Below are positions 1 through 64,000 of a stretch of DNA of 64,000 bases, piece by piece. How positions within the stretch are numbered: the stretch's first letter is position 1; each line of letters opens with the position of its first letter. Origin of the DNA: Micromonosporaceae bacterium (GTDB lineage Bacteria > Actinomycetota > Actinomycetes > Mycobacteriales > Micromonosporaceae); assembly GCA_036506795.1 (NCBI GenBank), contig DASXRC010000021.1, positions 17,190 through 81,189 on the forward strand. Direction: 5' to 3'. Both the position numbers and the translations under genes were made by a program. The notes under the pieces are model-generated. The model was given only the letters and a program-made list of their open reading frames with translations, had not been told where the DNA came from and made no database searches.

Positions 1-1
1 G

Positions 2-1207
2 GCCGGCTGGCTGGCCGCGGAGGGCGTCACGGTGCTGCACCTGACACCCCAGCTGGCCCGGCTGCTCGGTCGCGTGCGGACCGTGCTGCCCCGGATGAGG
101 CTCGTCGCGCTCGCCGGTGACCAGCTGCGATGGTCCGATGTGGACGCGCTGCGCCGGCTCGCCCCGGCCGCACGCGTGGTCAACTTCTACGGCACCACAG
201 AGACGCCGCAGGCGCAGGCCTGGTACGAGCCGACCCGGGACGGCGTTCGCGCCGGCCGCGGATCGCGGCCGGTGCCCGTGGGGGGCGGGATCGACGGCGC
301 ACAGCTTCTGGTCATCGGTCCGGATGGTCGGCCGGCGGCCGTCGGTGAGCAGGGGGAGGTCGTGGTCCGCAGCCGCTACCTGGCCACCGGCTACGCGACT
401 GGCGGACGGCTCGACGAGGAGCTGACGCGCGCCCGATTCTCAGGCGAAGGGGACGACCGCATGTACCGGACCGGAGACCTCGGCCGCCACGAACCCGACG
501 GGACCGTGGTGATCGCCGGACGCACCGACGGCCAGGTCAAGATCCGAGGATTCCGGGTCGAGGTCGGCGAGGTCGAGGCCGCGCTCCTTGGGTACCCCGG
601 CGTGCGCCAGGCGGTGGTGGTCACCGCTCGGCACGACGGCGAACTCGTCCTGCACGGCCATCTCGCCGCCGATCCGGGCGTCACGGTCGAGGCCGTGCGC
701 GGGCACCTCCGCACGGTCCTGCCGGCGTACGCGATGCCGGCGTCCCTGACCCTGCTGCCCGCGCTGCCGCTGACCCCCAACGGCAAGGTCGACCGCGACG
801 CGCTGCCCCGGCCGGTTCCGCGGCCGCCGGTCGGAGGCGCCGACGACCCCGCGACGCCGACCGAGTGGCTCGTCGCCGCGGTCTGGCAGCGGGTCCTCGG
901 CCTCCCCCGGGTCGGCCGCGGGGAGAACTTCTTCGAGGTCGGTGGCCACTCGATGGCCATCGTTGCGGTGCAGGCCGAACTGGCCGCGCGGCTCGACCGG
1001 GACGTCCCCATCGTCGACCTGTTCAGTCACCCGACCGTTGGCGCGCTCGCGGCCCATCTCGACGGCTCCGCCGCCGCGCCCGGTCTCGACCGCGCCGCCG
1101 AAAGGGTGGCCGCGCGGCGGGCTCGGGCGCTGCGCCGCCACACCGACCGAACCGGCGCCGCCGACGCCGGACCCGACGCGGCCGCACACGAGGAGGCCAG
1201 CAGATGA
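2..1207 (+). CDS. Non-ribosomal peptide synthetase, 3' fragment (end of adenylation domain + PCP); gene starts upstream of window
   Basis: Frame is open from the window edge (AGWLAAEGVTVLHLTP...). A-domain cores NFYGTTE, YRTGDLG, GRTDGQVKIRGFRVE and PNGKVDR are followed by the carrier motif FFEVGGHSM. Stop TGA at 1205-1207. Confidence 0.9.
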   Translation, partial: AGWLAAEGVTVLHLTPQLARLLGRVRTVLPRMRLVALAGDQLRWSDVDALRRLAPAARVVNFYGTTETPQAQAWYEPTRDGVRAGRGSRPVPVGGGIDGAQLLVIGPDGRPAAVGEQGEVVVRSRYLATGYATGGRLDEELTRARFSGEGDDRMYRTGDLGRHEPDGTVVIAGRTDGQVKIRGFRVEVGEVEAALLGYPGVRQAVVVTARHDGELVLHGHLAADPGVTVEAVRGHLRTVLPAYAMPASLTLLPALPLTPNGKVDRDALPRPVPRPPVGGADDPATPTEWLVAAVWQRVLGLPRVGRGENFFEVGGHSMAIVAVQAELAARLDRDVPIVDLFSHPTVGALAAHLDGSAAAPGLDRAAERVAARRARALRRHTDRTGAADAGPDAAAHEEASR

Positions 1208-1225
1208 GAAAGGCCAGCAGATGAG
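1194..1225. repeat. Direct repeat AGGCCAGCAGATGAG x2 (2-nt spacer) at the NRPS/PKS gene junction
   Basis: Copies read directly at 1194-1208 and 1211-1225. Copy 1 supplies the NRPS stop (TGA 1205-1207); copy 2 supplies the PKS start (ATG 1221). Confidence 0.9.
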
Positions 1226-4200
1226 CGAGAACACGGACAGCGCGGTCGAGCCGATCGCGGTCATCGGCCTGGCCTGTCGGGTGCCCGGCGCCGCCTCCCT
1301 CGACGAGTTCTGGGAGAACCTGCTGGGCGGGGTGGAGTCGGTCCACTTCTTCTCGCGCGAAGAGCAGGTCGCCATCGGGCTGCCCGAACGGGATCTCGAC
1401 GATCCCAGCTTCGTGCCGGCCGCTCCCGTGCTCGACGACGTCGCGGGATTCGACGCCGGGCTGTTCGGGATGACGCGGCGTGAGGCCGAGCTGCGGGATC
1501 CGCAGCAACGGCTATTCCTCGAGCTGTGCCACACCGCGCTGGAGAATGCCGGCTACGATCCCGGGCGCTATCCGAGCGACATCGGCGTCTACGGCGGCAT
1601 CGGCGCCGACGAGTACCAGTGGCTGTATATCCGGCGTAACCCGGCCGTGCTGGCCGCCACCGGGAATCTGGCCGTTTCCGTCGCCAACCACCCCGACTAC
1701 CTCGCGACGCTGGCCTCGTACAAGCTGAACCTTCGCGGTCCGAGCCTGACCGTCCACACCGCGTGCTCGACGACGCTGGTCGCGTTCCATCTGGCCTGCG
1801 AGGCCCTGCGCAACGGCGAGTGCGACATGGCCTTGACCGGGGGAGCCTCGATCGAGCTTCCGCCCGGGCGGGGGTACGTCCACGCCGACGGCGGCATCCT
1901 GTCCGTGGACGGGCACACCCGAACCTTCGACGCGTCGGCGAGCGGCACCGTCTGGGGCAGCGGGGGCGGCCTTGCCGTCCTTAAGCGTCTCTCCGACGCC
2001 CTCACCGACGGCGACCACATCCGGGCCGTGGTGCTGGGCAGCGCCATCAACAACGACGGGGCGACGAAGGTCGGTTTCTCGGCGCCGAGCCGTGACGGGC
2101 AGGCGTCGGTGATCGCGCAGGCCCTCGGCGTCGCGAACGTCGACCCCCGCACGGTGGGCTACGTCGAGGCACACGGCACCGCGACGGCGCTCGGCGACCC
2201 GATCGAGGTCGCGGCGTTGACCAGCGTCTTCGGTCGGGCGTCGACCGACACCGGCTGGTGCGCGCTGGGTTCGGTGAAGACAAACGTCGGCCACCTCGGC
2301 TCGGCGGCCGGCATCACCGGGCTGATCAAGACGGTGTTGTCTCTTGAGCACGGCCTGATCCCGCCGAGCCTGAACTTCGAGCGGCCCAACCCGAAGCTCG
2401 GCCTCGAGAACAGCCCGTTCTACGTCAACGCGACCCTGAGCAAGTGGCAACCGGACGACGGTTCGCGTCGGGCCGGTGTCAGCTCCTTCGGCATTGGCGG
2501 CACCAACGCGCATGTCGTCCTCGAGCAGGCGCCCGCACCCTCACGCCAACCGACGCCGCCAGTGGCAGAGACCGACCTGCGACCGACCCACCTGCTGCGG
2601 GTCTCGGCGCGGACCCAGGCCGCTCTCGACGCGCTGGCCGAGCGGCTGGCCGGGCACCTCGAGCGGCATCCCGACGTCGACCTCGCCGACGTCGCGTACA
2701 CGCTCCGGGTCGGGCGCGCTGAACTCGGGCACCGGTGTGCGGTGGTTGCCGGGGATGTCAGCCAGGCGGTGACCGGGCTGCGCGACCGGGAACGCCACAT
2801 CGCCGGCGCGCTGCCCGTCCGGCTGCCGCGGGTGGCCTTCCTCTACTCCGGGCAGGGTTCGCAGTACGCCGGGATGGGCGACGAGCTGTACCGGGCCAAC
2901 CCGGTGTTCCGCGACGCGGTCCAGGAGTGCCTGAACGCGCTGGACGGCGGCTTGGCCGACGAGCTGAGGCGCGTGCTGCTTTGCGCGCCGGACGGAGACG
3001 TCCACGCCAACGCCCGGCTGGCTCAGACCGCCCTCACCCAGCCCGCGCTGTTCACCGTCGAGTACGCGCTCGCCCGCCTCTGGGAGTCCGCCGGAGTCAC
3101 CCCGGCCGCCGCGATCGGCCACTCGATCGGCGAGTACGTCGCCGGCACGCTCGCCGGCGTCTTCCGCCCGTCCGACGCGGCTCGTCTCGTCGCCGGGCGC
3201 GGCCGGCTGATGCAGTCGATGCCGACCGGATCCATGCTCGCCGTGCAGCTCGACGAGGCCACGCTCGCCGGCCGCCTGCCGGACGGTCTGTCGATCGCGA
3301 CCGTCAACGGACCACGGGCGTGCGTCGTCGCCGGGGAGACCTCGCAGGTCGACAGCTTCGCCCAGGATCTGACGGCGAGCCGGGTCCCGTGCAAGCGGCT
3401 GCGGACGTCACACGCCTTCCACTCGCCGATGATGGAGCCGATCCTCGCGGAGTTCCGAGACGTCGTCGCCGGCGTGCCACGGCGGGCGCCGCAGGCACCG
3501 TTCCTGTCCAATGTGACCGGTGACTGGATCACTGCCGACGAGGCGACCGACCCGTCGTACTGGGCGCGGCACCTGCGGTCCACGGTGCGGTTCGGCGCGT
3601 GCGTGGCGACCCTGCTGGCCGACGGGGAGTGGCTGCTCGTCGAGTGTGGGCCCGGCAAACAGCTCGCCGGACTGGCGCGCATGCAGACCCCGCGCGACGG
3701 GGTGCCGCCCCTGGCCAGCCTGCCCGGGCCGGACGACCGGCAGACCGCCATGGAGGCCTTCCACACCACCGCAGGCCGGCTGTGGGTCAGCGGCGTCGCG
3801 CTCGACGGCGACGGCCTCCAGGGGAGGCGCCGCCGGGTGCCGCTCCCGCCTTATCCGTACGAGCGGAAGTCGTACTGGGTCGAGCCCACGGGGCCGCCGG
3901 CCTCCGCCGTAGCCGAGCCGACAAGGCGGCGGCCGCTCGATGAGTGGTTCACGGTGCCGGTCTGGCGGCAGGCGCTGCCGCGCGAACCCGCCGTGCCCGA
4001 GCGATGCCTCGTCTTCGCCGACGGTCCCGCCGCCGACGCCGTCGTCGCCGGACTCCGGGCGGCCGGCGCGCAGGTCATCCACGTCGCGCCGGGCACGGCG
4101 TACGCGAAGACCGGCGACGCCGCGTTCACCGTCCGGCCGGCCGCGCGGAGTGACTATGATGCGCTGTTCACCGATCTCGCGGCGCTGGGTGGCGTCCCCG

Positions 4201-6698
4201 CACGGGCCGTGCACGCCTGGGCGCTCGACGGGACGGTGGCCGCCGGTGACCCCGAGCTCGCCTGGGAGGCCCAGGACCGCGGCTTCTTCAGCCTGCTCTG
4301 CCTCACGCAGGCGGCCGCGACCGCCCAGGCGCCCCTCCACGTCGACGTGCTGACCGCGGGCACTCAGGACGTGACCGGAGGCGACGCGACCCGGCCCGAA
4401 CACGCGACCGTGGCCGGCATCGCGAAGGTCGTCCCGCTGGAGGTTCCGACGGTCACGGTGCGCCACGTCGACGTCGGCGACGACGTGGCCGACGCGGTCG
4501 ACGAGGTGTGCCGGGCTCCGGCGGACCGGGCGGTCGCGGTGCGTGGCGGGCGCCGCTGGATCCAGGACTACGAGCCGGTGACGCTCGCCGAGCCGACCGC
4601 CCCGCCGGGCCCGCGCGAGGGCGGCGCCTACCTCATCACGGGCGGGCTCGGCGGCCTGGGCATCACGCTGGCCGAGGACCTGGCGCGGCTGGCCCGGGCG
4701 AGGCTGATACTGGTCTCGCGGTCCGGGCTCCCGACCCGGTCGGAGTGGGACAGCCACCTGCGCCTGCACGGGACCACCGACCGGACGGGCAGGGCGATCG
4801 CCGCGATCCGCCGGATGGAGGACGCCGGCGCCGAGGTGCTGGTGTGCGCCGCGGATGTGTCCGATGAGGACGATCTGCGGAGCGTGCGTGAGCAGGTGTT
4901 CTCGACGTTCGGCCGCCTCGACGGCATCGTGCACGCCGCCGGCGTGCCCGGCGGCGGCATGACCGAGGTCAAGGAACGAGCGGCGGCCGAGGCCGTCCTG
5001 CTGCCCAAGGTGCGCGGCACGCTGATGCTTCGGCGCGTCTTCGGCGACCTACCGCTGGACTTCGTCACCTTGTTCTCGTCGGTGACCGCGGTCGCCGGCG
5101 GGTTCGGCCAGGTCGACTACTGCGCCGCCAACAACTTCCTCGACGCGTACGCGCGCGGCAGCCACGGGTGGTCCGCGCAGGTGACATCCATCAACTGGGG
5201 CGGCTGGCTGGAGGTCGGCATGGCCGCCGAGGTGGCCGCGCCCGCAACGTTCCGAGCGCTGCAGCACGGAGACCGGATCCGCCCGATCGACCATCCCGTG
5301 CTCACCGCCCACCACGAGGGCGGCGGCGAGGTGCTTCCATGGTTCAGCGGCGTCGTGGCGCCGGACACCCACTGGCTCCTGGACGAGCACCGCATCTCTG
5401 GCGTGCCGGTGGTTCCCGGCACGGCTCACCTGGAGACGGTGCGGGCCGCCTTCGCCGCGGCGTGGCCAGGAGCGGGTGACGTGGAGCTGCGTGACGTCGT
5501 GTTCGTCGAACCGATGGCGGTCGCGGACGGAGCCGCGGCCGAAGTCCGAGTGGCGTTCGCCGACGGCGTCGACTGCGTGGACTTCCAGCTTGCCGGCGTG
5601 CGGGCCGGTGCCACCACCGTGCACGTGCGCGGCAGCGCCGTCCGGCTCGACCCCGATCCCGCCCCGACGGTCGACCTGGCCACCGTCCGGGACCGCTGCG
5701 GTCTGACCGCGCACGATGTGGACCCAGCCGGCGAGCGGTCACACTCCGGGCTGCTGACGTTCGGAGACCGCTGGCGCGCCCTGCGTACGGTCCACATCGG
5801 ACCGGACGAGGAGCTGGCTCTCCTGGAGGCTCCTCCATCGGTCGCGGCCGAGCTGGACCGATGGGTGTTGCACCCGGCGCTGCTCGACGAGGCGACCTCG
5901 TTCGGCCGTCGGCACGGCGACGGCCAGTACCTGCCTCTCGGCTACGGCCGGATCCGGATACGCGGGGCGCTGCCGGCCCGGTTCTACAGCCACCTGCGCT
6001 ACCGGGGCGAGGCTCACGGCGAGGTGATCGCCGCCGACCTGTCGCTCCATGACGCGACGGGCCGCGAACTGGTCGCCATCACGGACTTTGTCCTGCGCCG
6101 CGTCGACGTGGCCGCAGTGACCGAGGCGGTCTCCGGCGTCGAGCCGGGCGCCGGCCCCTCCGGCACCGCGGCACTCCCGGAGGCGTCTGTCTCGACGGCG
6201 ACGGGCATTGCTCCGGCCGACGGAGCCGAGGCGTTCCGCCGGATCCTGGCCGCCAATCTGGCACCACAGGTGGTGGTCACCGCGCAGCCACTAGCACAGG
6301 TCGTGGCCGGCGTCACCAACGTCACCCAGGAGACCGTCGCCGACGAGCTCGTCGGCACGGCCGCCGCCGACCCTCGTCGCGACGCCAGCCGCGAGGGTTA
6401 CGTCGCGCCCCGAACCCGGCTGGAGACGACGCTAGCCGACGTGTGGGGTGCCGTCCTCGGCGTAGACGCGGTCGGCGTGGAGGACGACTTCTTCGACCTC
6501 GGCGGCAATTCGCTCGTCGCCGTCCAGTTGATCTCGGAGATCCGCAAGGCGACCGGGGCCCGACTGCCCATGCGCAGCCTCTTCGAGTCCCCGACGGTGG
6601 CCGGCATGGCCGCCCTCGTCGACGGCCTGGAGGCGGCCGCCGGGCCCGACCCGGGCGAGGACGCGATTCCCAGGCTGGCCAGGCCGACCGCCGAATGA
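1221..6698 (+). CDS. Type I polyketide synthase, one module, motif order KS-AT-KR-DH-carrier protein
   Basis: ATG 1221 is in frame with ORF 942..6698. KS motifs TACSTTL, EAHGTATALGDP, NVGHLGSAAG. AT motifs GHSIGEY and HAFH. KR motifs YLITGGLGGLG (about 4621) and YCAAN (about 5120). DH motifs HRISGVPVVP (His codon 5388-5390) and HPALLDE. Carrier motif FFDLGGNSL (Ser codon 6510-6512). Confidence 0.9.
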   Translation: MSENTDSAVEPIAVIGLACRVPGAASLDEFWENLLGGVESVHFFSREEQVAIGLPERDLDDPSFVPAAPVLDDVAGFDAGLFGMTRREAELRDPQQRLFLELCHTALENAGYDPGRYPSDIGVYGGIGADEYQWLYIRRNPAVLAATGNLAVSVANHPDYLATLASYKLNLRGPSLTVHTACSTTLVAFHLACEALRNGECDMALTGGASIELPPGRGYVHADGGILSVDGHTRTFDASASGTVWGSGGGLAVLKRLSDALTDGDHIRAVVLGSAINNDGATKVGFSAPSRDGQASVIAQALGVANVDPRTVGYVEAHGTATALGDPIEVAALTSVFGRASTDTGWCALGSVKTNVGHLGSAAGITGLIKTVLSLEHGLIPPSLNFERPNPKLGLENSPFYVNATLSKWQPDDGSRRAGVSSFGIGGTNAHVVLEQAPAPSRQPTPPVAETDLRPTHLLRVSARTQAALDALAERLAGHLERHPDVDLADVAYTLRVGRAELGHRCAVVAGDVSQAVTGLRDRERHIAGALPVRLPRVAFLYSGQGSQYAGMGDELYRANPVFRDAVQECLNALDGGLADELRRVLLCAPDGDVHANARLAQTALTQPALFTVEYALARLWESAGVTPAAAIGHSIGEYVAGTLAGVFRPSDAARLVAGRGRLMQSMPTGSMLAVQLDEATLAGRLPDGLSIATVNGPRACVVAGETSQVDSFAQDLTASRVPCKRLRTSHAFHSPMMEPILAEFRDVVAGVPRRAPQAPFLSNVTGDWITADEATDPSYWARHLRSTVRFGACVATLLADGEWLLVECGPGKQLAGLARMQTPRDGVPPLASLPGPDDRQTAMEAFHTTAGRLWVSGVALDGDGLQGRRRRVPLPPYPYERKSYWVEPTGPPASAVAEPTRRRPLDEWFTVPVWRQALPREPAVPERCLVFADGPAADAVVAGLRAAGAQVIHVAPGTAYAKTGDAAFTVRPAARSDYDALFTDLAALGGVPARAVHAWALDGTVAAGDPELAWEAQDRGFFSLLCLTQAAATAQAPLHVDVLTAGTQDVTGGDATRPEHATVAGIAKVVPLEVPTVTVRHVDVGDDVADAVDEVCRAPADRAVAVRGGRRWIQDYEPVTLAEPTAPPGPREGGAYLITGGLGGLGITLAEDLARLARARLILVSRSGLPTRSEWDSHLRLHGTTDRTGRAIAAIRRMEDAGAEVLVCAADVSDEDDLRSVREQVFSTFGRLDGIVHAAGVPGGGMTEVKERAAAEAVLLPKVRGTLMLRRVFGDLPLDFVTLFSSVTAVAGGFGQVDYCAANNFLDAYARGSHGWSAQVTSINWGGWLEVGMAAEVAAPATFRALQHGDRIRPIDHPVLTAHHEGGGEVLPWFSGVVAPDTHWLLDEHRISGVPVVPGTAHLETVRAAFAAAWPGAGDVELRDVVFVEPMAVADGAAAEVRVAFADGVDCVDFQLAGVRAGATTVHVRGSAVRLDPDPAPTVDLATVRDRCGLTAHDVDPAGERSHSGLLTFGDRWRALRTVHIGPDEELALLEAPPSVAAELDRWVLHPALLDEATSFGRRHGDGQYLPLGYGRIRIRGALPARFYSHLRYRGEAHGEVIAADLSLHDATGRELVAITDFVLRRVDVAAVTEAVSGVEPGAGPSGTAALPEASVSTATGIAPADGAEAFRRILAANLAPQVVVTAQPLAQVVAGVTNVTQETVADELVGTAAADPRRDASREGYVAPRTRLETTLADVWGAVLGVDAVGVEDDFFDLGGNSLVAVQLISEIRKATGARLPMRSLFESPTVAGMAALVDGLEAAAGPDPGEDAIPRLARPTAE

Positions 6699-6719
6699 CG
6701 TTCACCTGAGGAGGACGAC

Positions 6720-6941
6720 GTGTCTGACACCGAAGGCAGCGGCGGATCCCGCTACCTGGTGGTCATCAACGACGAGGAGCAGTACTCCATCTGGGCGGAG
6801 GACCGGCAGATCCCGGCCGGCTGGCGGGCGACCGGCTTCGCTGGCGACAAACTGGAGTGCCTGTCACACATCGAGACCGTTTGGACGGACCTGCGGCCGC
6901 GCAGCGTGCGCCTGGCCATGGCATCGGAGGAGGACACATGA
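6720..6941 (+). CDS. MbtH-like protein
   Basis: 73 aa with GTG start and GAGGAGGA RBS upstream. Signature RYLVVINDEEQYSIW...IPAGW...CLSHIETVWTDLRP, with the three conserved Trp. Confidence 0.93.
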   Translation: MSDTEGSGGSRYLVVINDEEQYSIWAEDRQIPAGWRATGFAGDKLECLSHIETVWTDLRPRSVRLAMASEEDT

Positions 6942-7888
6942 CCACGGCGTTGCCCATGACCGTGCCCGCCGACGGCACGCCCATCATCGAGTACATCACC
7001 GATCGGCGAGCCGAGCTGCGCGCCGCGCTGGCCGAGCACGGGGCGCTGCTGTTTCGGGGCTTCGACGTCGGTGGGGTCGACGGGTTCGACCGGGTGGTCC
7101 GCGCTCTGTCCGGCGCACCGCTGACCTACACGGAGCGCTCGTCGCCGCGCAGCACGATCAAGGGTCAGGTGTACACATCGACGGACTACCCCGCGGAGGA
7201 GGAGATCTTCCTCCACAACGAGAACTCCTACCAGGCGAGCTGGCCCCTGACCCTGTACTTCTACTGCATCCAGCCGCCCACCTCGCTCGGCGCCACACCA
7301 CTCGCCGACGTACGCCGGGTATACGCCGAGATCGATCCGACCATCCGCGACGAGTTCGAGCGGCGGCGCTGGACGCTGGTGCGCAACTTCTACCGCGATT
7401 TCGGTACGCCCTGGCAGGAGGTGTTCAACACCGACGACCCGGACGAGGTGGCCGCGTACTGCGGCCGGAACGACATCGGGATCGAATGGACGGCGGACGG
7501 CGGGTTGCGCACCAGGGCGGTGCGCGACGCGGTGCATCGCCGGCCCGGCAGCGAGGCGCCGAGATGGTTCAACCACGCCACGTTCTTCCACGTGACCACC
7601 CTCGCCAAGGACCTCCAGGAGGCGCTCCTCGCGATGTTCGGTGAGCAGGGGCTGCCCACCAACACGTACTACGGCGACGGCGGATCGATCCCGACCGAGG
7701 TGATGGACCAGCTCCGGGCCGCGTACCGATCGGTGACCGTTCGATTCGACTACGAGCGCGACGACGTGCTGGTCGTGGACAACATGACCGCCGCACACGG
7801 CCGGGAGCCGTTCACCGGGCCCCGGAAGATCGCGGTGGCGATGGCCGAGCCGTACGCGCCGGCCCCCAGCGGGAGCAGCGATGACTGA
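6938..7888 (+). CDS. TauD/TfdA (clavaminate-synthase-like) Fe(II)/2-oxoglutarate dioxygenase, probable amino-acid beta-hydroxylase
   Basis: ATG 6938 overlaps the MbtH stop (ATGA). Facial-triad-like FLHNENSY (HxE) and C-terminal [19 protein letters not shown]. Embedded between NRPS genes. Confidence 0.82.
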
Positions 7889-10800
7889 GTGGAGCGTCCC
7901 GGCCTCGTACGCGCAGGAGCGGATCTGGATCGCGAGCCAGGTGGACCCCGCGTCGCCGGTCTACAACGTCTCGGTGCCGTGGCGCGTCCCGGCCGGTCTG
8001 ACCGGCGAGCAGGTCACCGCAGCGCTCGGCGCGCTGGTCCGCCGACACGAGTCGCTGCGTACGCACCTACGCGTCGAGAACGGCACGCTGATGCAGGTCG
8101 TGCGGGATCGCGAACGCATCGACATGCCCGTCGTCGACCTGCGCGCCAGCTCCGATCAGCAACGGTCGGAGCGGGTCGACGCTCTCGCCGAGGAGCTGGC
8201 CCAAACGGCGATACCGCTCGACCGGCCGCCACTGTGGCGGGCCCGGCTGGTGCGCCTCGACGGCGAGGAATGGCTCCTGCTGTTCGTCGTCCACCACGCG
8301 GTCTTCGACGGCGGCTCCCTGGCCGTGTTCGGGCGCGACCTGCGGGCGTTGTCGCAGTTCGCGCTGACGGGCGCGCCGTTGGACCTGCCAGAGCCCGAGA
8401 TCCAGTACGCGGATTTCGCGGTCTGGCAGCGCGACCGGCTCTCCGGCGCCGAACTGAACCGGCAGCTCGCGTACTGGCGCGATCGACTGGCCGGCGCGGC
8501 TCCGGTCATCGGGCTCCCGCTCGACCACCCGCGCCCGTCGAAGCTGGGCTTCGCCGGCGACGAGATCCACTTCGAGCTGCCGGCCGGCACGTTCGATCGA
8601 GTCGGGGAGCTTGCTCGCGACTGCTCGGCGACACCGTTCACGGTGTTGCTGGCCGCGTTCGCCGCGCTGCTGTCCCGGCTGTCCGGCAGCGACGACCTGG
8701 TCGTGGGCGTCTCCACCGCGGGCCGGGACCGGCCCGAGCTCGACGACGTGATCGGGATGTTCGTCAACCCGGTCGCCCTGCGCTGCGACGTCGGCGGCGA
8801 TCCCACCGTCGCCGAGCTGATCGGTCGGGTCCGGGGATCCCTGATCGAGGCGCTCGAACACGCCGAGGCTCCGTTCCACCGCGTCGTCGACGCGGTCGCG
8901 CCGGCCTGGAACTCCTCGACACAACCGATCTTCCAGGTCGCTCTCAACTTCATTCCGGAGGCCGGCCTGGACCCCATCCCGCTGGGCACGACGAAGGACG
9001 ACCTCGCCTTCGACCTCACGGCCACCGAGGGCCGGCTGCTCTACCGCACGGCGCTCTGGGACCGGTCCACGGCCGAGGCGATCGTCCGGCGCTACCTGCG
9101 GCTGGTCCGGGCCGCCCTGGCCGACCCCGGTGCCCGCGTGTCGCAGATGCCGCTGCTCGACGGAGCCGAGGAGCGGCTCGTCCTCCAGACGTGGAACGAC
9201 ACGGCCCGGGAGAGCGCACCGGAGACGGTGACCGCGCTGATCGAGCGACAGGCGGCCCGCGGCCCGGACGCCGTCGCCGTCGTCGACAACGCAACGGCGC
9301 TCACGTACGCACAGCTCAACGGCGGCGCGAACCGGCTGGCTCGGGCCCTGATCGAGCGCGGCGCCGGGCCCGAGTCGCTCGTGGCGCTCGTCCTGCCGCG
9401 CTCCGCGGACCTCGTCGTGGCGCTGCTGGCGGTGCTCAAGGCGGGGGCGGCCTACGTGCCGATCGACCCGGACTATCCCGCGGAACGGATCGCGTATCTC
9501 CTCGGGGACGCGAGGCCGGCCGTCGTGGTGGCGTGCGTCGAAACCGCCGGCATCGCACCGGCGGACGCGCTGGTGCTGGCCCCATCGGCGGCCGGGCCGG
9601 CGAACCCCGATCTCACCGACGCTGACCGCGTCGCACCGCTCCGGCCGGGGCACTCGGCGTACGTGATTTACACCTCCGGCTCCAGCGGCAAGCCCAAGGG
9701 AGTCGTCGTCGAGCACCGGTCGCTGCACGCGTACCTGACGTGGGCGCGGGCCGCGTACCCCGGCCTGGCCGGCACCGCGCTGCTGCACTCCGCCTTGTCG
9801 TTCGACCTCACCGTGACCGGGCTGCTCGGCACGCTGAGCGCTGGCGGCACGATCCGGCTGGCCGGGCTCGACGAGGCCGCGGCCCGGTCCGGTGGTCCGC
9901 CGACTTTCCTGAAGGCAACTCCCGGCCAACTGTCCCTGTTGGACGATGGGCTTTCCCCGACCGACGATCTCGTGCTCGGCGGTGAGGCGTTGGCGGCCGA
10001 AGCCCTGGACGCTTGGCGGTCGACGCATCCGGGAGCGCGGGTCACGAACGAGTACGGCCCCACCGAGGCCACCGTCGGCTGCGTCAGCGCGCGATTCGAG
10101 CCGGGTGACGTCCTACCGCCCGGCCCGGTCGCCATCGGCTGCCCCAGCTGGAACACCCAGGCATACGTCCTTGACCGGGGGTTGCGGCCGGTTCCGCCGG
10201 GCGCCGTCGGCGAGCTGTACATCGCCGGTGATCAGGTCGCCCGAGGCTATCTCCGGCGGCCAGCACTGACCGCGGAGCGGTTCCTGCCGTGCCCGTTTGG
10301 AGCGCCCGGACGGCGGATGTACGCCACCGGTGACCTCGCGCGGTGGCGGGCCGATGGCACGCTCGAGTACCTCGGCCGGACCGATCAGCAGATCAAGGTG
10401 CGCGGCATCCGGGTCGAGCCCGGCGAGATCGAGTCGGCGCTGCTGGCTCGGCCGGGGGTACACGAGGCGGCGGTGGCGCTGCGCGCGCACGACGGAGCCG
10501 ACGACGAGACGCTCGTGGCGTACGTGGTGGGCACGGCGGACGGGGCCGACCTCGCCGACGGCCTCGCCCGCGTGCTGCCGGCACCGTTGGTGCCGAGCGC
10601 GTTCGTCCCGCTCGACCATCTTCCGACGACCCCGAACGGCAAGCTCGACCGCGAGGCGCTGCCCGCCCCCGTGCTGGCCTCCTCGCCGGGTTACGTCGCG
10701 CCCAGCACGGACTCCGAGGCGTTCGTGGCGGAGGTCTTCGCCGACATCCTGGGCGTGGAGAAGGTCGGCGCGCGGGACGACTTCTTCGCGCTGGGCGGCA

Positions 10801-11009
10801 ACTCGCTGCGCGGGATGCGGGCGATGGCGCGGATCCGCGCCGAGGTGGCCGTCGACGTGCCGATGCGGTCCTTGTTCACCCATCCTGTGGTAGCCGACCT
10901 GGCGGCCGAGATCGAGCGGCTGATCGGTGCCGAGCTCGACGACATGACCGACGCCGAGGTCGCGGCCCTCCTCGGCGGTGGGACGACCGGAGGGGGCAGT
11001 GCGGCATGA
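7881..11009 (+). CDS. Non-ribosomal peptide synthetase module C-A-PCP (hand-derived specificity code DLTKVGEVGK, Asn-like)
   Basis: C domain [10 protein letters not shown] domain [53 protein letters not shown]. The start overlaps the dioxygenase stop. Confidence 0.92.
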
Positions 11010-14000
11010 CGTCGGTGCGGGAGGGCGCCGTCGGGCACGCCACCGGCGTGGCCGGCGACACCGATCGCGCCGCCGCCCGGGACGCGCTGATCGCACAACG
11101 GTTGCGCCAGCGCCGGGACGGTCCCTCGCCGGTCGCCATTCCGCGGCGGCCGCCGGGCATGACACCCCCGCTGTCGTACGCCCAGGAGCGAGTCTGGTTC
11201 ATGAACCAGCTGGCGCCCGGCGAAGCCGCGTACCACATAGCCGTGCCCCTGCGGATCCGCGGGCCACTCGACTTCGACCGGCTGCGCGCGGCGCTGGCCG
11301 AACTGAGCCGGCGGCACGAGGCGTTGCGAACCCGGTTTCCGGCCGACGAGGACGGTCGGCCGCGCGTCGTCATCGAGGACGTCGTGGAGGTGCCGTTGCG
11401 GCTCGTCGACGCGCCGACCGAGGGGGCCGCGCAGGCCCTCATCGACCGGGCCGCGACCGAGCCATTCGACCTGGCGGACGGCCCGCTGCTGCGGGCGTTG
11501 CTCGTACGCCTCGCGGACGACGACCATCAGCTGCTGCTCTGCCAGCACCATATCGTCGGCGACGGCTGGTCGGTCGACGTGCTGTTGCGCGACTTGATCA
11601 CCTTCTACCGGTCGGGCTCGCTGCCGGCGCTGCCGGTCCAGTACGGCGACTTCGCGCGCTGGGAGGCCCAGCTGCTCACCGGCCCGGACGCCCGCCGCCA
11701 CCTCGACTACTGGCGACAGCGGCTCGCCGGCGTGCCGTCGCTGGAGCTGCCCCTCGACCGTCCGCGCCCCGCGACGCAGACCTACCGCGGCGACTTCATC
11801 GAGCTCACCGTCGACCGCGGCGTGACCGATGGACTCCTCGCCCTCGCCCGGAGCGCCGGAGGCACCATGTTCATGGCGCTGCTCGCGGCGTACCAGGTAT
11901 TGCTGGCGCGGCATTCCGGGCAGCGGGACTTCGCCGTTGGCGCCTCGGTCGCGGGCCGGTCCGCTCCCGACCTCGAGAACGTCGTCGGCATGTTCATCAA
12001 CATGCTGCCGCTGCGCGCCGAACTCGACGGCGATCCCACGTTCGCCGGCCTGCTGGCGCGCACGCGCCGGTGCGTGCTGGACGCGTTCGACCACGCCGAC
12101 GTGCCCTTCGCCAAGGTGGTGCGCGAGCTGGGCGTGCCCCGCGATGTCACCCGGTCGCCGGTTTTCCAAGCCATGTTCGTATTGCAGAACTACGAGATGG
12201 GGCGATTCAGTGACGTCGCCCGCGACGCCGATGTCTCGTTCGAGTGGCAGCCGATGGAGCTGCGCGCGACGCGGTTCGACATCGAGCTCCACCTGGTGGA
12301 GGTGTCCGGCGGGCTCTGGGGCAAACTCGTCTACAACACCGACCTGTTTCGTCGGTCCACTGTGGAGCGGCTCGCCACCGCGTACCAGACCCTCCTCCGC
12401 TCGATCGTGGCCGATCCCGGTGCGCGAGTGTCCGAACTCGACCTGCTTGCTCCCGACGAGCGTGCCCTGCTGCTGGACGGCTGGAACGACACGGCGACCG
12501 AATACCCCCACGCCGCGACGCTGCATCGCCTCGTCGAGGCACAGGTGGCCCGCACGCCGGACGTTGTGGCGGTCAGCGGCGAGGACCGGTCGGTGACGTA
12601 CGCCGAGCTGAACGCCGTGGCCAACAAGATCGGGCATCGGCTGCGCGCGGCCGGCGTCGGGCGCGAGACGCTGGTCGGCGTCTGCGCCGAACGGTCGGTC
12701 GAGCTCGTGGCGGCGCTGCTCGGAGTGCTCAAGGCGGGCGGCGCCTACGTGCCGCTCGATCCGGAGTATCCGCCCGACCGCCTTGCGTTCATGCTCACGG
12801 ATTCGGCCGCGCCGGTGGTGCTCGTCCAAGCCCACCTGCGGGAGGTGCTGCCCGCGACGGACGCCGCCGTGCTGGTTGTCGACGACGAGTCCGAGTGGGC
12901 GGGTCAGCCCGTGGACGATCCCGAGCCGGTCGCCGAGGCGACCAACGCCGCGTACGTCATCTACACGTCGGGCTCCACTGGGCGGCCCAAGGGCGTGCCG
13001 AACACCCATCGCGGCGTCGTGAACCGGCTCGACTGGATGCAGAAGGCGTACCGGCTGGGTGCCGGAGACCGCGTGCTGCAGAAGACGCCGGCGAGCTTCG
13101 ACGTCTCGGCGTGGGAGTTCTTCTGGCCGTTGCAGACCGGCGCGCGGCTCGTGCTCGCCAAGCCGGGCGGCCACAAGGACGTGGCGTACCTGCGCGACCT
13201 GATCGCCGCCGAGCGGGTGACCACCACGCACTTCGTGCCGTCGATGCTCACCGCCTTCCTGGCCCAGGAGGGCGTCGAGCGATGCGCCGAGCTGCGCACC
13301 GTGATCTGCAGCGGCGAGGAGCTGCCGGTCGGGACGGCGGTCGAGTTCACCTCCCGGCTGCCACGGTGCGAGCTGCACAACCTGTACGGGCCTACCGAGG
13401 CCGCCATCGACGTCAGCTCCTGGCAGTGCCGGCCGGAGGCGTTGGCCGGGGCGGCGACCGTGCCGATCGGTGCACCGATCGACAACCTGCGCCTGTACGT
13501 CCTGGACGAGCGACTGAACCCGGTGCCGGTGGGGGTCGTCGGGGAGCTCTACATCGCCGGCGTCGGGGTGGCCCGCGGCTACCACCGGCGACCGGCGCTC
13601 ACCGCGGACCGGTTTCTGCCCGAGCCGTTCGACGCGGAACCGGGCGGCCGGATGTACCGGACTGGCGACCGGGCACGCTGGCGCGCCGACGGCACGCTCG
13701 AGTTCCTCGGCCGGCTCGACCATCAGGTCAAGCTCAGGGGGCTGCGCATCGAGCTGGGCGAGGTGGAGGCCACCCTGCGCGGTTGCCATGGCGTGACCGA
13801 CGCGGCCGTCGTCGTACGCGAGGATGCGCCCGGCGACAAGCGCCTGGTCGCGTACGTGGTCGGCCCCGCGGCGAGCGCGGAGCTGAAGCCGGCCCTCAAG
13901 ACCACGCTGCCGGAGTACATGGTGCCGCAGGCGTTCGTCGCGCTGGACCGGCTGCCGTTGACGCCGAACGGCAAGCTCGACCGGGCGGCGCTGCCCGCAC

Positions 14001-16534
14001 CCGTCGTCACCCGCGATTCGTCGGTCGACCTCGTCGACCCGCGTTCGGAGACCGAGCGCCTGCTCGTGCGGATCTGGTCCGAGATCCTTGGTGTGCCGTC
14101 CCTGGGCATCGACGACGACTTCTTCCACCTCGGCGGCCATTCCATGCTGGCGACCCAGGTTGTGGCGAGGATCCGCAGACTCAACCGGAGCGGCCGCCGG
14201 GTCGGCGTGATGGACCTGTTCCAGCAGCGGACCGTGCGCGAGCTCGCCGCCTTCATCGATGCGGCGGTCGACCACGCCGCCGAGCGTCGCCTGCTCTACG
14301 AGCTGACCCGGCCGATCCCGGCCGGAGAGCGGACGCTGACCTACGTCTGCGTGCCGTACGGCGGGGGCAGCGCTGTGGTCTACCAACCGCTCGCCGACGC
14401 GCTGCCCCCCGGGCACGCGCTGTACGCGCTCGCGATTCCGGGACACGACGTCGGCCTCGACGAGACGGCCGTGCCGTTCGAGGAGCTGACCACCCGGGTC
14501 GCCGCCGAGGTGCTCGAGCGCATCGCGGGCCCCATCGCGTTGTACGGCCATTGCGGGGTCGGCAGCGCCATCGTCGCCGAGGTGGCCCGCAAGCTCGAGG
14601 CGGCCGGGCGCGAGCTGGAGGCCGTCTACATCGGAGGGATGTTCCCGTTCGCCCGGCCGAGGGGCGCCTACGCGGCGCTGCGCACCCGGTTGGAGAGGCT
14701 CCGCAGCAACCGCCACTACGCGAGCTGGCTGACGTCGATGGGCGTCGACATCAACGAGCTCGACCCGGACCAGGCGGACCGGATCATCAGCAACATGCGG
14801 GCGGACTCCCGGGCGTCCGAGGAGTACTTCACTCTCCTGCTCGACCACCGCGCCGAGAAGCTGCGCGCCCCGATCATCTCCGTGGTCGGGTCGGAGGACC
14901 CGGTCACGGACTACTTCACCGAGCGGTACGCCGAATGGCAGTTCCTCTCCGACACGCTCGGCCTCGTCGTGCTCGACCGGGCCGGCCACTTCTTCCTCAA
15001 GTACCGCGCCGACGAACTGGCCGAGATCGTCACCCGGGTGCACCCGGCAGTCGCGTCGGACGACGGCGGCCATCTCACGCCCGAGTCGCGCGGCCCGGAC
15101 GCCGCCTGGACGGTGCGGGGCTGGCAACGGGTCGGCGGCCGGCGGATGGACATCACCGTCGTCCGGCCGAGCATGGGCCGGTTCCTGGCGATCGCGGCCG
15201 GTCAGCTTGTCTCCACGGCCGGGTCGGCGCTGACCGCGTTCGCGCTCCCGGTCTGGCTCTACACGCGTACCGGTTCGGTGGCGAACCTGGGCCTGCTGTG
15301 GTCGCTGGCCCTGGTGTGCGGGGTGCTCACGCTGCCCGTGGCCGGCGCCGTCGCGGACCGACTCGACCGGCGGCGCATCATGGTGATCGCCAGCGGCGTG
15401 TCCGGGCTGCTCCAGCTGACGCTCGCCGGCCTGCTCTGGTCGGGCGGTCTGAACCTATGGGAGATCTACCTGCTCGTGTCGCTCGGCCAGGTGGCGGCCT
15501 CGTTCCAACGGATCGCCTTCCAGACCGCGATACCGCAACTGGTGCCGAAGCGCTACCTCGGTCACGCCACCGGCGTGGCACAGCTGTCCAACGGCTTCTC
15601 GATGCTGCTGATGCCGGTCGTGGCGGCCGGCCTGCTTGCCGCCATCGGGCTGACCGGCATCCTGCTGTTGGATGTGGCCAGCTATGTCGTCGCGATCGTG
15701 ACGCTGCTGCTCGTGCGCTTCCCGGACCTGCTGGGCTGGCGGCCGAGGGAACCGTTGCTGACGGCGATCGCGCGGGGCGGCCGCTACTCGTGGAACCACC
15801 GCGGGTTCCGGATGATGCTGGCGTACTTCGCCCTGGGCAACATCTTCCTGGCCCCGGCCCTGGTGCTCGTGGCGCCGCTGGTGCTCGCGTTCGGCACGGT
15901 GGCGCAGGTCGCGCAGGTCGCGGTCGCCGAGGCGCTCGGCGCGATCGCCGGCGGTGCGGCGATGGCGATCTGGGGCGGGCCACGACGTCGGCGCATGATC
16001 GGCGTTCTCATCGCCAACGCCGGCACCGCCACGGGATGCTGCGTCATCGGGATCCATGCGTCGGTCCCGGTTGCGGGGGTCGGCATGTTCGGCATGGCCG
16101 CGGCGATGGCCACCGCCCAGGGGATCTACATCACGATCGTTCAGGTGAAGGTGCCGCAGCGGTACCACGGTCGGGTCTTCGCGATCAACCAGACGCTGGC
16201 GTGGTCGACGCTGCCGATCGGCTTCGCGCTGCTCGCCCCGGCGGCCACCAGACTGTTCGAGCCGATGCTGGCGCCGGGTGGGGCGCTGGCCGGGTCCGTC
16301 GGTGTCCTGATCGGCGTCGGACCGGGCCGGGGGATCGGCTTCGGATACGTCGTGTTCGGGCTGGCCCTGGCGGTCGTGACCGCGGGTGGCGCGCTCGTCC
16401 GCATGCTGCGCCGGTTCGACATCGAGGTTCCCGACGCGCTGCCGGACGACCTCGTCGGTGCCCAGGAGCGCCGGCAGCGCTTGGCCTCGTCCGCGGCCCG
16501 GCGTCCGGTCGCCGCACCGGCACGTCGGGATTGA
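11006..16534 (+). CDS. Non-ribosomal peptide synthetase C-A-PCP-TE fused in frame to an MFS transporter (code DVWHISLIDK, Ser-like)
   Basis: ATG 11006 overlaps the previous stop (ATGA) and is in frame with ORF 10343..16534. C domain [10 protein letters not shown] domain [46 protein letters not shown] and then a 12-TM-like region follow, with no stop until 16534. Confidence 0.9.
14290..15060 (+). other. Thioesterase domain (type-II-TE-like motifs) with Cys at the nucleophile position
   Basis: Motifs [19 protein letters not shown] (TGC at 14552-14554 where GHSxG is expected), GSEDP and AGHFFL. Confidence 0.75.
15146..16531 (+). other. MFS (MFS_3 / EntS-like) transporter domain at the C-terminus of the NRPS
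   Basis: Hydrophobic multi-helix sequence begins at [26 protein letters not shown] motif-A-like [13 protein letters not shown]. Same frame as the TE, with no intervening stop in the ORF track. Confidence 0.8.
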
Positions 16535-16604
16535 CGCCGGCTGTGCCCGATGCTGTGATGCTGCGTACCGCCGGCCCCGGGGCGGCCGAGTCGAGGGAGT
16601 GGGG

Positions 16605-17057
16605 ATGGGCTTCGCCTCATTGGACGACCTGCGTAGTGCGGCCGGCACCGAGCTGGGCGTGACCGACTGGATCGAGATTGACCAGGACCGGATCGACCAG
16701 TTCGCCGACGCGACCGGCGACCACCAGTGGATCCACGTCGACCCGGAGCGCGCCCGGAGCGGCCCCTTCGGCGGCACGGTGGCGCACGGGTACCTGACGC
16801 TGTCGTTGATCCCGGCCTTGGCGGCCTCGGTGTGGTCGCTGGACAACGCCCGGATGGGCGTGAACTACGGCCTCAACAAGGTCCGCTTCCCCGCGCCGGT
16901 ACCGGTCGGCTCGCGCGTGCGCGCGCGCATCGAGCTGCTCGCCGTCGACGACGTGCCGGGCAACGGCGTCCAGCTCACCGCCCGGGTCACGGTGGAACGG
17001 GAGGGTGGCGACAAGCCGGTCTGCGTCGCCGAGACCGTGTCGCGGGTGTACGCGTGA
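16605..17057 (+). CDS. MaoC-family (R-specific enoyl-CoA hydratase-like) dehydratase
   Basis: ATG 16605 preceded by GAGGGAGTGGGG. Hot-dog motif ADATGDHQWIHVDPERA...GGTVAHGYLTLS. Confidence 0.85.
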   Translation: MGFASLDDLRSAAGTELGVTDWIEIDQDRIDQFADATGDHQWIHVDPERARSGPFGGTVAHGYLTLSLIPALAASVWSLDNARMGVNYGLNKVRFPAPVPVGSRVRARIELLAVDDVPGNGVQLTARVTVEREGGDKPVCVAETVSRVYA

Positions 17058-18037
17058 GAGCCTGGCGGGTCGCCGAACATGGCGAACCGGCCGCCGTCCT
17101 GCGCCTGGTGGACGCCGACCCGCCGGCGCCGGCGGAGGGTCAGCTGCTCGTGCGGGTACGGGCGACGGCTCTGAACTTTCCGGACGTGCTGCTCTGCCGC
17201 GGCACCTATCAGGTGCGCCCCCCGTTGCCGTTCACGCCCGGTGTCGAGCTGTGCGGCGAGGTGGTGGCCCTTGGCGGGGGCGTCGGTCGGTTCGCGGTCG
17301 GCGACCGGATCATCGGTACGCCGGCGCTGCCGCACGGCGCCCTTGCCGAGTACGCCCTGGTTGACGCCGTCGACGCGTATCCGGCGCCGGACGCCCTCGA
17401 CGACGCCGCCGCCGCGAGCCTGCATATCGCATACCAGACGGGATGGTTTGCCCTGCACCGGCGGGCCCGGCTGCAGCCCGGGGAGACGCTGCTCGTGCAC
17501 GCCGCGGCGGGCGGGGTGGGAAGCGCGGCGCTCCAGCTCGGTTCGGCCGCCGGCGCGCGGGTGATCGCGGTCGTCGGCGGCGCCCGGAAGGCGGAGGCGG
17601 CGACGGCGCTGGGCGCCGACGTGGTGATCGACCGGCGCGAGCGGGACGTTGTCGCGGCGGTGAAGGACGCGACGGGCGGGCGCGGCGCGGATGTGGTCTA
17701 CGACCCGGTTGGCGGCGACGCCTATGCGGCCTCCACGAAGTGCGTGGCGTTCGAGGGCCGCATCCTGGTGATCGGCTTCGCCAGCGGCGCAATCCCGACG
17801 CCGTCGCTCGCGCACGCGCTGATCAAGAACTACTCGATCGTCGGGCTGCACTGGGGGCTGTACAAGAGCCACGACCGGTCGGCGATCGACGAGACCCACG
17901 AGCGCCTCGGCGAGTTGGCCGCGCAGGGCGTCATCGACCCGTTGATCGGCGGCCGGCTGCCGCTCGAGGACGCCGCCGACGGCCTGACCCGGCTCGCCGC
18001 CGGAGACAGCATCGGTCGTCTCGTTGTGCTGCCGTGA
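17054..18037 (+). CDS. MDR-superfamily NADPH:quinone oxidoreductase / enoyl-reductase-like protein
   Basis: GTG 17054 overlaps the MaoC stop (GTGA). Motifs LVRVRATALNFPDVLLCRGTYQ..PFTPGVELCGEVV and the nucleotide loop VHAAAGGVGSAA. Confidence 0.85.
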   Translation: MRAWRVAEHGEPAAVLRLVDADPPAPAEGQLLVRVRATALNFPDVLLCRGTYQVRPPLPFTPGVELCGEVVALGGGVGRFAVGDRIIGTPALPHGALAEYALVDAVDAYPAPDALDDAAAASLHIAYQTGWFALHRRARLQPGETLLVHAAAGGVGSAALQLGSAAGARVIAVVGGARKAEAATALGADVVIDRRERDVVAAVKDATGGRGADVVYDPVGGDAYAASTKCVAFEGRILVIGFASGAIPTPSLAHALIKNYSIVGLHWGLYKSHDRSAIDETHERLGELAAQGVIDPLIGGRLPLEDAADGLTRLAAGDSIGRLVVLP

Positions 18038-18065
18038 CCGACGACCGGGGACGCCACCCTTCGGC

Positions 18066-18572
18066 TCAGGTGTTCTCCTCGATGTACCTCTCCGGCTCCT
18101 TGTCGCGGAACTCGAGGCCTCGCCCGCTCGGGTGGTCGGCATAGAACGCCAGCCACTGCGCGCCGAGCTCCGCTCGCAGCTCCCTGCTCGCGTGATGCCG
18201 GAAGTCGGGCAGCACCTCGTCCTCCTCCTCGGTGAGGTGCTCGCTGTTCTCCCGTCGGGTGTCCCACACCGCCGCCCACCAGTCGTCGGAGCCCACGGCC
18301 CGCCGACTCGCGGTGGCGATCGCGTCACGGATCTTGTTGTGATCGCGGATCGCGTCCTCGGTCTCCTCCTCCGCGTCGTCGCTCCGCTTCAGCAGGCGTG
18401 GGTAGAAGATCGCTTCCTCCGCCTCGGCGTGGATCTCCAGGTGCAGGGCCAGCGGTTCCCACACCGATCGCAGTTGCTCCTCGGTTCCGGCATCGTCGAG
18501 GCGGGCGAAGCCGCGGCGGAAGGCTTCATGGTCATCAAGGATGAGGGCTGTGATGTCCTCCATGCGAGCCAT
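18066..18572 (-). CDS. Hemerythrin (HHE cation-binding) domain protein
   Basis: ATG 18572 with GGAGAAAG RBS. His/Glu-rich motifs LILDDHEAFRR, HLEIHAEAEE, IRDHNKIRD. Confidence 0.8.
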   Translation of the reverse strand: MARMEDITALILDDHEAFRRGFARLDDAGTEEQLRSVWEPLALHLEIHAEAEEAIFYPRLLKRSDDAEEETEDAIRDHNKIRDAIATASRRAVGSDDWWAAVWDTRRENSEHLTEEEDEVLPDFRHHASRELRAELGAQWLAFYADHPSGRGLEFRDKEPERYIEENT

Positions 18573-18662
18573 CTTTCTCCAATACAATCCGCCCGGCCAA
18601 CCAGGGCAAACCGGATCTTCCTTCATGGACAGCGATCAGAACGACTGGCAGGGTGGTGGCTT

Positions 18663-19832
18663 ATGGCAGGCGATGATCGAGAGCCGGGTGTCGGTCCCGA
18701 GTCGGCCATCGGTCCCGAGTCGGCCATCGGCGCCGGCGCCGAGGAGACCGCGGCACCGGTCTCGATCGCCGACCGGGTGCCGCCGGGGCTGGTGTTCAGG
18801 TGGGCGGCCGCGGCTACCGCCGGAGTGCTCATCGTGCTGGCCGTCGCGTACGGCTTCTACATCGTGCGCGGCATCCTGGTCCTCGTCTTGATCGCGTTGT
18901 TCGTGGCGGTCAGCCTGGATCCGGCCGTGCGGTGGCTCGTAACCCGGGGGGTGCGGCGCCCGTTCGCTGTCATGATCGTGGTGCTGATCCTTGTCGCGCT
19001 GTTCGGCGTGTTCATCTGGTCGATCGTGCCGCCCGTCGTCGAGCAGGGCGGCAAGCTGTTCTCGGATCTGCCGGGGTATCTGCGCAAGCTCGCGGACCAG
19101 TCGAGGGCGGTGCGCGAGGTCACCGACCGGTACCACCTGACCGACCGGCTGACCGCCCTCGCCGCCGAGCTCCCGGGCCGGCTGGCCGGCGGCGCCTTGG
19201 GCGTCGTGCAGAGATTTCTCGGCGCGCTCGCCTCCTCGCTGACGGTGCTCGTGCTGTCGATCTACTTCATGGCCGACATGCCGCGCCTGCGGCGGGGCGT
19301 GGTGGGGCTGTTCCCGCACCGCCGGCGCGCGCGGGCCGCCGAGATCGTCGACGTGGTGGTCGACAAGGTCGGCGGGTACATGATCGGAAACATCATCATC
19401 TCGCTGTTCGCGGGCGTATCGTCGTTCATCTTGCTGGAACTGGTTCGGGTTCCGTTCGCGCTACCGCTGGCAGTGGCGGTGGCGATCGCCGACCTGATCC
19501 CGATGATCGGCGCCACCCTCGGCGCCGTGATCTGCGTCGTCGTCTCGGTGTTCACCGTCGACATCTGGCCGGCGGCCGTGATCGTGCTGCTGTTCTTCAT
19601 CGCGTACCAGCAGCTGGAGAACTACCTGATCGCGCCGCGCGTGCTGCGCAACACCGTGGATCTGTCCTCGGTGGCGGTCCTGCTGGCCGCGTTGATCGGC
19701 GGCGCCGTGCTCGGCCTGGTCGGCGCGATCATGGCGATACCCGTCGCCGCCACGGTGAAGGTCGTGATGTCCCCGATGCTGCCCACGGCCGACCAGCAGC
19801 ACCTGCCCGGCGACGCGGACCCGGAGCTCTGA
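18663..19832 (+). CDS. AI-2E family (PerM/UPF0118) transporter
   Basis: ATG 18663 is in frame with ORF 18024..19832. Multi-TM protein whose C-terminal part reads IADLIPMIGATLGA...IAYQQLENYLIAPRV, typical of the family. Confidence 0.85.
   Translation: MAGDDREPGVGPESAIGPESAIGAGAEETAAPVSIADRVPPGLVFRWAAAATAGVLIVLAVAYGFYIVRGILVLVLIALFVAVSLDPAVRWLVTRGVRRPFAVMIVVLILVALFGVFIWSIVPPVVEQGGKLFSDLPGYLRKLADQSRAVREVTDRYHLTDRLTALAAELPGRLAGGALGVVQRFLGALASSLTVLVLSIYFMADMPRLRRGVVGLFPHRRRARAAEIVDVVVDKVGGYMIGNIIISLFAGVSSFILLELVRVPFALPLAVAVAIADLIPMIGATLGAVICVVVSVFTVDIWPAAVIVLLFFIAYQQLENYLIAPRVLRNTVDLSSVAVLLAALIGGAVLGLVGAIMAIPVAATVKVVMSPMLPTADQQHLPGDADPEL
18691..18730 (+). repeat. 18-nt tandem repeat (TCGGTCCCGAGTCGGCCA x2.2) inside the transporter N-terminus
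   Basis: Perfect copies at 18691-18708 and 18709-18726. They encode GPESAI-GPESAI. Confidence 0.95.
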
Positions 19833-19888
19833 TCCCGGCTGGCCGGCTACGCTGAGCCTGCAGGGGCGGCGACGCTCGGGGGTTAACG

Positions 19889-20623
19889 ATGCTGATGGTC
19901 CGCCGGGACGGCGATATCCACCGGGAGGACGGCGGCTGGTTCCAAGCCCGCTGGCACTTCTCCTTCGACCGTTACCACGACCCCGAGCAGATGGGTGTCG
20001 GAGCACTGCGCGTGTTCAACGACGACCGCATCGTCGCCGGGGCCGAGTGGCCCATGCACCCGCACCGGGACATCGAGTCGCTGACCTACGTGGTGGAGGG
20101 GCACTTCGAACACGCCGACTCGTTGGGCAACGACGGCCGGCTCGAGCCGGGCGCGGCGCAGGTGATGAGCTTCAGCCACGGCGGCGACCTGCACTCGGAA
20201 CGCAACGCGTCCCGGACGGAGCCGCTGCGCTTCATTCAGTTCTGGATCCTGCCAGGCACGATCAGTCGGGAGTCCACGGTTCAGCAGCGTCAGTACTCGG
20301 TCGACGACCGGACCAACCGGTGGCTGCAGATCATGGGCCCACCGGGCGAAGACGGCCTCGACCTTCGCCAGGACGGGCGGGTGTGGGTGGCCCACCTGAT
20401 GGCGGGTGCTCGGCTGTCGCGTCGGTTCGGCGACGGGCGAGGCGGTTACGCGTACGTCATCGACGGCGACACCACCTGGAACGAACGCAAGCTTGGCACC
20501 GGCTACGCCGCCAGGATCGAGGGCCCGGAGGACGTCGTCGTCGAGGCGGTCGCGGACAGCGAGATGATCGTCGTGGATACGCCACTCCGGCACGTGCCGG
20601 TCGGAGTCTGGGCGCGGCGGTAG
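19889..20623 (+). CDS. Pirin family protein
   Basis: Cupin motifs WPMHPHRDIESLTYVVEGHFEHADSLGN and RFIQFWILP. Confidence 0.88.
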   Translation: MLMVRRDGDIHREDGGWFQARWHFSFDRYHDPEQMGVGALRVFNDDRIVAGAEWPMHPHRDIESLTYVVEGHFEHADSLGNDGRLEPGAAQVMSFSHGGDLHSERNASRTEPLRFIQFWILPGTISRESTVQQRQYSVDDRTNRWLQIMGPPGEDGLDLRQDGRVWVAHLMAGARLSRRFGDGRGGYAYVIDGDTTWNERKLGTGYAARIEGPEDVVVEAVADSEMIVVDTPLRHVPVGVWARR

Positions 20624-20645
20624 CCGAACCACCTGAGGGGATCTG

Positions 20646-20993
20646 ATGCAGGACAACGCCGACGTAGACGCGTCCGTGCCGCCCAGCGGCCCGGGCTGCG
20701 CGGAGTGCGAGCAGACCCAAGGCTGGTGGCTGCACCTGCGCCGCTGCGCGACCTGCGGCCACATCGGGTGCTGCGACACATCGCCGGCCCAGCACGCGAC
20801 CGCGCATTGGATCAGCACCGGCCACCCGCTGGTCCGCTCGTACGAACCCAGAGAGGACTGGTACTGGGACTACCGCACCGAGCAGATGTACGCGGGCCCC
20901 GAACTCGCGCCGCCTCAGCATCATCCGCTCGATCAGGGCGTGCCCGGGCCGGCCGACCGGGTGCCCCACGACTGGCGACGTCAGCTCCACTGA
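20646..20993 (+). CDS. UBP-type zinc-finger domain protein
   Basis: Cys/His pattern CAECEQT..WLHLRRCATCGHIGCCDTSPAQHATAH. GAGGGG RBS. Confidence 0.8.
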   Translation: MQDNADVDASVPPSGPGCAECEQTQGWWLHLRRCATCGHIGCCDTSPAQHATAHWISTGHPLVRSYEPREDWYWDYRTEQMYAGPELAPPQHHPLDQGVPGPADRVPHDWRRQLH

Positions 20994-21436
20994 GGCGATA
21001 GTTCGAGGCTGACGGTGACAGCGGTTCCACGCGGGCCAGTGGTGATCACGAGGTCCTCAGCGAGCTGACGGCTGACCCACAGGCCTCGGCCGCCGACGGC
21101 TGCGGGGTCGGGGCGGTTGCGTCCGGTCTCGGGATCGTCGATGCCCGAGCCACCGTCGGTGATCTTGCAGTAGATCCGCGTCGCGTCGGACCACAGGCGC
21201 AGGCGACCCCGGCCGCCGCCGTGCCGGATGGCGTTGGTGATCAGTTCGCTGGCAACGATGAGCAGCCGCTCGGCCGTTCGGGTCGAGGCGCCCATGGATC
21301 CGGCGTGGGCGAGGACGCTCGCGCGCATGGCGTACAGGCCGTCCGCGTCGACGACCAGGTCCAACGGCACATCGGGGGGAGGGGCCAGCGGATGTCGCCC
21401 CGTCCCGGCTGCGCCGAGTGGATCAGGGCTGGTCAT
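20981..21436 (-). CDS. RsbW-like ATP-binding protein (HATPase_c_2; anti-sigma-factor-type Ser kinase)
   Basis: Motifs ASELITNAIRHGGG and DGGSGIDD...GGRGLWVSRQLA. The start is ambiguous: ATG 21436 overlaps the upstream stop by 14 nt, and ATG 21475 is the alternative. Confidence 0.75.
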   Translation of the reverse strand: MTSPDPLGAAGTGRHPLAPPPDVPLDLVVDADGLYAMRASVLAHAGSMGASTRTAERLLIVASELITNAIRHGGGRGRLRLWSDATRIYCKITDGGSGIDDPETGRNRPDPAAVGGRGLWVSRQLAEDLVITTGPRGTAVTVSLELSPQWS

Positions 21437-22295
21437 TGACTCTGTGTACCCGAAGCCGGGGCGCGGCATTCGCACCCACCAGGTCCAGCATGGTGCCCAC
21501 CAGGCGCCGGCAAACGATCGACATTCGTCGCGAGGCGGGCAGCCGGAGCGCGGCCTGCACGATGGTCGCGGCGCATGCGGCGTCGATGTAGTCGAGGCCC
21601 GCGAGGTTCACGTGCATGTGGCGGTCGAGCCGGACCGACTCCGCGAGGGCCTGCTCGAGCACGTCCTGGTGCCGGTAGTCGAGCTCGCCGGCGATCCTGA
21701 TTCCCGGGGGGCTGTACTGCCGGCAGATCCGTAGCAGCGGGTGCTCGTGGTAGACCTGTGCGGCCACGGTCTTCGGATGGGCCTGCGCCGCGAAGGCCAG
21801 TGTCACCGCGTCGAAGCTGTCCCGGTCGTACTGGCAGATCACACACAGCCGGCCGTCGGCGAACAGCCCGGCAATCCCCGTCTCGAAGTCGACCAGCTGG
21901 TCGGCTCCGGCCGTGGGGCGGGCGGCCCAGCTCATGTCCGCGGTCACCCGTAGTCCCGGATAGCCTTCGCCCGACGCGCGATCCAGCTCCCCGGCCAGCG
22001 CCTGCACCATGCCGCCGGCGGTCGGCGGGCCGCCGGCTGACAGCGCCGCGTCGGCCGGAACGATGGTCAACTGACCGCGGCGAAGGGCGGCGCCGGGTCC
22101 GACGGCCCGTGCCGACAGCTCACGGGCCAACTCCGGCGGCGCCACCGATGCGGTCCAGCAGACGACCTTCTCGCGGCGGCGAAGTCCATCCCGCACGAAG
22201 GCGGCGACGAGATCCCACCGCTCATCGACGTCTGTGAAGGTCAGGCAGGCGTGATCGCCAGTGCTCAGCGTGTTGACCCTCGCCGCATCCGCCAT
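21423..22295 (-). CDS. MEDS domain - STAS domain fusion protein (anti-anti-sigma-like)
   Basis: N-terminal GDHACLTFTDVDERWDLVAAFVRDGL is MEDS-like. C-terminal IAGELDYRHQDVLEQAL...VNLAGLDYIDAACAATI is STAS-like. Confidence 0.65.
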   Translation of the reverse strand: MADAARVNTLSTGDHACLTFTDVDERWDLVAAFVRDGLRRREKVVCWTASVAPPELARELSARAVGPGAALRRGQLTIVPADAALSAGGPPTAGGMVQALAGELDRASGEGYPGLRVTADMSWAARPTAGADQLVDFETGIAGLFADGRLCVICQYDRDSFDAVTLAFAAQAHPKTVAAQVYHEHPLLRICRQYSPPGIRIAGELDYRHQDVLEQALAESVRLDRHMHVNLAGLDYIDAACAATIVQAALRLPASRRMSIVCRRLVGTMLDLVGANAAPRLRVHRVNDQP

Positions 22296-22360
22296 GCCCG
22301 CCGCCCGTCATCGTCGCAACGTGGGACAACGGTAGAGCACGGCCGACCCGTGGGACTCTG

Positions 22361-23092
22361 TCAGGCCCAGTGCGGGCGGCATAGCCGCACGCCGTCCAGC
22401 TCGACGGTGGAGGCCAGGGCGGCGGCGTATCCGGATGGCGCGGGCAGGTCGCGTACGTGGACCGGACCACCCGGCCACCAGTCGGGCATGGTGATGGCCG
22501 GCCCGTCGACGGCGATATGGCTCAGCTCGAGGCTCAGCCCCCGCCCCGCCAGCTTGGCCACGGCCTCCTTGCGCGTCCAGCCGCGGTAGAACGCGACGCT
22601 CCGGTCCGCGCCCGCGAGGGCGCGGTATCGGGCGTACTCCCCGGCGGCGAACGTCAGGGCGGCGAGGTCGTCGACCTCGCCGAGGTCGCGCACCTCCTCC
22701 AGGTCGACGCCGACCCGTCCGGCGCCGACGACCGCCATCACGAGCCACCCCCCGGAGTGCGAGACGGAGTAGTCGAGCGAGCCGCCGTCGGTCAGCGTGG
22801 GCCGGCCGTGACCCGGGTCCCCGCAGTGCTCGCAGCCGCGCCGGATCGTCACCGCCCTCGGGTCGCGTTTCAGGTAGTGGGCAGCGACCAGGCGCTGCAC
22901 GGACCTGGACGCGACAAACGTGAGCCGCGGCGCTCCGACCCGGTGCTCCGCCGCGCGGACCCGCTCAGCGGCGTCGAGCAGCCCCGACCACCGGTCGCCG
23001 TGGACGATCGGCACCACCCAGACATGGCACTCACCCGCGGCCGGCGGGGACCCCGGCTCGAGCGGCTCCCGCAGGTCAGAGCTCCACGCCAC
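22361..23092 (-). CDS. Sfp-type 4'-phosphopantetheinyl transferase
   Basis: Motifs RVGVDLEEV and WTRKEAVAK. GTG 23092 was chosen as start (in frame, 243 aa). The longer ORF to 23752 runs antisense through the next gene. Confidence 0.8.
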   Translation of the reverse strand: MAWSSDLREPLEPGSPPAAGECHVWVVPIVHGDRWSGLLDAAERVRAAEHRVGAPRLTFVASRSVQRLVAAHYLKRDPRAVTIRRGCEHCGDPGHGRPTLTDGGSLDYSVSHSGGWLVMAVVGAGRVGVDLEEVRDLGEVDDLAALTFAAGEYARYRALAGADRSVAFYRGWTRKEAVAKLAGRGLSLELSHIAVDGPAITMPDWWPGGPVHVRDLPAPSGYAAALASTVELDGVRLCRPHWA

Positions 23093-23198
23093 CGGCCAAC
23101 GATAGAACCTCGGCGATCCGGCCGGCACGTGTTCACCGACTCGTCGGCGGACGCGGCGGCACCAGGTCACCAGTGTTGACGTGGCATATTTTCGAGCC

Positions 23199-23552
23199 AT
23201 GAACACGGCGGTCGAGCGGTTGCTGCAAAGCCACGAGCCGCGTATCGCGGACGTGGCTCGTCGGACGTGCGAACAGGTCCTCGCCGTGTTTCCCGGTGCG
23301 GTGGTCAGCACGGACGATCGGAACATCGGGGTTCGGCACCGCACCGGGTACCAAGGGCTGATCTTCGTCGTCACGCCACAGCGTGCGCACGTCACGCTGG
23401 GCATCGCCCGCGGCGCGGACCTGCCGGATCCCGCGCGGTTGCTCGAAGGCCGCGGCACGGTGCATAGGCATCTAAAGATCCGCGACGTCGACGACCTGGA
23501 GCGACCGGAGCTGCGGCAGTTGATGAGCGCCGTGGTGGCCCGGTCGACATGA
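23199..23552 (+). CDS. DUF1801-like (YdhG-like) small protein
   Basis: ATG 23199 is in frame with ORF 23181. C-terminal pattern HVTLGIARGADL..LEGRGTVHRHLKIRDVDDL resembles the DUF1801 family. The call is by eye only. Confidence 0.5.
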   Translation: MNTAVERLLQSHEPRIADVARRTCEQVLAVFPGAVVSTDDRNIGVRHRTGYQGLIFVVTPQRAHVTLGIARGADLPDPARLLEGRGTVHRHLKIRDVDDLERPELRQLMSAVVARST

Positions 23553-23576
23553 TCTGCGCCCGGTGTCGAGCCTGGG

Positions 23577-24368
23577 TCAGGCACCACCGGCGAGTCTGCC
23601 TCCGTCGATCGGGATGACGGCTCCGGTGATGTATGAGGCGTGCGGTGAACACAGCCAGGCGGCCGCGGCGCACACCTCCTCGACGGTGCCCAGCCGCTTG
23701 GCCGGGATGGCCTGGGCAAGCTGGTCGCGGACCTGCTGCGGTACGCGGTCAAGGTGGTGCGTGAGGATCGTGCCCGGGGCGATGGCGTTGACCCGGACGC
23801 TCGCGTCGGCGTAGTCGAGCGCGGCGCAGCGGGTCAGCCCGATGACGCCGTGCTTGGCCGCGGCGTACGCGGACAAACCGGCTCGTCCGGTCAGCCCGGC
23901 CGTCGACGACATGTTGACGATCGCGCCACCGCCGGTCGCCCGCATGGCGGGGACTTCGTACTTCATGGACAGGAAGATGCCGCGGAGGTTCACCTGGAGC
24001 ACCTCGTCGAACGCGTCGACGGGCAGGTCGGCCAATGGCGTGGGTGGCTGGCCACCGCCGGCGTTGTTGAATGCCGCGTCCAGCCGCCCATAGGTCTCAA
24101 CGGTGCGATCGACAAGCCGCCGAAGGGCGTCCGGATCGGCGACGTCGGTGGGCATCGCCAACGCCCGCCCGCCATCTGCTTCGATGGCCGCGGAAAGCGC
24201 GTGCAGCGCCGACGCGTCGCGGGCGGCCAGCACCACGGTCGCACCGGCTGCGGCGAAGGCGCGGCCGGCCGCCTCACCGATGCCGCGGCTGGCGCCGGTG
24301 ATGATCGCCACCTGGCCGCTGAGCAGGCCGGGGTGGCTCGGCTCCGACTGACGCACGCCCTCGATCAT
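23577..24368 (-). CDS. SDR family oxidoreductase
   Basis: ATG 24368 with GGGAGG 7 nt upstream. Motifs TGASRGIG, NNAG and YAAAKHGVIGLT. Confidence 0.9.
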   Translation of the reverse strand: MIEGVRQSEPSHPGLLSGQVAIITGASRGIGEAAGRAFAAAGATVVLAARDASALHALSAAIEADGGRALAMPTDVADPDALRRLVDRTVETYGRLDAAFNNAGGGQPPTPLADLPVDAFDEVLQVNLRGIFLSMKYEVPAMRATGGGAIVNMSSTAGLTGRAGLSAYAAAKHGVIGLTRCAALDYADASVRVNAIAPGTILTHHLDRVPQQVRDQLAQAIPAKRLGTVEEVCAAAAWLCSPHASYITGAVIPIDGGRLAGGA

Positions 24369-24393
24369 CTCGCACCTCCCGGCCCGCACCGAG

Positions 24394-24496
24394 CCAACTC
24401 AGTCAGACTTGGGCGCATGGTCGCCCGCCAAGGCCCAACTCAGTCAGACTTGGGCGCTTGGTCGCCCGTCGAGGCCCCAAGTCTGACTAAGTTGGG
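24394..24496. repeat. Three copies of a ~21-34 nt motif (core CCAACTCAGTCAGACTTGG): two direct, one inverted
   Basis: Direct copies at 24394-24427 and 24435-24468 (34 nt, 1 mismatch). Inverted copy at 24476-24496 (1 mismatch). Each contains AGTC-N-GACT. The repeats lie between the SDR start and the DUF3040 stop. Confidence 0.9.
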
Positions 24497-24549
24497 GCCT
24501 GCCTGGAGGACGGCAGCACCTCAAGCTGGCGCCGTGCCGGTCGACGCGG

Positions 24550-24753
24550 CTACGAGAGCGCGACCGTGACGAGCCCGCCCGCGAGGGCCACAATCGCGAC
24601 CACGAGCAGGAGCAGCCGACGCAGGCGGAGCATGCGGTACTCGCGGGGCGGACACGGTCGGCCACTGCGCATGCCTTCGGCGAACTTGCGATCCTGGGCG
24701 CGTAGGGCGGCGTCGAGCGCGTCGAGCCGGTGACGATCATCTTGGCTGAGCAT
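24550..24753 (-). CDS. DUF3040 domain membrane protein
   Basis: N-terminal MLSQDDRHRLDALDAALRAQDRKF followed by a single C-terminal TM helix. GGAGA RBS. Confidence 0.75.
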   Translation of the reverse strand: MLSQDDRHRLDALDAALRAQDRKFAEGMRSGRPCPPREYRMLRLRRLLLLVVAIVALAGGLVTVALS

Positions 24754-24877
24754 TTCGAGTCTCCGGTGGTACAGATCGGGGGCAGTGGTCGAGGGACACG
24801 GGCAGGAGATACCCGCTCGGCGGCCCTTGAATCGGGTACGCCGCGGTCCGCTATCGTCCGTCCGGGGGTGGCCACAC

Positions 24878-25320
24878 GTGGCCGATCTGCGCTTCTGCGC
24901 GCACCAGTATCAGCACCTGCCCCTGCCGGTCCTGCGGCAGCGTTGGCGCGACGCCGAGAGACTCGGCTTTGACGTGGACCCTCATGGCGGTGGACACGGA
25001 CCCGTGCGGGTGAGGACGCTGGTCACCAGCGTCTACTTTGGACACCCCCGTGACCGTCGCGAAGGCTGCGATGACGGTCGACCACCTCAACGCCGGACGG
25101 GTGGAGCTCCTGGGGCGGGTACGCCGTAGAGACCGACGCGCCGTCCTATGCCCTGACCGCCGAGCGCAGCCGGCGCTTCGACCACCTGGGCGCCGATCGG
25201 GGACGCGATTCCGCGGAGATTCGGCACTCGGTGGTCTGCTTCCCGCCGTTGACGCCGTGGGAGTCCGTCGATTACCTCAGCGACATGGTCGGTCGCTTGC
25301 GTGCAGCGCTGTGCGGTCCG
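24878..25320 (+). pseudogene. Decayed luciferase-like (LLM class, F420-dependent-type) oxidoreductase remnant
   Basis: LLM-like pieces are spread over three frames: VADLRF..QRWRDAERLGFDV / RTLVTSVYFGHP; then VTVAKAAMTVDHLNAGRVELL; then RGRDSAEIRHSV..PWESVDYLSDMVGRL. Total length is far below a normal LLM of about 300 aa. Confidence 0.5.
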
Positions 25321-26295
25321 CTAACTCGGTACGACTTCCACCGGCGGGCGGCGCGACGCGGTGGCGCGGTAGACGCCGGGGGTCATGCGGTACTCGCGCT
25401 TGAACGCTTTGGACAGGGCGGCGTCGCTGTCATAGCCGCATAGCCTGGCAATCTCGTGGAGGGTGCGGGTGGTGGTCGCCAAGTGGGCCGCGGCTTGGCT
25501 TAGCCGCGTCCGGGTCAGGTGCCGCACCGGTGGCTCGCCGACGAGCTGACGGAACCGGTCGCTGAACAACGATCGGGACATGCCGATCCGGTAAGCGAGT
25601 TCGGCGACGGTCCAGCCATGGTCGGGCTGGGTATGCATGAGGCGGACCGCCTCGGCGATCTGCGGATCGGCGAGTGACTCGACGGTCGCCGCACGGTGAT
25701 CCGGTCGGTCGGTCAGGAAGGCACGGATTGCCTGGGCGAGGAATACGTCGGCGATCTTGGCGAAGATCGCCTTGGCACCGGGCGCCGACTCGGACTCCTC
25801 GTGCCGCAGCAGGTTGAATATCGTCGTGGCCCATGGCGCCGATCGATCGCTTGTGGCGTCCACGATGAACACTTCGGGCAGCACGCCGGCGACCTGTGGC
25901 GCCGTCTGGCGCAGACCGAAGCCCCCGCACAGCATCTTCGTGACGGCGCCCGGCCCGCCGTAGGACAGTCGCGCGCCGCCGCGGAGCGGGTGCTCGAGCA
26001 GGATCCAGTCCAGCGCCTCCACCGCCGAGGCGGAATCATCCTTGATCGCGTGGGCGGCGCCATGCGGAAGGATCACCAGATCACCGGCTGAGACTCGTAC
26101 GGGCTCGCGCCGGTCGGGGACGAGCCATGCCTGTCCCTCGAGGATCAGGTGGAACTTCGCCACGTTCCGGCCGACCACCCGAAGCCCCCACGGCGCGCCG
26201 AGTTCGGCGAGGCAGTACACGGTGCTGTGCACCTGCATCCGGGACAGCAGATCGGATACCGCGTCGTCGGGATGGAGGTTGAGCTGGCGCATCAC
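25321..26295 (-). CDS. AraC family transcriptional regulator (cupin-type N-domain + HTH)
   Basis: C-terminal WTVAELAYRIGMSRSLFSDRFRQLVGEPPVRHLTRTRL...GYDSDAALSKAFKREYRMTPGVYR. Start is GTG 26295 or ATG 26292. Confidence 0.9.
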   Translation of the reverse strand: MMRQLNLHPDDAVSDLLSRMQVHSTVYCLAELGAPWGLRVVGRNVAKFHLILEGQAWLVPDRREPVRVSAGDLVILPHGAAHAIKDDSASAVEALDWILLEHPLRGGARLSYGGPGAVTKMLCGGFGLRQTAPQVAGVLPEVFIVDATSDRSAPWATTIFNLLRHEESESAPGAKAIFAKIADVFLAQAIRAFLTDRPDHRAATVESLADPQIAEAVRLMHTQPDHGWTVAELAYRIGMSRSLFSDRFRQLVGEPPVRHLTRTRLSQAAAHLATTTRTLHEIARLCGYDSDAALSKAFKREYRMTPGVYRATASRRPPVEVVPS

Positions 26296-26407
26296 CGGCC
26301 CCTTGGACGCTCGGACAAGAACTTCGTCGCCTCAACCATAACCAGCCGCGCGTTCGCCGGTGATCGTGTGACCCGTACCGAAAGCGTCGATAGAAAGGGT
26401 AGAGCCC

Positions 26408-26755
26408 ATGAGCGCCAGTGAGACGGTGAACGCATTCCGCACGGCTTGGGAAGCGAAGGACTTGGGTACCGCCCGCATGTATCTGTCCGACGATCTGGAC
26501 TTCGCCGGGCCGATCGACACCTTCGACAACGCCGACGACTACATTCAAGCGATCACCGGCTTGGCGCACATCGTCGCGAGCACGACCACGCGGCGGGTGC
26601 TTGTCGACGGCCAGGACGTCGCGGTGTTCTACGACATGCACACCGCCACGCCGGCCGGCACCGTTCCGATCGCCGAGTGGTACCACGTCGATTCCGGTCG
26701 CATCTCGATGATCCGCGTGTACTTCGACCCACGCCCGTTCACCCCGCCGTCCTGA
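26408..26755 (+). CDS. NTF2-like (SnoaL-like) family protein
   Basis: 115 aa, divergent from the AraC gene. Pattern VNAFRTAWEAKDLGTARMYLSDDLDF.GP...EWYHVDSGRISMIRVYFD. Confidence 0.7.
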   Translation: MSASETVNAFRTAWEAKDLGTARMYLSDDLDFAGPIDTFDNADDYIQAITGLAHIVASTTTRRVLVDGQDVAVFYDMHTATPAGTVPIAEWYHVDSGRISMIRVYFDPRPFTPPS

Positions 26756-28043
26756 GGCGGCTAGCGACGGCCGTCCGCACGGCCTGTGCTTCCTCGTACA
26801 CCCGCGCAAGATCCGCCGATTGGGCGACCCTGCGCTCGGCGTCCTCCACGACCAGGCGCGCCTGTTCCTCGATCGCGGCCAGCCGGTCTGGGTCCGGGTC
26901 GCCCACCACGGCGCAGTTGGCGAGTAGTCGCAGGAGCGCGGCGGCGACGGTGGGCTCGCCCGCGCCGTACCGCCGGATCAACCCGGCCATGGTGGCGAGG
27001 TAGTCGGCGAAGTGCCGCCCCGGGACGATCACCCGCGCGCCGGTCGAGCCCTGGGTCACATGGGTGCCCAAGCGCTGCACCGCCAGGGCGCAGAACAGCA
27101 CCGACAGGCGGTCGATGGCCTGTACCGCGGTGTACGGGTCGTTGATCGCCGGTGACATGGCCTTGCATGCGATGTCGACAAGCTGCCGGATGCCGAACGC
27201 GGCGTCCTGTTCGAAGGTCCGCTCCCGACCGACGCGGACCGCGTCTTCCAGCACGGGATGCAGAGCGGCCGTGTCGGGCACCGACCGCTCCGGCTGGACC
27301 GGCCACACCCATGCCAGCGTGGTCCCGGCGACGACGTGCTCGCCGACCCGTGGCCGGAGCCGGACCAGAATCTGACGACGGTCGGCGTACGCGAGCAGCC
27401 GCTCGACGTGCACCACCTGCACGTAGCCGGAACGCCGCGCGGGAACGGCGACGGCCCGCTCCGGGACGGGCATTGGCATCGGGCCACCCTCGAGCAGCCC
27501 GCCCCGAATCACCGCCAGCGCGTTCCGCTCGACCACCGACATGATCCCCTCGATCTGGATCGAGTGGGCGAGATGGTCGGCGAAGAACACCAGCAAGCCG
27601 AGGCTGACGAACAGCAGAACGATCGCGCCGGACACCGCGAGCCTGGGGAACTCGGTGGTGCGGTTGCCGCCGGACACGCCCACCGTGTACAGCCCGGCCG
27701 CGCTGTAGACGAAGGTGGCCACGAACACGCTGAGGACGATCTGGTTGGGCCGGTCACGCAGGAAGTTGCGCAGCAGCCGTGGGGAGAACTGCGTCGAGGA
27801 CAACTGCAACGCGACCACGGTCAGGCCGAGCAGCAGCGCGATCACCGTCACCATCGTCCCGCTGATGCCGATCAGCAGGTTGCGCGCATCGTCCGGAGTT
27901 CCCTGGAACGCGAGTGGGGAGGAGGTGCTCAGGTTCACCTGGGACAGCACGGCGCCGGTGGTCAGGGCGGCGACCACCGACACACCGGGAAGCACCCACA
28001 ACGAGCCACGCAGGTACTCCCACATGTCATCGCGACGGATCAT
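26739..28043 (-). CDS. DUF2254-like membrane protein
   Basis: ATG 28043 with GGAGG 7 nt upstream. N-terminal TM helices begin at LRGSLWVLPGVSVVAAL, followed by a large soluble C-domain. The family call is by eye. Confidence 0.6.
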   Translation of the reverse strand: MIRRDDMWEYLRGSLWVLPGVSVVAALTTGAVLSQVNLSTSSPLAFQGTPDDARNLLIGISGTMVTVIALLLGLTVVALQLSSTQFSPRLLRNFLRDRPNQIVLSVFVATFVYSAAGLYTVGVSGGNRTTEFPRLAVSGAIVLLFVSLGLLVFFADHLAHSIQIEGIMSVVERNALAVIRGGLLEGGPMPMPVPERAVAVPARRSGYVQVVHVERLLAYADRRQILVRLRPRVGEHVVAGTTLAWVWPVQPERSVPDTAALHPVLEDAVRVGRERTFEQDAAFGIRQLVDIACKAMSPAINDPYTAVQAIDRLSVLFCALAVQRLGTHVTQGSTGARVIVPGRHFADYLATMAGLIRRYGAGEPTVAAALLRLLANCAVVGDPDPDRLAAIEEQARLVVEDAERRVAQSADLARVYEEAQAVRTAVASRLRTAG

Positions 28044-28143
28044 CGCCCGCCTCCACTCGGCCGGCCCCCCATGCCCCCGCCCGCCGCTGCTCAGCCTTCC
28101 ATATGCGGACGAGCACGGGGTACGACCCCGACGCCGCGGGGCG

Positions 28144-30033
28144 TCACACCGTGATCGATGCGCGGGCCCGGGCCGCTCTCACCGCGGCGGTCAGCGTCTG
28201 GATGTCGTACGCACCGCGGTGCCGCCGCCCGTTGATGAAGAAGGTCGGAGTTCCGGAGACCCCGCTCAGGTCGGCGGAGTCGACGTCCGCGGCGATGCGC
28301 GCCGCGCCGCGCCGGCGGCGTACGTGGTCGCTGAACGTTTCGACGTCGAGGCCGAGCCGCTCGGCATAGTCCATGAGGTCGGCGGGGCGTAGCTCGCCCT
28401 GGTGCTCGAGCAACATGTCGTGCATGGGCCAGAACGCCCCCTGGTCGTCCGCCGCCTCGGCGGCTTCGGCGGCGAGCTGAGCGTGCGGGTGGACGTCGGT
28501 CAGCGGAAGATGCCGCCACACGTACCGCACCTCGCCGTGGCCGGCCAGCAGCGCACGGACCACGGGCTCCGCCTGTCCACAGTACGGACACTCGAAGTCG
28601 CCGTACTCGACGAGCGTCACCGGCGCCTCGTGCGGGCCCCGGATGTGGTCGCGGTCCGGGTCGACCGGCACGGCGAGGTCTACAATGGACTCCGCGGTGC
28701 CGAGCAGGGCACGCGCCCGCCGGCGCGGCGGGAGCAGCGCGGTGACCCGGAAGACCAGCCAGGTCACAATCGACGCTGTCAGCGCCGCGGTCAGCACGCC
28801 GAGTTTGGCCTCCTCCAGCTGGGCACCGGTGAAGGCGAGCGTGGCCACGAGCAGGGAGACGGTGAAGCCGACGCCCGCGATGGTGCCCGCCCCGGCGACC
28901 GCGGCCCAGCCGACCGGCGGGCGCAGCCGACCGCGGCTGACCCGGCCGAGCAGCCAGGTGGCGCTCACGATGCCGGCCGGCTTGCCGATTACGTAGCCCA
29001 CCGCGATCCCGAGCGTGATGGGCGACGTGTACGCCTTGCCGAGAAAGCCACCGCTGATCTCGATGCCCGCGTTGGCGAGGGCGAACAGCGGCACGATCAC
29101 GTAGCTGGTCCACGGGTGGTACAGCACCTGCAGCCGCTCGTTGAACGAGATGGCTCGCTCCAGTCCGAGTCGTGCCGACCGCTCGAGTTCCGGGGTCGGC
29201 TGCTCGCGAAAGAGCCGGAACAGGTCGGTCGCCCGCTCCAGCTGGCTGCGTGGGGCGGGGTACGCGAAGACCATGAGGCCCATCGCCAGACCCACCACCA
29301 CCGGGTCGACGCCGGACTCGAACAGCGCGACCCAGGCCGTTGCGCCGACGATGCCGTAGATCAGGCCGTACCGGAGCCGACGCGCCCGAAAGAGCAGGCC
29401 CAGGGCGAACACGCCCGCGGCGATGGCCAGCGCCGGCCACACCACGTGCTCGCTGTACGCGACGGCGATCACCACGAGCGATGCCAGGTCGTCGACCACC
29501 GCGACGGTCAGCAGGAAGGCGCGCAGCCGTTCCGGAAACCGCGGACCGACCAGCGCCAGCATGCCGAGGGCGAACGCCGTGTCGGTGGCCATCGCCGTGC
29601 CCCACCCGTGGATCGAGGAACGGCCCGCGTTGACCGCGACGTAGATGGCGATGGGTACGGCCATCCCGCCGAGTCCGGCGACCAGCGGCACCGCGAGGCG
29701 GCGCCGCTCGCGCAGCTCTCCGATGTCGAACTCGCGGCGCGCCTCCAGGCCGACAACGAAGAAGAAGAACGTCATCAGGCCCGTGTTCACCCAGCCGCGG
29801 AGGTCCTGCGACACCCCGACGCTGCCGACGTTAATGGACAGCGGCGTCTGCCAGACGGATTCGTACGACGAAGGGTCGATGTTGACCCACAGCAGCGCCG
29901 CCAGCGCCGCCCCCAGCAGCACCGCGGCGCTGCCCGTCTCCGTCCGCAGGAACTCGCGCAGCGGCGTATCGATGGTGCGCACCCACGCGGTGCGTCGGGT
30001 CCAGGCGTTGGCCGAGGACTCGACGTCGGTCAT
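28144..30033 (-). CDS. nhaA: Na+/H+ antiporter NhaA fused to a C-terminal DsbA/thioredoxin-like domain
   Basis: NhaA-like TM core ([13 protein letters not shown]..., ALANAGI). C-terminal [19 protein letters not shown] contains CxxC. ATG 30033 is preferred because GGAGG lies 9 nt upstream; ATG 30042 directly abuts the RBS. Confidence 0.85.
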
Positions 30034-30182
30034 GCCGCCCATCCTCCCCCGGCAGGCGCCCGCGGAGGCTCAGGTTCGGCCGCTTGGACCGCCGCCGTGC
30101 GGCCACTGTCGGGTGGCGCGCGGGAGGTGTAGGTTCAGCCGCACCGAGCGATCAACCGTCCCGGGTGTCAGGGGGTGCAGTC

Positions 30183-30398
30183 ATGTCCGACAGCATTTAC
30201 ACGTTTACCGAGGTCGTGGGCACCAGCACCGAGTCATGGGAAAAGGCCGCCGCCGCCGCCGTGGAGCGGGCGGGAAGGACTCTGCGGGATCTGCGGGTGG
30301 CGGAGGTGGTCAAGCTCGATATGGACATCGACAACGGTCAGGTCCGGGCGTACCGCGCTCGCCTGCAGATCTCCTTCAAGCTGGAGGAGCACGGCTGA
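30183..30398 (+). CDS. Dodecin family flavin-binding protein
   Basis: 71 aa: MSDSIYTFTEVVGTSTESWEKAAAAAVERA...YRARLQISFKLE. Confidence 0.85.
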   Translation: MSDSIYTFTEVVGTSTESWEKAAAAAVERAGRTLRDLRVAEVVKLDMDIDNGQVRAYRARLQISFKLEEHG

Positions 30399-30445
30399 TA
30401 CCCGCGCCGCCCGCCTGCCTCCGGCGTATCGGCGCGAGCTCGCCG

Positions 30446-30606
30446 ATGTCCCGCCGAATCCTTTGCTCTGCTTCCCGTGGGGAAACGCCTGGCGGCCGAT
30501 AATGCGTTCGTCCTTCGGTCGGGCTGCCGCTCGGCCTTTGGTCGGCTCGCCCTCCGCCAACGAGTGTCTCCTCGGCGGAAGCAGAGCAAAGGATTCGGCG
30601 GGACAT
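30446..30606. repeat. Perfect 30-bp inverted repeat flanking a 101-bp spacer (MITE-like or structured-RNA-like element)
   Basis: ATGTCCCGCCGAATCCTTTGCTCTGCTTCC at 30446-30475 is the exact reverse complement of 30577-30606. The element is intergenic, between the dodecin and hydrolase 3' ends. Confidence 0.9.
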
Positions 30607-30636
30607 GTGCGTCGGGTCTAGCTCGACGCACATGTC
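30602..30636. terminator. 13-bp perfect hairpin between convergent genes
   Basis: GACATGTGCGTCG (30602-30614), a 9-nt loop, then CGACGCACATGTC (30624-30636). It lies 10 nt from the hydrolase stop. There is no clear U-tract. Confidence 0.45.
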
Positions 30637-30645
30637 GCAGTGCTT

Positions 30646-31495
30646 CTACTGGACGAAGCGCTTGACGAAGTTCAGAGTGGTATCGCAGACCTCGCGCCAC
30701 CCGCTGTCGATGGTCAGCGCATGCCCGCGGTTGGGTATCTCCACGATCTCGGTCACCCCTGAGTTGTCCTTCTGTTGCTTGTAGGAAGCGTTGGCGATCG
30801 CCCACGGCACGGTGTGGTCCTTCTCGCCGGAGATGATCAGCATTGGGCCACGGTCGGGGTTGTCGGTGTCCACCTTGGCCTCGGTCCACGGGTTGAGGTT
30901 GGCGGTGGGGGCCTGGAACAGCGGCGCACCGGAGGCTGGCACGGTGTAGGCGTCGTACAGCTCGCGAGCCTCGTCCTCGGAGACCGCGTTGGCGAACGCG
31001 TACCGGAACTGGTCGTAGGTCAGCGGCACCGCCCGGTGCCGGTTGCGTGGGTTGCCGAGCACGGGAAACCCCGATTTCAGCGCCGAGAACGGCAGCGGCA
31101 GTACGCCCCGGAACGGGGCCGGGTCCACCGCCACGGACGCGGCCGATAGACCGCGGCCCGCGATGATCTGGGTCAGCAGGCCGCCGAACGAGTGCCCGAC
31201 CACGGCGGGCTTCTTGTACAGCTTGCCAATCACGTCCACGAAGTGGTCCGCCACCTGCCCGATGGTCTTGTTCGCGAAGGTCTCCGGGTGCGCCTTGGCC
31301 TCGTCGACCGTATTCGGATCGTCGGGCCAGCCCGGGGGTCAAGGTCGAATAGCCGGCCTCCTCAAAGACCGCTGCCCACCTGTCCCAGCTGCTGGGTAGC
31401 AGCCACAGGCCGTGGATGAACACGACGGAGGGACGGCCCGACGTGTTTGCGCGCTGGATCTGCTCGTCGGTAGTGGGAAAGCTGGGGTCAGACAT
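30646..31495 (-). pseudogene. Alpha/beta hydrolase with a +1 frameshift (or sequencing error) in a C/G run
   Basis: The N-part (ATG 31495: ..VVFIHGLWLLPSSW..TLTPG) and the C-part (WPDDPNTVDEAKAHPETF..VGHSFGG..) are in different frames. The junction is at CCCGGGGG 31331-31338. Total length is 850 nt, i.e. 3n+1. Confidence 0.7.
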
Positions 31496-31588
31496 GAGGC
31501 AACAGTAGGGGTGCGCTTACTGGCTACCAAGCACGTCTCAAGCCGGCGGCCGGCGGTGGCGCGTACCGTTGGTGAGGGTGACGACGAC

Positions 31589-32146
31589 ATGGGCACGTGG
31601 CGCCAGCGGTATCACGACTACAGCACACGTTTCTATGGCCCCAGCCCGCGCAGCGCCTGGCTGAGTTGGCTCGGCGACCAGCGCATCGCGATCGGCTGCG
31701 TACCGACGGCCGCGACGCTGCCAAGGCTGACCGAGCAGGGCGTCACGCACGTCGTCAACTGCCGGGCGACGGCGCAGACGTGGATTTCTCAGGATCTCGC
31801 CGTCGAGCGTGCCCTGTTCGGACGGTCTCGCGTCGTCCACGCCCCGATGTGGGACTTCGGCCAGCCTCAGCCTCCCCGGTTGTGGTCGTCCGCCGCGCAC
31901 TTCGCCGCCCGGGCCCTCGCCGACGACCCGTACGCCAGCGTGCTGATCCATTGCCATCAAGGCCGTCGGCGCTCGGTCATGCTCGCGTACGCCGTGCTGC
32001 GGCTGCGCGGCCACGAGCCCGACCAGGCGAGGGCGGTCATCTCGCGGCACCGCGCCGAGGCGCAACTCGTCGCCGCCTATACGGAGAGCGTCGAACGGTG
32101 GCTGGCCGCCGGCGCCGCGCCGCTGGGCCGGACCGCCCGGCGGTAG
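31589..32146 (+). CDS. Dual-specificity / tyrosine protein phosphatase-like protein
   Basis: ATG 31589 is in frame with ORF 31412. Active-site loop HCHQGRRRS (CX5R). Confidence 0.75.
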   Translation: MGTWRQRYHDYSTRFYGPSPRSAWLSWLGDQRIAIGCVPTAATLPRLTEQGVTHVVNCRATAQTWISQDLAVERALFGRSRVVHAPMWDFGQPQPPRLWSSAAHFAARALADDPYASVLIHCHQGRRRSVMLAYAVLRLRGHEPDQARAVISRHRAEAQLVAAYTESVERWLAAGAAPLGRTARR

Positions 32147-32172
32147 CGACCGTCCCGGATCGTGGCGACAGG

Positions 32173-32865
32173 TCAGAACTCGAACCGTGGCGAGTCCTTG
32201 TTCAACACCGCGGTGCTCGGCGATGCCGACCAAACGCGGTGCACCTCGTCGGCGACGACGGCGGTGACGTTCGGGACGTCCGTGGACGCCGAACCATGCA
32301 TCGCCTCGGCGACGACAAGGACCGCGCTCGTCGCGTCGCGTACCGCCGATTGGCCGCTCTGCCGGTTCGTCCACCGCCGAGCGTGCGCCTGCCCGGCGGT
32401 GTCGGCAAAGATCACTTCGTGCGGTTCCGGGTGTTCCGTCTCGCCCGAGAAGGTGAGGTACCTTTCGTCGCCCCGTGCGTGGCGAACCTCGAGACCGTCG
32501 GAGATCTTGCTTAGGTCGAACACGGCGACCGGGATCGCGAACGCGAGCGAGATCGCGTTGCACAGGTCGATCAGGGGATGGATCCGTGGGAGCGTCCGCT
32601 CCCTCCGGTAGCGCCGCAGCAGCGACTCGGCGGCGCACCGATACTGTGTCGGCTTGAGTCCCATCCTCGAGAACGTGCGTCGCCACGCCAGTATCTCGGG
32701 AAACTCGGCCTCCGAGCTGACCGCGAGCCGCGTCTCGGCGACCGTGGTGAATCCGGCGAGTTGATGATCGACGGATGCGTTCCCGGTGATCCCGGCCGCG
32801 AAGACCACGCCGGCGACGAGGTCTGGGTGGTCCGCCCAGATCTCCGCGGAGTGCTGAAAGTACAT
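32173..32865 (-). CDS. B3/B4 tRNA-binding domain protein (PheT-related, COG3382-like)
   Basis: ATG 32865, 230 aa. Pattern ILAWRRTFSRMGLKPTQYRCAAESLLRR...IHPLIDLCNAISL..PVAVFD. Confidence 0.65.
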   Translation of the reverse strand: MYFQHSAEIWADHPDLVAGVVFAAGITGNASVDHQLAGFTTVAETRLAVSSEAEFPEILAWRRTFSRMGLKPTQYRCAAESLLRRYRRERTLPRIHPLIDLCNAISLAFAIPVAVFDLSKISDGLEVRHARGDERYLTFSGETEHPEPHEVIFADTAGQAHARRWTNRQSGQSAVRDATSAVLVVAEAMHGSASTDVPNVTAVVADEVHRVWSASPSTAVLNKDSPRFEF

Positions 32866-32937
32866 GGCTCCCTGTGGTGGATCGGTCGGGTGTCCGGTTG
32901 CCCGGAAATTGTCGGAGGGTTGAGCAACGATGGCGCT

Positions 32938-33711
32938 ATGACGATTCCACAGTTTCCGACCGGTACTCCCAACTGGGTTGACATCGGCACGTCGGACGTC
33001 GATGGGGCGGTCGCCTTCTACACGCAGCTGTTTGGCTGGACCTACGCGGATTTCGGGCCGGACGCCGGTGGCTACGGCGCGTTCCTGAAAGACGGGAAGC
33101 AGGTGGCCGGCGTCGGCCCGACGACCGACCCGGCCCAGGGCACCTCGTGGGCGACCTACCTGGCCACGGACAACGCCGGCGCCACCACCGACAAGGTCGA
33201 GGCCGCCGGCGGCAAGGTCATCATGGCGCCGATGCAGGTCATGGATCAGGGCATCATGGCGGTCTTCGCCGACCCCGCCGGCGCGTTCATCTCGGTCTGG
33301 CAGCCCGGCGCACACCAAGGGGTCGAGGTCATGCAGGAGCCCGGCAGCCTGACCTGGGCCGAGCTGATGACCAGCGACATCGCTGCCGCCAAGGCCTTCT
33401 ACGAGCGCGTGTTCGGCGTCTCCACCCGCGACGTCGACGCCGGCGACGGCGGCACGTACACCCTGATCGAGGCGGGCGGCAAGTCCGTGGCCGGGGCCAT
33501 GGAGATCCGACCCGAGTGGGGTCCGATGCCCTCACACTGGTCGATCTACTTCGAGGTCGACAACTGCGACGCGATCGCCGACCAGGCGGTCCAGTTGGGC
33601 GGCACCGAGATGACGCGGCAGGATTCGCCGGCCGGGCGCTTCGCCAACCTCGCGGACCCCCAGGGTGGCGCGTTCTCCATCATCAAGACTGATCCAGACT
33701 TTTCGATGTGA
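32938..33711 (+). CDS. VOC (glyoxalase/bleomycin-resistance) family protein, two tandem domains
   Basis: Internal duplication: PNWVDIGTSDVDGAVAFYTQLFGW.. and LTWAELMTSDIAAAKAFYERVFG.. Each half ends in ..ADPQGGAFS-type strands. Confidence 0.85.
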   Translation: MTIPQFPTGTPNWVDIGTSDVDGAVAFYTQLFGWTYADFGPDAGGYGAFLKDGKQVAGVGPTTDPAQGTSWATYLATDNAGATTDKVEAAGGKVIMAPMQVMDQGIMAVFADPAGAFISVWQPGAHQGVEVMQEPGSLTWAELMTSDIAAAKAFYERVFGVSTRDVDAGDGGTYTLIEAGGKSVAGAMEIRPEWGPMPSHWSIYFEVDNCDAIADQAVQLGGTEMTRQDSPAGRFANLADPQGGAFSIIKTDPDFSM

Positions 33712-34498
33712 GGTGAGTCGATCCGCTCCGGTCGGCCAGCAGGGCGAGCAGGGGAATGCTGGAGATCTTCTCCGCCGTCAGCTCTGCCCAGCGGAGCCCG
33801 CCCACCGGGCGGCCGGGTCGCCGCTCGCGGCAGTCGATGATCCGGTCGGGTGTGACCACGAGGTCGAGCGGCACGTCGTGGGCCGTGTTGGGGATCCGTC
33901 CCGGCGGCCGCACCTGCAGTTCGTGGACCGTCGTGACCACCAACGCGTCCGGCGCGATGAGGCCGGCCTCGGCGGCGAGCGCGAACTCAAGATCAGCGAA
34001 TCCGCCGCCCTTACCGAGCCGAGTGCCGTCCTCGCCGGCCGCGACGCAGCCCATGACGACCATGTCCACCGGCGCCAGGTCGGCGATCGCGACCCGCCGC
34101 GCAGAACGGGAGGCGCCCCGGATAGAGGCGGCGCGCCGCGGCGTGTCGGCGAGGTGGTCCGGATCGAGGAGGAAGAACGGGTCCGGCTCGGTGAGCCGCG
34201 GCACCGCCATATAGACCGTCTTGCCATCTCGGAGGGCACGCTCGCGGACCGGCAGCTGCGCTGAGTCCGGGTTCGCCTTGATGGTCCCGGCGCGCCGCCA
34301 TTCGTCCGTCGCCCGCAGCCGCTCCGCGGCGGCCTCGGCGCCGGCGAAGTTCGGGATCCGCCCGGCCGCGCCCGGGAACCGGGCGACGCGCGCCGCGCCG
34401 AGCGCCGCCCAGACCTCCTCGCGTAACACGGCCTTGGCGGCGAGCAGATCCGCTGGGCCGCCGGCATCGCGGTCGTGCCGGCTCTGACCTCTCGGCAT
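33683..34498 (-). CDS. 5-formyltetrahydrofolate cyclo-ligase family protein
   Basis: Motifs GTRLGKGGGFADLEF and KANPDSAQ.PVR. ATG 34498 has better RBS spacing than ATG 34507. Confidence 0.7.
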   Translation of the reverse strand: MPRGQSRHDRDAGGPADLLAAKAVLREEVWAALGAARVARFPGAAGRIPNFAGAEAAAERLRATDEWRRAGTIKANPDSAQLPVRERALRDGKTVYMAVPRLTEPDPFFLLDPDHLADTPRRAASIRGASRSARRVAIADLAPVDMVVMGCVAAGEDGTRLGKGGGFADLEFALAAEAGLIAPDALVVTTVHELQVRPPGRIPNTAHDVPLDLVVTPDRIIDCRERRPGRPVGGLRWAELTAEKISSIPLLALLADRSGSTHLTSKSLDQS

Positions 34499-34531
34499 GC
34501 GTCTCATCCTCGCTGAGGATGCCGCCGAGAG

Positions 34532-36673
34532 TCAGGCCCGGAGGCCGGCGAGCGTGTCGTCCCGGTCGTGCTCGGCCGGATGCGTCCGGGCCGAGGCTGG
34601 CGCCGGGGATCGGCCGTCGAGCCAACGGGGGAGGTACCAGTTGCGCTCGCCGAGCAGTGCCATGGCGGCGGGGACGAGCATCAGCCGGGCGACCGTGACA
34701 TCGACGAAGATGGCGGCGGCCATGCCGACTCCGATGATCTTCACCTGCACGCTCGGGTCGAGCGCGAAGCCCAGTGCCACCGCGATCATGATGCCGGCCG
34801 CGGATGTGACGATCCGGGCCGTGTCGGCTAGCCCGGAGACGACGCTCGCGGGCACGCTTCCGGTCTGGTCGTACCGCTCGCGCACCCGGCTGAGCATGAA
34901 GACCTCGTAGTCCATGGACAGTCCGAAGAGGATCGCGAACAGTACGACTGGTGCCCAGGCGGCGATCGGTACCGGGGCGTCGAGCCCGACCAACCGCGCC
35001 CCTACCTGGGTCTGGAACGCCAGTGTCATGACGCCGTACGCGGCACCCACCGACAGCAGGTTGGTGAGCACCGCCTTGACCGGCAGCACGAGCGAACGGA
35101 ACACGAACACGAGCAGCACGAACGTGGCGGCGAGCACGGCGCCGATGACCTGCCAGAGATGGGCACTGAGCGTGCCGGTCATGTCGACGATGGTGGCGGT
35201 CGGTCCGGTCACGTCGACCCCGGCCGGAAGGCCGTCGTGCAGCCGGTGTACGAGCGCGTACGTCCGGTCGTCCTGCGGCCCGCTGCTAGGCGTGGCCTGG
35301 AAGGCCACCGTATCGCCGTCCGGTGACACTGCCGGCGGAGACACTCCGGCAACTCCGGGGGTGGCCGCGACGTCGGCCACGAGGCGGGTCAGCGTCGGGT
35401 CGTCCACGCGGTGGCGGTCGACCACGATCGTGAGGGGACCGTTGGCGCCGGGTCCGAAGCCGGTGGCCACCAGGTCGTACGCCTGGCGGGTCGGGCTCGA
35501 GGCGCGTTCGCTGCCGGCGTCGTTCTGGCCGAGCCGCATGCCCAGCGCCGGGGCGGCCAGAGTGAGCATGGCAACGACGGCGGCGGTGAGCCAGATGGCG
35601 GGCCGGCGTACGACAGCGCGACCCATTCGCTCGGCCCAGCGCGACCGGAATCCGGCCCGCGTGGAGCCCGCGGCTGTGCGCCGGGCCCGCCGGCCGAACA
35701 CCCGGTGGCCGAGCGCGCCGAGCATGCCGGGAAGCAGCGTGATCGAGGCGGCCACAGCGCAGAGCACGACCAGCCCGGCGGCCAACCCCATCGACCCGAA
35801 GCTGGGTACGCCGCTGAGGGCCAGACCGGTAATGGCGACGAGGACGGTCCCGCCGGCGAACACGACCGACCGGCCCGCCGAGGCGGTGGCTCGGGCGGCG
35901 GCCTCGATCGAGCCCAGCCCGTTGAGCATCCCCTCTCGGTGCCGCGCGACGACGAACAGGGCGTAGTCGATGCCGACCCCGAGGCCGATCATGCTGCCCA
36001 GCGTCGGGCTGACCGTGTTGACGTCCAATCCGCGCGCCAACAGCGTGATCAGGCCCAACCCCGCGCCTACGGCGACGCCGGCGATCAGCAGCGGCAGGCC
36101 GGCGGCCAGCGCCGACCCGAAGGCGACCAGCAGGATCACCAGGGCGATCCCGACACCGACGGTCTCCGCCAGTCCGTTGGGTCCCTGGATCGCTTCGGGC
36201 ACCTCGCCGCCGACGCCGACCCGCGCGCCGGCGTCCGCCAGGGGCGCTGACGCGCGGGTGAGCGCGTCCGTAGCGGCGCGCAGCGGGACGTCGGCCACCT
36301 CGGCGTCGTACCGCACTTCGAGCAGCGTGGTGCGGCCGTCGGCGCTGTCCCGCTCGTCCACGGTCCGGACGCCGGCCAGCCCGCGCACGTCACCGATCGC
36401 GCGCGCCAGGGCGGCACGGTCCGGGGAGCTGTCGGGCCATCGGGCGACCACGTGCGCCTCGGCGCCGGCCTCGGCCGGGAAGCCGGCGAGCAACCGCGCG
36501 TACGCGCGGTCGCTCGACGTTCCTGGCACCGTCATCGCGTCGCGCAGCGTGCCGCCGACGGTGGCCGACAGGGCTACCACGACCGCAAGGACGGCCAGCC
36601 AGCCGCCCGCGACGCGCAATGGATGGGCGGCACACGCCCGGCCGGTCGCTTCCAGCATTCGCCTGAGTTCCAT
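34532..36673 (-). CDS. MMPL family (RND superfamily) transporter
   Basis: 713 aa with two 6-TM bundles. Motifs GVGIDYALFVVARHRE and FGLSMDYEVFMLSRVRE. Confidence 0.9.
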   Translation of the reverse strand: MELRRMLEATGRACAAHPLRVAGGWLAVLAVVVALSATVGGTLRDAMTVPGTSSDRAYARLLAGFPAEAGAEAHVVARWPDSSPDRAALARAIGDVRGLAGVRTVDERDSADGRTTLLEVRYDAEVADVPLRAATDALTRASAPLADAGARVGVGGEVPEAIQGPNGLAETVGVGIALVILLVAFGSALAAGLPLLIAGVAVGAGLGLITLLARGLDVNTVSPTLGSMIGLGVGIDYALFVVARHREGMLNGLGSIEAAARATASAGRSVVFAGGTVLVAITGLALSGVPSFGSMGLAAGLVVLCAVAASITLLPGMLGALGHRVFGRRARRTAAGSTRAGFRSRWAERMGRAVVRRPAIWLTAAVVAMLTLAAPALGMRLGQNDAGSERASSPTRQAYDLVATGFGPGANGPLTIVVDRHRVDDPTLTRLVADVAATPGVAGVSPPAVSPDGDTVAFQATPSSGPQDDRTYALVHRLHDGLPAGVDVTGPTATIVDMTGTLSAHLWQVIGAVLAATFVLLVFVFRSLVLPVKAVLTNLLSVGAAYGVMTLAFQTQVGARLVGLDAPVPIAAWAPVVLFAILFGLSMDYEVFMLSRVRERYDQTGSVPASVVSGLADTARIVTSAAGIMIAVALGFALDPSVQVKIIGVGMAAAIFVDVTVARLMLVPAAMALLGERNWYLPRWLDGRSPAPASARTHPAEHDRDDTLAGLRA

Positions 36674-36729
36674 GTCCTCAGCGAATCTGCGTGGGCGCCG
36701 CGGCGTCCAACAGAAACCCGGGCGCGATT

Positions 36730-36746
36730 GACAACCATTGGTTGTC
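36730..36746. promoter_or_regulatory. 17-bp perfect palindrome GACAACCA-T-TGGTTGTC in the MMPL/LysR divergent intergenic region
   Basis: Read directly. It lies 57 nt from the MMPL start (36673) and 17 nt upstream of the LysR GTG (36763). It fits the T-N11-A style of LTTR boxes. Confidence 0.55.
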
Positions 36747-36762
36747 GACGCAGATTGGAGGC

Positions 36763-37734
36763 GTGGACCTGGACACTGGGTTGCTCCGGGCGTTCGTGGC
36801 GACCGTCGAAGAGAATCACTTCGGCCGGGCCGCGGCCCGGCTGTTCGTCACGCAGCAGGCGTTGTCGAAGCGGATACACAAGCTGGAGGAGATCCTGGGC
36901 GCCCGCCTCTTCGACCGGACCAACCGGCGCGTCGACCTCACCGCAGCCGGCGAGCGGTTCCTCCCACACGCCCGGCGCGCCCTCGCCGCGGTCGACGCCG
37001 CGGCGGGCGCGGTCGGCGTGGGCGCCGGCCCGTTCCGGGTCGACGTCATGTACGAGCACCTGTCCGTGTTGCGCCTGGTCCGCGAGGCGCTCGAGCACGA
37101 CCCGGATCTCCCCGTCGAGATCACCACCCAGACCAGCCTGCTGCCGACCGTACCCGCGCTGCGTCGCGGCGACGTCGACATCGCGTTCGGTCGGGCCATC
37201 GAGCGACCGTGGCCCGCCGATGTCCGGCGTCGGCTCGCTCTGCTCGAGCCGATCGGGCTGCTGGTCGGTGCGGACCACCCGCTCGCCGTGCGATCCACTG
37301 TGGAACTGGCCGAGCTCCGCGACTTGAGGCTGTGGTTCCCCACGGCGAGTGCTCCGGTGGATTGGACGTCGTTGCTGGACGAACTGACGGATGAGTTCGA
37401 CATCAAGCTGGACCCCGCCGGGCCTAAGGCGGGGTTCGACTACTTCCTCGATCGGCCGGCCAGGGATCTGAACACGGTCACGCTGTACGGCCTCGGCATG
37501 CCGCCGCCCGCGATCACGCGGCTCCGCGTCGTGCCGATCGTCGCACCCACGCCCGTGTTCGCCTGGTCGGTGATGTGGCGCCCTCGCGTACCGGAGTCGG
37601 TCATCGACCGACTGCTCGCGTACGCCGACCTTGACGTCGCCGTGCCCGTCGAGGTCGCGGCCGATCCGGACCGCGTGTGGCTGCCTGCCGCGGACCGCAC
37701 GTGGGTGTCGAGCGCCGGTCGGCCACCGGCCTGA
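36763..37734 (+). CDS. LysR family transcriptional regulator
   Basis: GTG 36763 preceded by GGAGG. HTH region LRAFVATVEENHFGRAAARLFVTQQALSKRIHKLEEILGARLFDR. Confidence 0.9.
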   Translation: MDLDTGLLRAFVATVEENHFGRAAARLFVTQQALSKRIHKLEEILGARLFDRTNRRVDLTAAGERFLPHARRALAAVDAAAGAVGVGAGPFRVDVMYEHLSVLRLVREALEHDPDLPVEITTQTSLLPTVPALRRGDVDIAFGRAIERPWPADVRRRLALLEPIGLLVGADHPLAVRSTVELAELRDLRLWFPTASAPVDWTSLLDELTDEFDIKLDPAGPKAGFDYFLDRPARDLNTVTLYGLGMPPPAITRLRVVPIVAPTPVFAWSVMWRPRVPESVIDRLLAYADLDVAVPVEVAADPDRVWLPAADRTWVSSAGRPPA

Positions 37735-37850
37735 GGCGCGAAGGCCCCGGTCGTTGACCGGGCGTTCGGACTTTACCGCGCCGGCGGCATCACGCATCGT
37801 GGGTCTGCGGCACGATAATGATGGGAATCCGCGCCGTCTCGGGAGGCCAG

Positions 37851-38285
37851 ATGCGTATCAACGACATACTGCGCGTCAAGGGAAGGGACGTCGTCACCGT
37901 TCCACCCGACACCGACATCCGGCGACTTCTCGCCGTGCTGGCCGAGCACCGGATCGGCGCGGTGGTGGTGTCGCGCGATGGTGTCTCCGTCGACGGCATA
38001 GCCAGCGAGCGCGACGTCGTCCGAGCACTGGCGGCGCGCGGGGACGCCGTGCTGTCCGCACCCGTCACGGAGATCTACACCGCCGAGGTGCACACCGTCG
38101 AGCCCGAGGCGGCCCTCGAGGATCTGATGCGGATCATGACGGATCGCCGGATCCGGCACCTACCGGTGGTGCGCGACGGCGCCCTGTGCGGCATCGTCAG
38201 CATCGGCGACATCGTCAAGAACCGGATCGATGAGCTGGAGACCGAGCGCACGGCGTTGACGCATTACATCGCGGGTGACCGCTGA
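37851..38285 (+). CDS. CBS domain pair protein
   Basis: ATG 37851 with GGGAGG RBS. Two CBS repeats (..IGAVVVSRDG..GIASERDV and ..IRHLPVVRDGALCGIVSIGDIV). Confidence 0.85.
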   Translation: MRINDILRVKGRDVVTVPPDTDIRRLLAVLAEHRIGAVVVSRDGVSVDGIASERDVVRALAARGDAVLSAPVTEIYTAEVHTVEPEAALEDLMRIMTDRRIRHLPVVRDGALCGIVSIGDIVKNRIDELETERTALTHYIAGDR

Positions 38286-38438
38286 GTCGTGCCGGGACTC
38301 GGCCACGCCACGCTGTGCCGACTTTGACGGCGCCACGCCGGTCGGCCTTGTCCCGGCGGACTGATTCCGCTACTCCTAGACGGTCAGCCGCATTGCCGGC
38401 GGATCCATCCCTCATGTTCGACCGTGGAGGCTGGCTGC

Positions 38439-38672
38439 ATGGATCAGCTGCTGCCCTGCCCGTGCTGTGGCTACCGCACAGGGTGCAGAACCTGTCCGGT
38501 CTGCTACTGGACCGACGACGGTCGAAGCGACCTCCGAACGGGTGTGCTGGACGCAGGTCCCAACGGTGAGCTCGGCCTCGGCGAGGCACGGCTCAACTTT
38601 GCGCTCTACGGAGCGAGCCGCCGGCGGTACGCGAGCCTCGTGCGGCCGCCGCGCGCCGACGAGCGACCGTAG
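38439..38672 (+). CDS. Cysteine-rich CPCC-family small protein
   Basis: ATG 38439 with GGAGG 8 nt upstream. Pattern LPCPCCGYRT...CPVCYWTDDG...GPNGELGLGEARLNF. Confidence 0.7.
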   Translation: MDQLLPCPCCGYRTGCRTCPVCYWTDDGRSDLRTGVLDAGPNGELGLGEARLNFALYGASRRRYASLVRPPRADERP

Positions 38673-38687
38673 CCCCGCCGAGACGGG

Positions 38688-39380
38688 TCAGGCGCCCGGC
38701 AGGTCGTCCGGGGTGTACGCGCCGCGGAAGAAGCCGCGGACCCGACGCTCGCCGATGCCGAGGTTGTGCTCGAACGTCGTCGGCCGGGTCGGGGAGCGGC
38801 TGTCGAAGCGAATGAAGATGTCGTCCTGGCGGCCACGGTTCGGGTCGTACACCCGCACGGTGACCGCGGTCCCGACCTTCTCGTAGGCGACGGCCAGTAC
38901 CTGATGGTTCAGCGCCAGGTCCCGCGGATCCCGCGACGCCACGGTTACCACACCGAGCGGCACCGGAGTGCCGCGGTCGAGGTCTCTCGAGACCTGCGGC
39001 CACTGGACCCTGATCGTGCGCCAGGCGAGACCGCGCTCGATGAGCACGCGACGGCGGAACATCGTGAAGCTGGCGTCCCCGTCGGGCAGGTTCATCCACT
39101 GGTAGTACTGGACGACTCCGGCCGGAACGTGCCAAGAGTCCACGAGGCGGCGCACCAGGAAGCCGTAGAGCGGTTCGCCCGCTTCCGGCCGCTCCACCGA
39201 TGCGACCTGGCCGGCCCGCCAGTAGTCGAGGGCCGCGAAGACCATGCCGCCACACAGGCCGGCGGCGGCGTCGCCCAGGTGGACCGGTCCGAACGGCGTG
39301 GACAGGGAGACCGCCGGCTGGCTAGGCCACGTGTTGGCGAACGCGAAGCCGTCGCGCGATGGCAGAAAGCTGTCCGGCAT
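38688..39380 (-). CDS. Hypothetical protein with papain-like Cys/His signature
   Basis: Strong GC3 bias. ATG 39380 has GGAGG 9 nt upstream; GTG 39389 abuts the RBS. Motifs AAGLCGGMVFAALDYW and NHQVLAVAYE...VRVYDPN. No family recognised. Confidence 0.6.
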   Translation of the reverse strand: MPDSFLPSRDGFAFANTWPSQPAVSLSTPFGPVHLGDAAAGLCGGMVFAALDYWRAGQVASVERPEAGEPLYGFLVRRLVDSWHVPAGVVQYYQWMNLPDGDASFTMFRRRVLIERGLAWRTIRVQWPQVSRDLDRGTPVPLGVVTVASRDPRDLALNHQVLAVAYEKVGTAVTVRVYDPNRGRQDDIFIRFDSRSPTRPTTFEHNLGIGERRVRGFFRGAYTPDDLPGA

Positions 39381-39477
39381 GGTCGTCACCCTCCGGCCAA
39401 CGGTAGGCCGGGTACCCGACGCGGCCAGTCGCCACAGCGACCGGGTCGGCTTTCCGACTGCGGTGCGCCGGCCGTGC

Positions 39478-40785
39478 TCAGTGCGGCAGCGCGTCCGCGA
39501 TCTCCGCGAGAGCGGCCTTGAGGACGTCGTAGCCGGCGTCCGTGATCTTGTGTTGGCGATGCAGTCTGACCACCCGGTCGGCGGTCACCTGCATCGTGTT
39601 CCACGCGGCGGTTGGCTGGTTGGCGGCCACCGAACGCGCGGCGTCGCCGAGCCGACGGTCGAGCTCCTGGGCGGACCGCGAGGTGAGCTCGCCGTCCTGG
39701 ACGAGCCCCGGGAGGCGGCTCCGGAGTGCCGCGATGAGTAGGGCGGCGCGGGGGGCCCGCGACGCCGACGCGGTGGGCGTCGGTGACGGTGACGGTGACG
39801 GCGACGCGTCCGGCGTGGCCGTCGGTTCGGTCACGGTTTCGATGATCGTCGGTGAGGCGGGCGCGGACGGCGCGGCCGCCGGACGACCGCGGTCACGCGA
39901 CACGAGAGCCACCGTCAGCAAGGTGACCAGCACGGCGACCGCCACGGCGGCTAGAATCGCGGGACGCCGCCAACGGCTCCATTCCGCCGCGGTCGCGGAG
40001 TGCCGCGGTCGACCGACGGCAACCGTCCGCGCGGGGGGCCACTCCGGGGCCTCCGTCAGGCGTCGCCCCGCCTCCTCCGCGCTGAGCGCCGGGCCGGACG
40101 GGTTGGCCGGATTGACGGCTAGCAGCTGGCCGACGAGGGCGGCCAGCTCGGGGGAGACATCGAGGCGCTGATCGCGCAGGGCCGGCACGGCGCCGTGGTG
40201 GTCGACGGGCGGCGGACCGCCGACGAGCATCGCGTACAGCAGCCAACCCACCGCGTACAGGTCGGTGCGCGGATCGTTCGGGGTGTCCGCGCGCAGGTGG
40301 GCGATGCCGAAGCCGCCCACCTTCACCACGCCGTCCGGACCGAGCAGGACGTCGTCGGGGCCGAGGTCACGATGGACCACGCCCGCGGCGTGCACCGCCG
40401 ACAGGGCAGCGCAGATCTGCGCTGCGATGTCGACGGCCCGGGTCGCCGGCAGCGGACCAGCCGCCAGAACCGCGGCCAACGACGGGCCGTCCACGAGCTC
40501 GAGCACCTGGTACGCGTGGCCACCTTCGAGTCCTGAGTCGTAGACCGCGACGGTGTTCGGGTGCGCCAGGCCCGCCACCGCGCGGGCCTCGGCGTCGAGT
40601 CGCCGCAGGGCGACCGGGTCGTCGAGCGCGGACGCCGAGAGCATCCGCACGGCGACCGGGTTGCCGAGATGCACGTCGCGCGCCGACCACACCTCCGACA
40701 CCGCGTCCCGGCCGAGCATTCGGTCGAGCTGGAAGCGGTTGCCCACGAGTGTCGGCACGACCGACATCCTGCCAGAGCCGTCCAC
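39478..40785 (-). CDS. Membrane-anchored Ser/Thr protein kinase homologue, predicted pseudokinase
   Basis: Hanks fold is recognisable (HPNTVAVYD, VVHRD). Core motifs are degenerate: G-loop LGRDAVSEV, VAVR for VAIK, HRDLGPDD for HRDLKPxN, GFG for DFG, and a short activation segment lacking APE. A TM helix (ILAAVAVAVLVTLLTVALV) and a helical C-domain follow. The start is GTG 40785 or ATG 40767. Confidence 0.8.
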   Translation of the reverse strand: MDGSGRMSVVPTLVGNRFQLDRMLGRDAVSEVWSARDVHLGNPVAVRMLSASALDDPVALRRLDAEARAVAGLAHPNTVAVYDSGLEGGHAYQVLELVDGPSLAAVLAAGPLPATRAVDIAAQICAALSAVHAAGVVHRDLGPDDVLLGPDGVVKVGGFGIAHLRADTPNDPRTDLYAVGWLLYAMLVGGPPPVDHHGAVPALRDQRLDVSPELAALVGQLLAVNPANPSGPALSAEEAGRRLTEAPEWPPARTVAVGRPRHSATAAEWSRWRRPAILAAVAVAVLVTLLTVALVSRDRGRPAAAPSAPASPTIIETVTEPTATPDASPSPSPSPTPTASASRAPRAALLIAALRSRLPGLVQDGELTSRSAQELDRRLGDAARSVAANQPTAAWNTMQVTADRVVRLHRQHKITDAGYDVLKAALAEIADALPH

Positions 40786-40947
40786 CGGTCAGCGTGCCAC
40801 TCGACCTCCGGGGATAACCCTGACCGCCATCGGGGTCCTGGCGCCCGAACTCTTCCGGGATGAGGGCGGGTCGTTCCCGGATGGCGCAGGGTCCCGCCGA
40901 CCCTAGCGTCGGTGGCATTCAGGAATCTCACAGGAGGGGAGCCCGAG

Positions 40948-43173
40948 ATGGGCAGGCGACCGATGACGGTACGGGTGGCGCGGTGGAGCGCCGAGCACCC
41001 GTGGCGTGCCATGGCGCTGTGGGTCGTGTTCGTGGCCGTCTGCTTCGTGGGGGGCACGATGGCCGGCCTCAACCAGGCCACCGACGCCGATCAGCGCATC
41101 GGCGAGGCTGGCCGCGCCGACGCCATCGCGTCGGCGGGCAACTTCGACAACGCCGCGGTCGAGAACGTGCTGATCACCGCTCGAGCCGGCGCGCTCGACC
41201 CCGCGGCCGCGCGCGCGGCCGCCACCGACGCGACGAACCGGCTGCGGGCCCTACCCGGCGTGGCGAAGGTCGCCGACCCGGTGTCGGCCCGGAACGGCAC
41301 GGCGCTGCTCGTGCCGATCACGATGACCGGAGATCCGGAAAAGGCCAGCGACCGCGTGCAGCCGTTGCTGGACGCCACAGCGGCGGTCCAGGCCGCGCAT
41401 CCCGAGCTGCGGGTCGAGGAGGTGGGGGGCCCGTCGATCGGTAAGGCACTTGACGACACGCTGGGCAAGGACTTCAAGCGCGCGGAGGTGCTGAGCCTGC
41501 CGGTGACGCTCGCCATTCTCGTGGTGGCGTTCGGTGCTCTCATCGCCGCCGGCGTACCGGTGCTGCTGGCGGTGTCGTCGGTGGCCGCCGCGATGGGCCT
41601 GTCCACTCTGGCCTCGCACCTGGTGCCGGCGACCGACGTGACGAGCAGCGTGATCCTGCTGATCGGCATGGCGGTCGGGGTTGACTACTCGCTGTTCTAC
41701 GTGCGGCGAGAACGCGAGGAGCGCGCGAAGGGGAGATCCGGGCTGGACGCGGTCGAGATCGCCGCGGAGACCTCGGGGCACGCCGTCGTCGTGTCCGGTC
41801 TCGCCGTGTCCATCGCGATGGCGGGCCTGTTCCTGGCCGGCGACATCGTGTTCTCCTCGCTCGCGGTGGGGTCGATCCTGGTGGTCGCGGTCGCCGTGAT
41901 CGGGTCGCTGACCGTGCTGCCCGCGCTGCTGGCGAAGCTCGGCCGGTGGGTGGACCGGCCGCGGGTGCCTCTGCTGTGGCGGCTGACCACGCGGCGTACC
42001 GGATCCGACGGCCGGCCTGCGCCGGCCCGGTTCTGGCCGGCGGTGTTGCGCCCCGCGTTGCGGTCGCCCCGGCTGACGCTCGTGATCTCCGTCGGGCTGC
42101 TGCTCGCGCTCGCCGCGCCCGCACTCGGCATGAAGCTGAAGTTCCCGGGCATGGAGGACCTGCCGCGAACCACGCCGGCCATGCAGGCGTACGACCGGCT
42201 GACCGCGGCGTTCCCGAGCACCGGCACCATTCACGAGGTCGCCGTGCGCGTGCCCGCGGGGGAGGCGGGCGCCGCGCGGGCGGCCCTGACCGACCTGGCC
42301 GACCGGGCGACGGCGAACCCGCTGTTCGCGCCGGCGGAGGTCGACGGTCCGGATATCGAGGTGTCGGCCGACGGACGGGTGGCGGTGCTCGACGTGGCCA
42401 CGCCCTACCCCAGCCGCACCGACGAGGCCCGCGAGTCGCTCCAGGTGCTGCGCACCGACCTGGTGCCGGCCACGGTCGGCACCCTGCCCGGGTTCGAGTA
42501 CGCCGTCGGTGGCGACGTCGCGGCGAGCCAGGACTACGCCGCGCATGTCTGGAGCAAGCTGCCCATTGTGGTGGGGTTCGTGCTGATCCTGACGTTCCTC
42601 GTGATGACGCTGACCTTCCGGTCGGTGGTGATCGCGTTGACATCGATCGCGTTGAACCTGCTATCGGCCGCCGCGGCGTACGGCCTCGTGGTCCTGGTCT
42701 TCCAGGGCAGCTGGGCGGAGGGGTTGCTCGGCTTCACCTCGATGGGCGCCATCGTGTCCTGGTTGCCGCTGTTCCTGTTCGTGGTCCTCTTTGGACTGTC
42801 GATGGACTACCACGTGTTCGTCGTGAGCCGGATCCGGGAGGCCGCGAGCCGGGGGGTGTCCACGCGGGACGCCGTGGCGCAGGGCATCACCTCGTCGGCC
42901 GGCGTGGTAAGCAGCGCGGCGATCGTGATGGTGGGCGTGTTCTCGATCTTCGCGACGCTGAGCACGGTGGACATGAAGCAGCTCGGGATCGGCCTCGCGG
43001 CGGCGATCCTGCTGGACGCTACGATCATCCGTGCGGTCGTGCTGCCATCGCTGATGACGATGCTCGGCCGGGCGAACTGGTGGGCATCGCGGTTCCTGCG
43101 GCCGCGGCCGGCCGCGCCAGCGGCGGAGGAGCGGCAGCCGGAACTGGCCGGTGCGGGCGCCCGGCAGGCATAA
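40948..43173 (+). CDS. MMPL family (RND superfamily) transporter
   Basis: ATG 40948 with AGGAGGGGA RBS. Motifs GMAVGVDYSLFYVRRERE and FGLSMDYHVFVVSRIRE. Paralogous to 34532..36673. Confidence 0.9.
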   Translation: MGRRPMTVRVARWSAEHPWRAMALWVVFVAVCFVGGTMAGLNQATDADQRIGEAGRADAIASAGNFDNAAVENVLITARAGALDPAAARAAATDATNRLRALPGVAKVADPVSARNGTALLVPITMTGDPEKASDRVQPLLDATAAVQAAHPELRVEEVGGPSIGKALDDTLGKDFKRAEVLSLPVTLAILVVAFGALIAAGVPVLLAVSSVAAAMGLSTLASHLVPATDVTSSVILLIGMAVGVDYSLFYVRREREERAKGRSGLDAVEIAAETSGHAVVVSGLAVSIAMAGLFLAGDIVFSSLAVGSILVVAVAVIGSLTVLPALLAKLGRWVDRPRVPLLWRLTTRRTGSDGRPAPARFWPAVLRPALRSPRLTLVISVGLLLALAAPALGMKLKFPGMEDLPRTTPAMQAYDRLTAAFPSTGTIHEVAVRVPAGEAGAARAALTDLADRATANPLFAPAEVDGPDIEVSADGRVAVLDVATPYPSRTDEARESLQVLRTDLVPATVGTLPGFEYAVGGDVAASQDYAAHVWSKLPIVVGFVLILTFLVMTLTFRSVVIALTSIALNLLSAAAAYGLVVLVFQGSWAEGLLGFTSMGAIVSWLPLFLFVVLFGLSMDYHVFVVSRIREAASRGVSTRDAVAQGITSSAGVVSSAAIVMVGVFSIFATLSTVDMKQLGIGLAAAILLDATIIRAVVLPSLMTMLGRANWWASRFLRPRPAAPAAEERQPELAGAGARQA

Positions 43174-43202
43174 CTGGGGGCGCACGGGGGAACTGACGGG
43201 CC

Positions 43203-43553
43203 ATGGCGACGTACTCGGTGAACGAGGCGGCCGTGGCCCGCGCCCGGCGGCTCATCGACGCCCGACAGTACGCGTTGAACAGCGACTGGGGTGAGGTCCA
43301 GCCCGGTGCGAAGGCCCAGAACGCGTTCCTGCGGTCGCACTCCTGGGAGGAGTACGCCGAGTGGCACCTCGGGCTGACCGAGGGTGCGGCGGATGAGACG
43401 AAGGCCAGGTACGCGTTCGTCTACGGCGACTTCCGGCGGATTCACCGCACCGGCCTGATCGCGTGCGTGTACCGGGCGGCGGAGTGGCGGCACAAGGCCA
43501 TCGAGCTTGCCGCGTTCGACCTCCTGCAGCACCTCGACAGGACGAGCGGCTAG
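43203..43553 (+). CDS. Hypothetical protein (116 aa)
   Basis: ATG with a GGGGGA RBS and coding-like GC3 bias. No family recognised. Confidence 0.55.
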   Translation: MATYSVNEAAVARARRLIDARQYALNSDWGEVQPGAKAQNAFLRSHSWEEYAEWHLGLTEGAADETKARYAFVYGDFRRIHRTGLIACVYRAAEWRHKAIELAAFDLLQHLDRTSG

Positions 43554-43569
43554 CCCGGCGGTGGCCGGT

Positions 43570-44340
43570 TCACCGGGCGGTCCACCCGCCGTCGATCAGA
43601 ATCGTTTCGCCCGTGATGAGAGACGCGGCGGGCGAGACAAGGAACACAACCACACCGGCGACCTCCATCGGTTCCCCGGTGCGGTGGAGCGCGGCGATGC
43701 GCTCGAGGATGTCCGCGCGCATCGCGGGGTCGGCCAGCGCGGCCGCGGTGCCGGGCGTCTCGATGAACGTCGGCGCCACGCCGTTGACGGTGATCCCATA
43801 CTGTCCCCACTCGACCGCGAGGCACTTGGTCAGGTGGGCGATGGCGGCCTTCGTCATGCAGTACACCGACTCGCCGGGAAGCGCCACGAAGCCGGCCTGT
43901 GAGCTAAGGTTCACGATCCGGCCGTACTCCTGCTTGATCATTACGCGGCCGGCGGCCTGGCTGGCGAAGAACGTGCCCTTGAGGTTCACCTCGACCGTGA
44001 GATCGAAATCCTCCTCGCGGACCTGCTCCGCCGGATTCTCCGGGCCCAGGCCGGCGTTGTTGACCAGGATGTCGAGCCGGCCGAGCTGCGCGACGGTCTC
44101 GTCGACCGCCGCGAACACCTCTGCGGTGCGCCGCACGTCCATCTGCACCGGGAGCGCGCGGCGGCCCAGCGCCTCCACCTCGCCGACCAGATCGGTGCCC
44201 GCGCCCGCATCCCGCAGCCCGAGCGCCACGTCGGCGCCGGCGCGGGCGAGCGCGAGCGCGACGGCCTGACCGATGCCGCGCGCCGCGCCCGTGACCAGTG
44301 CGACTCGGCCCTCCACGTCGAACCGAGGGAAGGTGTCCAT
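43570..44340 (-). CDS. SDR family oxidoreductase (KduD / gluconate-5-dehydrogenase-like)
   Basis: ATG 44340 with GGAGG RBS. Motifs TGAARGIG, NNAG and YCMTKAAIAHLTK. Confidence 0.88.
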   Translation of the reverse strand: MDTFPRFDVEGRVALVTGAARGIGQAVALALARAGADVALGLRDAGAGTDLVGEVEALGRRALPVQMDVRRTAEVFAAVDETVAQLGRLDILVNNAGLGPENPAEQVREEDFDLTVEVNLKGTFFASQAAGRVMIKQEYGRIVNLSSQAGFVALPGESVYCMTKAAIAHLTKCLAVEWGQYGITVNGVAPTFIETPGTAAALADPAMRADILERIAALHRTGEPMEVAGVVVFLVSPAASLITGETILIDGGWTAR

Positions 44341-44348
44341 GGTGCCTC

Positions 44349-45524
44349 CTATCCGCCGTTGGGGAAGCCGAGGTTCTGTATCAACTCCGTGCGGGCGGCA
44401 TCGAGAGCGACCTTCAGGGCACCGGTCAGCGACGCCGCCTCGCCGAGCGCGCTGGTCTCGATGCGGGGCGGGAAGGGGACGTGAGTGTCGACGATCCCCC
44501 GGACGGTGGGCAGCAGCATCGCGTTGCTGCCGACGCCGCCGCCGATCACCACCAGCTCGGGGTCGAAGACCGCGCACGCGCTGGCCACGGTGAGGCCGAG
44601 CTGGCGAGCCTCGGCCTCGACGAGCTCTATGGCCGGCGGTACGCCGGCGGCGGCCAACGAGAACAGCTCCTCCACCGTCGTGGGCCGGGCACCCGGCCAG
44701 TTCCGGTGGGCCTTGACGGAGGCCAGGATGCCGTACCCTCCCGCCTCGGCGGCGAGGGGCTCCTTGCCGTGCCCGCCTCGCTGCGCGGACGGGACCGAGC
44801 CGGGTAGGGGCAGGTAGGCCACCTCGCCGGCGGCGCCGTGTGCCCCGCGCACGAGTTGCCCGTCGTGTACGAGGCCCATGCCGATACCGGCGCCGACCGC
44901 CAGGAACGCGAACGTGCGGGCCGACCGGGCGTGGCCGCGCCAGTGCTCGCCCAGCGCCGCGAGGTTGACGTTGTTGTCCAGCACGATCGGTGCGTCGATG
45001 CGCGACTCCAGCGGGGTGAGCAGATCGAACGGGCCGTCCTCGCCGAGGTTGTGGCCGATGGACATGGTCCGGCCGTCCGCGTGGATTACGCCGGGCGCCG
45101 AGACGCCGACCCGGCGGAGCGGACCGAGCCGTCCGTCGACCGTGCGCATGGCCGTGCCGACCATGCGGGCCGCCTGCGCCGCGATGGCCCGCGCACCGGT
45201 GCCCCGCGTCGCCTGCCGCTGCTCGAACTGGACCGTTCCGCCCATGTCGGCAGCCGCGACCCGCACGTTATCGCCGCCGATGTCCACCGCGACCAGGTAG
45301 CCGACCGTGGGGGCGAGACGGTAGTACGTCGGCGTGCGACCGGGCCGGCCCCGCCGTACGCCGGCGTCGACGATCAGCTCGTTGTCGACGAGCCGGCGGA
45401 TCGCCTCGGAGATCGTCGGGCGGGACAGTTGGGTCCGCTCCGCCAGCTCGGGACGGGTCATCGGCACGCTGTCGAGCAACGCGGTGAGCACGCTGCGTTC
45501 GGACGTGTCGACCGGGACGGACAT
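44349..45524 (-). CDS. ROK family transcriptional regulator
   Basis: ATG 45524 with AAGGAG RBS. N-terminal wHTH MTRPELAERTQLSRPTISEAIRRL. ROK sugar-binding body DIGGDNVR..GxGxG. Divergent from the ABC operon. Confidence 0.88.
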   Translation of the reverse strand: MSVPVDTSERSVLTALLDSVPMTRPELAERTQLSRPTISEAIRRLVDNELIVDAGVRRGRPGRTPTYYRLAPTVGYLVAVDIGGDNVRVAAADMGGTVQFEQRQATRGTGARAIAAQAARMVGTAMRTVDGRLGPLRRVGVSAPGVIHADGRTMSIGHNLGEDGPFDLLTPLESRIDAPIVLDNNVNLAALGEHWRGHARSARTFAFLAVGAGIGMGLVHDGQLVRGAHGAAGEVAYLPLPGSVPSAQRGGHGKEPLAAEAGGYGILASVKAHRNWPGARPTTVEELFSLAAAGVPPAIELVEAEARQLGLTVASACAVFDPELVVIGGGVGSNAMLLPTVRGIVDTHVPFPPRIETSALGEAASLTGALKVALDAARTELIQNLGFPNGG

Positions 45525-45581
45525 CTTATCGCTCCTTCGCCAACGCGACCTTGACCCAGGACCGCGGACCGAGTACAAGTT

Positions 45582-45592
45582 TGTTAAGCAGC
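45582..45592. promoter_or_regulatory. Candidate operator core TGTTAAGCAGC in the ROK/ABC divergent promoter region
   Basis: The 11-mer sits in a locally AT-rich stretch. The same 11-mer recurs on the opposite strand at 54317-54327, upstream of the GH20/GH2 genes. Confidence 0.4.
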
Positions 45593-45620
45593 CTAATTAA
45601 AAGTTGCCCGGGAGGCGACC

Positions 45621-46925
45621 ATGTCAGAGCAGATCGGCGGGCTGTCCAGACGAAACCTCCTTCGGCTATCGGCAATCGCTGGTGCCGGCGTGGCGCTGGG
45701 CGCATGCGATGTGGGTGGAAAAGAGGAGAGCGGTGGCGGGGGAGGGAGCGGCGAAGGCAAGATCACCGCTCTGTTCATGAAGCAGGCGGGGTACTCCGAA
45801 GACGACATCCGCAAGATGACCACGGACTTCCAGACGGCCAATCCCAAGATCACTGTCGAGCCGACGTTCGTGGCGTACGAGGCGCTGCACGACAAGATCG
45901 TGGCCGCTGCACCGGCCGGGACCTTCGATGTCGTGCTCATCGACGTCATCTGGCCGGCGGAGTTCGGCACCAAACGCATCGTCAGCGATGTCACCGACCA
46001 GTTCCCGGCGTCCTGGAAGTCGGACATGCTGGGCGGTGCCCTGGCGACCGCGGTCTACCATGACCGCTACTACGGCGTGCCGTGGATCCTCGACACCAAG
46101 TACTTCTTCCACAACACCGACATGCTCACGAAGGCCGGCGTCGACCCCGCGTCACTGTCCACATGGGACGGCGTCATGGCCGCCGCCCGCCAGCTGAAGG
46201 CCAAGAAGGTCGTCGAGTTCCCGCTGGTCTGGAGCTGGAAGCAGGCGGAGGCGCTCATCTGCGACTACACCCAACTGCTCGGGGCGTTCGGCGGCAAGTT
46301 CCTCTCCGACGACGGCAAGCAGGTCCTGTTCAACACCGGCGGCGGCGTGCAGGCCCTGGAGTTCATGAAGCACTCGATCGACGACAAGCTCACCAACCCC
46401 AACTCGGTCGAGTCGCTCGAGGAAGACGTCCGGAAGATCTTCTCCGACGGCCAGGCCGCGATGGCGCTGAACTGGACGTACATGTTCAACGCCGCCAACG
46501 ATCCGGCGCAGTCCAAGATCGCCGGCAAGGTGGCCGTGGGACAGACGCCTGCCGGTCCGAGCGGCGCGCCCGGATGCAACGGCTCCATGGCGCTGTCGGT
46601 CACGTCCGGCAGCAAGAACCAGAAGGCCGCCTGGACGTACGTCAGCTACATGACCAGCGCCGACGTGCAGAACAAGTTCGCCAAGAGCTCCTTGCCGTGC
46701 TGGACCAAGTCGTACGACGACCAGCAGGTGATTTCGAGCCTGCCGCAGGTCGTCGCCGTCGCCAAGAAGGCACTCGGCGAAATGATCGTCCGGCCGCAGG
46801 TCCCCCGGTACAACGAGATCAGCCAGATCCTCCAGGCCGAGCTGCAGAACGCCCTGCTCGGCAAGAAGCAGCCCAAGAAGGCCCTGGACGACGCGGCCGG
46901 ACAGGCCACCGGTCTGTTGGCGTGA
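45621..46925 (+). CDS. Sugar ABC transporter substrate-binding lipoprotein (family 1 SBP)
   Basis: Tat-like SRRNLLRLSAIAGAGVALGAC signal with a lipobox Cys. GGGAGG RBS. SBP_bac_1-like body. Confidence 0.9.
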   Translation: MSEQIGGLSRRNLLRLSAIAGAGVALGACDVGGKEESGGGGGSGEGKITALFMKQAGYSEDDIRKMTTDFQTANPKITVEPTFVAYEALHDKIVAAAPAGTFDVVLIDVIWPAEFGTKRIVSDVTDQFPASWKSDMLGGALATAVYHDRYYGVPWILDTKYFFHNTDMLTKAGVDPASLSTWDGVMAAARQLKAKKVVEFPLVWSWKQAEALICDYTQLLGAFGGKFLSDDGKQVLFNTGGGVQALEFMKHSIDDKLTNPNSVESLEEDVRKIFSDGQAAMALNWTYMFNAANDPAQSKIAGKVAVGQTPAGPSGAPGCNGSMALSVTSGSKNQKAAWTYVSYMTSADVQNKFAKSSLPCWTKSYDDQQVISSLPQVVAVAKKALGEMIVRPQVPRYNEISQILQAELQNALLGKKQPKKALDDAAGQATGLLA

Positions 46926-47902
46926 CGACGGCCGAGACGTCCCGCCCCCCGCCGGTCCGCCCGGCGCGGGGCGGGGGGCGGCCGGCGGCACCGTGGCGCG
47001 TATGGGTTCGGCCCGCTGGGCGCGGGCAGACCCGGCTCGCCGTGCTGTTGCTGCTGCCGGCCGCCGCAGTCGTCTTCGGCGTCGTGCTCTACCCGGCCGC
47101 GCGCGCCCTCGTCATCTCGTTCTATGACGTCGACAGCCCGTTCCCCGGGGCGTACCCGTTCGTCGGGTTGCGCAACTACACCGACGTCCTCAACGACCCT
47201 CGACTGTGGATGGCCGCGCGCCACACGCTCTACTTCACCGTCGTGTCTACGGCACTCGAGCTGGTTCTCGGGATCGGCCTGGCGCTGCTGCTGGCTGCGC
47301 CGATCCGGCTGCGATGGCTGTTCCGCGCCGTGGTGATCCTGCCGTGGGCGCTGCCGACGATTGTCAATGGCGCGATGTGGCGGTGGATCCTCAACGCCCA
47401 GTACGGCGCCGCGAACGCTGTGCTCACCCAGCTGCACCTGCAGCAGGACTACCGGTCCTGGCTGGGCACGAGCCCGTTCCTCGCGCTCAACATGGTGATC
47501 GTCGCCGACGTCTGGAAGAACACCTCGCTGGTGGCCTTCTTTCTCCTAGCCGGGCTGCAGACCATTCCCAACGAGTTGTACGAGGCGGCTCGGGTCGACG
47601 GTGCCGGCACGGTACGGGCGTTCTTCCGCATTACGCTGCCGCTGCTGCGGCCGGCGATCGCGCTCGTCCTCGTGCTGCGGACGATCGAGGCTTTCAAGGT
47701 CTTCGACATCATCTACGTGATGACCGGTGGCGGCCCCGCGAGTGGCACCCAGACCGTGACGTTCTTCACCTACCTGCAGGCGTTCTCCGCCCAGCGGTTC
47801 AGCGTCGGCGCGGCCCTCGCGTACCTGACAGTGGTGACCATCCTGCTGCTCGCGCTTGTGTACCTGCGCCTGCTGCGCCAGAGTGAGCTGAGGGCGCCAT
47901 GA
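46922..47902 (+). CDS. Carbohydrate ABC transporter permease (MalF/UgpA-like)
   Basis: GTG 46922 overlaps the SBP stop (GTGA). EAA-like loop NELYEAARVDGAGTVRAFFRITLP. Confidence 0.88.
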   Translation: MTTAETSRPPPVRPARGGGRPAAPWRVWVRPAGRGQTRLAVLLLLPAAAVVFGVVLYPAARALVISFYDVDSPFPGAYPFVGLRNYTDVLNDPRLWMAARHTLYFTVVSTALELVLGIGLALLLAAPIRLRWLFRAVVILPWALPTIVNGAMWRWILNAQYGAANAVLTQLHLQQDYRSWLGTSPFLALNMVIVADVWKNTSLVAFFLLAGLQTIPNELYEAARVDGAGTVRAFFRITLPLLRPAIALVLVLRTIEAFKVFDIIYVMTGGGPASGTQTVTFFTYLQAFSAQRFSVGAALAYLTVVTILLLALVYLRLLRQSELRAP

Positions 47903-48747
47903 GGGCTGGCCGCGGCTACCGCGTCTTCGTCAACGTGGCGGCGCTCGTCACGTCCGTGGTCATCCTCGCGCCGTTCGGCTGGCTGCTCTACTCGTCGCTG
48001 GTCGGGCAGACCGACCTCGTGTCCCGGCCGTTGCGCTGGGTCCCCGAGCACGTGACGCTGAGCCGCTACCGGGAGATCTTCGCCGGTCATGGCATCAGCG
48101 CGGCAACCGAGTTCCGCCAGGCGATGGTCAACAGCTTCCTCGTGGCCAGCGGCACGGTACTGGTTTCGCTGACCGTGGGCGTACTCGGCGGCTACGCCCT
48201 GGCCCGGCTGCGGTTCCCGCTGCGACGCACCACGCTGCTGTCGTTCCTTGTCACGTACATGCTGCCGCCGATCACATTGATCATTCCGCTGTACCTGCTG
48301 ATGTCCCGCTTCGGCCTGCTCGACACGAAGGTGGGGCTCGTCGTCGTGTACTGCTCCCTCGCCACGCCGTTCGCGCTGTGGAACATGAGCAACTTCTTCG
48401 GCTCGCTGCCGGCCGAGCTCGAGGACGCGGCCCGGGTGGATGGCTGCAGCCGGCTCGGGGCGCTCGTGCGGGTCGTGCTGCCGCTGTCGCGGCCGGGCAT
48501 CATCGCCACGGCGCTGTACGCGTTCCTACTGTGCTGGGACGAATTTCTCTACGCGCTGATCTTCACCTCGACGTCGCGGGCGAAGACGATTCCGGTCGCG
48601 ATCGCCGAGTTCACCGGCCGCAATGCGGTGGACTTCGGGCTCATCGCCGCCGGCGGCATCCTGGCGGCGATACCACCCGTGCTCCTCACCGTGGCCTTCC
48701 AGCGGTACTTGGTCAGCGGGCTGACCACCGGGGCGGTTCGGGGATGA
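47899..48747 (+). CDS. Carbohydrate ABC transporter permease (MalG/UgpE-like)
   Basis: ATGA overlap with the previous gene. EAA loop ELEDAARVDGCSRLGALVRVVLP. Confidence 0.9.
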   Translation: MRAGRGYRVFVNVAALVTSVVILAPFGWLLYSSLVGQTDLVSRPLRWVPEHVTLSRYREIFAGHGISAATEFRQAMVNSFLVASGTVLVSLTVGVLGGYALARLRFPLRRTTLLSFLVTYMLPPITLIIPLYLLMSRFGLLDTKVGLVVVYCSLATPFALWNMSNFFGSLPAELEDAARVDGCSRLGALVRVVLPLSRPGIIATALYAFLLCWDEFLYALIFTSTSRAKTIPVAIAEFTGRNAVDFGLIAAGGILAAIPPVLLTVAFQRYLVSGLTTGAVRG

Positions 48748-49805
48748 GCCGCTCCTTCCTGGACGGCGTACTCGCGCAGCCGGACAACCTGGCGCAGTCC
48801 GCGTCGGTGGTACGGGCGGCGCTCGCCGGACCGGTTGGCGCTCGAGCGGCGGCCGCGGTGGAACGTGGCTGCCTGCTCGCCTTCGGCATGGGTGCGAGCG
48901 CGCACGCCGCGGCCGGCTTCGCGGCCTCGATGCGGGGGACGGGCCGGCCCGCCGTTGCGGTCAGCGCGGCCGACCTCGACACGGGTTCGCCGGCCGGCCT
49001 CGCGGCCGCTTACCTGGCGATCAGCCAGTCGGGGCGCAGCCGGGAGACTGTCGAGGCCCTGGCTGCTGCTCCGGCCGCCGGCCCATCGGACGCCGGCTCG
49101 TCGACCCGGCTCGCGCTGACCAACGAGCCGGACGGCCCGCTTGGCACCCTCGCCGACGTAGTGCTGCCGCTCGGCTGTGGGGCCGACACCAGAGTCTCGA
49201 CACTGAGCTACACGGCCACGTTGCAGGCGCTCGGCCTGCTCGCCGACCGCGTCACGGGCCGGTTGTCGGCGGACTGGGCGGCGTTGCCGGCGCTCGCTTC
49301 CGAGGTGCTGAGTCGGGAGGTGGACGCACTCGTGGCGACGCTCGTCGACGTCGACAGCGTCGACGTGGTCGGCTCGGGCGTGCATGTGGCAACGGCGGGT
49401 GCGGTCGCGTTGCTGCTGCGCGAGGCCGTCCACCTGCCGGCGGCCGGCTTCGCCACCCGGGAGTACCTGCATGGTCCGTTGGAGACGGTCGGGCCGCGCC
49501 AGGCCGTGCTCCTGTTCGGGTCCGGCCGGGAGGTGCCGCTGGCGGCCTCGCTCGCCGGGCACGGCGCGGACGTCGTTCTGCTGACGGACGTGGAGATCGA
49601 CGAGCCCGCCCCGCACCTGCGGGTGTTTCGGCTGCCTCCGGCGCCCGGCCTGGCCGGCTGCGTGCTGGACGTCCTTCCGGTCCAGCTGGCAGCCGCCGCG
49701 GTCGCCCAGCGTACGGGCCGGGCCATCGAGCTGCGACACATGCCCGCCGACACCAAGCTGAGCGCCAACGCGGAGCCACGAGGTGTCTCGATGGGACCTA
49801 CCTGA
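48744..49805 (+). CDS. SIS (sugar isomerase) domain protein, GlmS-C/FrlB-like
   Basis: ATG 48744 overlaps the permease stop (ATGA). Motifs FGMGASAHAA and AISQSGRSRETVEA. Two SIS-like halves. Confidence 0.75.
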   Translation: MSRSFLDGVLAQPDNLAQSASVVRAALAGPVGARAAAAVERGCLLAFGMGASAHAAAGFAASMRGTGRPAVAVSAADLDTGSPAGLAAAYLAISQSGRSRETVEALAAAPAAGPSDAGSSTRLALTNEPDGPLGTLADVVLPLGCGADTRVSTLSYTATLQALGLLADRVTGRLSADWAALPALASEVLSREVDALVATLVDVDSVDVVGSGVHVATAGAVALLLREAVHLPAAGFATREYLHGPLETVGPRQAVLLFGSGREVPLAASLAGHGADVVLLTDVEIDEPAPHLRVFRLPPAPGLAGCVLDVLPVQLAAAAVAQRTGRAIELRHMPADTKLSANAEPRGVSMGPT

Positions 49806-49867
49806 CCTGATTCGAATATGGATCGGCGGGGAAACTGCCGACTCATTTCTGAATCAGGTCAGGTAGG
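49797..49867. terminator. 17-bp perfect hairpin between convergent SIS and GH2 genes
   Basis: CCTACCTGACCTGATTC (49797-49813) pairs with GAATCAGGTCAGGTAGG (49851-49867). The left arm overlaps the SIS stop codon. The loop is about 37 nt. Confidence 0.5.
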
Positions 49868-49898
49868 ACGTTGCGCAATACCTCTCGGTCGCTGCGGG

Positions 49899-52556
49899 CT
49901 ATGGGATCGGTGCCGACGTCGTCGGCGCGTTGTACCCCCGCACCCGCAGGTACGGCGCCTGGCCGCTGAGGTCGCTCGTCTGGTACGACGCTGTGATCGT
50001 GGTTGACTCGCCCGGCCAGAGCGAGACGTAGTTGTCGGTGTAGCTGACGGGCACCACCTCGGTGCCGCCGTTGCCGGCGGTCACTTCGGGCCGGACGAAG
50101 AAGGCGATGTTCGTCGGGTCGGTGTTGGTCAGCAAGATCTGCACGGTCTGCTGTGTCCCGGAGACCGTGCGCGTCGCCGTAGCCGTCAGGCTCGGGTTGG
50201 ACGCCAGGGCGTTGAGCCCGGTCAGGTTCGCGTAGCTCCGGACCGACGTCTTGTACCACGTGCTCCTGTTCGCGAGCTGATCCGGGCTGGTCGAGTACCA
50301 GTAGAGGTTGTTGCTCACCAGCGAACCGGTCGAGTCCCGCAGCTGAAGGCGGATGAAATATGTGGTGGACAGCCCGGTCGCCGCGGGAATCGTGAACAGC
50401 TGCGTCGAGGCGTTGGCCGGCGCGCTCGCCGGCACCTGTGTGGTGTACGCCTGGCTCAGCGCCGGCACGTTGTAGAGCGTCGCGCTCGCGGTCAGGTTCG
50501 TGCGGCCGGCGAGCGTCGAGTTCACCACGTATACGTTCCGCGTGGCGTAGTCGTAGGCGATGTGGATCGGCTCGTTGGCCTTTCTGCTGCCGAAGTAGCC
50601 GCCGCCGGGCTTGAAGTAGTAGTCGTAGAGGTTCCAGTGCACGGAGGGCCAGGCGTTGTTCTGCATCCAGAAGATGACGCCGAACGACTGCGTGAACTCG
50701 TGCGAGTTCCAGGCCTCGAAGAACGACCGGGTGTTCTCGTAGTTCTGCAGCTCGGACTTGCGGGAGTAGTCACCGATCCCGTCGTATGCGCCGTACCGGC
50801 TGCTCACGCCCTCGTTGAACGCCTTCGTGTTGTCGAAGACGCTGTGCGCCTTGCCCGAGTGGTAGTTCCAGGCACTGCTGGTGGGCGACTGGTCGGCCGG
50901 TGCCAGGAACCGCTGGATGCTCTCGAGCGGTGGCGGCGACTCGGTGCCCTCCTCGGCGTTGGTGCCGAACGCGCTGCCGGCCCGCGTCGTGTCCCACCAC
51001 AGCACCGGCGGCTCCCACACGTAGGGGCCGTCCATCTTCATCCCGGCGTCCGGGTTGGACCAGGTGGCGACGTTGTCGAGCGTCGGGTTCTGCCAGTGCA
51101 GGCGGCTCGCGATGTCCTTGTACGCCGTGAGGTGCGCGGCGGTCGGCGGCTGGTCGCTGCCGTACGCCCAGACAAAGGGGCTCGCGTGCGCGCGCAACGC
51201 GCGCATCTGGCTCTCGAGGGAGGCGGTGGCGACCTGCTCCTGCTCGGCCGACCAGCCGTTGTCGTTCTCCCAGGCGCTGCAGCACACGAAGCCTGGCAAG
51301 ATCATGACGCCGGCCCGGTCCGCGAGGTCGTACAGCTCCTCGTTCCCGAGCGTGCCCTCCAGGCGGATCGTGTTGAGCCCCATGTCCTTTACGTACTGGA
51401 CGTGGGCGGCGTTTGTCTTCGTATCCCAGCGCTGCAACATGTCCCACATGTAGCCGCCGCCACGGAAGAAGATCGGTTGGCCGTTCACCCGGTATCCGAC
51501 GAACGAGGTGCCCTGGACGGTCGTCCGGTAGTCGGTGAACTGCCGTACGCCGAAGTCGATCGAGCGGGTATCCGACATGGCCCCGCCGACGGCCGCCGAA
51601 ACGCTGAGGTTGTACAGCTCCGGGCTGCCGAACTGGTATGGCCACCACAGGACGGGGTTGATGAGGTGCAGCTGGGGGTACGCGGCCGGGTCGAACACGA
51701 CCTCGCGGCGCTCGTTGGCGGCCAGCGTCACGGATTGGCTGACCGTGACGGTCGAACCGGCCTTGGAGATCGTGCCGCTGACGGTGGCCGTCACCGGAGC
51801 GTTGGTCGCGTTCACCGCGTCGACGTAGACGGTCAGGTCGGCCGCGTTGGTCGCCGGCAGCGGCAGCGTCGTCCGCACGTACGGGTCTCGGAGCGCGACC
51901 GGCCCGGTCGTCTCCAGCAGCGACTTGCCCCATAGACCGGCGTTCATGTCCGGCGCCTCGGGATTCCAGTCCACGGTGCAGAAGGACAGGTCGTTGCAGC
52001 CGTGCGCGGGCGGGGTCACCAGGATCGCCAACGCGTTGGCGGCGCCGGGCCGGATCAGGCCCCCGACGTTGTATTCGTGCCGGGCCATCGTGCCGACCGC
52101 GTTCGCGTCCAGCTGCGTGCCGTTGAGCCAGATCTGGGCACGGTAGCTGATGCCCTTGAAGCGCAGCCAGTACGCCTGATCCGCCGCGGCTGGGGGCGCC
52201 GTGAACTCGCCCCGGAACCACCAGTTCTGCCGCGTCAGGTCGGGGACGGACTGCAGGTTCTTACCGAAGTAGATGTCCTGGTAGACGTTATTGGCAACGA
52301 GACCGGCGAGCACGGTCGACGGCAGCGAGATCGGACTCCAGCCGGTGGTGCCGTAACCGACCTGCGAGATGGTCGCACCGGAGTCGGTGACCGTGGTGGC
52401 CGAGCGAAGCGTCCAGCCGGCGGACAGTTCGCTGGAACCGACGGTCGCGGCATCGGCCGGACCGATCCCGACGACGCCCAGGCCGAACACAAGGGCCAGC
52501 GCCGTCGTCACGACCGCGAACGGGCGGCGCCGCCGTGGGGCTGTGTGTCGAGACAT
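49899..52556 (-). CDS. Secreted glycoside hydrolase family 2, exo-beta-D-glucosaminidase (CsxA)-like
   Basis: ATG 52556 with GGGAGG RBS. Signal peptide RRRRPFAVVTTALALVFGLGVVGIGPADA. GH2 core NTIRLEGTLGNEELYDLADRAGVMILPGFVCCSAWE. Confidence 0.8.
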   Translation of the reverse strand: MSRHTAPRRRRPFAVVTTALALVFGLGVVGIGPADAATVGSSELSAGWTLRSATTVTDSGATISQVGYGTTGWSPISLPSTVLAGLVANNVYQDIYFGKNLQSVPDLTRQNWWFRGEFTAPPAAADQAYWLRFKGISYRAQIWLNGTQLDANAVGTMARHEYNVGGLIRPGAANALAILVTPPAHGCNDLSFCTVDWNPEAPDMNAGLWGKSLLETTGPVALRDPYVRTTLPLPATNAADLTVYVDAVNATNAPVTATVSGTISKAGSTVTVSQSVTLAANERREVVFDPAAYPQLHLINPVLWWPYQFGSPELYNLSVSAAVGGAMSDTRSIDFGVRQFTDYRTTVQGTSFVGYRVNGQPIFFRGGGYMWDMLQRWDTKTNAAHVQYVKDMGLNTIRLEGTLGNEELYDLADRAGVMILPGFVCCSAWENDNGWSAEQEQVATASLESQMRALRAHASPFVWAYGSDQPPTAAHLTAYKDIASRLHWQNPTLDNVATWSNPDAGMKMDGPYVWEPPVLWWDTTRAGSAFGTNAEEGTESPPPLESIQRFLAPADQSPTSSAWNYHSGKAHSVFDNTKAFNEGVSSRYGAYDGIGDYSRKSELQNYENTRSFFEAWNSHEFTQSFGVIFWMQNNAWPSVHWNLYDYYFKPGGGYFGSRKANEPIHIAYDYATRNVYVVNSTLAGRTNLTASATLYNVPALSQAYTTQVPASAPANASTQLFTIPAATGLSTTYFIRLQLRDSTGSLVSNNLYWYSTSPDQLANRSTWYKTSVRSYANLTGLNALASNPSLTATATRTVSGTQQTVQILLTNTDPTNIAFFVRPEVTAGNGGTEVVPVSYTDNYVSLWPGESTTITASYQTSDLSGQAPYLRVRGYNAPTTSAPIP

Positions 52557-52567
52557 GCGTGGCCTCC

Positions 52568-54199
52568 CTACGATCCGACCGGCCAGGTCACTTGCTTGGA
52601 GGGGTAGTAGTTGATGCCCATCACCCGCCAGCGCGGACCCTGGGCGCCGAGTCGCTGGGCGAACGCCGTCCAGTCGTGCGTGGCCTGGGGCGACCAGCCG
52701 AGCTCGGCGATCGCGGGCAGCCGCGGGAACGCCATGTACTCGATGTCGGCCAGCGTCTCGATCGTCTCCGTCCACAGTGGCGCCTCGACGCCGAGCACCG
52801 ACGCCTCACCGACACCGCTCAGGTAGTTGCCGGGGTCCCAGCCGTACGCGGTCTGGACCTCGATGTAGCCCGCCCAGCGTTGGCCGAGCCTCGTGCGGGG
52901 GCTGTACTTCATGTCGAGGTACGTGTGGTTGGCCGGCGACATCACGACCTTGGTGCCGTGCATGGCGGCGTCCGCCACCGCCTGGTCCGTCGTCGTCGTA
53001 CCCCAGAACTGGGCGACGACGGCGGACGTCGGGATCTGAGCGTGGACGACGTCGTGCCAACCGAGGAGTGTCTTCCCGTGCGCGGCCACGATCTGCTGGA
53101 CGCGGACGATGAACGTGTTGTAGTCGGCCGCCGTGGTCGAGCTGGCCTCGTCTCCACCGATGTGCAGGTAGGGCCCGGGCGTCATCGCCGCGATCTCGCC
53201 GAGCACCTGGTCGACGAACGTGTAGGTGATCTCCTTGCTCACGCAGAGCGAGCTGAAACCGACCTTCGTGCCGGTGTAGAGCCTCGGTGCGACGCCCGAG
53301 CAGTTGAGCTCCGCGTACGAGGCCAGCGCTGCGTTGGTGTGCCCCGGCATGTCGATCTCCGGTATCACCGTGATGTACCGCGACGCGGCGTACGCGACGA
53401 TGGCCCGGTATTCCTCCTGTGTGTAGTAGCCACCCGGGCCGCCGCCGACCTCGGTGCTTCCGCCGTAGATCGCGAGGTTCGGCCAGCTGTTGATGACGAT
53501 GCGCCAGCCCTGGTCATCGGAGAGATGCAGGTGCAGCCGGTTTACCTTGTAGAGCGCTATCTCGTCGATGTACCGCTCCACGACCGACACCGGGAAGAAG
53601 TGCCGTGCGACGTCCAGCATCGCGCCCCGGTGGGAGAACCGCGGATAGTCGACGATGCGCCCGCCGGCGACGGCCCACGGCCCCGGCTGCACCGTGGCGC
53701 TCTCGACCGCCGGCGGCAGCAACTGGCGCAGCGTCTGCACGCCGGCGAACAGGCCCGCGGGTTGGTTGGCGCGGATGACGATCGATTGGGCGGTGACGTC
53801 TAGTTGGTACCCCTCCGCGCCGGCGACGGCCGGAGCCCCCGACAGCAGCAGGACGATGCTGTCGCTGGGCACCGTGCTCGGCGCGTCGGCCACCGGCAGC
53901 GGGTAGCCGGTCGAGCGGCGCAGCAACGTGGCGAGGTAGCTCCCGATATCGGCAGCGGGTGCCGAGCCGGCTTCGGTGTAGACGGTCGTGGTCGCCGTGA
54001 CGGTGTTCGTGACGCCCGCGGTCGGTGTCACGCTGGCGGGCGCCGGCACGACGGAGGTCAGCGACACCAGGGCGGCGGGGGAGATCGGTTGCGGTGACGT
54101 GGGGTGTGCGTCGACCGCCGTCCCTGCGCCGGTCGTCATGGCGGTGGCCACCAGCGCAAGGCTCAGAGAGGCGAAGGGATGTCTGGCGGGAATCGTCAT
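52568..54199 (-). CDS. Secreted glycoside hydrolase family 20 beta-N-acetylhexosaminidase
   Basis: ATG 54199. Signal peptide present. Motifs HRGAMLDVARHFF, LHLHLSDDQGWR and HIGGDE. Confidence 0.88.
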   Translation of the reverse strand: MTIPARHPFASLSLALVATAMTTGAGTAVDAHPTSPQPISPAALVSLTSVVPAPASVTPTAGVTNTVTATTTVYTEAGSAPAADIGSYLATLLRRSTGYPLPVADAPSTVPSDSIVLLLSGAPAVAGAEGYQLDVTAQSIVIRANQPAGLFAGVQTLRQLLPPAVESATVQPGPWAVAGGRIVDYPRFSHRGAMLDVARHFFPVSVVERYIDEIALYKVNRLHLHLSDDQGWRIVINSWPNLAIYGGSTEVGGGPGGYYTQEEYRAIVAYAASRYITVIPEIDMPGHTNAALASYAELNCSGVAPRLYTGTKVGFSSLCVSKEITYTFVDQVLGEIAAMTPGPYLHIGGDEASSTTAADYNTFIVRVQQIVAAHGKTLLGWHDVVHAQIPTSAVVAQFWGTTTTDQAVADAAMHGTKVVMSPANHTYLDMKYSPRTRLGQRWAGYIEVQTAYGWDPGNYLSGVGEASVLGVEAPLWTETIETLADIEYMAFPRLPAIAELGWSPQATHDWTAFAQRLGAQGPRWRVMGINYYPSKQVTWPVGS

Positions 54200-54316
54200 G
54201 GCCGTCCTCCGGGGGAACGCGTCCAGCCCCGGCTGAGGTCGGCCGCGGTCGGACGCTTGCATCGACGATTGTCAGTAGCCAGACGCCACCATAGTCCCGT
54301 GATATTTGTAAGGCAA

Positions 54317-54327
54317 GCTGCTTAACA
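54317..54327. promoter_or_regulatory. Second copy (reverse strand) of TGTTAAGCAGC, upstream of the GH20-GH2 genes
   Basis: GCTGCTTAACA read at 54317-54327. It lies in an AT-rich patch and overlaps the stop codon of the PadR-GT87 gene. Confidence 0.4.
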
Positions 54328-55668
54328 GTCCGTGTGAAAGACGGGTCGTGGGGGCTGCGCGCGGCGCACCGGGACCAGGCAGGCGACGACGACCGCGGTG
54401 AGCATCCGGGCGTTGCTCCAGATCGGCGGTCCGAGCGCGGTGACCGGAAGGATCATCGTGGCCAGGACGGCCGCGCTCCATGCGCGCTGCGCCCCGGCCG
54501 ATCCGCGCACCGGCAGCAGCGCCGCCATCACCAGCCAGGCCTGATGGTGCGTCCAGGACACCGGCGAGATGACAACGCTCGCGGCGCCCGCGAGCGTCGT
54601 CGCGGACAGCCAGTCGCCGTCGCGGCCCAGGCGTCCCGCGCGTCGCAGTGCGATCGCGGCTACCGCGCCGGCCACGGCGAGAGCCGCAATCGAGCGGTTC
54701 GGCTCGGCCATGCCCAGCCGCATCAGTGCGCCATTGAGGGACTGGTTGCCCACCGAGGTGATGGGCCCGAGCCGGCTCGGGTGCCAGACGTGTGCGCTCC
54801 AGAATTGCCACGAGTCGGCAGGCAGCAGGGCCCACCCGAGCGCGCCGCACGCCGCGAATGTGGACGCGGCCACGAGCGCGGCCCGTCGGCGGCCGGCGAG
54901 CCAGAGCACGGGAACGAAGATCAACGGTGTGAGCTTGAGCGCCGCCGCGCATCCCACGAGGACCCCCTGGTACCGGCTGTTCCGCATGCCGATGGTGTCC
55001 ACGACGACGAGCGCCGCCAGGATGATGCTTATCTGTCCGAAGTGGAGCGCAGAGGAGACCGGGGCCGACAGCAGCAGCGCCGCGGCGATCCCGACGGCGG
55101 GCACGGCGCGCGGCAGCCGAGTGGCCGGGGCCGCCAGGGTCGACAGCGCCACGACGGCACCGACCGTGAGCAGCGTCCACGCCACCTGCAGCGGCAGCGT
55201 CGCGGCAAGCGACAGCGGCCAGAGAACCAGACCGGCGAACGGCGGGTACGTGAACGCCGCGTGGTTGGCGCCGGTCTCGGCGTACAGGCTCGCGCCGTCC
55301 CGGAGACCGTGGACGGCGCCGAGGTATATGCCGAGGTCGGATAGGCGCGCCCCGGCGGGCCGGGACAGGGCGGCGTACGACTCGATCGCCGCGATCGTCG
55401 CGGCCGTGAGCCACCACACCGCCGTCCGGACCGCCTCCCGGCGGCCGGTCGCGGCCGCGGCGGCGCCGGCCGGGGTGAGGCGGTAGCGGCGCCGCCCGTT
55501 GTCATGCCACCGAGACTGGATCAGGCCGGTGCGCTCGAGGCGGACGAGGGCCGGGTAGAGCCGGCCACTCGTCAGGCCGGTGTGGCGCAGGAGGTCGAGA
55601 CCGTACCGCTCGGAGCCGGAGCCGTCGCGCAGTGCCGACAACACCGCCGTCGCGGCCGACCCACCCAT
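54322..55668 (-). CDS. PadR-like winged-helix domain fused to a GT87 (DUF2029) polytopic membrane glycosyltransferase
   Basis: N-terminal ERYGLDLLRHTGLTSGRLYPALVRLERTGLIQSRW..RRRYRLTPAG is PadR-like. GT87 hallmarks follow: FTYPPFAGL, ALKLTPLIF and ISPVSWTHHQAW. Confidence 0.8.
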   Translation of the reverse strand: MGGSAATAVLSALRDGSGSERYGLDLLRHTGLTSGRLYPALVRLERTGLIQSRWHDNGRRRYRLTPAGAAAAATGRREAVRTAVWWLTAATIAAIESYAALSRPAGARLSDLGIYLGAVHGLRDGASLYAETGANHAAFTYPPFAGLVLWPLSLAATLPLQVAWTLLTVGAVVALSTLAAPATRLPRAVPAVGIAAALLLSAPVSSALHFGQISIILAALVVVDTIGMRNSRYQGVLVGCAAALKLTPLIFVPVLWLAGRRRAALVAASTFAACGALGWALLPADSWQFWSAHVWHPSRLGPITSVGNQSLNGALMRLGMAEPNRSIAALAVAGAVAAIALRRAGRLGRDGDWLSATTLAGAASVVISPVSWTHHQAWLVMAALLPVRGSAGAQRAWSAAVLATMILPVTALGPPIWSNARMLTAVVVACLVPVRRAQPPRPVFHTDC

Positions 55669-55684
55669 GTACGGAACTCTACAT
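55667..55684 (-). promoter_or_regulatory. PadR-type palindrome ATGT-N10-ACAT overlapping the PadR-GT87 start codon
   Basis: The minus strand reads CTATGTAGAGTTCCGTACATG, and the final ATG is the start codon at 55668. A near-identical motif occurs at 57974-57990. Confidence 0.6.
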
Positions 55685-55702
55685 AGGGTCCCGCCATGTC
55701 CA

Positions 55703-57649
55703 CTACGAGCGAGCGGACACGTCGGATCCGATCCACCGGGCGGCGAGTACGCCGAGCACGACAGCGAGCCCTATCCGGCCGACCGCATTCGTGGCGAACC
55801 CGAAGCCGAAGACGTTGGAGTTGTGAGCGATGCGGGCGAGCGTCGTGCCGACCAGACCGTCGGGTTGGCGCAGGGCGTCCGAGACCGGCAGGCTGAGGAC
55901 CGCGGCGCCAGCGGCGAGCAGGAGCCACCGGGTGGCCTGCGGTACGCGCCGAGCGGTCCCGTCCCACCTCGCCGCCGCGAGCGCGACAACCACGAGCAGC
56001 ACCTGGACGAGGAGCGGCGCGCGCGGCGATGACCACGCGTGGGCGGCGGGTCCCGCCACGACGAGCAGCGGCACGCCGGCCACCGCCACCGTCGCGGTGC
56101 GACCCAACCGCGACCGCCGGCTGGCCTGCGCCGCCGTCACCGCCATTAGCCAGGTCAGGGCGGCGAGCAGCGGGGCGCTGACGGCGACAGACCCCGTCGA
56201 GTCGAGCTCCTCGGACCTCGGGGCCGCCCACGCCGCGACCACGGCGATCGCGACCAGAGTGGCCCGCGCGGCGCGGTCGGTGGTGCCGCGTCCGACGAGT
56301 TGATGCGAGGCAAGCACCGCGCCACAGATGGTGGCGCAGCCCACCATGCCGAGCGCGACCGCGGTCGCGAGGCCGGGTCGCTGGGCGAAATCGGCGACCC
56401 GGTCGCCGGCATACAGCACGGTGACCGCGCCGACTGCCGGGACTACCACCGGACCGCGGCCCGCGAGGACGACGACCAACGCGGACCCGATCAGCACGAT
56501 CGCGGACGTCCGCAGCGCCCGGCCGGCCGAGGAGGAGTCCGGGTCGTGGACCAGGGCGGCGTGGTACACCCAGAGGGCGAGGCCGACCACCCCGAGAGCC
56601 GCCGCCAGGGTGCGCTCCGGCGTCCGGCGCCGCGCCGGAGCCTCGTCGGCGGCCGCCGCAGCGGAGGTGCCGACGGTGCCGCGGGCGGCCCGCATGGCGT
56701 ACGCGACGAGGAAAGTCGAGCACAGCAGCAGCGGGCCGACCATCGCCGAGACATTGCCGAGCAGGATGTCGGACGCTCGGACGGCGGCCCGACCGTCGAG
56801 CGACGGCCCCGCGTCGGCGAGGACCCGGCCGAAGCCGGCGGTGCCACCCGGCAGCAGCGCCAGCGGGAACCACGCGGGCGCCGAGCCGAGGCCGATCTCG
56901 AGGCTTGCCGCGGCGTGCAGGGAGCCGCCCACGGCGGCGCACTCAAGCGCGATCGCGGCACCCGCGGTCGCCACGAGCTGCCCGAGCCGGCGGCGTCCGG
57001 CGCCGATGAGCCGCATCGCGAGACCGGCGGCGACCGCGGTCAGCACCGTCCAGGCCGCAATACCCGGCGTGATGTCGATCCACCCCATGAAGGGCATGAC
57101 CGCGATCTCGTTGCCGATCAGGAGGAAGAGGTACATCGTCAGGCCGAGCGGCACGGTGGAGAGCGCGACCCTCGGGGCCGATCGGGGCGCCGGCGCGAAC
57201 GCGCCCCGTCGCGCGGCCACGCCTCCGAGCCACCACATGGCTGTGGCGGCCGCGGCCACGAGCAGGACGTTCACGGCGATCGCCGGGCCGGTGGCCAGGT
57301 GCGGGTCGACGAGCCGGTAGGCGTCGTGCACGGCGTTGAACAGGGCCGCCGCCAGGAGTGTGACCCCTGCGGCGCCGGCCAGCGCGGTCAGTGCCCGGCC
57401 GAGGCCGGTTGCGCGATCGCGCCACGAGCTGGCCGGGGCGTCCTCGGCCTCCACCGCGGGTGAGCAGGCGAGGCTCGCGGCGAATGCGAGCATCCGCGCG
57501 GAGCGGGCGCACGAGCCGACCGTCGGGTCGGCGCGCAAGGCGGCGAGCTCAGCGTGCCACTCGCGGATCATGTCCGCCGATATGTCCTCGGGCCACCTCC
57601 GTCCGGCCTGGGCGATGCACGACTCGGTGAACCGATCGATCGCGTTCAT
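55703..57649 (-). CDS. Polytopic membrane protein with a cytoplasmic N-terminal helical domain, translationally coupled to PadR
   Basis: ATG 57649 overlaps the PadR stop (ATGA). GC3 bias is strong. The N-terminus MNAIDRFTESCIAQAGRRWPEDISADMIREWHAEL is followed by many hydrophobic helices. No family recognised. Confidence 0.65.
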   Translation of the reverse strand: MNAIDRFTESCIAQAGRRWPEDISADMIREWHAELAALRADPTVGSCARSARMLAFAASLACSPAVEAEDAPASSWRDRATGLGRALTALAGAAGVTLLAAALFNAVHDAYRLVDPHLATGPAIAVNVLLVAAAATAMWWLGGVAARRGAFAPAPRSAPRVALSTVPLGLTMYLFLLIGNEIAVMPFMGWIDITPGIAAWTVLTAVAAGLAMRLIGAGRRRLGQLVATAGAAIALECAAVGGSLHAAASLEIGLGSAPAWFPLALLPGGTAGFGRVLADAGPSLDGRAAVRASDILLGNVSAMVGPLLLCSTFLVAYAMRAARGTVGTSAAAAADEAPARRRTPERTLAAALGVVGLALWVYHAALVHDPDSSSAGRALRTSAIVLIGSALVVVLAGRGPVVVPAVGAVTVLYAGDRVADFAQRPGLATAVALGMVGCATICGAVLASHQLVGRGTTDRAARATLVAIAVVAAWAAPRSEELDSTGSVAVSAPLLAALTWLMAVTAAQASRRSRLGRTATVAVAGVPLLVVAGPAAHAWSSPRAPLLVQVLLVVVALAAARWDGTARRVPQATRWLLLAAGAAVLSLPVSDALRQPDGLVGTTLARIAHNSNVFGFGFATNAVGRIGLAVVLGVLAARWIGSDVSARS

Positions 57650-57975
57650 GCTTCGCGCGCCCTTCCGATGACGCCGGTCGCGCGCGCCAGTTGCTGATTG
57701 AGCACGGCGATCTCGTGCCGAGCAAGGGCGGTGCCGTCGCGCGTGAGCCGGTAGTAGCGTCGGTTGGGCCGTCCCTCCGCGACGGGGTTGATGTCCTCCC
57801 AGTGGGACTCCACCCAGCCGGCCCGCTCCAGCCGAACCAGGATCGGGTACAGCGTTCCGCTGGCCAGGCCGGTGTCGTGCATGAGGTCGAGGCCGTACCG
57901 TTCGGCGGCCGGGTCGGCGAGCATCGCCGAGAGCACCTTCAGAACCGGTGTTGTGATACGGACGCCGGCAGCCAT
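57646..57975 (-). CDS. PadR family transcriptional regulator
   Basis: 109 aa: ERYGLDLMHDTGLASGTLYPILVRLERAGWVESHW...RRYYRLTRDG. Confidence 0.92.
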   Translation of the reverse strand: MAAGVRITTPVLKVLSAMLADPAAERYGLDLMHDTGLASGTLYPILVRLERAGWVESHWEDINPVAEGRPNRRYYRLTRDGTALARHEIAVLNQQLARATGVIGRAREA

Positions 57976-57990
57976 GTAAGAACTCTACAT
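57974..57990 (-). promoter_or_regulatory. PadR-type palindrome ATGT-N9-ACAT overlapping the PadR start codon
   Basis: The minus strand reads CTATGTAGAGTTCTTACATG, and the final ATG is the start codon at 57975. Confidence 0.6.
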
Positions 57991-58015
57991 AGCCCCTCCG
58001 CGCCTGTCCATGCCG

Positions 58016-59179
58016 TCATCCGAGGTCGACCCACGAACCAGTGGCGGCGGACCGGGCCATCGCCTCCAGCGCCTCCGCGCTCTGGACCGCGTCGTCCAGA
58101 CTCGGGCCGTACGGCGCTGCTTCGGCGATGGAGCGCAGGAAATGGTACGCCTCGACGACCTTCAAGTCGTCATAGCCCATCGCGATGCCGGACCCGGGCT
58201 GGAACGCGGCGTACTCGCCGTGGCCGGGTCCGACGTGGACGGTGCTCACCGGCTGGTCCTGGTACGACGTTCCGACGGACACGCGCAGCTCTCCCATCCG
58301 GCGGAAATCCCAGAACACGGCGCCGCGCGTGCCGTGAATCTCGAAGCCATAGCTGTTCTGCTCGCCGACCGCGACCCGGCTCGCCTCCAGGACGACCCGG
58401 GCGCCGGAGGCGAGGCGCAGCAGGCTGGACACGTAGTCCTCGTTCTCCACCCGGCCCGGCACACCGCCGCTGGCGCGGGTGTGTCCGGCGGTCGCACCGC
58501 TGGGCCTCGCGCGCTCGCCGAGGAACGTCGCCGTGTCGGCGACAAGGGACCGGATGTCGCCGAGCAGATACCGGATCAGGTCGACCCCGTGCGAAGCCAG
58601 GTCGCCGAGCACGCCGCTGCCGCCGCGGGCACGTTCGTACCGCCACGTCAGCGCGCCGGCCGGATGGGCCGCGTAGTCGCTGAACAGTCGGAACCGCGCG
58701 TGGGTCACCGCGCCGAGCTCGCCACCGCTGATCATGGTGCGCGCGGCGGCGACGGCGGGCGCGTTGCGGTAGTTGAAGCCGACCACGGCGCGCACACCGG
58801 CCGCGCGGACCGCGTCCGCGACGGCCCTGGCATCATCCGCGTCGAGCCCGACCGGCTTTTCGATCCAGATATGACGTCCCGCCCGCGCGAGCGCGACGCC
58901 GATGTCCCGGTGCAGAAAGTTCGGAACCGTGATGCTCACCGCCTGCACCCGCGGATCGGCGATGAGCTCGCGCCAGTCGCGGGCGGCGGTGGTGAAACCG
59001 AACCGCGCGGCCGCCTCCTCCGCGCGACCGGGGACCTCGTCGGCGACGGCCACCAGCTCCGGCCGCGCCGGCAGCTCGGGGAAGTGGTGCGGGACCCGGG
59101 CGTACGCCTGGGCGTGCACGCGGCCCATCCAGCCGAAGCCCACGACCGCCACCCCGATCGGCCGGCGTCCGCCGTCCAC
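58016..59179 (-). CDS. Gfo/Idh/MocA family oxidoreductase (inositol-dehydrogenase-like)
   Basis: GTG 59179 with GGAGA upstream, 15 nt after the GntR stop. Rossmann motif IGVAVVGFGWMGRVHA and EKPVG motif HIWIEKPVG. Confidence 0.82.
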   Translation of the reverse strand: MDGGRRPIGVAVVGFGWMGRVHAQAYARVPHHFPELPARPELVAVADEVPGRAEEAAARFGFTTAARDWRELIADPRVQAVSITVPNFLHRDIGVALARAGRHIWIEKPVGLDADDARAVADAVRAAGVRAVVGFNYRNAPAVAAARTMISGGELGAVTHARFRLFSDYAAHPAGALTWRYERARGGSGVLGDLASHGVDLIRYLLGDIRSLVADTATFLGERARPSGATAGHTRASGGVPGRVENEDYVSSLLRLASGARVVLEASRVAVGEQNSYGFEIHGTRGAVFWDFRRMGELRVSVGTSYQDQPVSTVHVGPGHGEYAAFQPGSGIAMGYDDLKVVEAYHFLRSIAEAAPYGPSLDDAVQSAEALEAMARSAATGSWVDLG

Positions 59180-59193
59180 GTCAGTCTCCGGTA

Positions 59194-59958
59194 TCAGGCG
59201 GTGGCGAGCGTGAGCTCGAAGGAGTACCGGCTCGCCCGGTAGAGGTGAGACCCGTACTCGACGGCCCGACCGGCGGCATCCCATGCCGTACGCGTCATCG
59301 TCAGCAACGGGGCGCCGCGCCGCTCCTCGAGCACGCGGCCCTCCACCGCCGACGCGGCGCGGCAGCCGATGATCTGGGTGGCGATCCGCGGCGCGTGGCC
59401 GGCCCGGCGGAGAAGTTCGTAGAGCCCGTGCGTGGTGAGATCCGTGCCGCTCGGCCTCATCAGGTCCACCGGGATCGCGTTGTGCATCAGCGCGAGCGGC
59501 TCGCCGTCGGCGTACCGAAGCCGCTCGATCCAGGTGATCTCGGCGCCCTCGGGCACGGCGAGCGCCCGCGCGACCGTGTCCGGGGCCGGCATCACCTCGA
59601 TTGCCAGGACCTTGGTCCGGGGCTCGCGACCGGCGACCGCCAGGTCGTCGTAGAGGCTCGACAGCTCGAGCGGGCGGCGGACCTTGGGGTGCACGACCTG
59701 CGTACCGACGCCGCGCTTGCGCACGAGCATGCCGCGTTCGACCAGGTACTGGATCGCCCGGCGCGCGGTCGGCCGGGACACGCCGAGCCGCTCCGCCAGG
59801 TCGATCTCATTCTCGATCCGGGTGCCCACCGGGACCTCCCCGCTCTCGATCTGCTCCTGCAGCCGGGTGGCGACCTGGAAGTACAGCGGGATCGGGCTGG
59901 TCCGGTCGACGTCAACGGGGTGGATGGCGGCGAGGGCGGGCGTGGCGTCCGACGGCAC
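59194..59958 (-). CDS. GntR family (HutC subfamily, UTRA domain) transcriptional regulator, IolR-like by context
   Basis: HTH region PLYFQVATRLQEQIESGEVPVGTRIENEIDLAERLGVSRPTARRAIQYLVERGML. GTG 59958 was chosen because the codons between 59959 and 60015 are AT-ending and atypical for coding sequence. Confidence 0.85.
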   Translation of the reverse strand: MPSDATPALAAIHPVDVDRTSPIPLYFQVATRLQEQIESGEVPVGTRIENEIDLAERLGVSRPTARRAIQYLVERGMLVRKRGVGTQVVHPKVRRPLELSSLYDDLAVAGREPRTKVLAIEVMPAPDTVARALAVPEGAEITWIERLRYADGEPLALMHNAIPVDLMRPSGTDLTTHGLYELLRRAGHAPRIATQIIGCRAASAVEGRVLEERRGAPLLTMTRTAWDAAGRAVEYGSHLYRASRYSFELTLATA

Positions 59959-60108
59959 GTGCGTCTCCAGAAAGTAACTATGTCTTAACAAAGTATTGAC
60001 ATGGTCTGCGTCCATGTTATTACATACCGACGATGTGAGTTGGCCCCTGCGTAAACCCCCGATTCCGGCGATCGTCACCGGTCCATCCTCCGAGGCGGGT
60101 GAGTCGAT
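59959..60108. promoter_or_regulatory. AT-rich divergent promoter/operator region between the GntR regulator and iolC
   Basis: This is the lowest-GC stretch of the window (..AAAGTAACTATGTCTTAACAAAGTATTGACATGGTCTGCGTCCATGTTATTACATACC..). It contains TTGACA at 59995-60000 and the imperfect palindrome ATGGTC-TGC-GTCCAT at 60001-60015. Confidence 0.5.
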
Positions 60109-61068
60109 GTGAGTGAAGCGCCCGCATTCGAGGTGGTGACGATGGGGCGGATCGGCGTCGACGTGTACCCGCTGCAGGTCGGTGTCTCGCTCCGCGAGGT
60201 GGAGACGTTCGGCAAGTACCTCGGGGGCAGCCCGACCAACGTCGCCGTGGCCGCCGCGCGGTTCGGTCGGCGCACCGCGGTCATCACGCGGACCGGCGAC
60301 GACCCGTTCGGCGCTTTCCTGCACGACGCCCTTCGCCGGTTTGGCGTGGACGACCGGTACGTCTCCGCGGTGCCGGGTCTGCCCACGCCGGTGACCTTTT
60401 GCGAGATCTTCCCGCCGGACGACTTCCCGCTGTACTTCTACCGGTTTCCCAAGGCGCCCGATCTCGAGATCCGCGCCGACGAGCTGGACCTGGACGCGAT
60501 CCGCCGCGCGGACATCCTGTGGGTCACCGGAACCGGACTGTCGCAGGAGCCGAGCCGGGAGGCGACGCTACGGGCCCTGCGCGCCCGCCCCCCGGGTGGG
60601 ACCACCGTGCTCGACCTGGACTACCGGCCGATGTTCTGGCCATCCCGCGAGGATGCCCGCCAGCACATCCAGCAGGCCCTTCCGTACGCCACGGTCGCGG
60701 TCGGGAACCTCGACGAGTGCGACACCGCCGTCGCGGTCCGCGACCCGCACAAGGCGGCCGCGGCGCTGCACGACGCGGGTGTGTCCCTCGCGGTCGTGAA
60801 GCAGGGGCCGGCCGGGGTGCTGGCCTCGGATGGTGTGCGCCAGGTGGAGGTGCCACCGGTGAAGATCCAGGTCGTCAACGGGCTCGGCGCCGGCGACGCG
60901 TTCGGCGGGGCGCTGTGCCACGCGTTGCTCTCCGGCTGGGATCTGCACCGGGCGATGCTGTTCTGCAACGCCGCCGGGGCGATCGTCGCGTCGCGGCTCG
61001 CGTGCGCGGACGCGATGCCCACCTCGGATGAGGTCGACGCCATCCTCCAGGAGGTGCCGGGTGCTTGA
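60109..61068 (+). CDS. iolC: 5-dehydro-2-deoxygluconokinase (PfkB family)
   Basis: Motifs GRIGVDVYP..GKYLGGSPTNVA and NGLGAGDAFGGAL, in iol gene context. The start is GTG 60109; ATG 60142 is the alternative. Confidence 0.85.
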   Translation: MSEAPAFEVVTMGRIGVDVYPLQVGVSLREVETFGKYLGGSPTNVAVAAARFGRRTAVITRTGDDPFGAFLHDALRRFGVDDRYVSAVPGLPTPVTFCEIFPPDDFPLYFYRFPKAPDLEIRADELDLDAIRRADILWVTGTGLSQEPSREATLRALRARPPGGTTVLDLDYRPMFWPSREDARQHIQQALPYATVAVGNLDECDTAVAVRDPHKAAAALHDAGVSLAVVKQGPAGVLASDGVRQVEVPPVKIQVVNGLGAGDAFGGALCHALLSGWDLHRAMLFCNAAGAIVASRLACADAMPTSDEVDAILQEVPGA

Positions 61069-61936
61069 CTCCGAGATCCGCGAGCTCGTCGACGTACGGG
61101 TGCACCGTCCGCACTCGGTTGCCGAGCTGGCCGCGCGCCGGCGACGTCCGGGGTCCCTGCTCGGCGAGCACGGCAAGCTCATGATGATAGCGGCCGACCA
61201 CGCCGCCCGCGGTGCCCTCCGCGCCGGCGCGGATCCGCTCGCCATGGCGAGCCGGGCCGAGATGCTCGACCGCCTGTGCGTGGCCCTGTCCCGCCCGGGA
61301 GTCAACGGCGTGCTCGGCACGGCCGACGTGCTCGACGACCTGCTGCTGCTCGGCGTCCTCGACGACAAGGTCGTGATCGGGTCGATGAACCGTGGCGGGC
61401 TCGCCGGCACGACGTTCGAGATCGACGACCGGTTCACGGCGCTGGACGCGGCCAGCATCGCCGCGGCGAACTACGAGGGCGGCAAGATGCTGTTGCGCAT
61501 CGACCCGGCCGACGACAAGACGGCGGCTACGCTGGAGTCGTGCTCGCGGGCGGTGAGCCAGCTGGCCGACCGCGGCCTGATGGCCATGGTGGAGCCGTTC
61601 ATCACGCATAGGGTCGACGGGCGCGTGAAGGTGGACCTCGGCCCGGACGCCATGATCCGGGCGATGACCGTCACCGCGGGGTTGGGCACCAGTTCGGCGT
61701 ACACCTGGCTGAAGGTTCCGGTCGTCGACGACATGGCGCGGGTGATGTCCGCGACCACGCTGCCCGCCCTCATCCTCGGCGGCGAGGTCGCCGACGACCC
61801 GGAGGCCGCGATCGTCAGCTGGGGCAAGGCGTTGGCGCTGCCGACCGTGCGCGGCCTGGTGATCGGTCGCTCCCTGCTGTACCCGGCCGACGGCGATGTG
61901 GCCGGTGCCGTCGACAGGGCGGTGAGCTTGCTATGA
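61061..61936 (+). CDS. DeoC/LacD-type class I aldolase (Cgl0159-like), probable 2-deoxy-5-keto-gluconate-6-phosphate aldolase
   Basis: GTG 61061 with GGAGG RBS, overlapping the iolC stop by 8 nt. Motifs KLMMIAADHAARG and GKMLLRI. The functional assignment rests mainly on its position between iolC and iolB. Confidence 0.65.
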   Translation: MLDSEIRELVDVRVHRPHSVAELAARRRRPGSLLGEHGKLMMIAADHAARGALRAGADPLAMASRAEMLDRLCVALSRPGVNGVLGTADVLDDLLLLGVLDDKVVIGSMNRGGLAGTTFEIDDRFTALDAASIAAANYEGGKMLLRIDPADDKTAATLESCSRAVSQLADRGLMAMVEPFITHRVDGRVKVDLGPDAMIRAMTVTAGLGTSSAYTWLKVPVVDDMARVMSATTLPALILGGEVADDPEAAIVSWGKALALPTVRGLVIGRSLLYPADGDVAGAVDRAVSLL

Positions 61937-61985
61937 CCACCCCACGAGGTTTCCGGCCACGCGCACGATTCCGCGGGGGCCCCGG

Positions 61986-62879
61986 ATGAGTCCGACGATC
62001 GCGACGGCCAACCCGGTGATTCGGCGCGGGACCACCGGAGACTCCGCGTTCGGGCTCGCGATCTCGCCCGAGCGGGCCGGCTGGGCGTACAGCGGCCTGC
62101 GCGTGCTGGAGCTGGCCGCCGGTGCCACCACGACCATCCACACCGGACATGACGAGGTCATCGTCCTGCCGCTGTCCGGAGCATGCGTCGTCCATTGCGA
62201 CGGCGAGGAGTTCCGGCTGACCGGCCGGAGCAATGTCTTCGCGCGCGTCACGGACTTCGCGTACGCCCCGCGGGAGGCCACCGTGACGTTGACCGCCGAG
62301 CGCGGCGGCCGGTTCGCGCTGCCCTCGGCGCGGGCCGGCAGCCGGCTCCGCGCCCGGTACGGCGCCGCCGAGGACGTGGCCGTCGAGCTGCGTGGCGCGG
62401 GGTCGGCCAGCCGGCAGGTGAACAACTTCTGCGCACCGGACCGGTTCGACGCCGACCGGCTGATCGCCGTCGAGGTGCTCACGCCGGGTGGCAACTGGTC
62501 GTCATACCCGCCCCACAAACACGACGAGGAGCGTGCCGACGAGTCCGAGCTCGAGGAGATCTACTACTTCGAGGTGTCGAACGACGGCGTCGCGTACCAG
62601 CGGGTGTACGGCTCCGCCCGGCGGCCGATCGACGTGTGCGCCGAGGTGCGCTCCGGCGACGCGGTGCTCGTGCCCTACGGCTGGCACGGCCCGTCGATGG
62701 CCGCACCCGGTTACGACCTGTACTACCTCAATGTCATGGCGGGGCCGGGGGAGCGGGTGTGGCGATTCCGCGACGACCCGGCGCACGCCTGGATCCGCGA
62801 CACGTGGGCGACGCAGCCGGTCGACGCGCGGCTGCCGATGACCACGACCACAGAGCGAGCGAACCGGGAGGCATCGTGA
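61986..62879 (+). CDS. iolB: 5-deoxy-glucuronate isomerase
   Basis: Cupin motif SSYPPHKHDEE...SELEEIYYF and GWHGP. Sits in iol context. Confidence 0.88.
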   Translation: MSPTIATANPVIRRGTTGDSAFGLAISPERAGWAYSGLRVLELAAGATTTIHTGHDEVIVLPLSGACVVHCDGEEFRLTGRSNVFARVTDFAYAPREATVTLTAERGGRFALPSARAGSRLRARYGAAEDVAVELRGAGSASRQVNNFCAPDRFDADRLIAVEVLTPGGNWSSYPPHKHDEERADESELEEIYYFEVSNDGVAYQRVYGSARRPIDVCAEVRSGDAVLVPYGWHGPSMAAPGYDLYYLNVMAGPGERVWRFRDDPAHAWIRDTWATQPVDARLPMTTTTERANREAS

Positions 62880-62997
62880 GCGAGTGGAGCGTCGCCGGTG
62901 GCGCCTGGACCGACGCGACGCGCCGGGCGCAGCCCGCTGCGTGGCGCGGAGGGAAGGCGGCATCCGTGGGCGGCGCGGAGCGAGCGAACCGGGAGGC
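62853..62997 (+). repeat. 20-nt direct repeat GAGCGAGCGAACCGGGAGGC at the iolB 3' end and again just before iolD
   Basis: Perfect copies at 62853-62872 and 62978-62997. Each is followed by ..GTGA, a coupled stop/start. Confidence 0.9.
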
Positions 62998-63004
62998 GCA
63001 GTGA
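62876..63004 (+). CDS. Possible 42-aa coupling ORF between iolB and iolD
   Basis: GTG 62876 overlaps the iolB stop, and TGA 63002-63004 overlaps the iolD GTG. Its C-terminus AERANREAQ echoes the iolB C-terminus TERANREAS. No homology recognised. Confidence 0.3.
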   Translation: MSEWSVAGGAWTDATRRAQPAAWRGGKAASVGGAERANREAQ

Positions 63005-64000
63005 GCAGAGTCCGGCTGACCGTCGCCCAGGCCCTCGTGCGCTTCCTGGCCAACCAGTGGACCGAGCGCGACGGAGCAGAGCGCCGCGCGATCGTCGGGT
63101 GCTTCGGCATCTTCGGGCACGGAAACGTGGCCGGGGTCGGGCAGGCGCTCCTGGAGGCCCGGCTGACCGGCTCGGCGGGCCTCCCGTACCACCTGGCCCG
63201 CAACGAGCAGGCCATGGTGCACGCGGCCGTGGGGTACGCCCGGATGACCAACCGGCTGCAGGCGTTCGCGTGCACGGCGTCGATCGGGCCCGGCTCGACG
63301 AACATGCTCACCGGTGCCGCGTTGGCCACCATCAACCGCATCCCGGTGTTGCTGCTGCCCAGTGACGCGTTCGCGACCAGGGTCGCCAACCCGGTGCTCC
63401 AGGAGCTGGAGGACCCTCGCTCGTACGACATCTCCGTCAACGACGCGTTCCGGCCGCTGTCCCGGTTCTTCGACCGGGTCAACCGCCCAGAGCAGCTGGC
63501 CTCGGCGCTGCTCGGCGCGATGCGGGTGCTGTTCGACCCGGCCGAGACCGGAGCGGTTACCCTCGCCTTGCCCCAGGACGTGCAGGCCGAGGCGTACGAC
63601 TGGCCGGAGGCCCTGTTCGACAAGCGGGTGTGGCACGTGGCGCGCGCGGTGCCCGAGCCTGCCGCCCTCGACCGGGCGGCGCGCCTGGTGCGCGAGGCCC
63701 GGCGGCCCCTGGTCGTGGCCGGCGGCGGCGTCATCTACGCCGAGGCGAGCGGCGCGCTGCGCCGGCTGGCGGACGAGACCGGCATCCCGGTCGCCGACAC
63801 CCAGGCCGGCAAGGGCGCGCTGCCGTGGGATCACCCATCCGCGGTGGGCGGTGTCGGCGCGACCGGGTCGGCCGCCGCGAACGCGCTCGCCCGGGAGGCC
63901 GATGTGGTAGTCGGCATCGGTACGCGGTACAGCGACTTCACCACCGCGTCGCGGACGGCGTTCGCCGATCTGGCGGTGCGCTTCGTGAACCTCAACGTGA
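63001..64000 (+). CDS. iolD: 3D-(3,5/4)-trihydroxycyclohexane-1,2-dione acylhydrolase (TPP enzyme), 5' fragment running off the window
   Basis: Not in the ORF track because there is no stop in the window. Hand translation from GTG 63001 gives VSRVRLTVAQALVRFLANQWTERDG...GIFGHGNVAGVGQAL...NEQAMVHAAVGYARM...ASIGPGSTNMLTGAA. Confidence 0.88.
   Translation, partial: MSRVRLTVAQALVRFLANQWTERDGAERRAIVGCFGIFGHGNVAGVGQALLEARLTGSAGLPYHLARNEQAMVHAAVGYARMTNRLQAFACTASIGPGSTNMLTGAALATINRIPVLLLPSDAFATRVANPVLQELEDPRSYDISVNDAFRPLSRFFDRVNRPEQLASALLGAMRVLFDPAETGAVTLALPQDVQAEAYDWPEALFDKRVWHVARAVPEPAALDRAARLVREARRPLVVAGGGVIYAEASGALRRLADETGIPVADTQAGKGALPWDHPSAVGGVGATGSAAANALAREADVVVGIGTRYSDFTTASRTAFADLAVRFVNLNV

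Follow-up and report, generated by a model that had tools for sequence, protein, structure and literature searches.

The window analysed here is a 64,000-nt stretch of a Micromonosporaceae bacterium contig (DASXRC010000021.1). A run of plus-strand genes extends from its left edge to position 18037, and a hemerythrin gene on the opposite strand comes next (18066-18635). Pfam gives the gene order A-PCP / KS-AT-KR-DH-ACP / MbtH / TauD / C-A-PCP / C-A-PCP-TE-MFS / MaoC / MDR, with domain E-values spanning 1e-10 to 1e-112, which excludes chance as the source of these calls. Every domain listed in a preliminary description of this DNA was reproduced, and the Pfam domains agree with its reading of a hybrid NRPS-PKS-NRPS line that extends upstream past the window edge. 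The genes are as follows.

2..1207, plus strand: 3' end of an NRPS gene, encoding the last ~270 aa of an A domain and a PCP (Pfam AMP-binding, AMP-binding_C and PP-binding)
1221..6698, plus strand: single-module type I PKS, 1825 aa (Pfam domains and motifs)
6720..6941, plus strand: MbtH-like protein, 73 aa, an A-domain helper (Pfam MbtH, E 1e-19)
6938..7888, plus strand: TauD-family Fe(II)/2-oxoglutarate oxygenase, 316 aa (Pfam TauD, E 2.5e-46)
7881..11009, plus strand: NRPS module C-A-PCP, 1042 aa, predicted Asn (Pfam and specificity code), with C at 7896-9176, A at 9243-10643 and PCP at 10725-10910 (Pfam)
11006..16534, plus strand: terminal NRPS C-A-PCP-TE-MFS, 1842 aa, one open frame, predicted Ser (Pfam), with C at 11168-12475, A at 12536-13975, PCP at 14060-14257, TE at 14345-15031 and MFS at 15188-16231 (Pfam)
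16605..17057, plus strand: MaoC-type hot-dog hydratase, 150 aa (Pfam MaoC_dehydratas)
17054..18037, plus strand: MDR-family NAD(P)H oxidoreductase of the PIG3/quinone-reductase type, 327 aa (Pfam ADH_N and ADH_zinc_N)
22361..23092, minus strand: Sfp/HetI-type phosphopantetheinyl transferase (PPTase), 243 aa (Pfam ACPS; weak NCBIfam HetI and AcpT matches)

Four gene overlaps reported earlier were all read directly in the sequence: ATGA at 6938-6941 (MbtH and TauD genes), 8 nt at 7881-7888 (TauD and C-A-PCP genes), ATGA at 11006-11009 (the two NRPS genes containing C-A-PCP) and GTGA at 17054-17057 (MaoC and MDR genes). Positions 1-16534 probably represent the 3' two-thirds of an eight-gene operon for a short peptide-polyketide hybrid. 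The cluster is real, uncharacterised and antibiotic-type, an orphan; no characterised cluster matching this gene set was found among those described in the literature. The same had been said before, and the nearest described groups are reported with unknown products (PMC13110770, PMC11212132). Ranking the locus as the leading candidate for novelty, as was done earlier, is justified for the product but not for the gene family, which occurs commonly in Micromonospora and other rare actinomycetes.

The NRPS gene ending at 1207 begins upstream of the window. A metagenome contig, L081, is collinear with window positions 1-9201 at 86.9% nucleotide identity, and the fragment at 2..1207 has 83% amino acid identity to the C-terminus of its 1681-aa A-T-C-A-T NRPS, of which, by orthology, it would be the second module. 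Another relative, L083, carries the same 1681-aa NRPS. Ahead of the PKS, L081 has CorA, a type II thioesterase, a small Lant_dehydr_N gene (a PEARL-like LanB) and the A-T-C-A-T NRPS; Longispora fulva (L082) has the last three, with the type II thioesterase fused to the LanB. Given the A-T-C-A-T NRPS of L081, a dipeptide and not a single amino acid would enter the PKS. The preliminary description is thus upheld in that the line continues upstream, whereas its aminoacyl starter is better replaced by a dipeptide, as judged from L081.

The specificity residues visible in the window fragment are HAAFQAK, and the L081 orthologue has the full code DPRHAAFQAK. Across the 18 loci counted, which are those whose code matched this type (16 scan loci plus L081 and L082), the A domain preceding the PKS carries DPRH..xQ[AV]K. 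By this code it is not Ser-type, for which DVWHxSLxDK would be expected. The C domain of the upstream NRPS reads VHHTVFDG in L081 and L082, to judge from the motif an ordinary amide-forming domain lacking the ureido signature.

The PKS comprises the following regions, all on the plus strand.

1248-2381: KS (Pfam), active Cys in HTACSTTL
2838-3800: AT (Pfam), GHSIG at about aa 644-648 and HAFH at aa 731-734 (nt 3411)
4062-4493: Beta-ketacyl_N region (Pfam, family name only)
4623-5210 (aa 1135-1330): KR (Pfam), TGGLGGLG and Tyr in VDYCAAN
5292-6119 (aa 1358-1633): DH (Pfam), HRISGVPVVP (nt 5388) and HPALLD (nt 5886)
6429-6620 (aa 1737-1800): ACP (Pfam), Ser in LGGNSL

The domain order by Pfam, with KR before DH, is rare and non-canonical, and we read the Beta-ketacyl_N region as a structural pre-KR region. 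Full-length homologues occur in many actinomycetes at 56-68% identity and in L081 at 85%. The malonyl-type HAFH motif, from which a malonyl extender had been proposed, is present in the AT; prediction of malonyl by AT motif was wrong for the related SnaB, which uses methylmalonyl (PMC11212132). The KR and DH motifs are intact, so that the reduced and dehydrated vinylogous unit proposed earlier would be the default reading. A 4-amino-2-enoyl unit is the expected output of a KS-AT-KR-DH module that follows an NRPS (PMC13096860). The KR has neither an LDD motif nor the Trp stereochemistry motif, and the KR-DH pair of another system has been linked to epimerisation rather than a simple enoyl product (bioRxiv 10.64898/2026.09.17.752105). 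Five residues past the catalytic His of the DH, a second His is replaced by Val in the window PKS, and none of the 52 related loci in which the motif was found has His there. This second His is conserved in all producers of 4-amino-2,4-pentadienoate (APD) compounds yet is dispensable, making it a clade marker and not a requirement (bioRxiv 10.64898/2026.09.17.752105).

The enoyl group could be altered further if the MaoC and MDR proteins belonged to the pathway and acted on it in trans, by hydration or reduction, to give a saturated gamma-amino acid unit. Their genes are on the same strand and overlap, the MaoC start is 70 nt past the terminal NRPS stop with no terminator-like site between these two genes, and both are kept in L083 and L084, which are 89% relatives. 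They are kept only there; the whole flank is syntenic in both relatives, and in L083 this makes their retention uninformative on function. Both are absent from 80 more distant related loci (bar one unrelated 32% match), some of which include 3-5 kb past the TE-MFS gene, and from Longispora fulva. In addition, the MDR protein is of the PIG3/quinone-reductase type (best NCBIfam match quinone_pig3, below its cut-off), not the PKS trans-enoyl reductase type, and does not co-occur with the PKS across related clusters, which argues against the trans enoyl reductase of the preliminary description. We consider such a modification unlikely and the membership of MaoC and MDR in the cluster doubtful. The PPTase recognized earlier is confirmed as an ACPS-family protein; its gene is set apart from the cluster by unrelated genes, a position kept in L083, and it is possibly a helper of the cluster. 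In a further locus, L022, an ACPS domain is fused to a type II TE at the cluster head.

Between the PKS and the Asn module lie the MbtH gene, which has a GTG start preceded by a GGAGG ribosome-binding site and is kept beside the PKS in most related loci, and the TauD gene. The TauD protein has the iron-binding motif H93-N-E95, and we take the AAHGR His (near aa 286) to be its likely distal iron ligand. Orthologues with 73-79% identity are found within Micromonospora clusters. The gene overlaps that of the Asn module, and in L082 its orthologue adjoins a stand-alone A-T. No AsnO match was found for the protein in the PDB at E<=1e-5. The oxygenase is presumed to be an Asn beta-hydroxylase. The A-domain code of the adjoining module is DLTKVGEVGK (read by hand), and 30 of 33 related TE-MFS loci share the pattern DLTK[ILV]GEVGK; Glu at position 322 of this code indicates Asn and not Asp. 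The C domain carries VHHAVFDG.

The terminal NRPS has the A-domain code DVWHISLIDK, which predicts Ser. The codes therefore predict Asn and then Ser, in keeping with the earlier suggestion of (beta-hydroxy)Asn/Asp followed by Ser. Both codes are kept in ~30 loci from Micromonospora, Amycolatopsis, Actinophytocola, Planomonospora, Microtetraspora and Streptomyces, and the terminal residue, by A-domain code, is a beta-hydroxy amino acid in 32 of the 33 subfamily loci. A metagenome protein matches the terminal NRPS at 100% identity across 97% of its length as query, and a Micromonosporaceae MAG contains an 89% relative. The catalytic residues of the thioesterase were assigned by alignment to ObiF1.

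Cys1183 (codon 14552-14554), Asp1298 (14897) and His1328 (14987), plus strand: TE triad residues

This TE had been singled out as unusual, and it is so in its Cys nucleophile, its ObiF1-like triad and its fusion to an MFS exporter. The nucleophile motif is GHCGVG, and 34 related loci have GHCG[VI]G without exception. The best PDB match is ObiF1 (6N8E, E 1.4e-29, versus 1e-10 for RifR). In the phmmer alignment, Cys1183, Asp1298 (SEDP) and His1328 (RAGHFF) align with ObiF1 Cys1146, Asp1254 and His1284 (numbering from PMC6668435, allowing for a 20-residue construct offset). The alignment points to a full catalytic triad with its Asp in position II (RifR-like, after strand beta7). ObiF1 and SulM are the only solved NRPS TEs that pair a Cys nucleophile with a position-II Asp, and both form four-membered rings (PMC11298585).

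The MFS part of the terminal NRPS matches MFS_1/MFS_3 in Pfam and has ~10 hydrophobic segments. The TE-MFS fusion recurs in 34 related loci, at least 70 representatives of 50%-identity clusters also have it, and it is therefore not a frameshift artefact. Among 75 representatives of the wider Cys-TE-MFS family, terminal residues are Ser in 14, Asp-like in about 27, Orn-like in 5, Thr in 3 and Gly in 3, so that the Cys-TE alone does not imply a beta-lactone. This widespread family has no known product.

MFS_3 is the 'Transmembrane secretion effector' family of Pfam, which presumably includes the enterobactin exporter EntS, and TauD and MbtH beside an Asx module are common in beta-hydroxy-Asp siderophores. 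An EntS-type exporter, MbtH, a TauD hydroxylase and Ser/hydroxy-Asx would together make a typical siderophore toolkit, and the wider-family termini (Ser, Asp-like, Orn-like and Thr) resemble the siderophore palette. A metal-binding, siderophore-like product is nevertheless improbable. The Asn-type Glu at position 322, where an Asp code has His, would place beta-hydroxy-Asn in the product, and this residue binds iron poorly; neither the 24 kb downstream nor the upstream genes of L081 showed a siderophore-binding protein, an uptake permease or a reductase; and neither a KR-DH PKS unit nor a small LanB has a usual siderophore role.

The release mode we tentatively favour is attack by the beta-hydroxyl of Ser, which would yield an N-acyl serine beta-lactone; hydrolysis or larger cyclisation is otherwise likely. 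The small LanB bears on this choice. In L081 it is a 784-aa protein with Lant_dehydr_N alone and with no PDB or NCBIfam match; tblastn found no copy inside the window, and the gene tables of L081 and L082 list no PF14028 / Lant_dehydr_C (elimination domain) gene near it. About 2000 NRPS/PKS clusters contain LanB-like genes, and a single one is characterised; PEARLs act on peptide C-terminal carboxylates, and SnaE uses the free carboxylate of an NRPS product (PMC11212132). If it works like SnaE, the small LanB would take an amino acid from aminoacyl-tRNA and join it to a free carboxylate. Thus the Cys-TE might hydrolyse the chain or close a larger ring, with the LanB adding its amino acid to the free C-terminal Ser carboxylate, a scheme that accommodates both the lack of a listed elimination-domain gene and the Cys-TE-MFS proteins ending in Gly modules (for which a beta-lactone is impossible) or Orn-type modules (for which it is unlikely). 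In a beta-lactone the C-terminal carboxylate is not free for a PEARL-type enzyme to use, and the LanB would therefore need another site. We hold this scheme to be possible but on the unlikely side: an exporter-fused TE suggests that the product leaves the cell on release, beyond a cytoplasmic tRNA-dependent ligase; the triad arrangement is that of ObiF1 and SulM, tied to four-membered ring closure (PMC11298585); and the terminal residue is of the beta-hydroxy type in nearly the whole subfamily.

From the domain content and order, catalytic motifs, specificity codes, cross-genus conservation and TE-ObiF1 similarity, all directly observed, we infer the chemical steps and product. The best explanation as a whole, to which we assign a probability of roughly 0.6, is that the eight-gene operon makes a short enoyl peptide with (beta-OH)Asn-Ser at its end. 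The upstream A-T-C-A-T NRPS, as deduced from L081, would make a dipeptidyl thioester whose second amino acid is selected by the unusual, non-Ser A domain with the code DPRHAAFQAK. The PKS would add one malonate, and its KR and DH would reduce and dehydrate it to a 4-amino-2-enoyl (vinylogous) unit. The C-A-PCP module would then add Asn, with TauD probably beta-hydroxylating the carrier-bound residue and MbtH assisting the A domains, and the last module would add Ser. The chain would be transferred to Cys1183 of the ObiF1-like TE and released, and the fused MFS may export the product at the release site. The overall interpretation in the preliminary description is thereby supported in part, less its single-aminoacyl starter and trans enoyl reductase.

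In a 2026 survey, a KR-DH clade with a Ser module before the PKS was linked to rakicidin-type APD compounds; the products of the other six clades, and of KR-DH PKS/NRPS systems whose A domain is not of the Ser type, are unknown (PMC13110770). Judged by its A-domain code, the present cluster falls in clades II-VII. The APD bimodules (rakicidin, BE-43547, vinylamycin and microtermolide) likewise have a single PKS of ~1800-1900 aa, KS-AT-(DHt)-KR-DH-ACP, between NRPS modules, with an intact DH His-Asp dyad (PMC5075396, PMC13110770, bioRxiv 10.64898/2026.09.17.752105). The shared KR-DH order and HxxxGxxxxP/HPALLD dyad (bioRxiv 10.64898/2026.09.17.752105) could suggest a member of the rakicidin/BE-43547 family of cyclolipodepsipeptides. 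Against this, the pre-PKS A domain is not Ser-specific in any of the 18 loci, which leaves no substrate for the second (gamma,delta) dehydration that makes APD; on this defining feature, membership is refuted. The DH also differs in its second His, L081 has no lipid-building PKS or CoA-ligase starter upstream of the PKS, two NRPS modules follow the PKS, and the downstream modules, release domain and accessory genes are different, leaving a rakicidin-type product highly improbable.

The sna cluster (threopeptin) of Stackebrandtia nassauensis encodes SnaA (A-T-Curea-A-T), SnaB (KS-AT-T), MbtH, a TE, an ACAD and the PEARL-like SnaE (PMC11212132). L081 and L082 resemble it in gene content: a TE, stand-alone or fused, and a gene with Lant_dehydr_N alone come first, then the A-T-C-A-T NRPS, the one-module PKS and MbtH, and neither a precursor peptide nor an elimination-domain gene is nearby. 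In the threopeptin type, a ureido-forming C domain generates the free carboxylate on which the PEARL acts. In contrast to sna, the C domain of L081 and L082 does not have the EHHxxHDG ureido signature, so that neither chain reversal nor an obvious free carboxylate on the N side would be expected. Further differences from sna are the KR and DH of the window PKS, the two additional NRPS modules and the Cys-TE-MFS that come after it, the lack of an acyl-CoA dehydrogenase, and the location of the small LanB outside the window.

The TE resembles those of ObiF1 (obafluorin, PDB 6N8E; PMC6668435) and SulM (sulfazecin; PMC11298585) in its type-II-TE-like fold family, the Cys after Gly-His, the position-II Asp and the His in GHFF, and, as in obafluorin, the predicted terminal residue is a beta-hydroxy-alpha-amino acid. 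Its motif is one residue longer than that of ObiF1 (GHCGVG versus GHCAG), and it is fused to a 12-TM-type MFS rather than an MbtH-like domain. The Gln-Cys-Asn motif of SulM is replaced by His-Cys-Gly, and a beta-lactam is therefore not expected. Unlike ObiF1 and SulM, the wider Cys-TE-MFS relatives include termini unable to form a beta-lactone, and the ring here is a tentative proposal.

Syringolin and glidobactin are products of further pathways that make vinylogous amino acids. A close parallel to the proposed enoyl step is the barnesin A pathway, in which a KS-AT-KR-DH type module receives an aminoacyl or peptidyl chain from an NRPS and a 4-amino-2-enoyl Michael acceptor results (PMC13096860). 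Those pathways have the canonical DH-KR order or a trans-AT PKS and end at the PKS or in a macrolactam, whereas the chain proposed here would be built on an inverted domain order and would gain two more amino acids after the PKS.

Pfam searches reproduced exactly the domain string that the preliminary description had read from motifs, so that the HMM calls and the motif-based architecture agree for the plus-strand run of genes at the head of the window (G+C approximately 72%).

Genes of the plus-strand run in the window, with domains assigned by Pfam
2-1207 (+), partial A-PCP
1221-6698 (+), PKS of 1825 aa: KS, AT, Beta-ketacyl_N region, KR, DH, ACP, with KR before DH
6720-6941 (+), MbtH
6938-7888 (+), TauD
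7881-11009 (+), C-A-PCP
11006-16534 (+), C-A-PCP-TE-MFS in a single open frame (NRPS2)
16605-17057 (+), MaoC
17054-18037 (+), MDR oxidoreductase

The overlaps at 6938, 7881, 11006 and 17054 are seen directly in the sequence, the carrier-protein serines are intact in a motif check, and the run stops at 18037 because the next gene, a hemerythrin, lies on the opposite strand. The cluster probably comprises eight core genes, of which five and a half fall within the window. Neither the PKS nor the TauD protein had an identical entry in exact-sequence look-ups, and for NRPS2 and the PKS no specific NCBIfam model exceeded its cut-off. The earlier interpretation of this run holds in outline but not on the starter, the MDR protein or the nature of the thioesterase.

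A scan of one genome per species found 80 loci with a full-length PKS match, the best only 64% identical. A wider protein search located a PKS 85% identical on a metagenome contig (L081), and relatives at 67-68% in Longispora and Allocatelliglobosispora. Window positions 1-9201 and L081 are collinear, with 86.9% nucleotide identity, and the gene order of L081 is CorA, type II thioesterase, small LanB (784 aa, the lantibiotic-dehydratase N-terminal domain alone), A-T-C-A-T NRPS (1681 aa, directly before the PKS), PKS, MbtH, TauD and the next NRPS. The Longispora fulva locus (L082; JADOUF010000001.1, 3.233-3.259 Mb) follows the same plan with three differences from L081: its TE is fused to the LanB domain, its Asn module is divided between C-T and a stand-alone A-T, and its TauD gene adjoins the stand-alone A-T. 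A single aminoacyl starter had been proposed; given the A-T-C-A-T NRPS upstream in both loci, a dipeptide is more likely. A JGI metagenome protein, whose start is called differently, is 100% identical to NRPS2 across 97% of the latter. Further relatives are one at 89% in a Micromonosporaceae MAG and others at 72-75% across very many Micromonospora species; NCBI labels several of these proteins 'non-ribosomal peptide synthetase/MFS transporter'. Cultivable species with an orthologue include M. chalcea and M. aurantiaca. The operon occurs widely in Micromonospora, Amycolatopsis and allied genera, and because the family is common the cluster is not unique.

The two upstream A domains carry the codes DVLCIAWVC. 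and DPRHAAFQAK. The A domain before the PKS reads HAAFQAK in the window and DPRHAAFQAK in its L081 orthologue, and DPRH..xQ[AV]K recurs in 18 loci (L081 and L082 included) in which the pre-PKS A domain code matched this type. Pro-Arg at positions 236 and 239 may be shared with Lys2/aminoadipate-activating domains, in which case a DPRH-type code would hint at an acidic substrate. LgrA seemed at first a strong match for the upstream A domain, suggesting Gly, but this was an artefact of summing two A-domain matches in one chain.

The PKS catalytic motifs are intact in KS (Cys in HTACSTTL), AT (GHSIG and HAFH), KR (TGGLGGLG and the catalytic Tyr) and DH (HRISGVPVVP and HPALLD). Its KR-before-DH order is rare; a 2026 survey counted 2,354 PKS/NRPS systems of this kind in seven clades (PMC13110770). 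In clade I, a Ser-specific A domain precedes the PKS and the product is the 4-amino-2,4-pentadienoate (APD) warhead of rakicidins and BE-43547, while in clades II-VII the A domain is not Ser-specific and 'the secondary metabolites ... remain unknown' (PMC13110770). To install the warhead, the APD PKS module suffices by itself, using a DH His-Asp dyad, and a second DH His, five residues beyond the first, is conserved across all APD producers (bioRxiv 10.64898/2026.09.17.752105). At this +5 position the window DH has Val, and His occurs in none of the 52 related loci in which the motif was found. The cluster therefore belongs to the non-Ser groups; a rakicidin-type APD cluster is ruled out by the non-Ser A domain and the upstream genes, together with the missing second His as a clade marker.

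From a KS-AT-KR-DH module following an NRPS, a 4-amino-2-enoyl (vinylogous) unit is expected (PMC13096860), and we infer this as the default product here. It goes no further than that because the KR lacks both the LDD and the Trp stereochemistry motifs, because a KR-DH pair has been linked to Arg epimerisation in rhabdobranin (bioRxiv 10.64898/2026.09.17.752105), and because the malonyl call from HAFH is fallible: by analogy with the related SnaB, for which malonyl was predicted and methylmalonyl actually used (PMC11212132), it could be wrong. The best solved relatives of the window KS-AT (1248-3800) are PDB entries 8XJU/8XJY, named 'Polyketide synthase' (E 1e-229). Entry 8XJZ also contains a 'Peptide synthetase' of 1634 aa, the size of an A-T-C-A-T NRPS, which is the second-best match for the upstream A domain. 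A search with the codes 8XJU/8XJY/8XJZ returned nothing; their source system may be a solved member of the same family.

About 2000 NRPS/PKS clusters encode small LanB or PEARL-like proteins, PEARL being the aminoacyl-tRNA-dependent ligase type, and only SnaE of the threopeptin cluster has been characterised (PMC11212132). The L081 small LanB has no match in PDB or NCBIfam. No elimination-domain gene is listed near the small LanB in L081 or L082, which, by the criterion of PMC11212132, favours a putative PEARL-like ligase over a dehydratase.

Examples of small LanB genes in L081, L082 and a further related locus (L009)
L009:2197-4485, small LanB
L009:4506-6809, small LanB
L081:2591-4945, small LanB
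L082:1945-5052, small LanB

Presence of the small LanB tracks the type of NRPS feeding the KR-DH PKS. Where the pre-PKS module is C-T without an A domain, small LanB genes, one or two per locus, stand immediately upstream in 30 of 41 loci (a tandem pair in 19 of the 41); among A-T-C-A-T loci, only 1 of 17 has one in the flank. This suggests that a tRNA-dependent enzyme may provide an amino acid where the A domain is absent.

Downstream of the PKS, the code of the first module, read by hand alignment to GrsA, is DLTKVGEVGK; Glu at position 322 makes the module Asn-type, not Asp-type. The terminal module code, DVWHISLIDK, reads as Ser. Both codes are kept in approximately 30 of 33 loci with the TE-MFS fusion, spanning six genera. 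Since the TauD protein has an H-x-E motif and its gene overlaps that of the Asn module, beta-hydroxy-Asn is the likely residue. TauD showed no closeness to AsnO among solved structures, and its position in L082, beside the stand-alone A-T, suggests action on the carrier-bound amino acid.

The thioesterase of NRPS2, which with its fused MFS spans window 14345-16231 (the MFS part after about aa 1375), has the nucleophile motif GHCGVG, in contrast to the GHSxG of a serine hydrolase, and every one of the 34 related TE-MFS loci has GHCG[VI]G. Its best solved relative is ObiF1 (6N8E, E 1.4e-29), with RifR at 1e-10; Cys1183, Asp1298 and His1328 align with ObiF1 Cys1146, Asp1254 and His1284 (numbering of PMC6668435; the 6N8E chain is offset by 20 residues in PDB numbering). 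Among solved NRPS thioesterases, a Cys nucleophile combined with an Asp shifted to 'position II' is seen only in ObiF1, which forms a beta-lactone, and SulM, which forms a beta-lactam (PMC11298585). SulM has a Gln-Cys-Asn motif, which the window TE lacks. As the terminal residue is Ser, a serine beta-lactone is an attractive reading of release, although we consider beta-lactone formation tentative, at somewhat under even odds. A search of 1.84 billion cluster representatives recovered at least 70 long NRPSs with a Cys-TE fused to MFS (50%-identity cluster representatives, among the relatives P0121-P0235), almost always with YGHC..G. Their terminal codes include Asp-like (about 27), Ser (14), Orn-like (5), Thr (3) and Gly (3). 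This variety indicates that the TE-MFS fusion is a general release-plus-export device and no marker of a beta-lactone; the rule that a Cys-TE always means beta-lactone was dropped in view of the Gly- and Orn-type terminal modules. Nothing relevant to NRPS-MFS or TE-MFS fusions was found in the searchable literature.

The MaoC and MDR genes start 70 nt after NRPS2, and nothing resembling a terminator separates them from it. None of the 80 related loci has either gene, nor does L082; both recur only in two near relatives (L083, contig DASXRQ010000199.1 of GCA_036506495.1, and L084), where the flank is syntenic down to a Na+/H+ antiporter. The MDR protein, previously suggested as a trans enoyl reductase, is of the quinone-reductase type, which together with this distribution speaks against that assignment. 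We treat both genes as flanking, and a role in the pathway appears improbable. The PPTase at 22361-23092 is a real gene, parted from the cluster by unrelated genes; it may serve the cluster, since in one related locus (L022) the TE at the head of the cluster carries a fused ACPS domain. Between cluster and PPTase, window 20646-22307 encodes a zf-UBP zinc-finger protein, an anti-sigma-type HATPase_c_2 kinase and a MEDS-STAS protein, conserved in L083 and read as a partner-switching regulatory set. A pirin gene (19856-20623) and an SDR gene (23577-24398) have no counterpart in the otherwise syntenic flank of L083, an 89% relative, and look like small lineage-specific insertions beside the cluster.

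From 24 to 64 kb the window holds transport, sugar and inositol metabolism genes. Two MMPL-family transporter genes, 34532-36847 (-) and 40864-43173 (+), lie 4 kb apart around a CBS-domain gene and ORFs without assignment. A sugar-utilisation block, apparently a chito-oligosaccharide or glucosamine locus, occupies 43570-54271 and comprises an SDR, a ROK regulator, a solute-binding protein, a permease, a SIS-domain protein, a GH2 exo-beta-D-glucosaminidase-like enzyme and a GH20 hexosaminidase. Inositol-catabolism-like genes follow (58016-63999), with a GFO/IDH/MocA oxidoreductase, a GntR-UTRA regulator, a Cgl0159-like protein, a KduI/IolB protein and a TPP enzyme running past the window end.

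Architecture, motifs, codes and conservation are observed; the chemistry, which we infer throughout, would run as follows. The upstream NRPS would make a dipeptidyl-S-T, which the PKS would extend with malonate, reduce and dehydrate. Asn would be added and beta-hydroxylated, Ser would be added by the terminal module, and the chain would pass to Cys1183 of the TE for release as a beta-lactone, or via hydrolysis or cyclisation. The fused MFS would export the product, and the small LanB would act at an unspecified stage. We hypothesize, with a probability of roughly 0.2, that the product is a doubly electrophilic peptide, combining a vinylogous amino acid Michael acceptor with a C-terminal serine beta-lactone. 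An ObiF-like Cys TE fused to MFS would close the ring, so that a self-toxic warhead would be formed and expelled in one step, and a tRNA-dependent small LanB would add or supply a residue that the assembly line cannot. If true, nonribosomal synthesis would gain its first example of export coupled to release, and most Micromonospora would share a new class of peptide beta-lactone; if the product is an ordinary linear peptide acid, this is merely another orphan cluster. Three poorly understood features, the inverted KR-DH PKS, the small LanB and the Cys-TE-exporter fusion, meet in one compact operon, and the predicted product, with its protease- or hydrolase-reactive groups, could plausibly yield a new scaffold for inhibitors.

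In agreement with the preliminary description, no characterised cluster was found to match: searching the literature for a product made from this cluster in Micromonospora brought up nothing of relevance, and two recent papers give the products of the nearest groups as unknown (PMC13110770, PMC11212132). Outside the rakicidin family, the chemistry of the inverted KR-DH module is explicitly an open question (PMC13110770). The threopeptin cluster resembles L081 and L082 in TE, LanB, A-T-C-A-T, one-module PKS and MbtH. There, SnaE joins Thr to the free carboxylate produced by a ureido-forming C domain with the signature EHHxxHDG (PMC11212132), whereas the L081/L082-type C domain reads VHHTVFDG; no chain reversal is therefore expected, and the ureido route of threopeptin is ruled out.

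What the first reader, a model, noticed from the sequence alone, without database searches (positions are those of the whole stretch)
14290..15060. Terminal thioesterase with cysteine in place of the catalytic serine
Seen:
- The TE carries type-II-TE-like motifs: PYGGGS, GSEDP, AGHFFL.
- Its nucleophile elbow reads LYGHCGVGS, with TGC at 14552-14554 exactly where GHSxG is expected.

Established: the few NRPS thioesterases known to use a Cys nucleophile are linked to strained-ring release, namely the beta-lactone in obafluorin (ObiF) and the beta-lactam in sulfazecin (SulM).

Inference (speculative): the last module is predicted to load Ser, a beta-hydroxy amino acid, so a beta-lactone or another non-hydrolytic release is conceivable.
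Basis: partly seen in the sequence, partly recalled or inferred. Interest (0 to 1): 0.65.

Follow-up and report, generated by a model that had tools for sequence, protein, structure and literature searches.

The report
Cysteine thioesterase fused to an exporter
The last enzyme of a peptide-making assembly line releases its product with a cysteine instead of the usual serine and is fused to a membrane export pump; this combination is widespread in bacteria, but I found no study of it.

Summary
TGC at 14552-14554 encodes the nucleophile of a thioesterase (TE) domain. Cys, Asp and His align with the ObiF1 catalytic triad (Cys1146/Asp1254/His1284). ObiF1 and then SulM, both cysteine TEs, are the best solved-structure matches by sequence and by predicted fold. 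The codon is TGC in all 80 related genomes examined, so it is not a sequencing error. The Ser of GVGS is variable and cannot be the nucleophile.

The TE is not terminal. The ORF (11006-16534) runs on into a 12-helix MFS transporter, giving C-A-T-TE-MFS. This fusion defines a large family: at least 544 species representatives, and 136 of the 143 family representatives examined carry Cys. Databases name it "non-ribosomal peptide synthetase/MFS transporter". I found no paper on it.

The last module is predicted to load Ser (DVWHISLIDK), so a beta-lactone is possible. Support is only partial. Most MFS-fused relatives end in Asp/Asn-like, Orn-like or other residues and have no hydroxylase nearby. 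Other characterised cysteine TEs (SrbD, MacB) make no strained ring.

Verdict: a real cysteine release domain, and a new variant (exporter fusion) of a known kind. The release chemistry is unresolved; I put beta-lactone at about 0.3.

The parts
11006..16534 (+). One gene for a 1842-aa NRPS termination module fused to a transporter: C-A-T-TE-MFS. The ATG at 11006 overlaps the stop codon of the preceding NRPS gene (ATGA).
   Evidence: ORF listing, translation and start position. Pfam: Condensation 55-490, AMP-binding 511-860, AMP-binding_C 919-990, PP-binding 1019-1084, Thioesterase 1114-1342, MFS_1 1397-1731.
12536..13975 (+). [quoted passage not shown]
   Evidence: Alignment to the GrsA-PheA reference positions. 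The assignment to Ser rests on my own knowledge of Stachelhaus codes (Ser = DVWHLSLIDK).
14060..14257 (+). Peptidyl carrier domain, with the FFHLGGHS phosphopantetheine-attachment motif at 14120-14143.
   Evidence: Pfam PP-binding, 51 bits; motif position.
14345..15031 (+). Thioesterase domain of the ObiF/SulM (type-II-TE-like) class, with a Cys-Asp-His triad.
   Evidence: Pfam PF00975, 60.6 bits. Best PDB sequence hit is ObiF1 6n8e, E 3.9e-30. AF2 model pLDDT 83.6, and Foldseek ranks ObiF1, then SulM, then RifR and BorB.
14552..14554 (+). TGC codon for the catalytic Cys (residue 1183 of the protein; Cys93 in TE numbering).
   Evidence: Read directly. Aligned to ObiF1 Cys1146 (PMC6668435). TGC in 80 of 80 loci.
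14897..14899 (+). Asp of the triad (GSEDP), at the 'position II' (RifR-like) location.
   Evidence: Aligned to ObiF1 Asp1254. Invariant in 80 loci and across the family.
14987..14989 (+). His of the triad (AGHFFL).
   Evidence: Aligned to ObiF1 His1284. Invariant in the 80 loci, and H in 139 of the 143 representatives examined.
15032..15193 (+). TE-MFS linker. It contains a conserved Trp (W278 in TE numbering) inside a predicted beta-strand.
   Evidence: W278 is invariant. Strand 278-285 appears in both AF2 models.
15194..16531 (+). MFS transporter domain resembling the EntS, Mef and 'transmembrane secretion effector' types. It carries MFS motif A ([11 protein letters not shown]).
   Evidence: Pfam MFS_1 80.3 bits and MFS_3 37.7 bits. 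NCBIfam TIGR00900, Mef and EntS matches, all below their cut-offs. AF2 gives an all-helical bundle at pLDDT about 90, and Foldseek returns generic 12-TM MFS transporters.
7881..11009 (+). Preceding NRPS module C-A-T, with A-domain code DLTKVGEVCK (Asn/Asp-type).
   Evidence: Pfam. Code taken from alignment plus hand mapping of position 278.
6938..7888 (+). TauD/TfdA-family Fe(II)/2-oxoglutarate dioxygenase, a likely amino-acid beta-hydroxylase for the pathway.
   Evidence: Pfam PF02668, 158.8 bits. Syntenic at 70-80% identity in the Micromonospora and Actinophytocola loci.
1221..6698 (+). Type I PKS module with domain order KS-AT-KR-DH-ACP. The AT carries GHSIG and HAFH (malonyl-type).
   Evidence: Pfam; start codon and motifs. 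Conserved upstream of the NRPS genes in related loci.
2..1207 (+). 3' end of an upstream NRPS gene (A-T), cut by the window edge.
   Evidence: Pfam AMP-binding (C-terminal part), AMP-binding_C and PP-binding.

Best explanation
The TGC codon encodes the genuine catalytic nucleophile of a chain-release thioesterase of the ObiF/SulM class. That class has a type-II-TE-like fold, a Cys-Asp-His triad, and the Asp on the later strand. The domain is not terminal: it is fused in frame to a 12-helix MFS efflux-type transporter, so the termination module reads C-A(Ser)-T-TE(Cys)-MFS.

Proposed mechanism:
1. The finished chain ends in Ser. It was built by an upstream NRPS module, a KS-AT-KR-DH-ACP PKS module and an Asn/Asp-type module that has a neighbouring TauD hydroxylase.
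2. The chain passes from the carrier-domain phosphopantetheine thiol to the TE cysteine by transthioesterification. This gives a thioester acyl-enzyme.
3. The thioester is resolved and the product is handed to the covalently attached exporter at the membrane.

Shown: the identity and conservation of the triad, the homology to ObiF1 and SulM, and the fusion. Inferred: thioester catalysis and export coupling.

The near-absolute conservation of Cys over Ser (136 to 5) suggests that release is not plain hydrolysis. For this Ser-terminated line the single most likely outcome is attack by the Ser beta-hydroxyl, giving an N-acyl-serine beta-lactone as in ObiF. I put that sub-claim at only about 0.3. 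The confidence given below is for the core statement, that this is a catalytic-Cys release domain fused to an exporter.
For: - The sequence alignment to ObiF1 (E 3.9e-30) puts Cys, Asp and His on Cys1146, Asp1254 and His1284, and the IGG glycine on Gly1173 (residue roles from PMC6668435).
- Foldseek on two AF2 models (pLDDT 83.6 and 88.1) ranks ObiF1 first and SulM second, ahead of all Ser TEs.
- All 80 loci carry TGC, the triad is invariant, and the TE-MFS fusion is present where the ORF is complete.
- Family-wide, 136 of the 143 representatives examined have Cys, and 97 of those carry an MFS after the TE. Cys, Asp, His and MFS motif-A residues are invariant across 36 diverse members.
- The last A domain has a Ser-type code.
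- In ObiF1 the C1146S mutant gives only hydrolysed acid (PMC6668435). In SrbD, C-to-S or C-to-A abolishes the product (PMC10127202). In MacB-TE, Ser permits acylation but not cyclisation (PMC13288461). In every tested case the Cys is functionally required.
- Cys TEs of this family without an MFS are 15 of 19 Ser-, Thr- or ObiF-like-terminated.
Against: - No product is known for any member, and I found no paper on the fusion.
- For the beta-lactone sub-claim: only 16 of 69 MFS-fused representatives end in Ser or Thr, 31 are Asp/Asn-like, and others are Orn-, Gly-, Cys- or Glu-like.
- Close relatives at 50-57% TE identity (P0166, P0190, P0191) have Asp-like codes.
- The Embleya, Paenibacillus and Vibrio loci show no hydroxylase.
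- The nucleophile elbow is GHCGVG, with one extra residue relative to ObiF GHCAG, so the local geometry may differ.
- Export coupling is inferred from the fusion alone. The AF2 pTM of 0.78 hints at a defined TE-MFS arrangement, but no PAE or coordinates were available.
Confidence: 0.8

Rival explanations
1. Hydrolytic release. The Cys-TE simply hydrolyses the peptidyl thioester to a linear C-terminal Ser acid, which the fused MFS exports. On this view the Cys is a lineage trait with no link to ring formation.
For: Terminal residues in the MFS-fused family are heterogeneous and mostly lack a beta-hydroxyl. Minimal systems such as the Vibrio ACP + C-A-T-TE-MFS locus and the Paenibacillus FAAL-ACP + GT4 + C-A-T-TE-MFS locus look like N-acyl-amino-acid makers. 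Five natural Ser variants exist within the family.
Against: Hydrolysis does not need Cys: ObiF1 C1146S hydrolyses well (PMC6668435). Even so, Cys is kept in 136 of 143 representatives and in 80 of 80 close loci, which points to selection for thioester chemistry.
Confidence: 0.3
2. Intermolecular acyl transfer. The thioester acyl-enzyme is captured by an external amine, thiol or alcohol (a free amino acid, a sugar or a lipid head group), as proposed for the sorangibactin SrbD Cys-TE. The MFS either supplies the acceptor or takes away the adduct.
For: SrbD, AntB and BbchF are Cys TEs proposed to off-load onto homocysteine (PMC10127202, PMC13573596). Thioester intermediates favour aminolysis and transthioesterification (established chemistry). 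A glycosyltransferase sits beside the Paenibacillus member. This reading would accommodate any terminal residue.
Against: No acceptor-supplying gene is evident next to the window gene. The conserved neighbours are only the PKS, TauD and NRPS genes. The MFS resembles efflux types (EntS, Mef) rather than importers or flippases. The closest homologue, ObiF1, cyclises intramolecularly.
Confidence: 0.2
3. An in-cis editing (type-II-like) thioesterase that only clears mis-primed carriers. Real chain release would be done elsewhere.
For: The fold and triad layout are those of type II TEs such as RifR and BorB. In Micromonospora sagamiensis a second TE, fused to Lant_dehydr_N, lies upstream in the cluster.
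Against: The domain occupies the canonical release position after the last carrier domain, and it is the only release-type domain in the part of the cluster visible in the window. ObiF1 and SulM share the same fold and are true release enzymes (PMC6668435, PMC11298585).
Confidence: 0.03
4. An artefact. Either a sequencing error has turned TCC or AGC into TGC, or the real nucleophile is the Ser of GVGS, or the gene is a decaying pseudogene.
For: None found.
Against: TGC occurs in 80 of 80 independent genomes. Ser97 is variable. The ORF is intact over 1842 codons with high GC3. The whole architecture is conserved.
Confidence: 0.005

Closest known systems
ObiF1 thioesterase domain (obafluorin beta-lactone synthetase; PDB 6n8e)
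   Same: It is the best sequence match (E 3.9e-30, about 32-37% identity) and the best fold match. The Cys, Asp and His align, as do the His before the Cys and the Gly at the beta5 position. The Asp is at the RifR-like position. The domain sits in cis after a C-A-T module that loads a beta-hydroxy amino acid.
   Different: ObiF1 continues into an MbtH-like domain, not a transporter. Its elbow is GHCAG rather than GHCGVG. Its substrate is an aryl-capped beta-hydroxy-homoPhe derivative, not a PKS-NRPS chain ending in Ser. The beta-lactone is proven for ObiF and unknown here.
SulM thioesterase domain (sulfazecin monobactam; PDB 8w2c, 8w2d)
   Same: It is the second-best fold match (TM up to 0.84 on the target). 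It has a Cys nucleophile and the Asp at position II.
   Different: The SulM hallmarks are absent. The window has His-Cys-Gly instead of Gln-Cys-Asn, a Ser-type code instead of the Dap code (Asp2337, Val2338, Trp2341, Glu2380, Met2409, Asn2411, Ala2435, Asp2443, Asp2444), and no sulfotransferase among the genes scanned (PMC11298585, PMC12042044).
SrbD, AntB and BbchF Cys thioesterases (sorangibactin, anthrochelin, bulbichelin)
   Same: These are terminal NRPS TEs with an essential Cys (PMC10127202, PMC13573596). They show that a Cys TE need not make a four-membered ring.
   Different: They terminate Cys-derived thiazoline siderophore lines and are proposed to off-load onto homocysteine. No MFS fusion is described for them.
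MacB-TE (macolacin Cys-dependent macrolactam cyclase)
   Same: The Cys nucleophile is strictly required for non-hydrolytic release (PMC13288461).
   Different: MacB-TE groups with serine-type (type I) cyclases and its Asp116 lies close after Cys89. The window TE is of the type-II-like class, with the Asp 115 residues downstream of the Cys.
Type II editing thioesterases (RifR, BorB, RedJ, YbtT)
   Same: They share the fold, the PxxGGS, GxxDP and GGHFF motif set, and the triad topology.
   Different: They are stand-alone proteins with a Ser nucleophile and a hydrolytic proofreading role.
EntS- and Mef-type MFS exporters
   Same: The C-terminal domain matches MFS_1, MFS_3 and TIGR00900, and weakly matches EntS and Mef. 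It has motif A and a 12-helix model.
   Different: Those exporters are separate genes. Here the transporter is covalently fused to the biosynthetic enzyme. All the NCBIfam scores are below the family cut-offs.

Membership tests
Thioesterase domain, alpha/beta-hydrolase (Pfam PF00975) | Profile score above the gathering threshold | tested here: met
   60.6 bits against 26.4, covering profile positions 4-222 of 226.
Thioesterase domain, alpha/beta-hydrolase (Pfam PF00975) | Nucleophile at the strand-turn-helix elbow, with canonical G-x-Nu-x-G spacing | tested here: inconclusive
   The Cys is in the nucleophile column and lies at the end of strand 87-91/92, where helix 93/94-109 begins, in the AF2 models. 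The motif is G-H-C-G-V-G, however: Val sits at Nu+2, and there is one extra residue relative to ObiF GHCAG. The more distant relatives have GHCxG.
ObiF/SulM-class cysteine release thioesterases | Cys as catalytic nucleophile | tested here: met
   Aligned to ObiF1 Cys1146. Invariant in 80 loci.
ObiF/SulM-class cysteine release thioesterases | Asp of the triad at 'position II' (RifR-like), with Gly at the beta5 position | tested here: met
   The Asp of GSEDP aligns to Asp1254 and the second Gly of IGG aligns to Gly1173 (PMC6668435). Both are invariant.
ObiF/SulM-class cysteine release thioesterases | Closest structural neighbours are ObiF1 and SulM rather than Ser TEs | tested here: met
   Foldseek ranks 1-5 are ObiF1 and SulM, for two independent models.
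ObiF/SulM-class cysteine release thioesterases | C-terminal residue with a beta-nucleophile (beta-OH or beta-NH) | tested here: met
   The last A-domain code, DVWHISLIDK, is Ser-type. This is a prediction only. It does not hold for much of the MFS-fused family.
ObiF/SulM-class cysteine release thioesterases | Product is a four-membered lactone or lactam, and Cys-to-Ser switches the enzyme to hydrolysis | not testable with these tools
   Needs product isolation and mutagenesis.
SulM-type beta-lactam-forming TE | Gln-Cys-Asn motif around the nucleophile | tested here: not met
   The window has His-Cys-Gly. Criterion from PMC11298585.
SulM-type beta-lactam-forming TE | Dap-specific last A domain, and a sulfotransferase in the cluster | tested here: not met
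   The code is DVWHISLIDK, whereas the SulA3 code has Asp-Asp at positions 8-9 (PMC12042044). No sulfotransferase appears among the window ORFs scanned with Pfam.
Type II (editing) thioesterase | Stand-alone protein with a GHSxG serine | tested here: not met
   The domain is embedded between a carrier domain and an MFS domain, and its nucleophile is Cys.
Major facilitator superfamily transporter | Pfam MFS_1 or MFS_3 above threshold, motif A, and a 12-helix bundle | tested here: met
   MFS_1 scores 80.3 against 33.4 and MFS_3 scores 37.7 against 27. [11 protein letters not shown] is present, and its D and R are invariant across the family. The helical model scores pLDDT about 90 and matches Spns2, LmrP, VMAT2 and QacA.
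EntS, Mef or TIGR00900 (DHA3) exporter equivalogs | Score above the NCBIfam cut-off | tested here: not met
   TIGR00900 scores 149 against 319.6, EntS 64.7 against 324, and Mef(B) 79 against 800. The domain is related to these families but is not an equivalog of any of them.
'Non-ribosomal peptide synthetase/MFS transporter' fusion proteins (database name) | C-A-T-TE and MFS in one polypeptide | tested here: met
   Single ORF 11006-16534. The same architecture is seen in 77 of 80 loci with a complete ORF, and in Embleya, Paenibacillus and Vibrio proteins that carry this name.

The most novel reading that the evidence does not exclude
The TE(Cys)-MFS fusion may be a dedicated 'release-and-eject' device. 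The cysteine would make a reactive or strained product (here an N-acyl-serine beta-lactone warhead) through a thioester intermediate. The covalently attached transporter would then expel it at once, so that the electrophile never accumulates in the producer's cytoplasm. If so, this is a previously unrecognised, widespread mode of self-protection and channelled export in non-ribosomal peptide synthesis. It would also mark the PKS-TauD-NRPS cluster seen in about 60 Micromonospora species genomes as a source of new beta-lactone natural products.
Probability: 0.2. Interest if true: 0.8.

Novelty: new variant of a known kind. Interest (0 to 1): 0.55.

Why it matters
Cysteine thioesterases are reported to be about 2% of known TEs (PMC13288461). 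In every case tested so far, the Cys is what enables non-hydrolytic release: a beta-lactone, a beta-lactam, a macrolactam, or homocysteine capture.

This work shows that the largest pool of such domains may be an unstudied family in which the Cys-TE is welded to an MFS exporter. The family is found in at least 544 species representatives, from actinomycetes to Paenibacillus and Vibrio. It includes a cluster found in about 60 Micromonospora species genomes. Working out what these modules release, and whether catalysis is physically coupled to export, could do three things:
- reveal new reactive-warhead metabolites;
- give a sequence rule for predicting release chemistry;
- provide the first enzyme-transporter fusion model for product channelling in assembly-line biosynthesis.

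The question is directly testable with one point mutant and one domain deletion.

Tried and rejected
- Exact-sequence look-ups of the window's PKS and TauD proteins, to extend the contig upstream, found nothing.
- Homologue searches through the word-indexed database returned mostly short fragments. The A-T search led only to a different, frameshift-ridden cluster (L082).
- Five literature searches for the NRPS-MFS fusion or for this Micromonospora cluster found nothing relevant. One search was a syntax error.
- The Schaffer 2017 obafluorin paper is not held.
- The LgnA type II TE paper proved irrelevant, because LgnA has a Ser nucleophile.
I replaced it with an alignment of library representatives.
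- A second cluster-member look-up gave no names.
- I considered the downstream MaoC and crotonyl-CoA-reductase-like genes as extender-unit suppliers and rejected the idea. They are absent from all related loci, and the AT has a malonyl-type HAFH motif.
- I considered a SulM-type beta-lactam and rejected it, because the motif and A-domain criteria are not met.
- I considered Ser97 as the nucleophile and rejected it, because it is not conserved.
- I could not measure triad distances or the TE-MFS interface, because model coordinates and PAE are not exposed.
Full report
**1. What is in the sequence.**
The window is 71% G+C actinomycete DNA. The finding lies inside one long ORF. The real gene starts at the ATG at 11006, which overlaps the stop codon of the preceding gene, and it ends at 16534, giving 1842 aa. 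Pfam reads the protein as follows:
- Condensation, residues 55-490
- AMP-binding, 511-860, plus AMP-binding_C, 919-990
- PP-binding, 1019-1084
- Thioesterase, 1114-1342 (60.6 bits against a cut-off of 26.4)
- MFS_1, 1397-1731 (80.3 bits), with MFS_3 over the same stretch

One part of the description is wrong. The thioesterase is not terminal, because about 500 further codons encode a transporter.

**2. Is the Cys the nucleophile?**
A search of all PDB chain sequences with the 290-aa TE region gives holo-ObiF1 (6n8e) as the best hit by a wide margin: E 3.9e-30, against 5.8e-18 for the next. The chain index in that alignment is offset by +20 from the published numbering. Allowing for this, the alignment matches:
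- the window Cys to ObiF1 Cys1146
- the Asp of GSEDP to Asp1254
- the His of AGHFFL to His1284
- the second Gly of YIGGM to Gly1173

Kreitler et al. showed by mutagenesis that the first three of these form the catalytic triad, and that an introduced side chain at Gly1173 (G1173L, G1173D/D1254A) sharply lowers activity (PMC6668435, read). The type II thioesterases BorB and RifR align Ser-to-Cys at the same column.

An AlphaFold2 model of the TE (pLDDT 83.6, pTM 0.86) places the Cys between strand 87-91 and helix 94-109, which is the classical nucleophile elbow. Foldseek against the PDB ranks ObiF1 first and the four SulM TE chains next, ahead of RifR, BorB and every serine TE. A second model, built from a different and more diverse alignment, gives the same order. 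So the two structurally solved cysteine thioesterases are this domain's nearest solved relatives.

**3. Is it an error, or chance?**
It is neither. The best 80 are from Micromonospora (most of them), Actinophytocola, Actinokineospora, Amycolatopsis, Streptosporangium, Longispora and others. All 80 have YGHCGVG, and all 80 use TGC. Cys93, Asp208 and His238 are invariant (TE numbering from nt 14276). Ser97 of GVGS is not invariant.

An exhaustive HMMER search of 1.84 billion cluster representatives found 3024 hits at E up to 1e-3 and 199 at E up to 1e-30. Among the 143 representatives examined (the 150 listed hits minus those already fetched), 136 carry Cys and 5 carry Ser at the nucleophile column. 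Asp and His are conserved in essentially all.

**4. The unexpected part: the TE-MFS fusion.**
In the 80 loci the distance from PYGGGS to the stop codon is 706-737 residues wherever the ORF is complete, so the transporter is always fused. Among the Cys-bearing library representatives, 97 of 136 have an MFS domain after the TE. These proteins are 1.8 to 4.6 kaa long, which means the fusion terminates assembly lines of many sizes.

NCBI and UniRef name some of them "non-ribosomal peptide synthetase/MFS transporter". Named examples come from Embleya, Paenibacillus and Vibrio nigripulchritudo. The family thus spans Actinomycetota, Bacillota and Gammaproteobacteria.

The MFS part weakly resembles TIGR00900, Mef and EntS efflux proteins, all below their cut-offs. 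It keeps MFS motif A ([11 protein letters not shown]), whose Asp and Arg are invariant across 36 diverse members. The TE-MFS model has pLDDT 88.1 and pTM 0.78. No PDB entry covers both halves. Five full-text searches found no paper on the fusion.

**5. Genomic context.**
Upstream in the window lie:
- the 3' end of an NRPS gene (A-T)
- a PKS module with the unusual order KS-AT-KR-DH-ACP and a malonyl-type AT (HAFH)
- a TauD/TfdA dioxygenase
- a C-A-T module whose code, DLTKVGEVCK, is Asn/Asp-type

PKS-TauD-CAT-CAT-TE-MFS is syntenic across the Micromonospora loci, at 55%, 75%, 65% and 72-84% identity respectively. The MaoC, reductase, AI-2E and pirin genes downstream are not conserved and are probably outside the cluster. 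In M. sagamiensis the cluster additionally has an MbtH gene, an A-T-C-T gene and a TE+Lant_dehydr_N gene. The rest of the window, 20-64 kb, holds ordinary chromosomal genes.

**6. What does the TE do?**
The last A domain has the code DVWHISLIDK, one residue off the canonical Ser code. In ObiF1, C1146S gives only the hydrolysed beta-hydroxy acid (PMC6668435). Two lines of evidence temper the idea.

First, the literature has moved on. The sorangibactin SrbD TE has an essential Cys and is proposed to off-load onto homocysteine (PMC10127202). AntB and BbchF share this feature (PMC13573596). MacB-TE is a Cys-dependent macrolactam cyclase, and Cys TEs are put at about 2% of known TEs (PMC13288461). 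A Cys nucleophile therefore signals non-hydrolytic release in general, not strained rings specifically.

Second, I extracted the last A-domain code from 88 family representatives:

| Last A-domain code | All 88 | 69 with MFS fused |
|---|---|---|
| Ser-type | 21 | 13 |
| Thr-type | 7 | 3 |
| Asp/Asn-like | 32 | 31 |
| Orn/Dab-like | 6 | 6 |
| DM[FY]H (ObiF-length proteins) | 3 | 0 |
| Other (Gly-, Cys-, Glu-like and so on) | 19 | 16 |

The split by architecture is striking. Cys TEs without an MFS are 15 of 19 Ser-, Thr- or ObiF-like. MFS-fused ones are only 16 of 69 Ser or Thr. Close relatives of the window TE (50-57% identity) include Asp-like termini.

The Embleya locus (four modules plus MbtH), the Paenibacillus locus (FAAL-ACP, GT4, C-A-T-TE-MFS, PPTase) and the Vibrio locus (ACP plus C-A-T-TE-MFS) show no hydroxylase. 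The MFS-fused clade is therefore not specialised for beta-hydroxy termini.

**7. Best explanation and rivals.**
High confidence (about 0.8-0.9): the Cys is the catalytic nucleophile of an ObiF/SulM-class release domain. It takes the chain from the carrier domain as a thioester, and the fused MFS places release at the membrane for immediate export. The fusion and the triad are shown. Thioester catalysis and export coupling are inferred.

The chemistry that resolves the thioester is open. My estimates are:
- Ser beta-lactone, about 0.3
- plain hydrolysis, about 0.3, disfavoured by the strong retention of Cys
- capture by an external nucleophile, about 0.2
- other cyclisation or oligomerisation, most of the remainder
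- an editing role, 0.03
- an artefact, below 0.01

**8. Comparison with known families, and novelty.**
The domain passes every sequence and structure test I could apply for the ObiF/SulM class. It fails the SulM-specific criteria: Gln-Cys-Asn, the Dap code, and a sulfotransferase. It is not a type II editing TE, because it is embedded in the synthetase and its nucleophile is Cys. Its elbow, GHCGVG, carries one extra residue relative to GHCxG; this marks the clade around the window gene, while more distant members have GHCxG.

A cysteine TE as such is known. The in-frame exporter fusion, its breadth, and the cluster seen in about 60 Micromonospora species genomes appear unstudied. I rate this a new variant of a known kind, with moderate interest (0.55). 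The most novel reading not excluded, a release-and-eject device for reactive warheads, has probability about 0.2.

Noticed in passing
window 15146-16534 (same ORF as the finding): The thioesterase is followed in frame by a 12-helix MFS transporter domain. The fusion is conserved in all related loci that have a complete ORF and in 97 of the 136 Cys-bearing family representatives.
   Followed up: yes
window 1221-6698 (+): The PKS module has the unusual domain order KS-AT-KR-DH-ACP, with the DH after the KR. It has a malonyl-type AT (GHSIG, HAFH) and an HxxxGxxxxP DH motif. The order is conserved in the Micromonospora clusters.
   Followed up: partly
window 6938-7888 (+) and 7881-11009 (+): A TauD-family dioxygenase overlaps the start of a C-A-T module whose code, DLTKVGEVCK, is Asn/Asp-type. 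This suggests a beta-hydroxy-Asn or beta-hydroxy-Asp at the penultimate position, which would be a second possible internal nucleophile for release.
   Followed up: partly
window 16386-18037 (+): MaoC-dehydratase and Zn-ADH/crotonyl-CoA-reductase-like genes directly follow the NRPS gene. They are absent from all 80 related loci, so they are probably not part of the cluster.
   Followed up: partly
L083 1-4478 (Micromonospora sagamiensis AP023438): The homologous cluster starts with a gene that combines a Thioesterase domain with a lantibiotic-dehydratase N-terminal (Lant_dehydr_N) domain. An A-T-C-T gene follows, and an MbtH gene lies after TauD. The window's own upstream gene has a different architecture.
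   Followed up: no
protein library representatives P0158-P0300: Cys TEs of this family without an MFS are almost all Ser-, Thr- or ObiF-like-terminated (15 of 19). MFS-fused ones are mostly Asp/Asn-like, Orn-like or other. Five members (P0181, P0182, P0194, P0219, P0278) have Ser at the nucleophile and are natural 'revertants' that could be compared.
   Followed up: partly
L084 6837-16346 (Paenibacillus vini); L086 9800-15628 (Vibrio nigripulchritudo): Minimal versions of the system exist. Paenibacillus has FAAL-ACP + GT4 glycosyltransferase + C-A-T-TE(Cys)-MFS + PPTase. Vibrio has a 65-aa carrier protein + C-A-T-TE(Cys)-MFS. Both look like N-acyl-amino-acid makers with a built-in exporter, and they would be the simplest experimental models.
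   Followed up: no
window 28144-30069 (-): A single ORF combines an NhaA-type Na+/H+ antiporter domain with a C-terminal DsbA/thioredoxin domain.
   Followed up: no
window 34532-36847 (-) and 40864-43173 (+): Two MMPL-family transporter genes flank a LysR regulator and a Ser/Thr kinase with a FIMAH domain. They appear unrelated to the NRPS cluster.
   Followed up: no
window 54322-55770 (-): A stop-to-stop ORF shows a PadR-like HTH (residues 65-106) upstream of a GT87 glycosyltransferase domain (residues 173-403). This could be a fusion, or two genes read as one.
   Followed up: no
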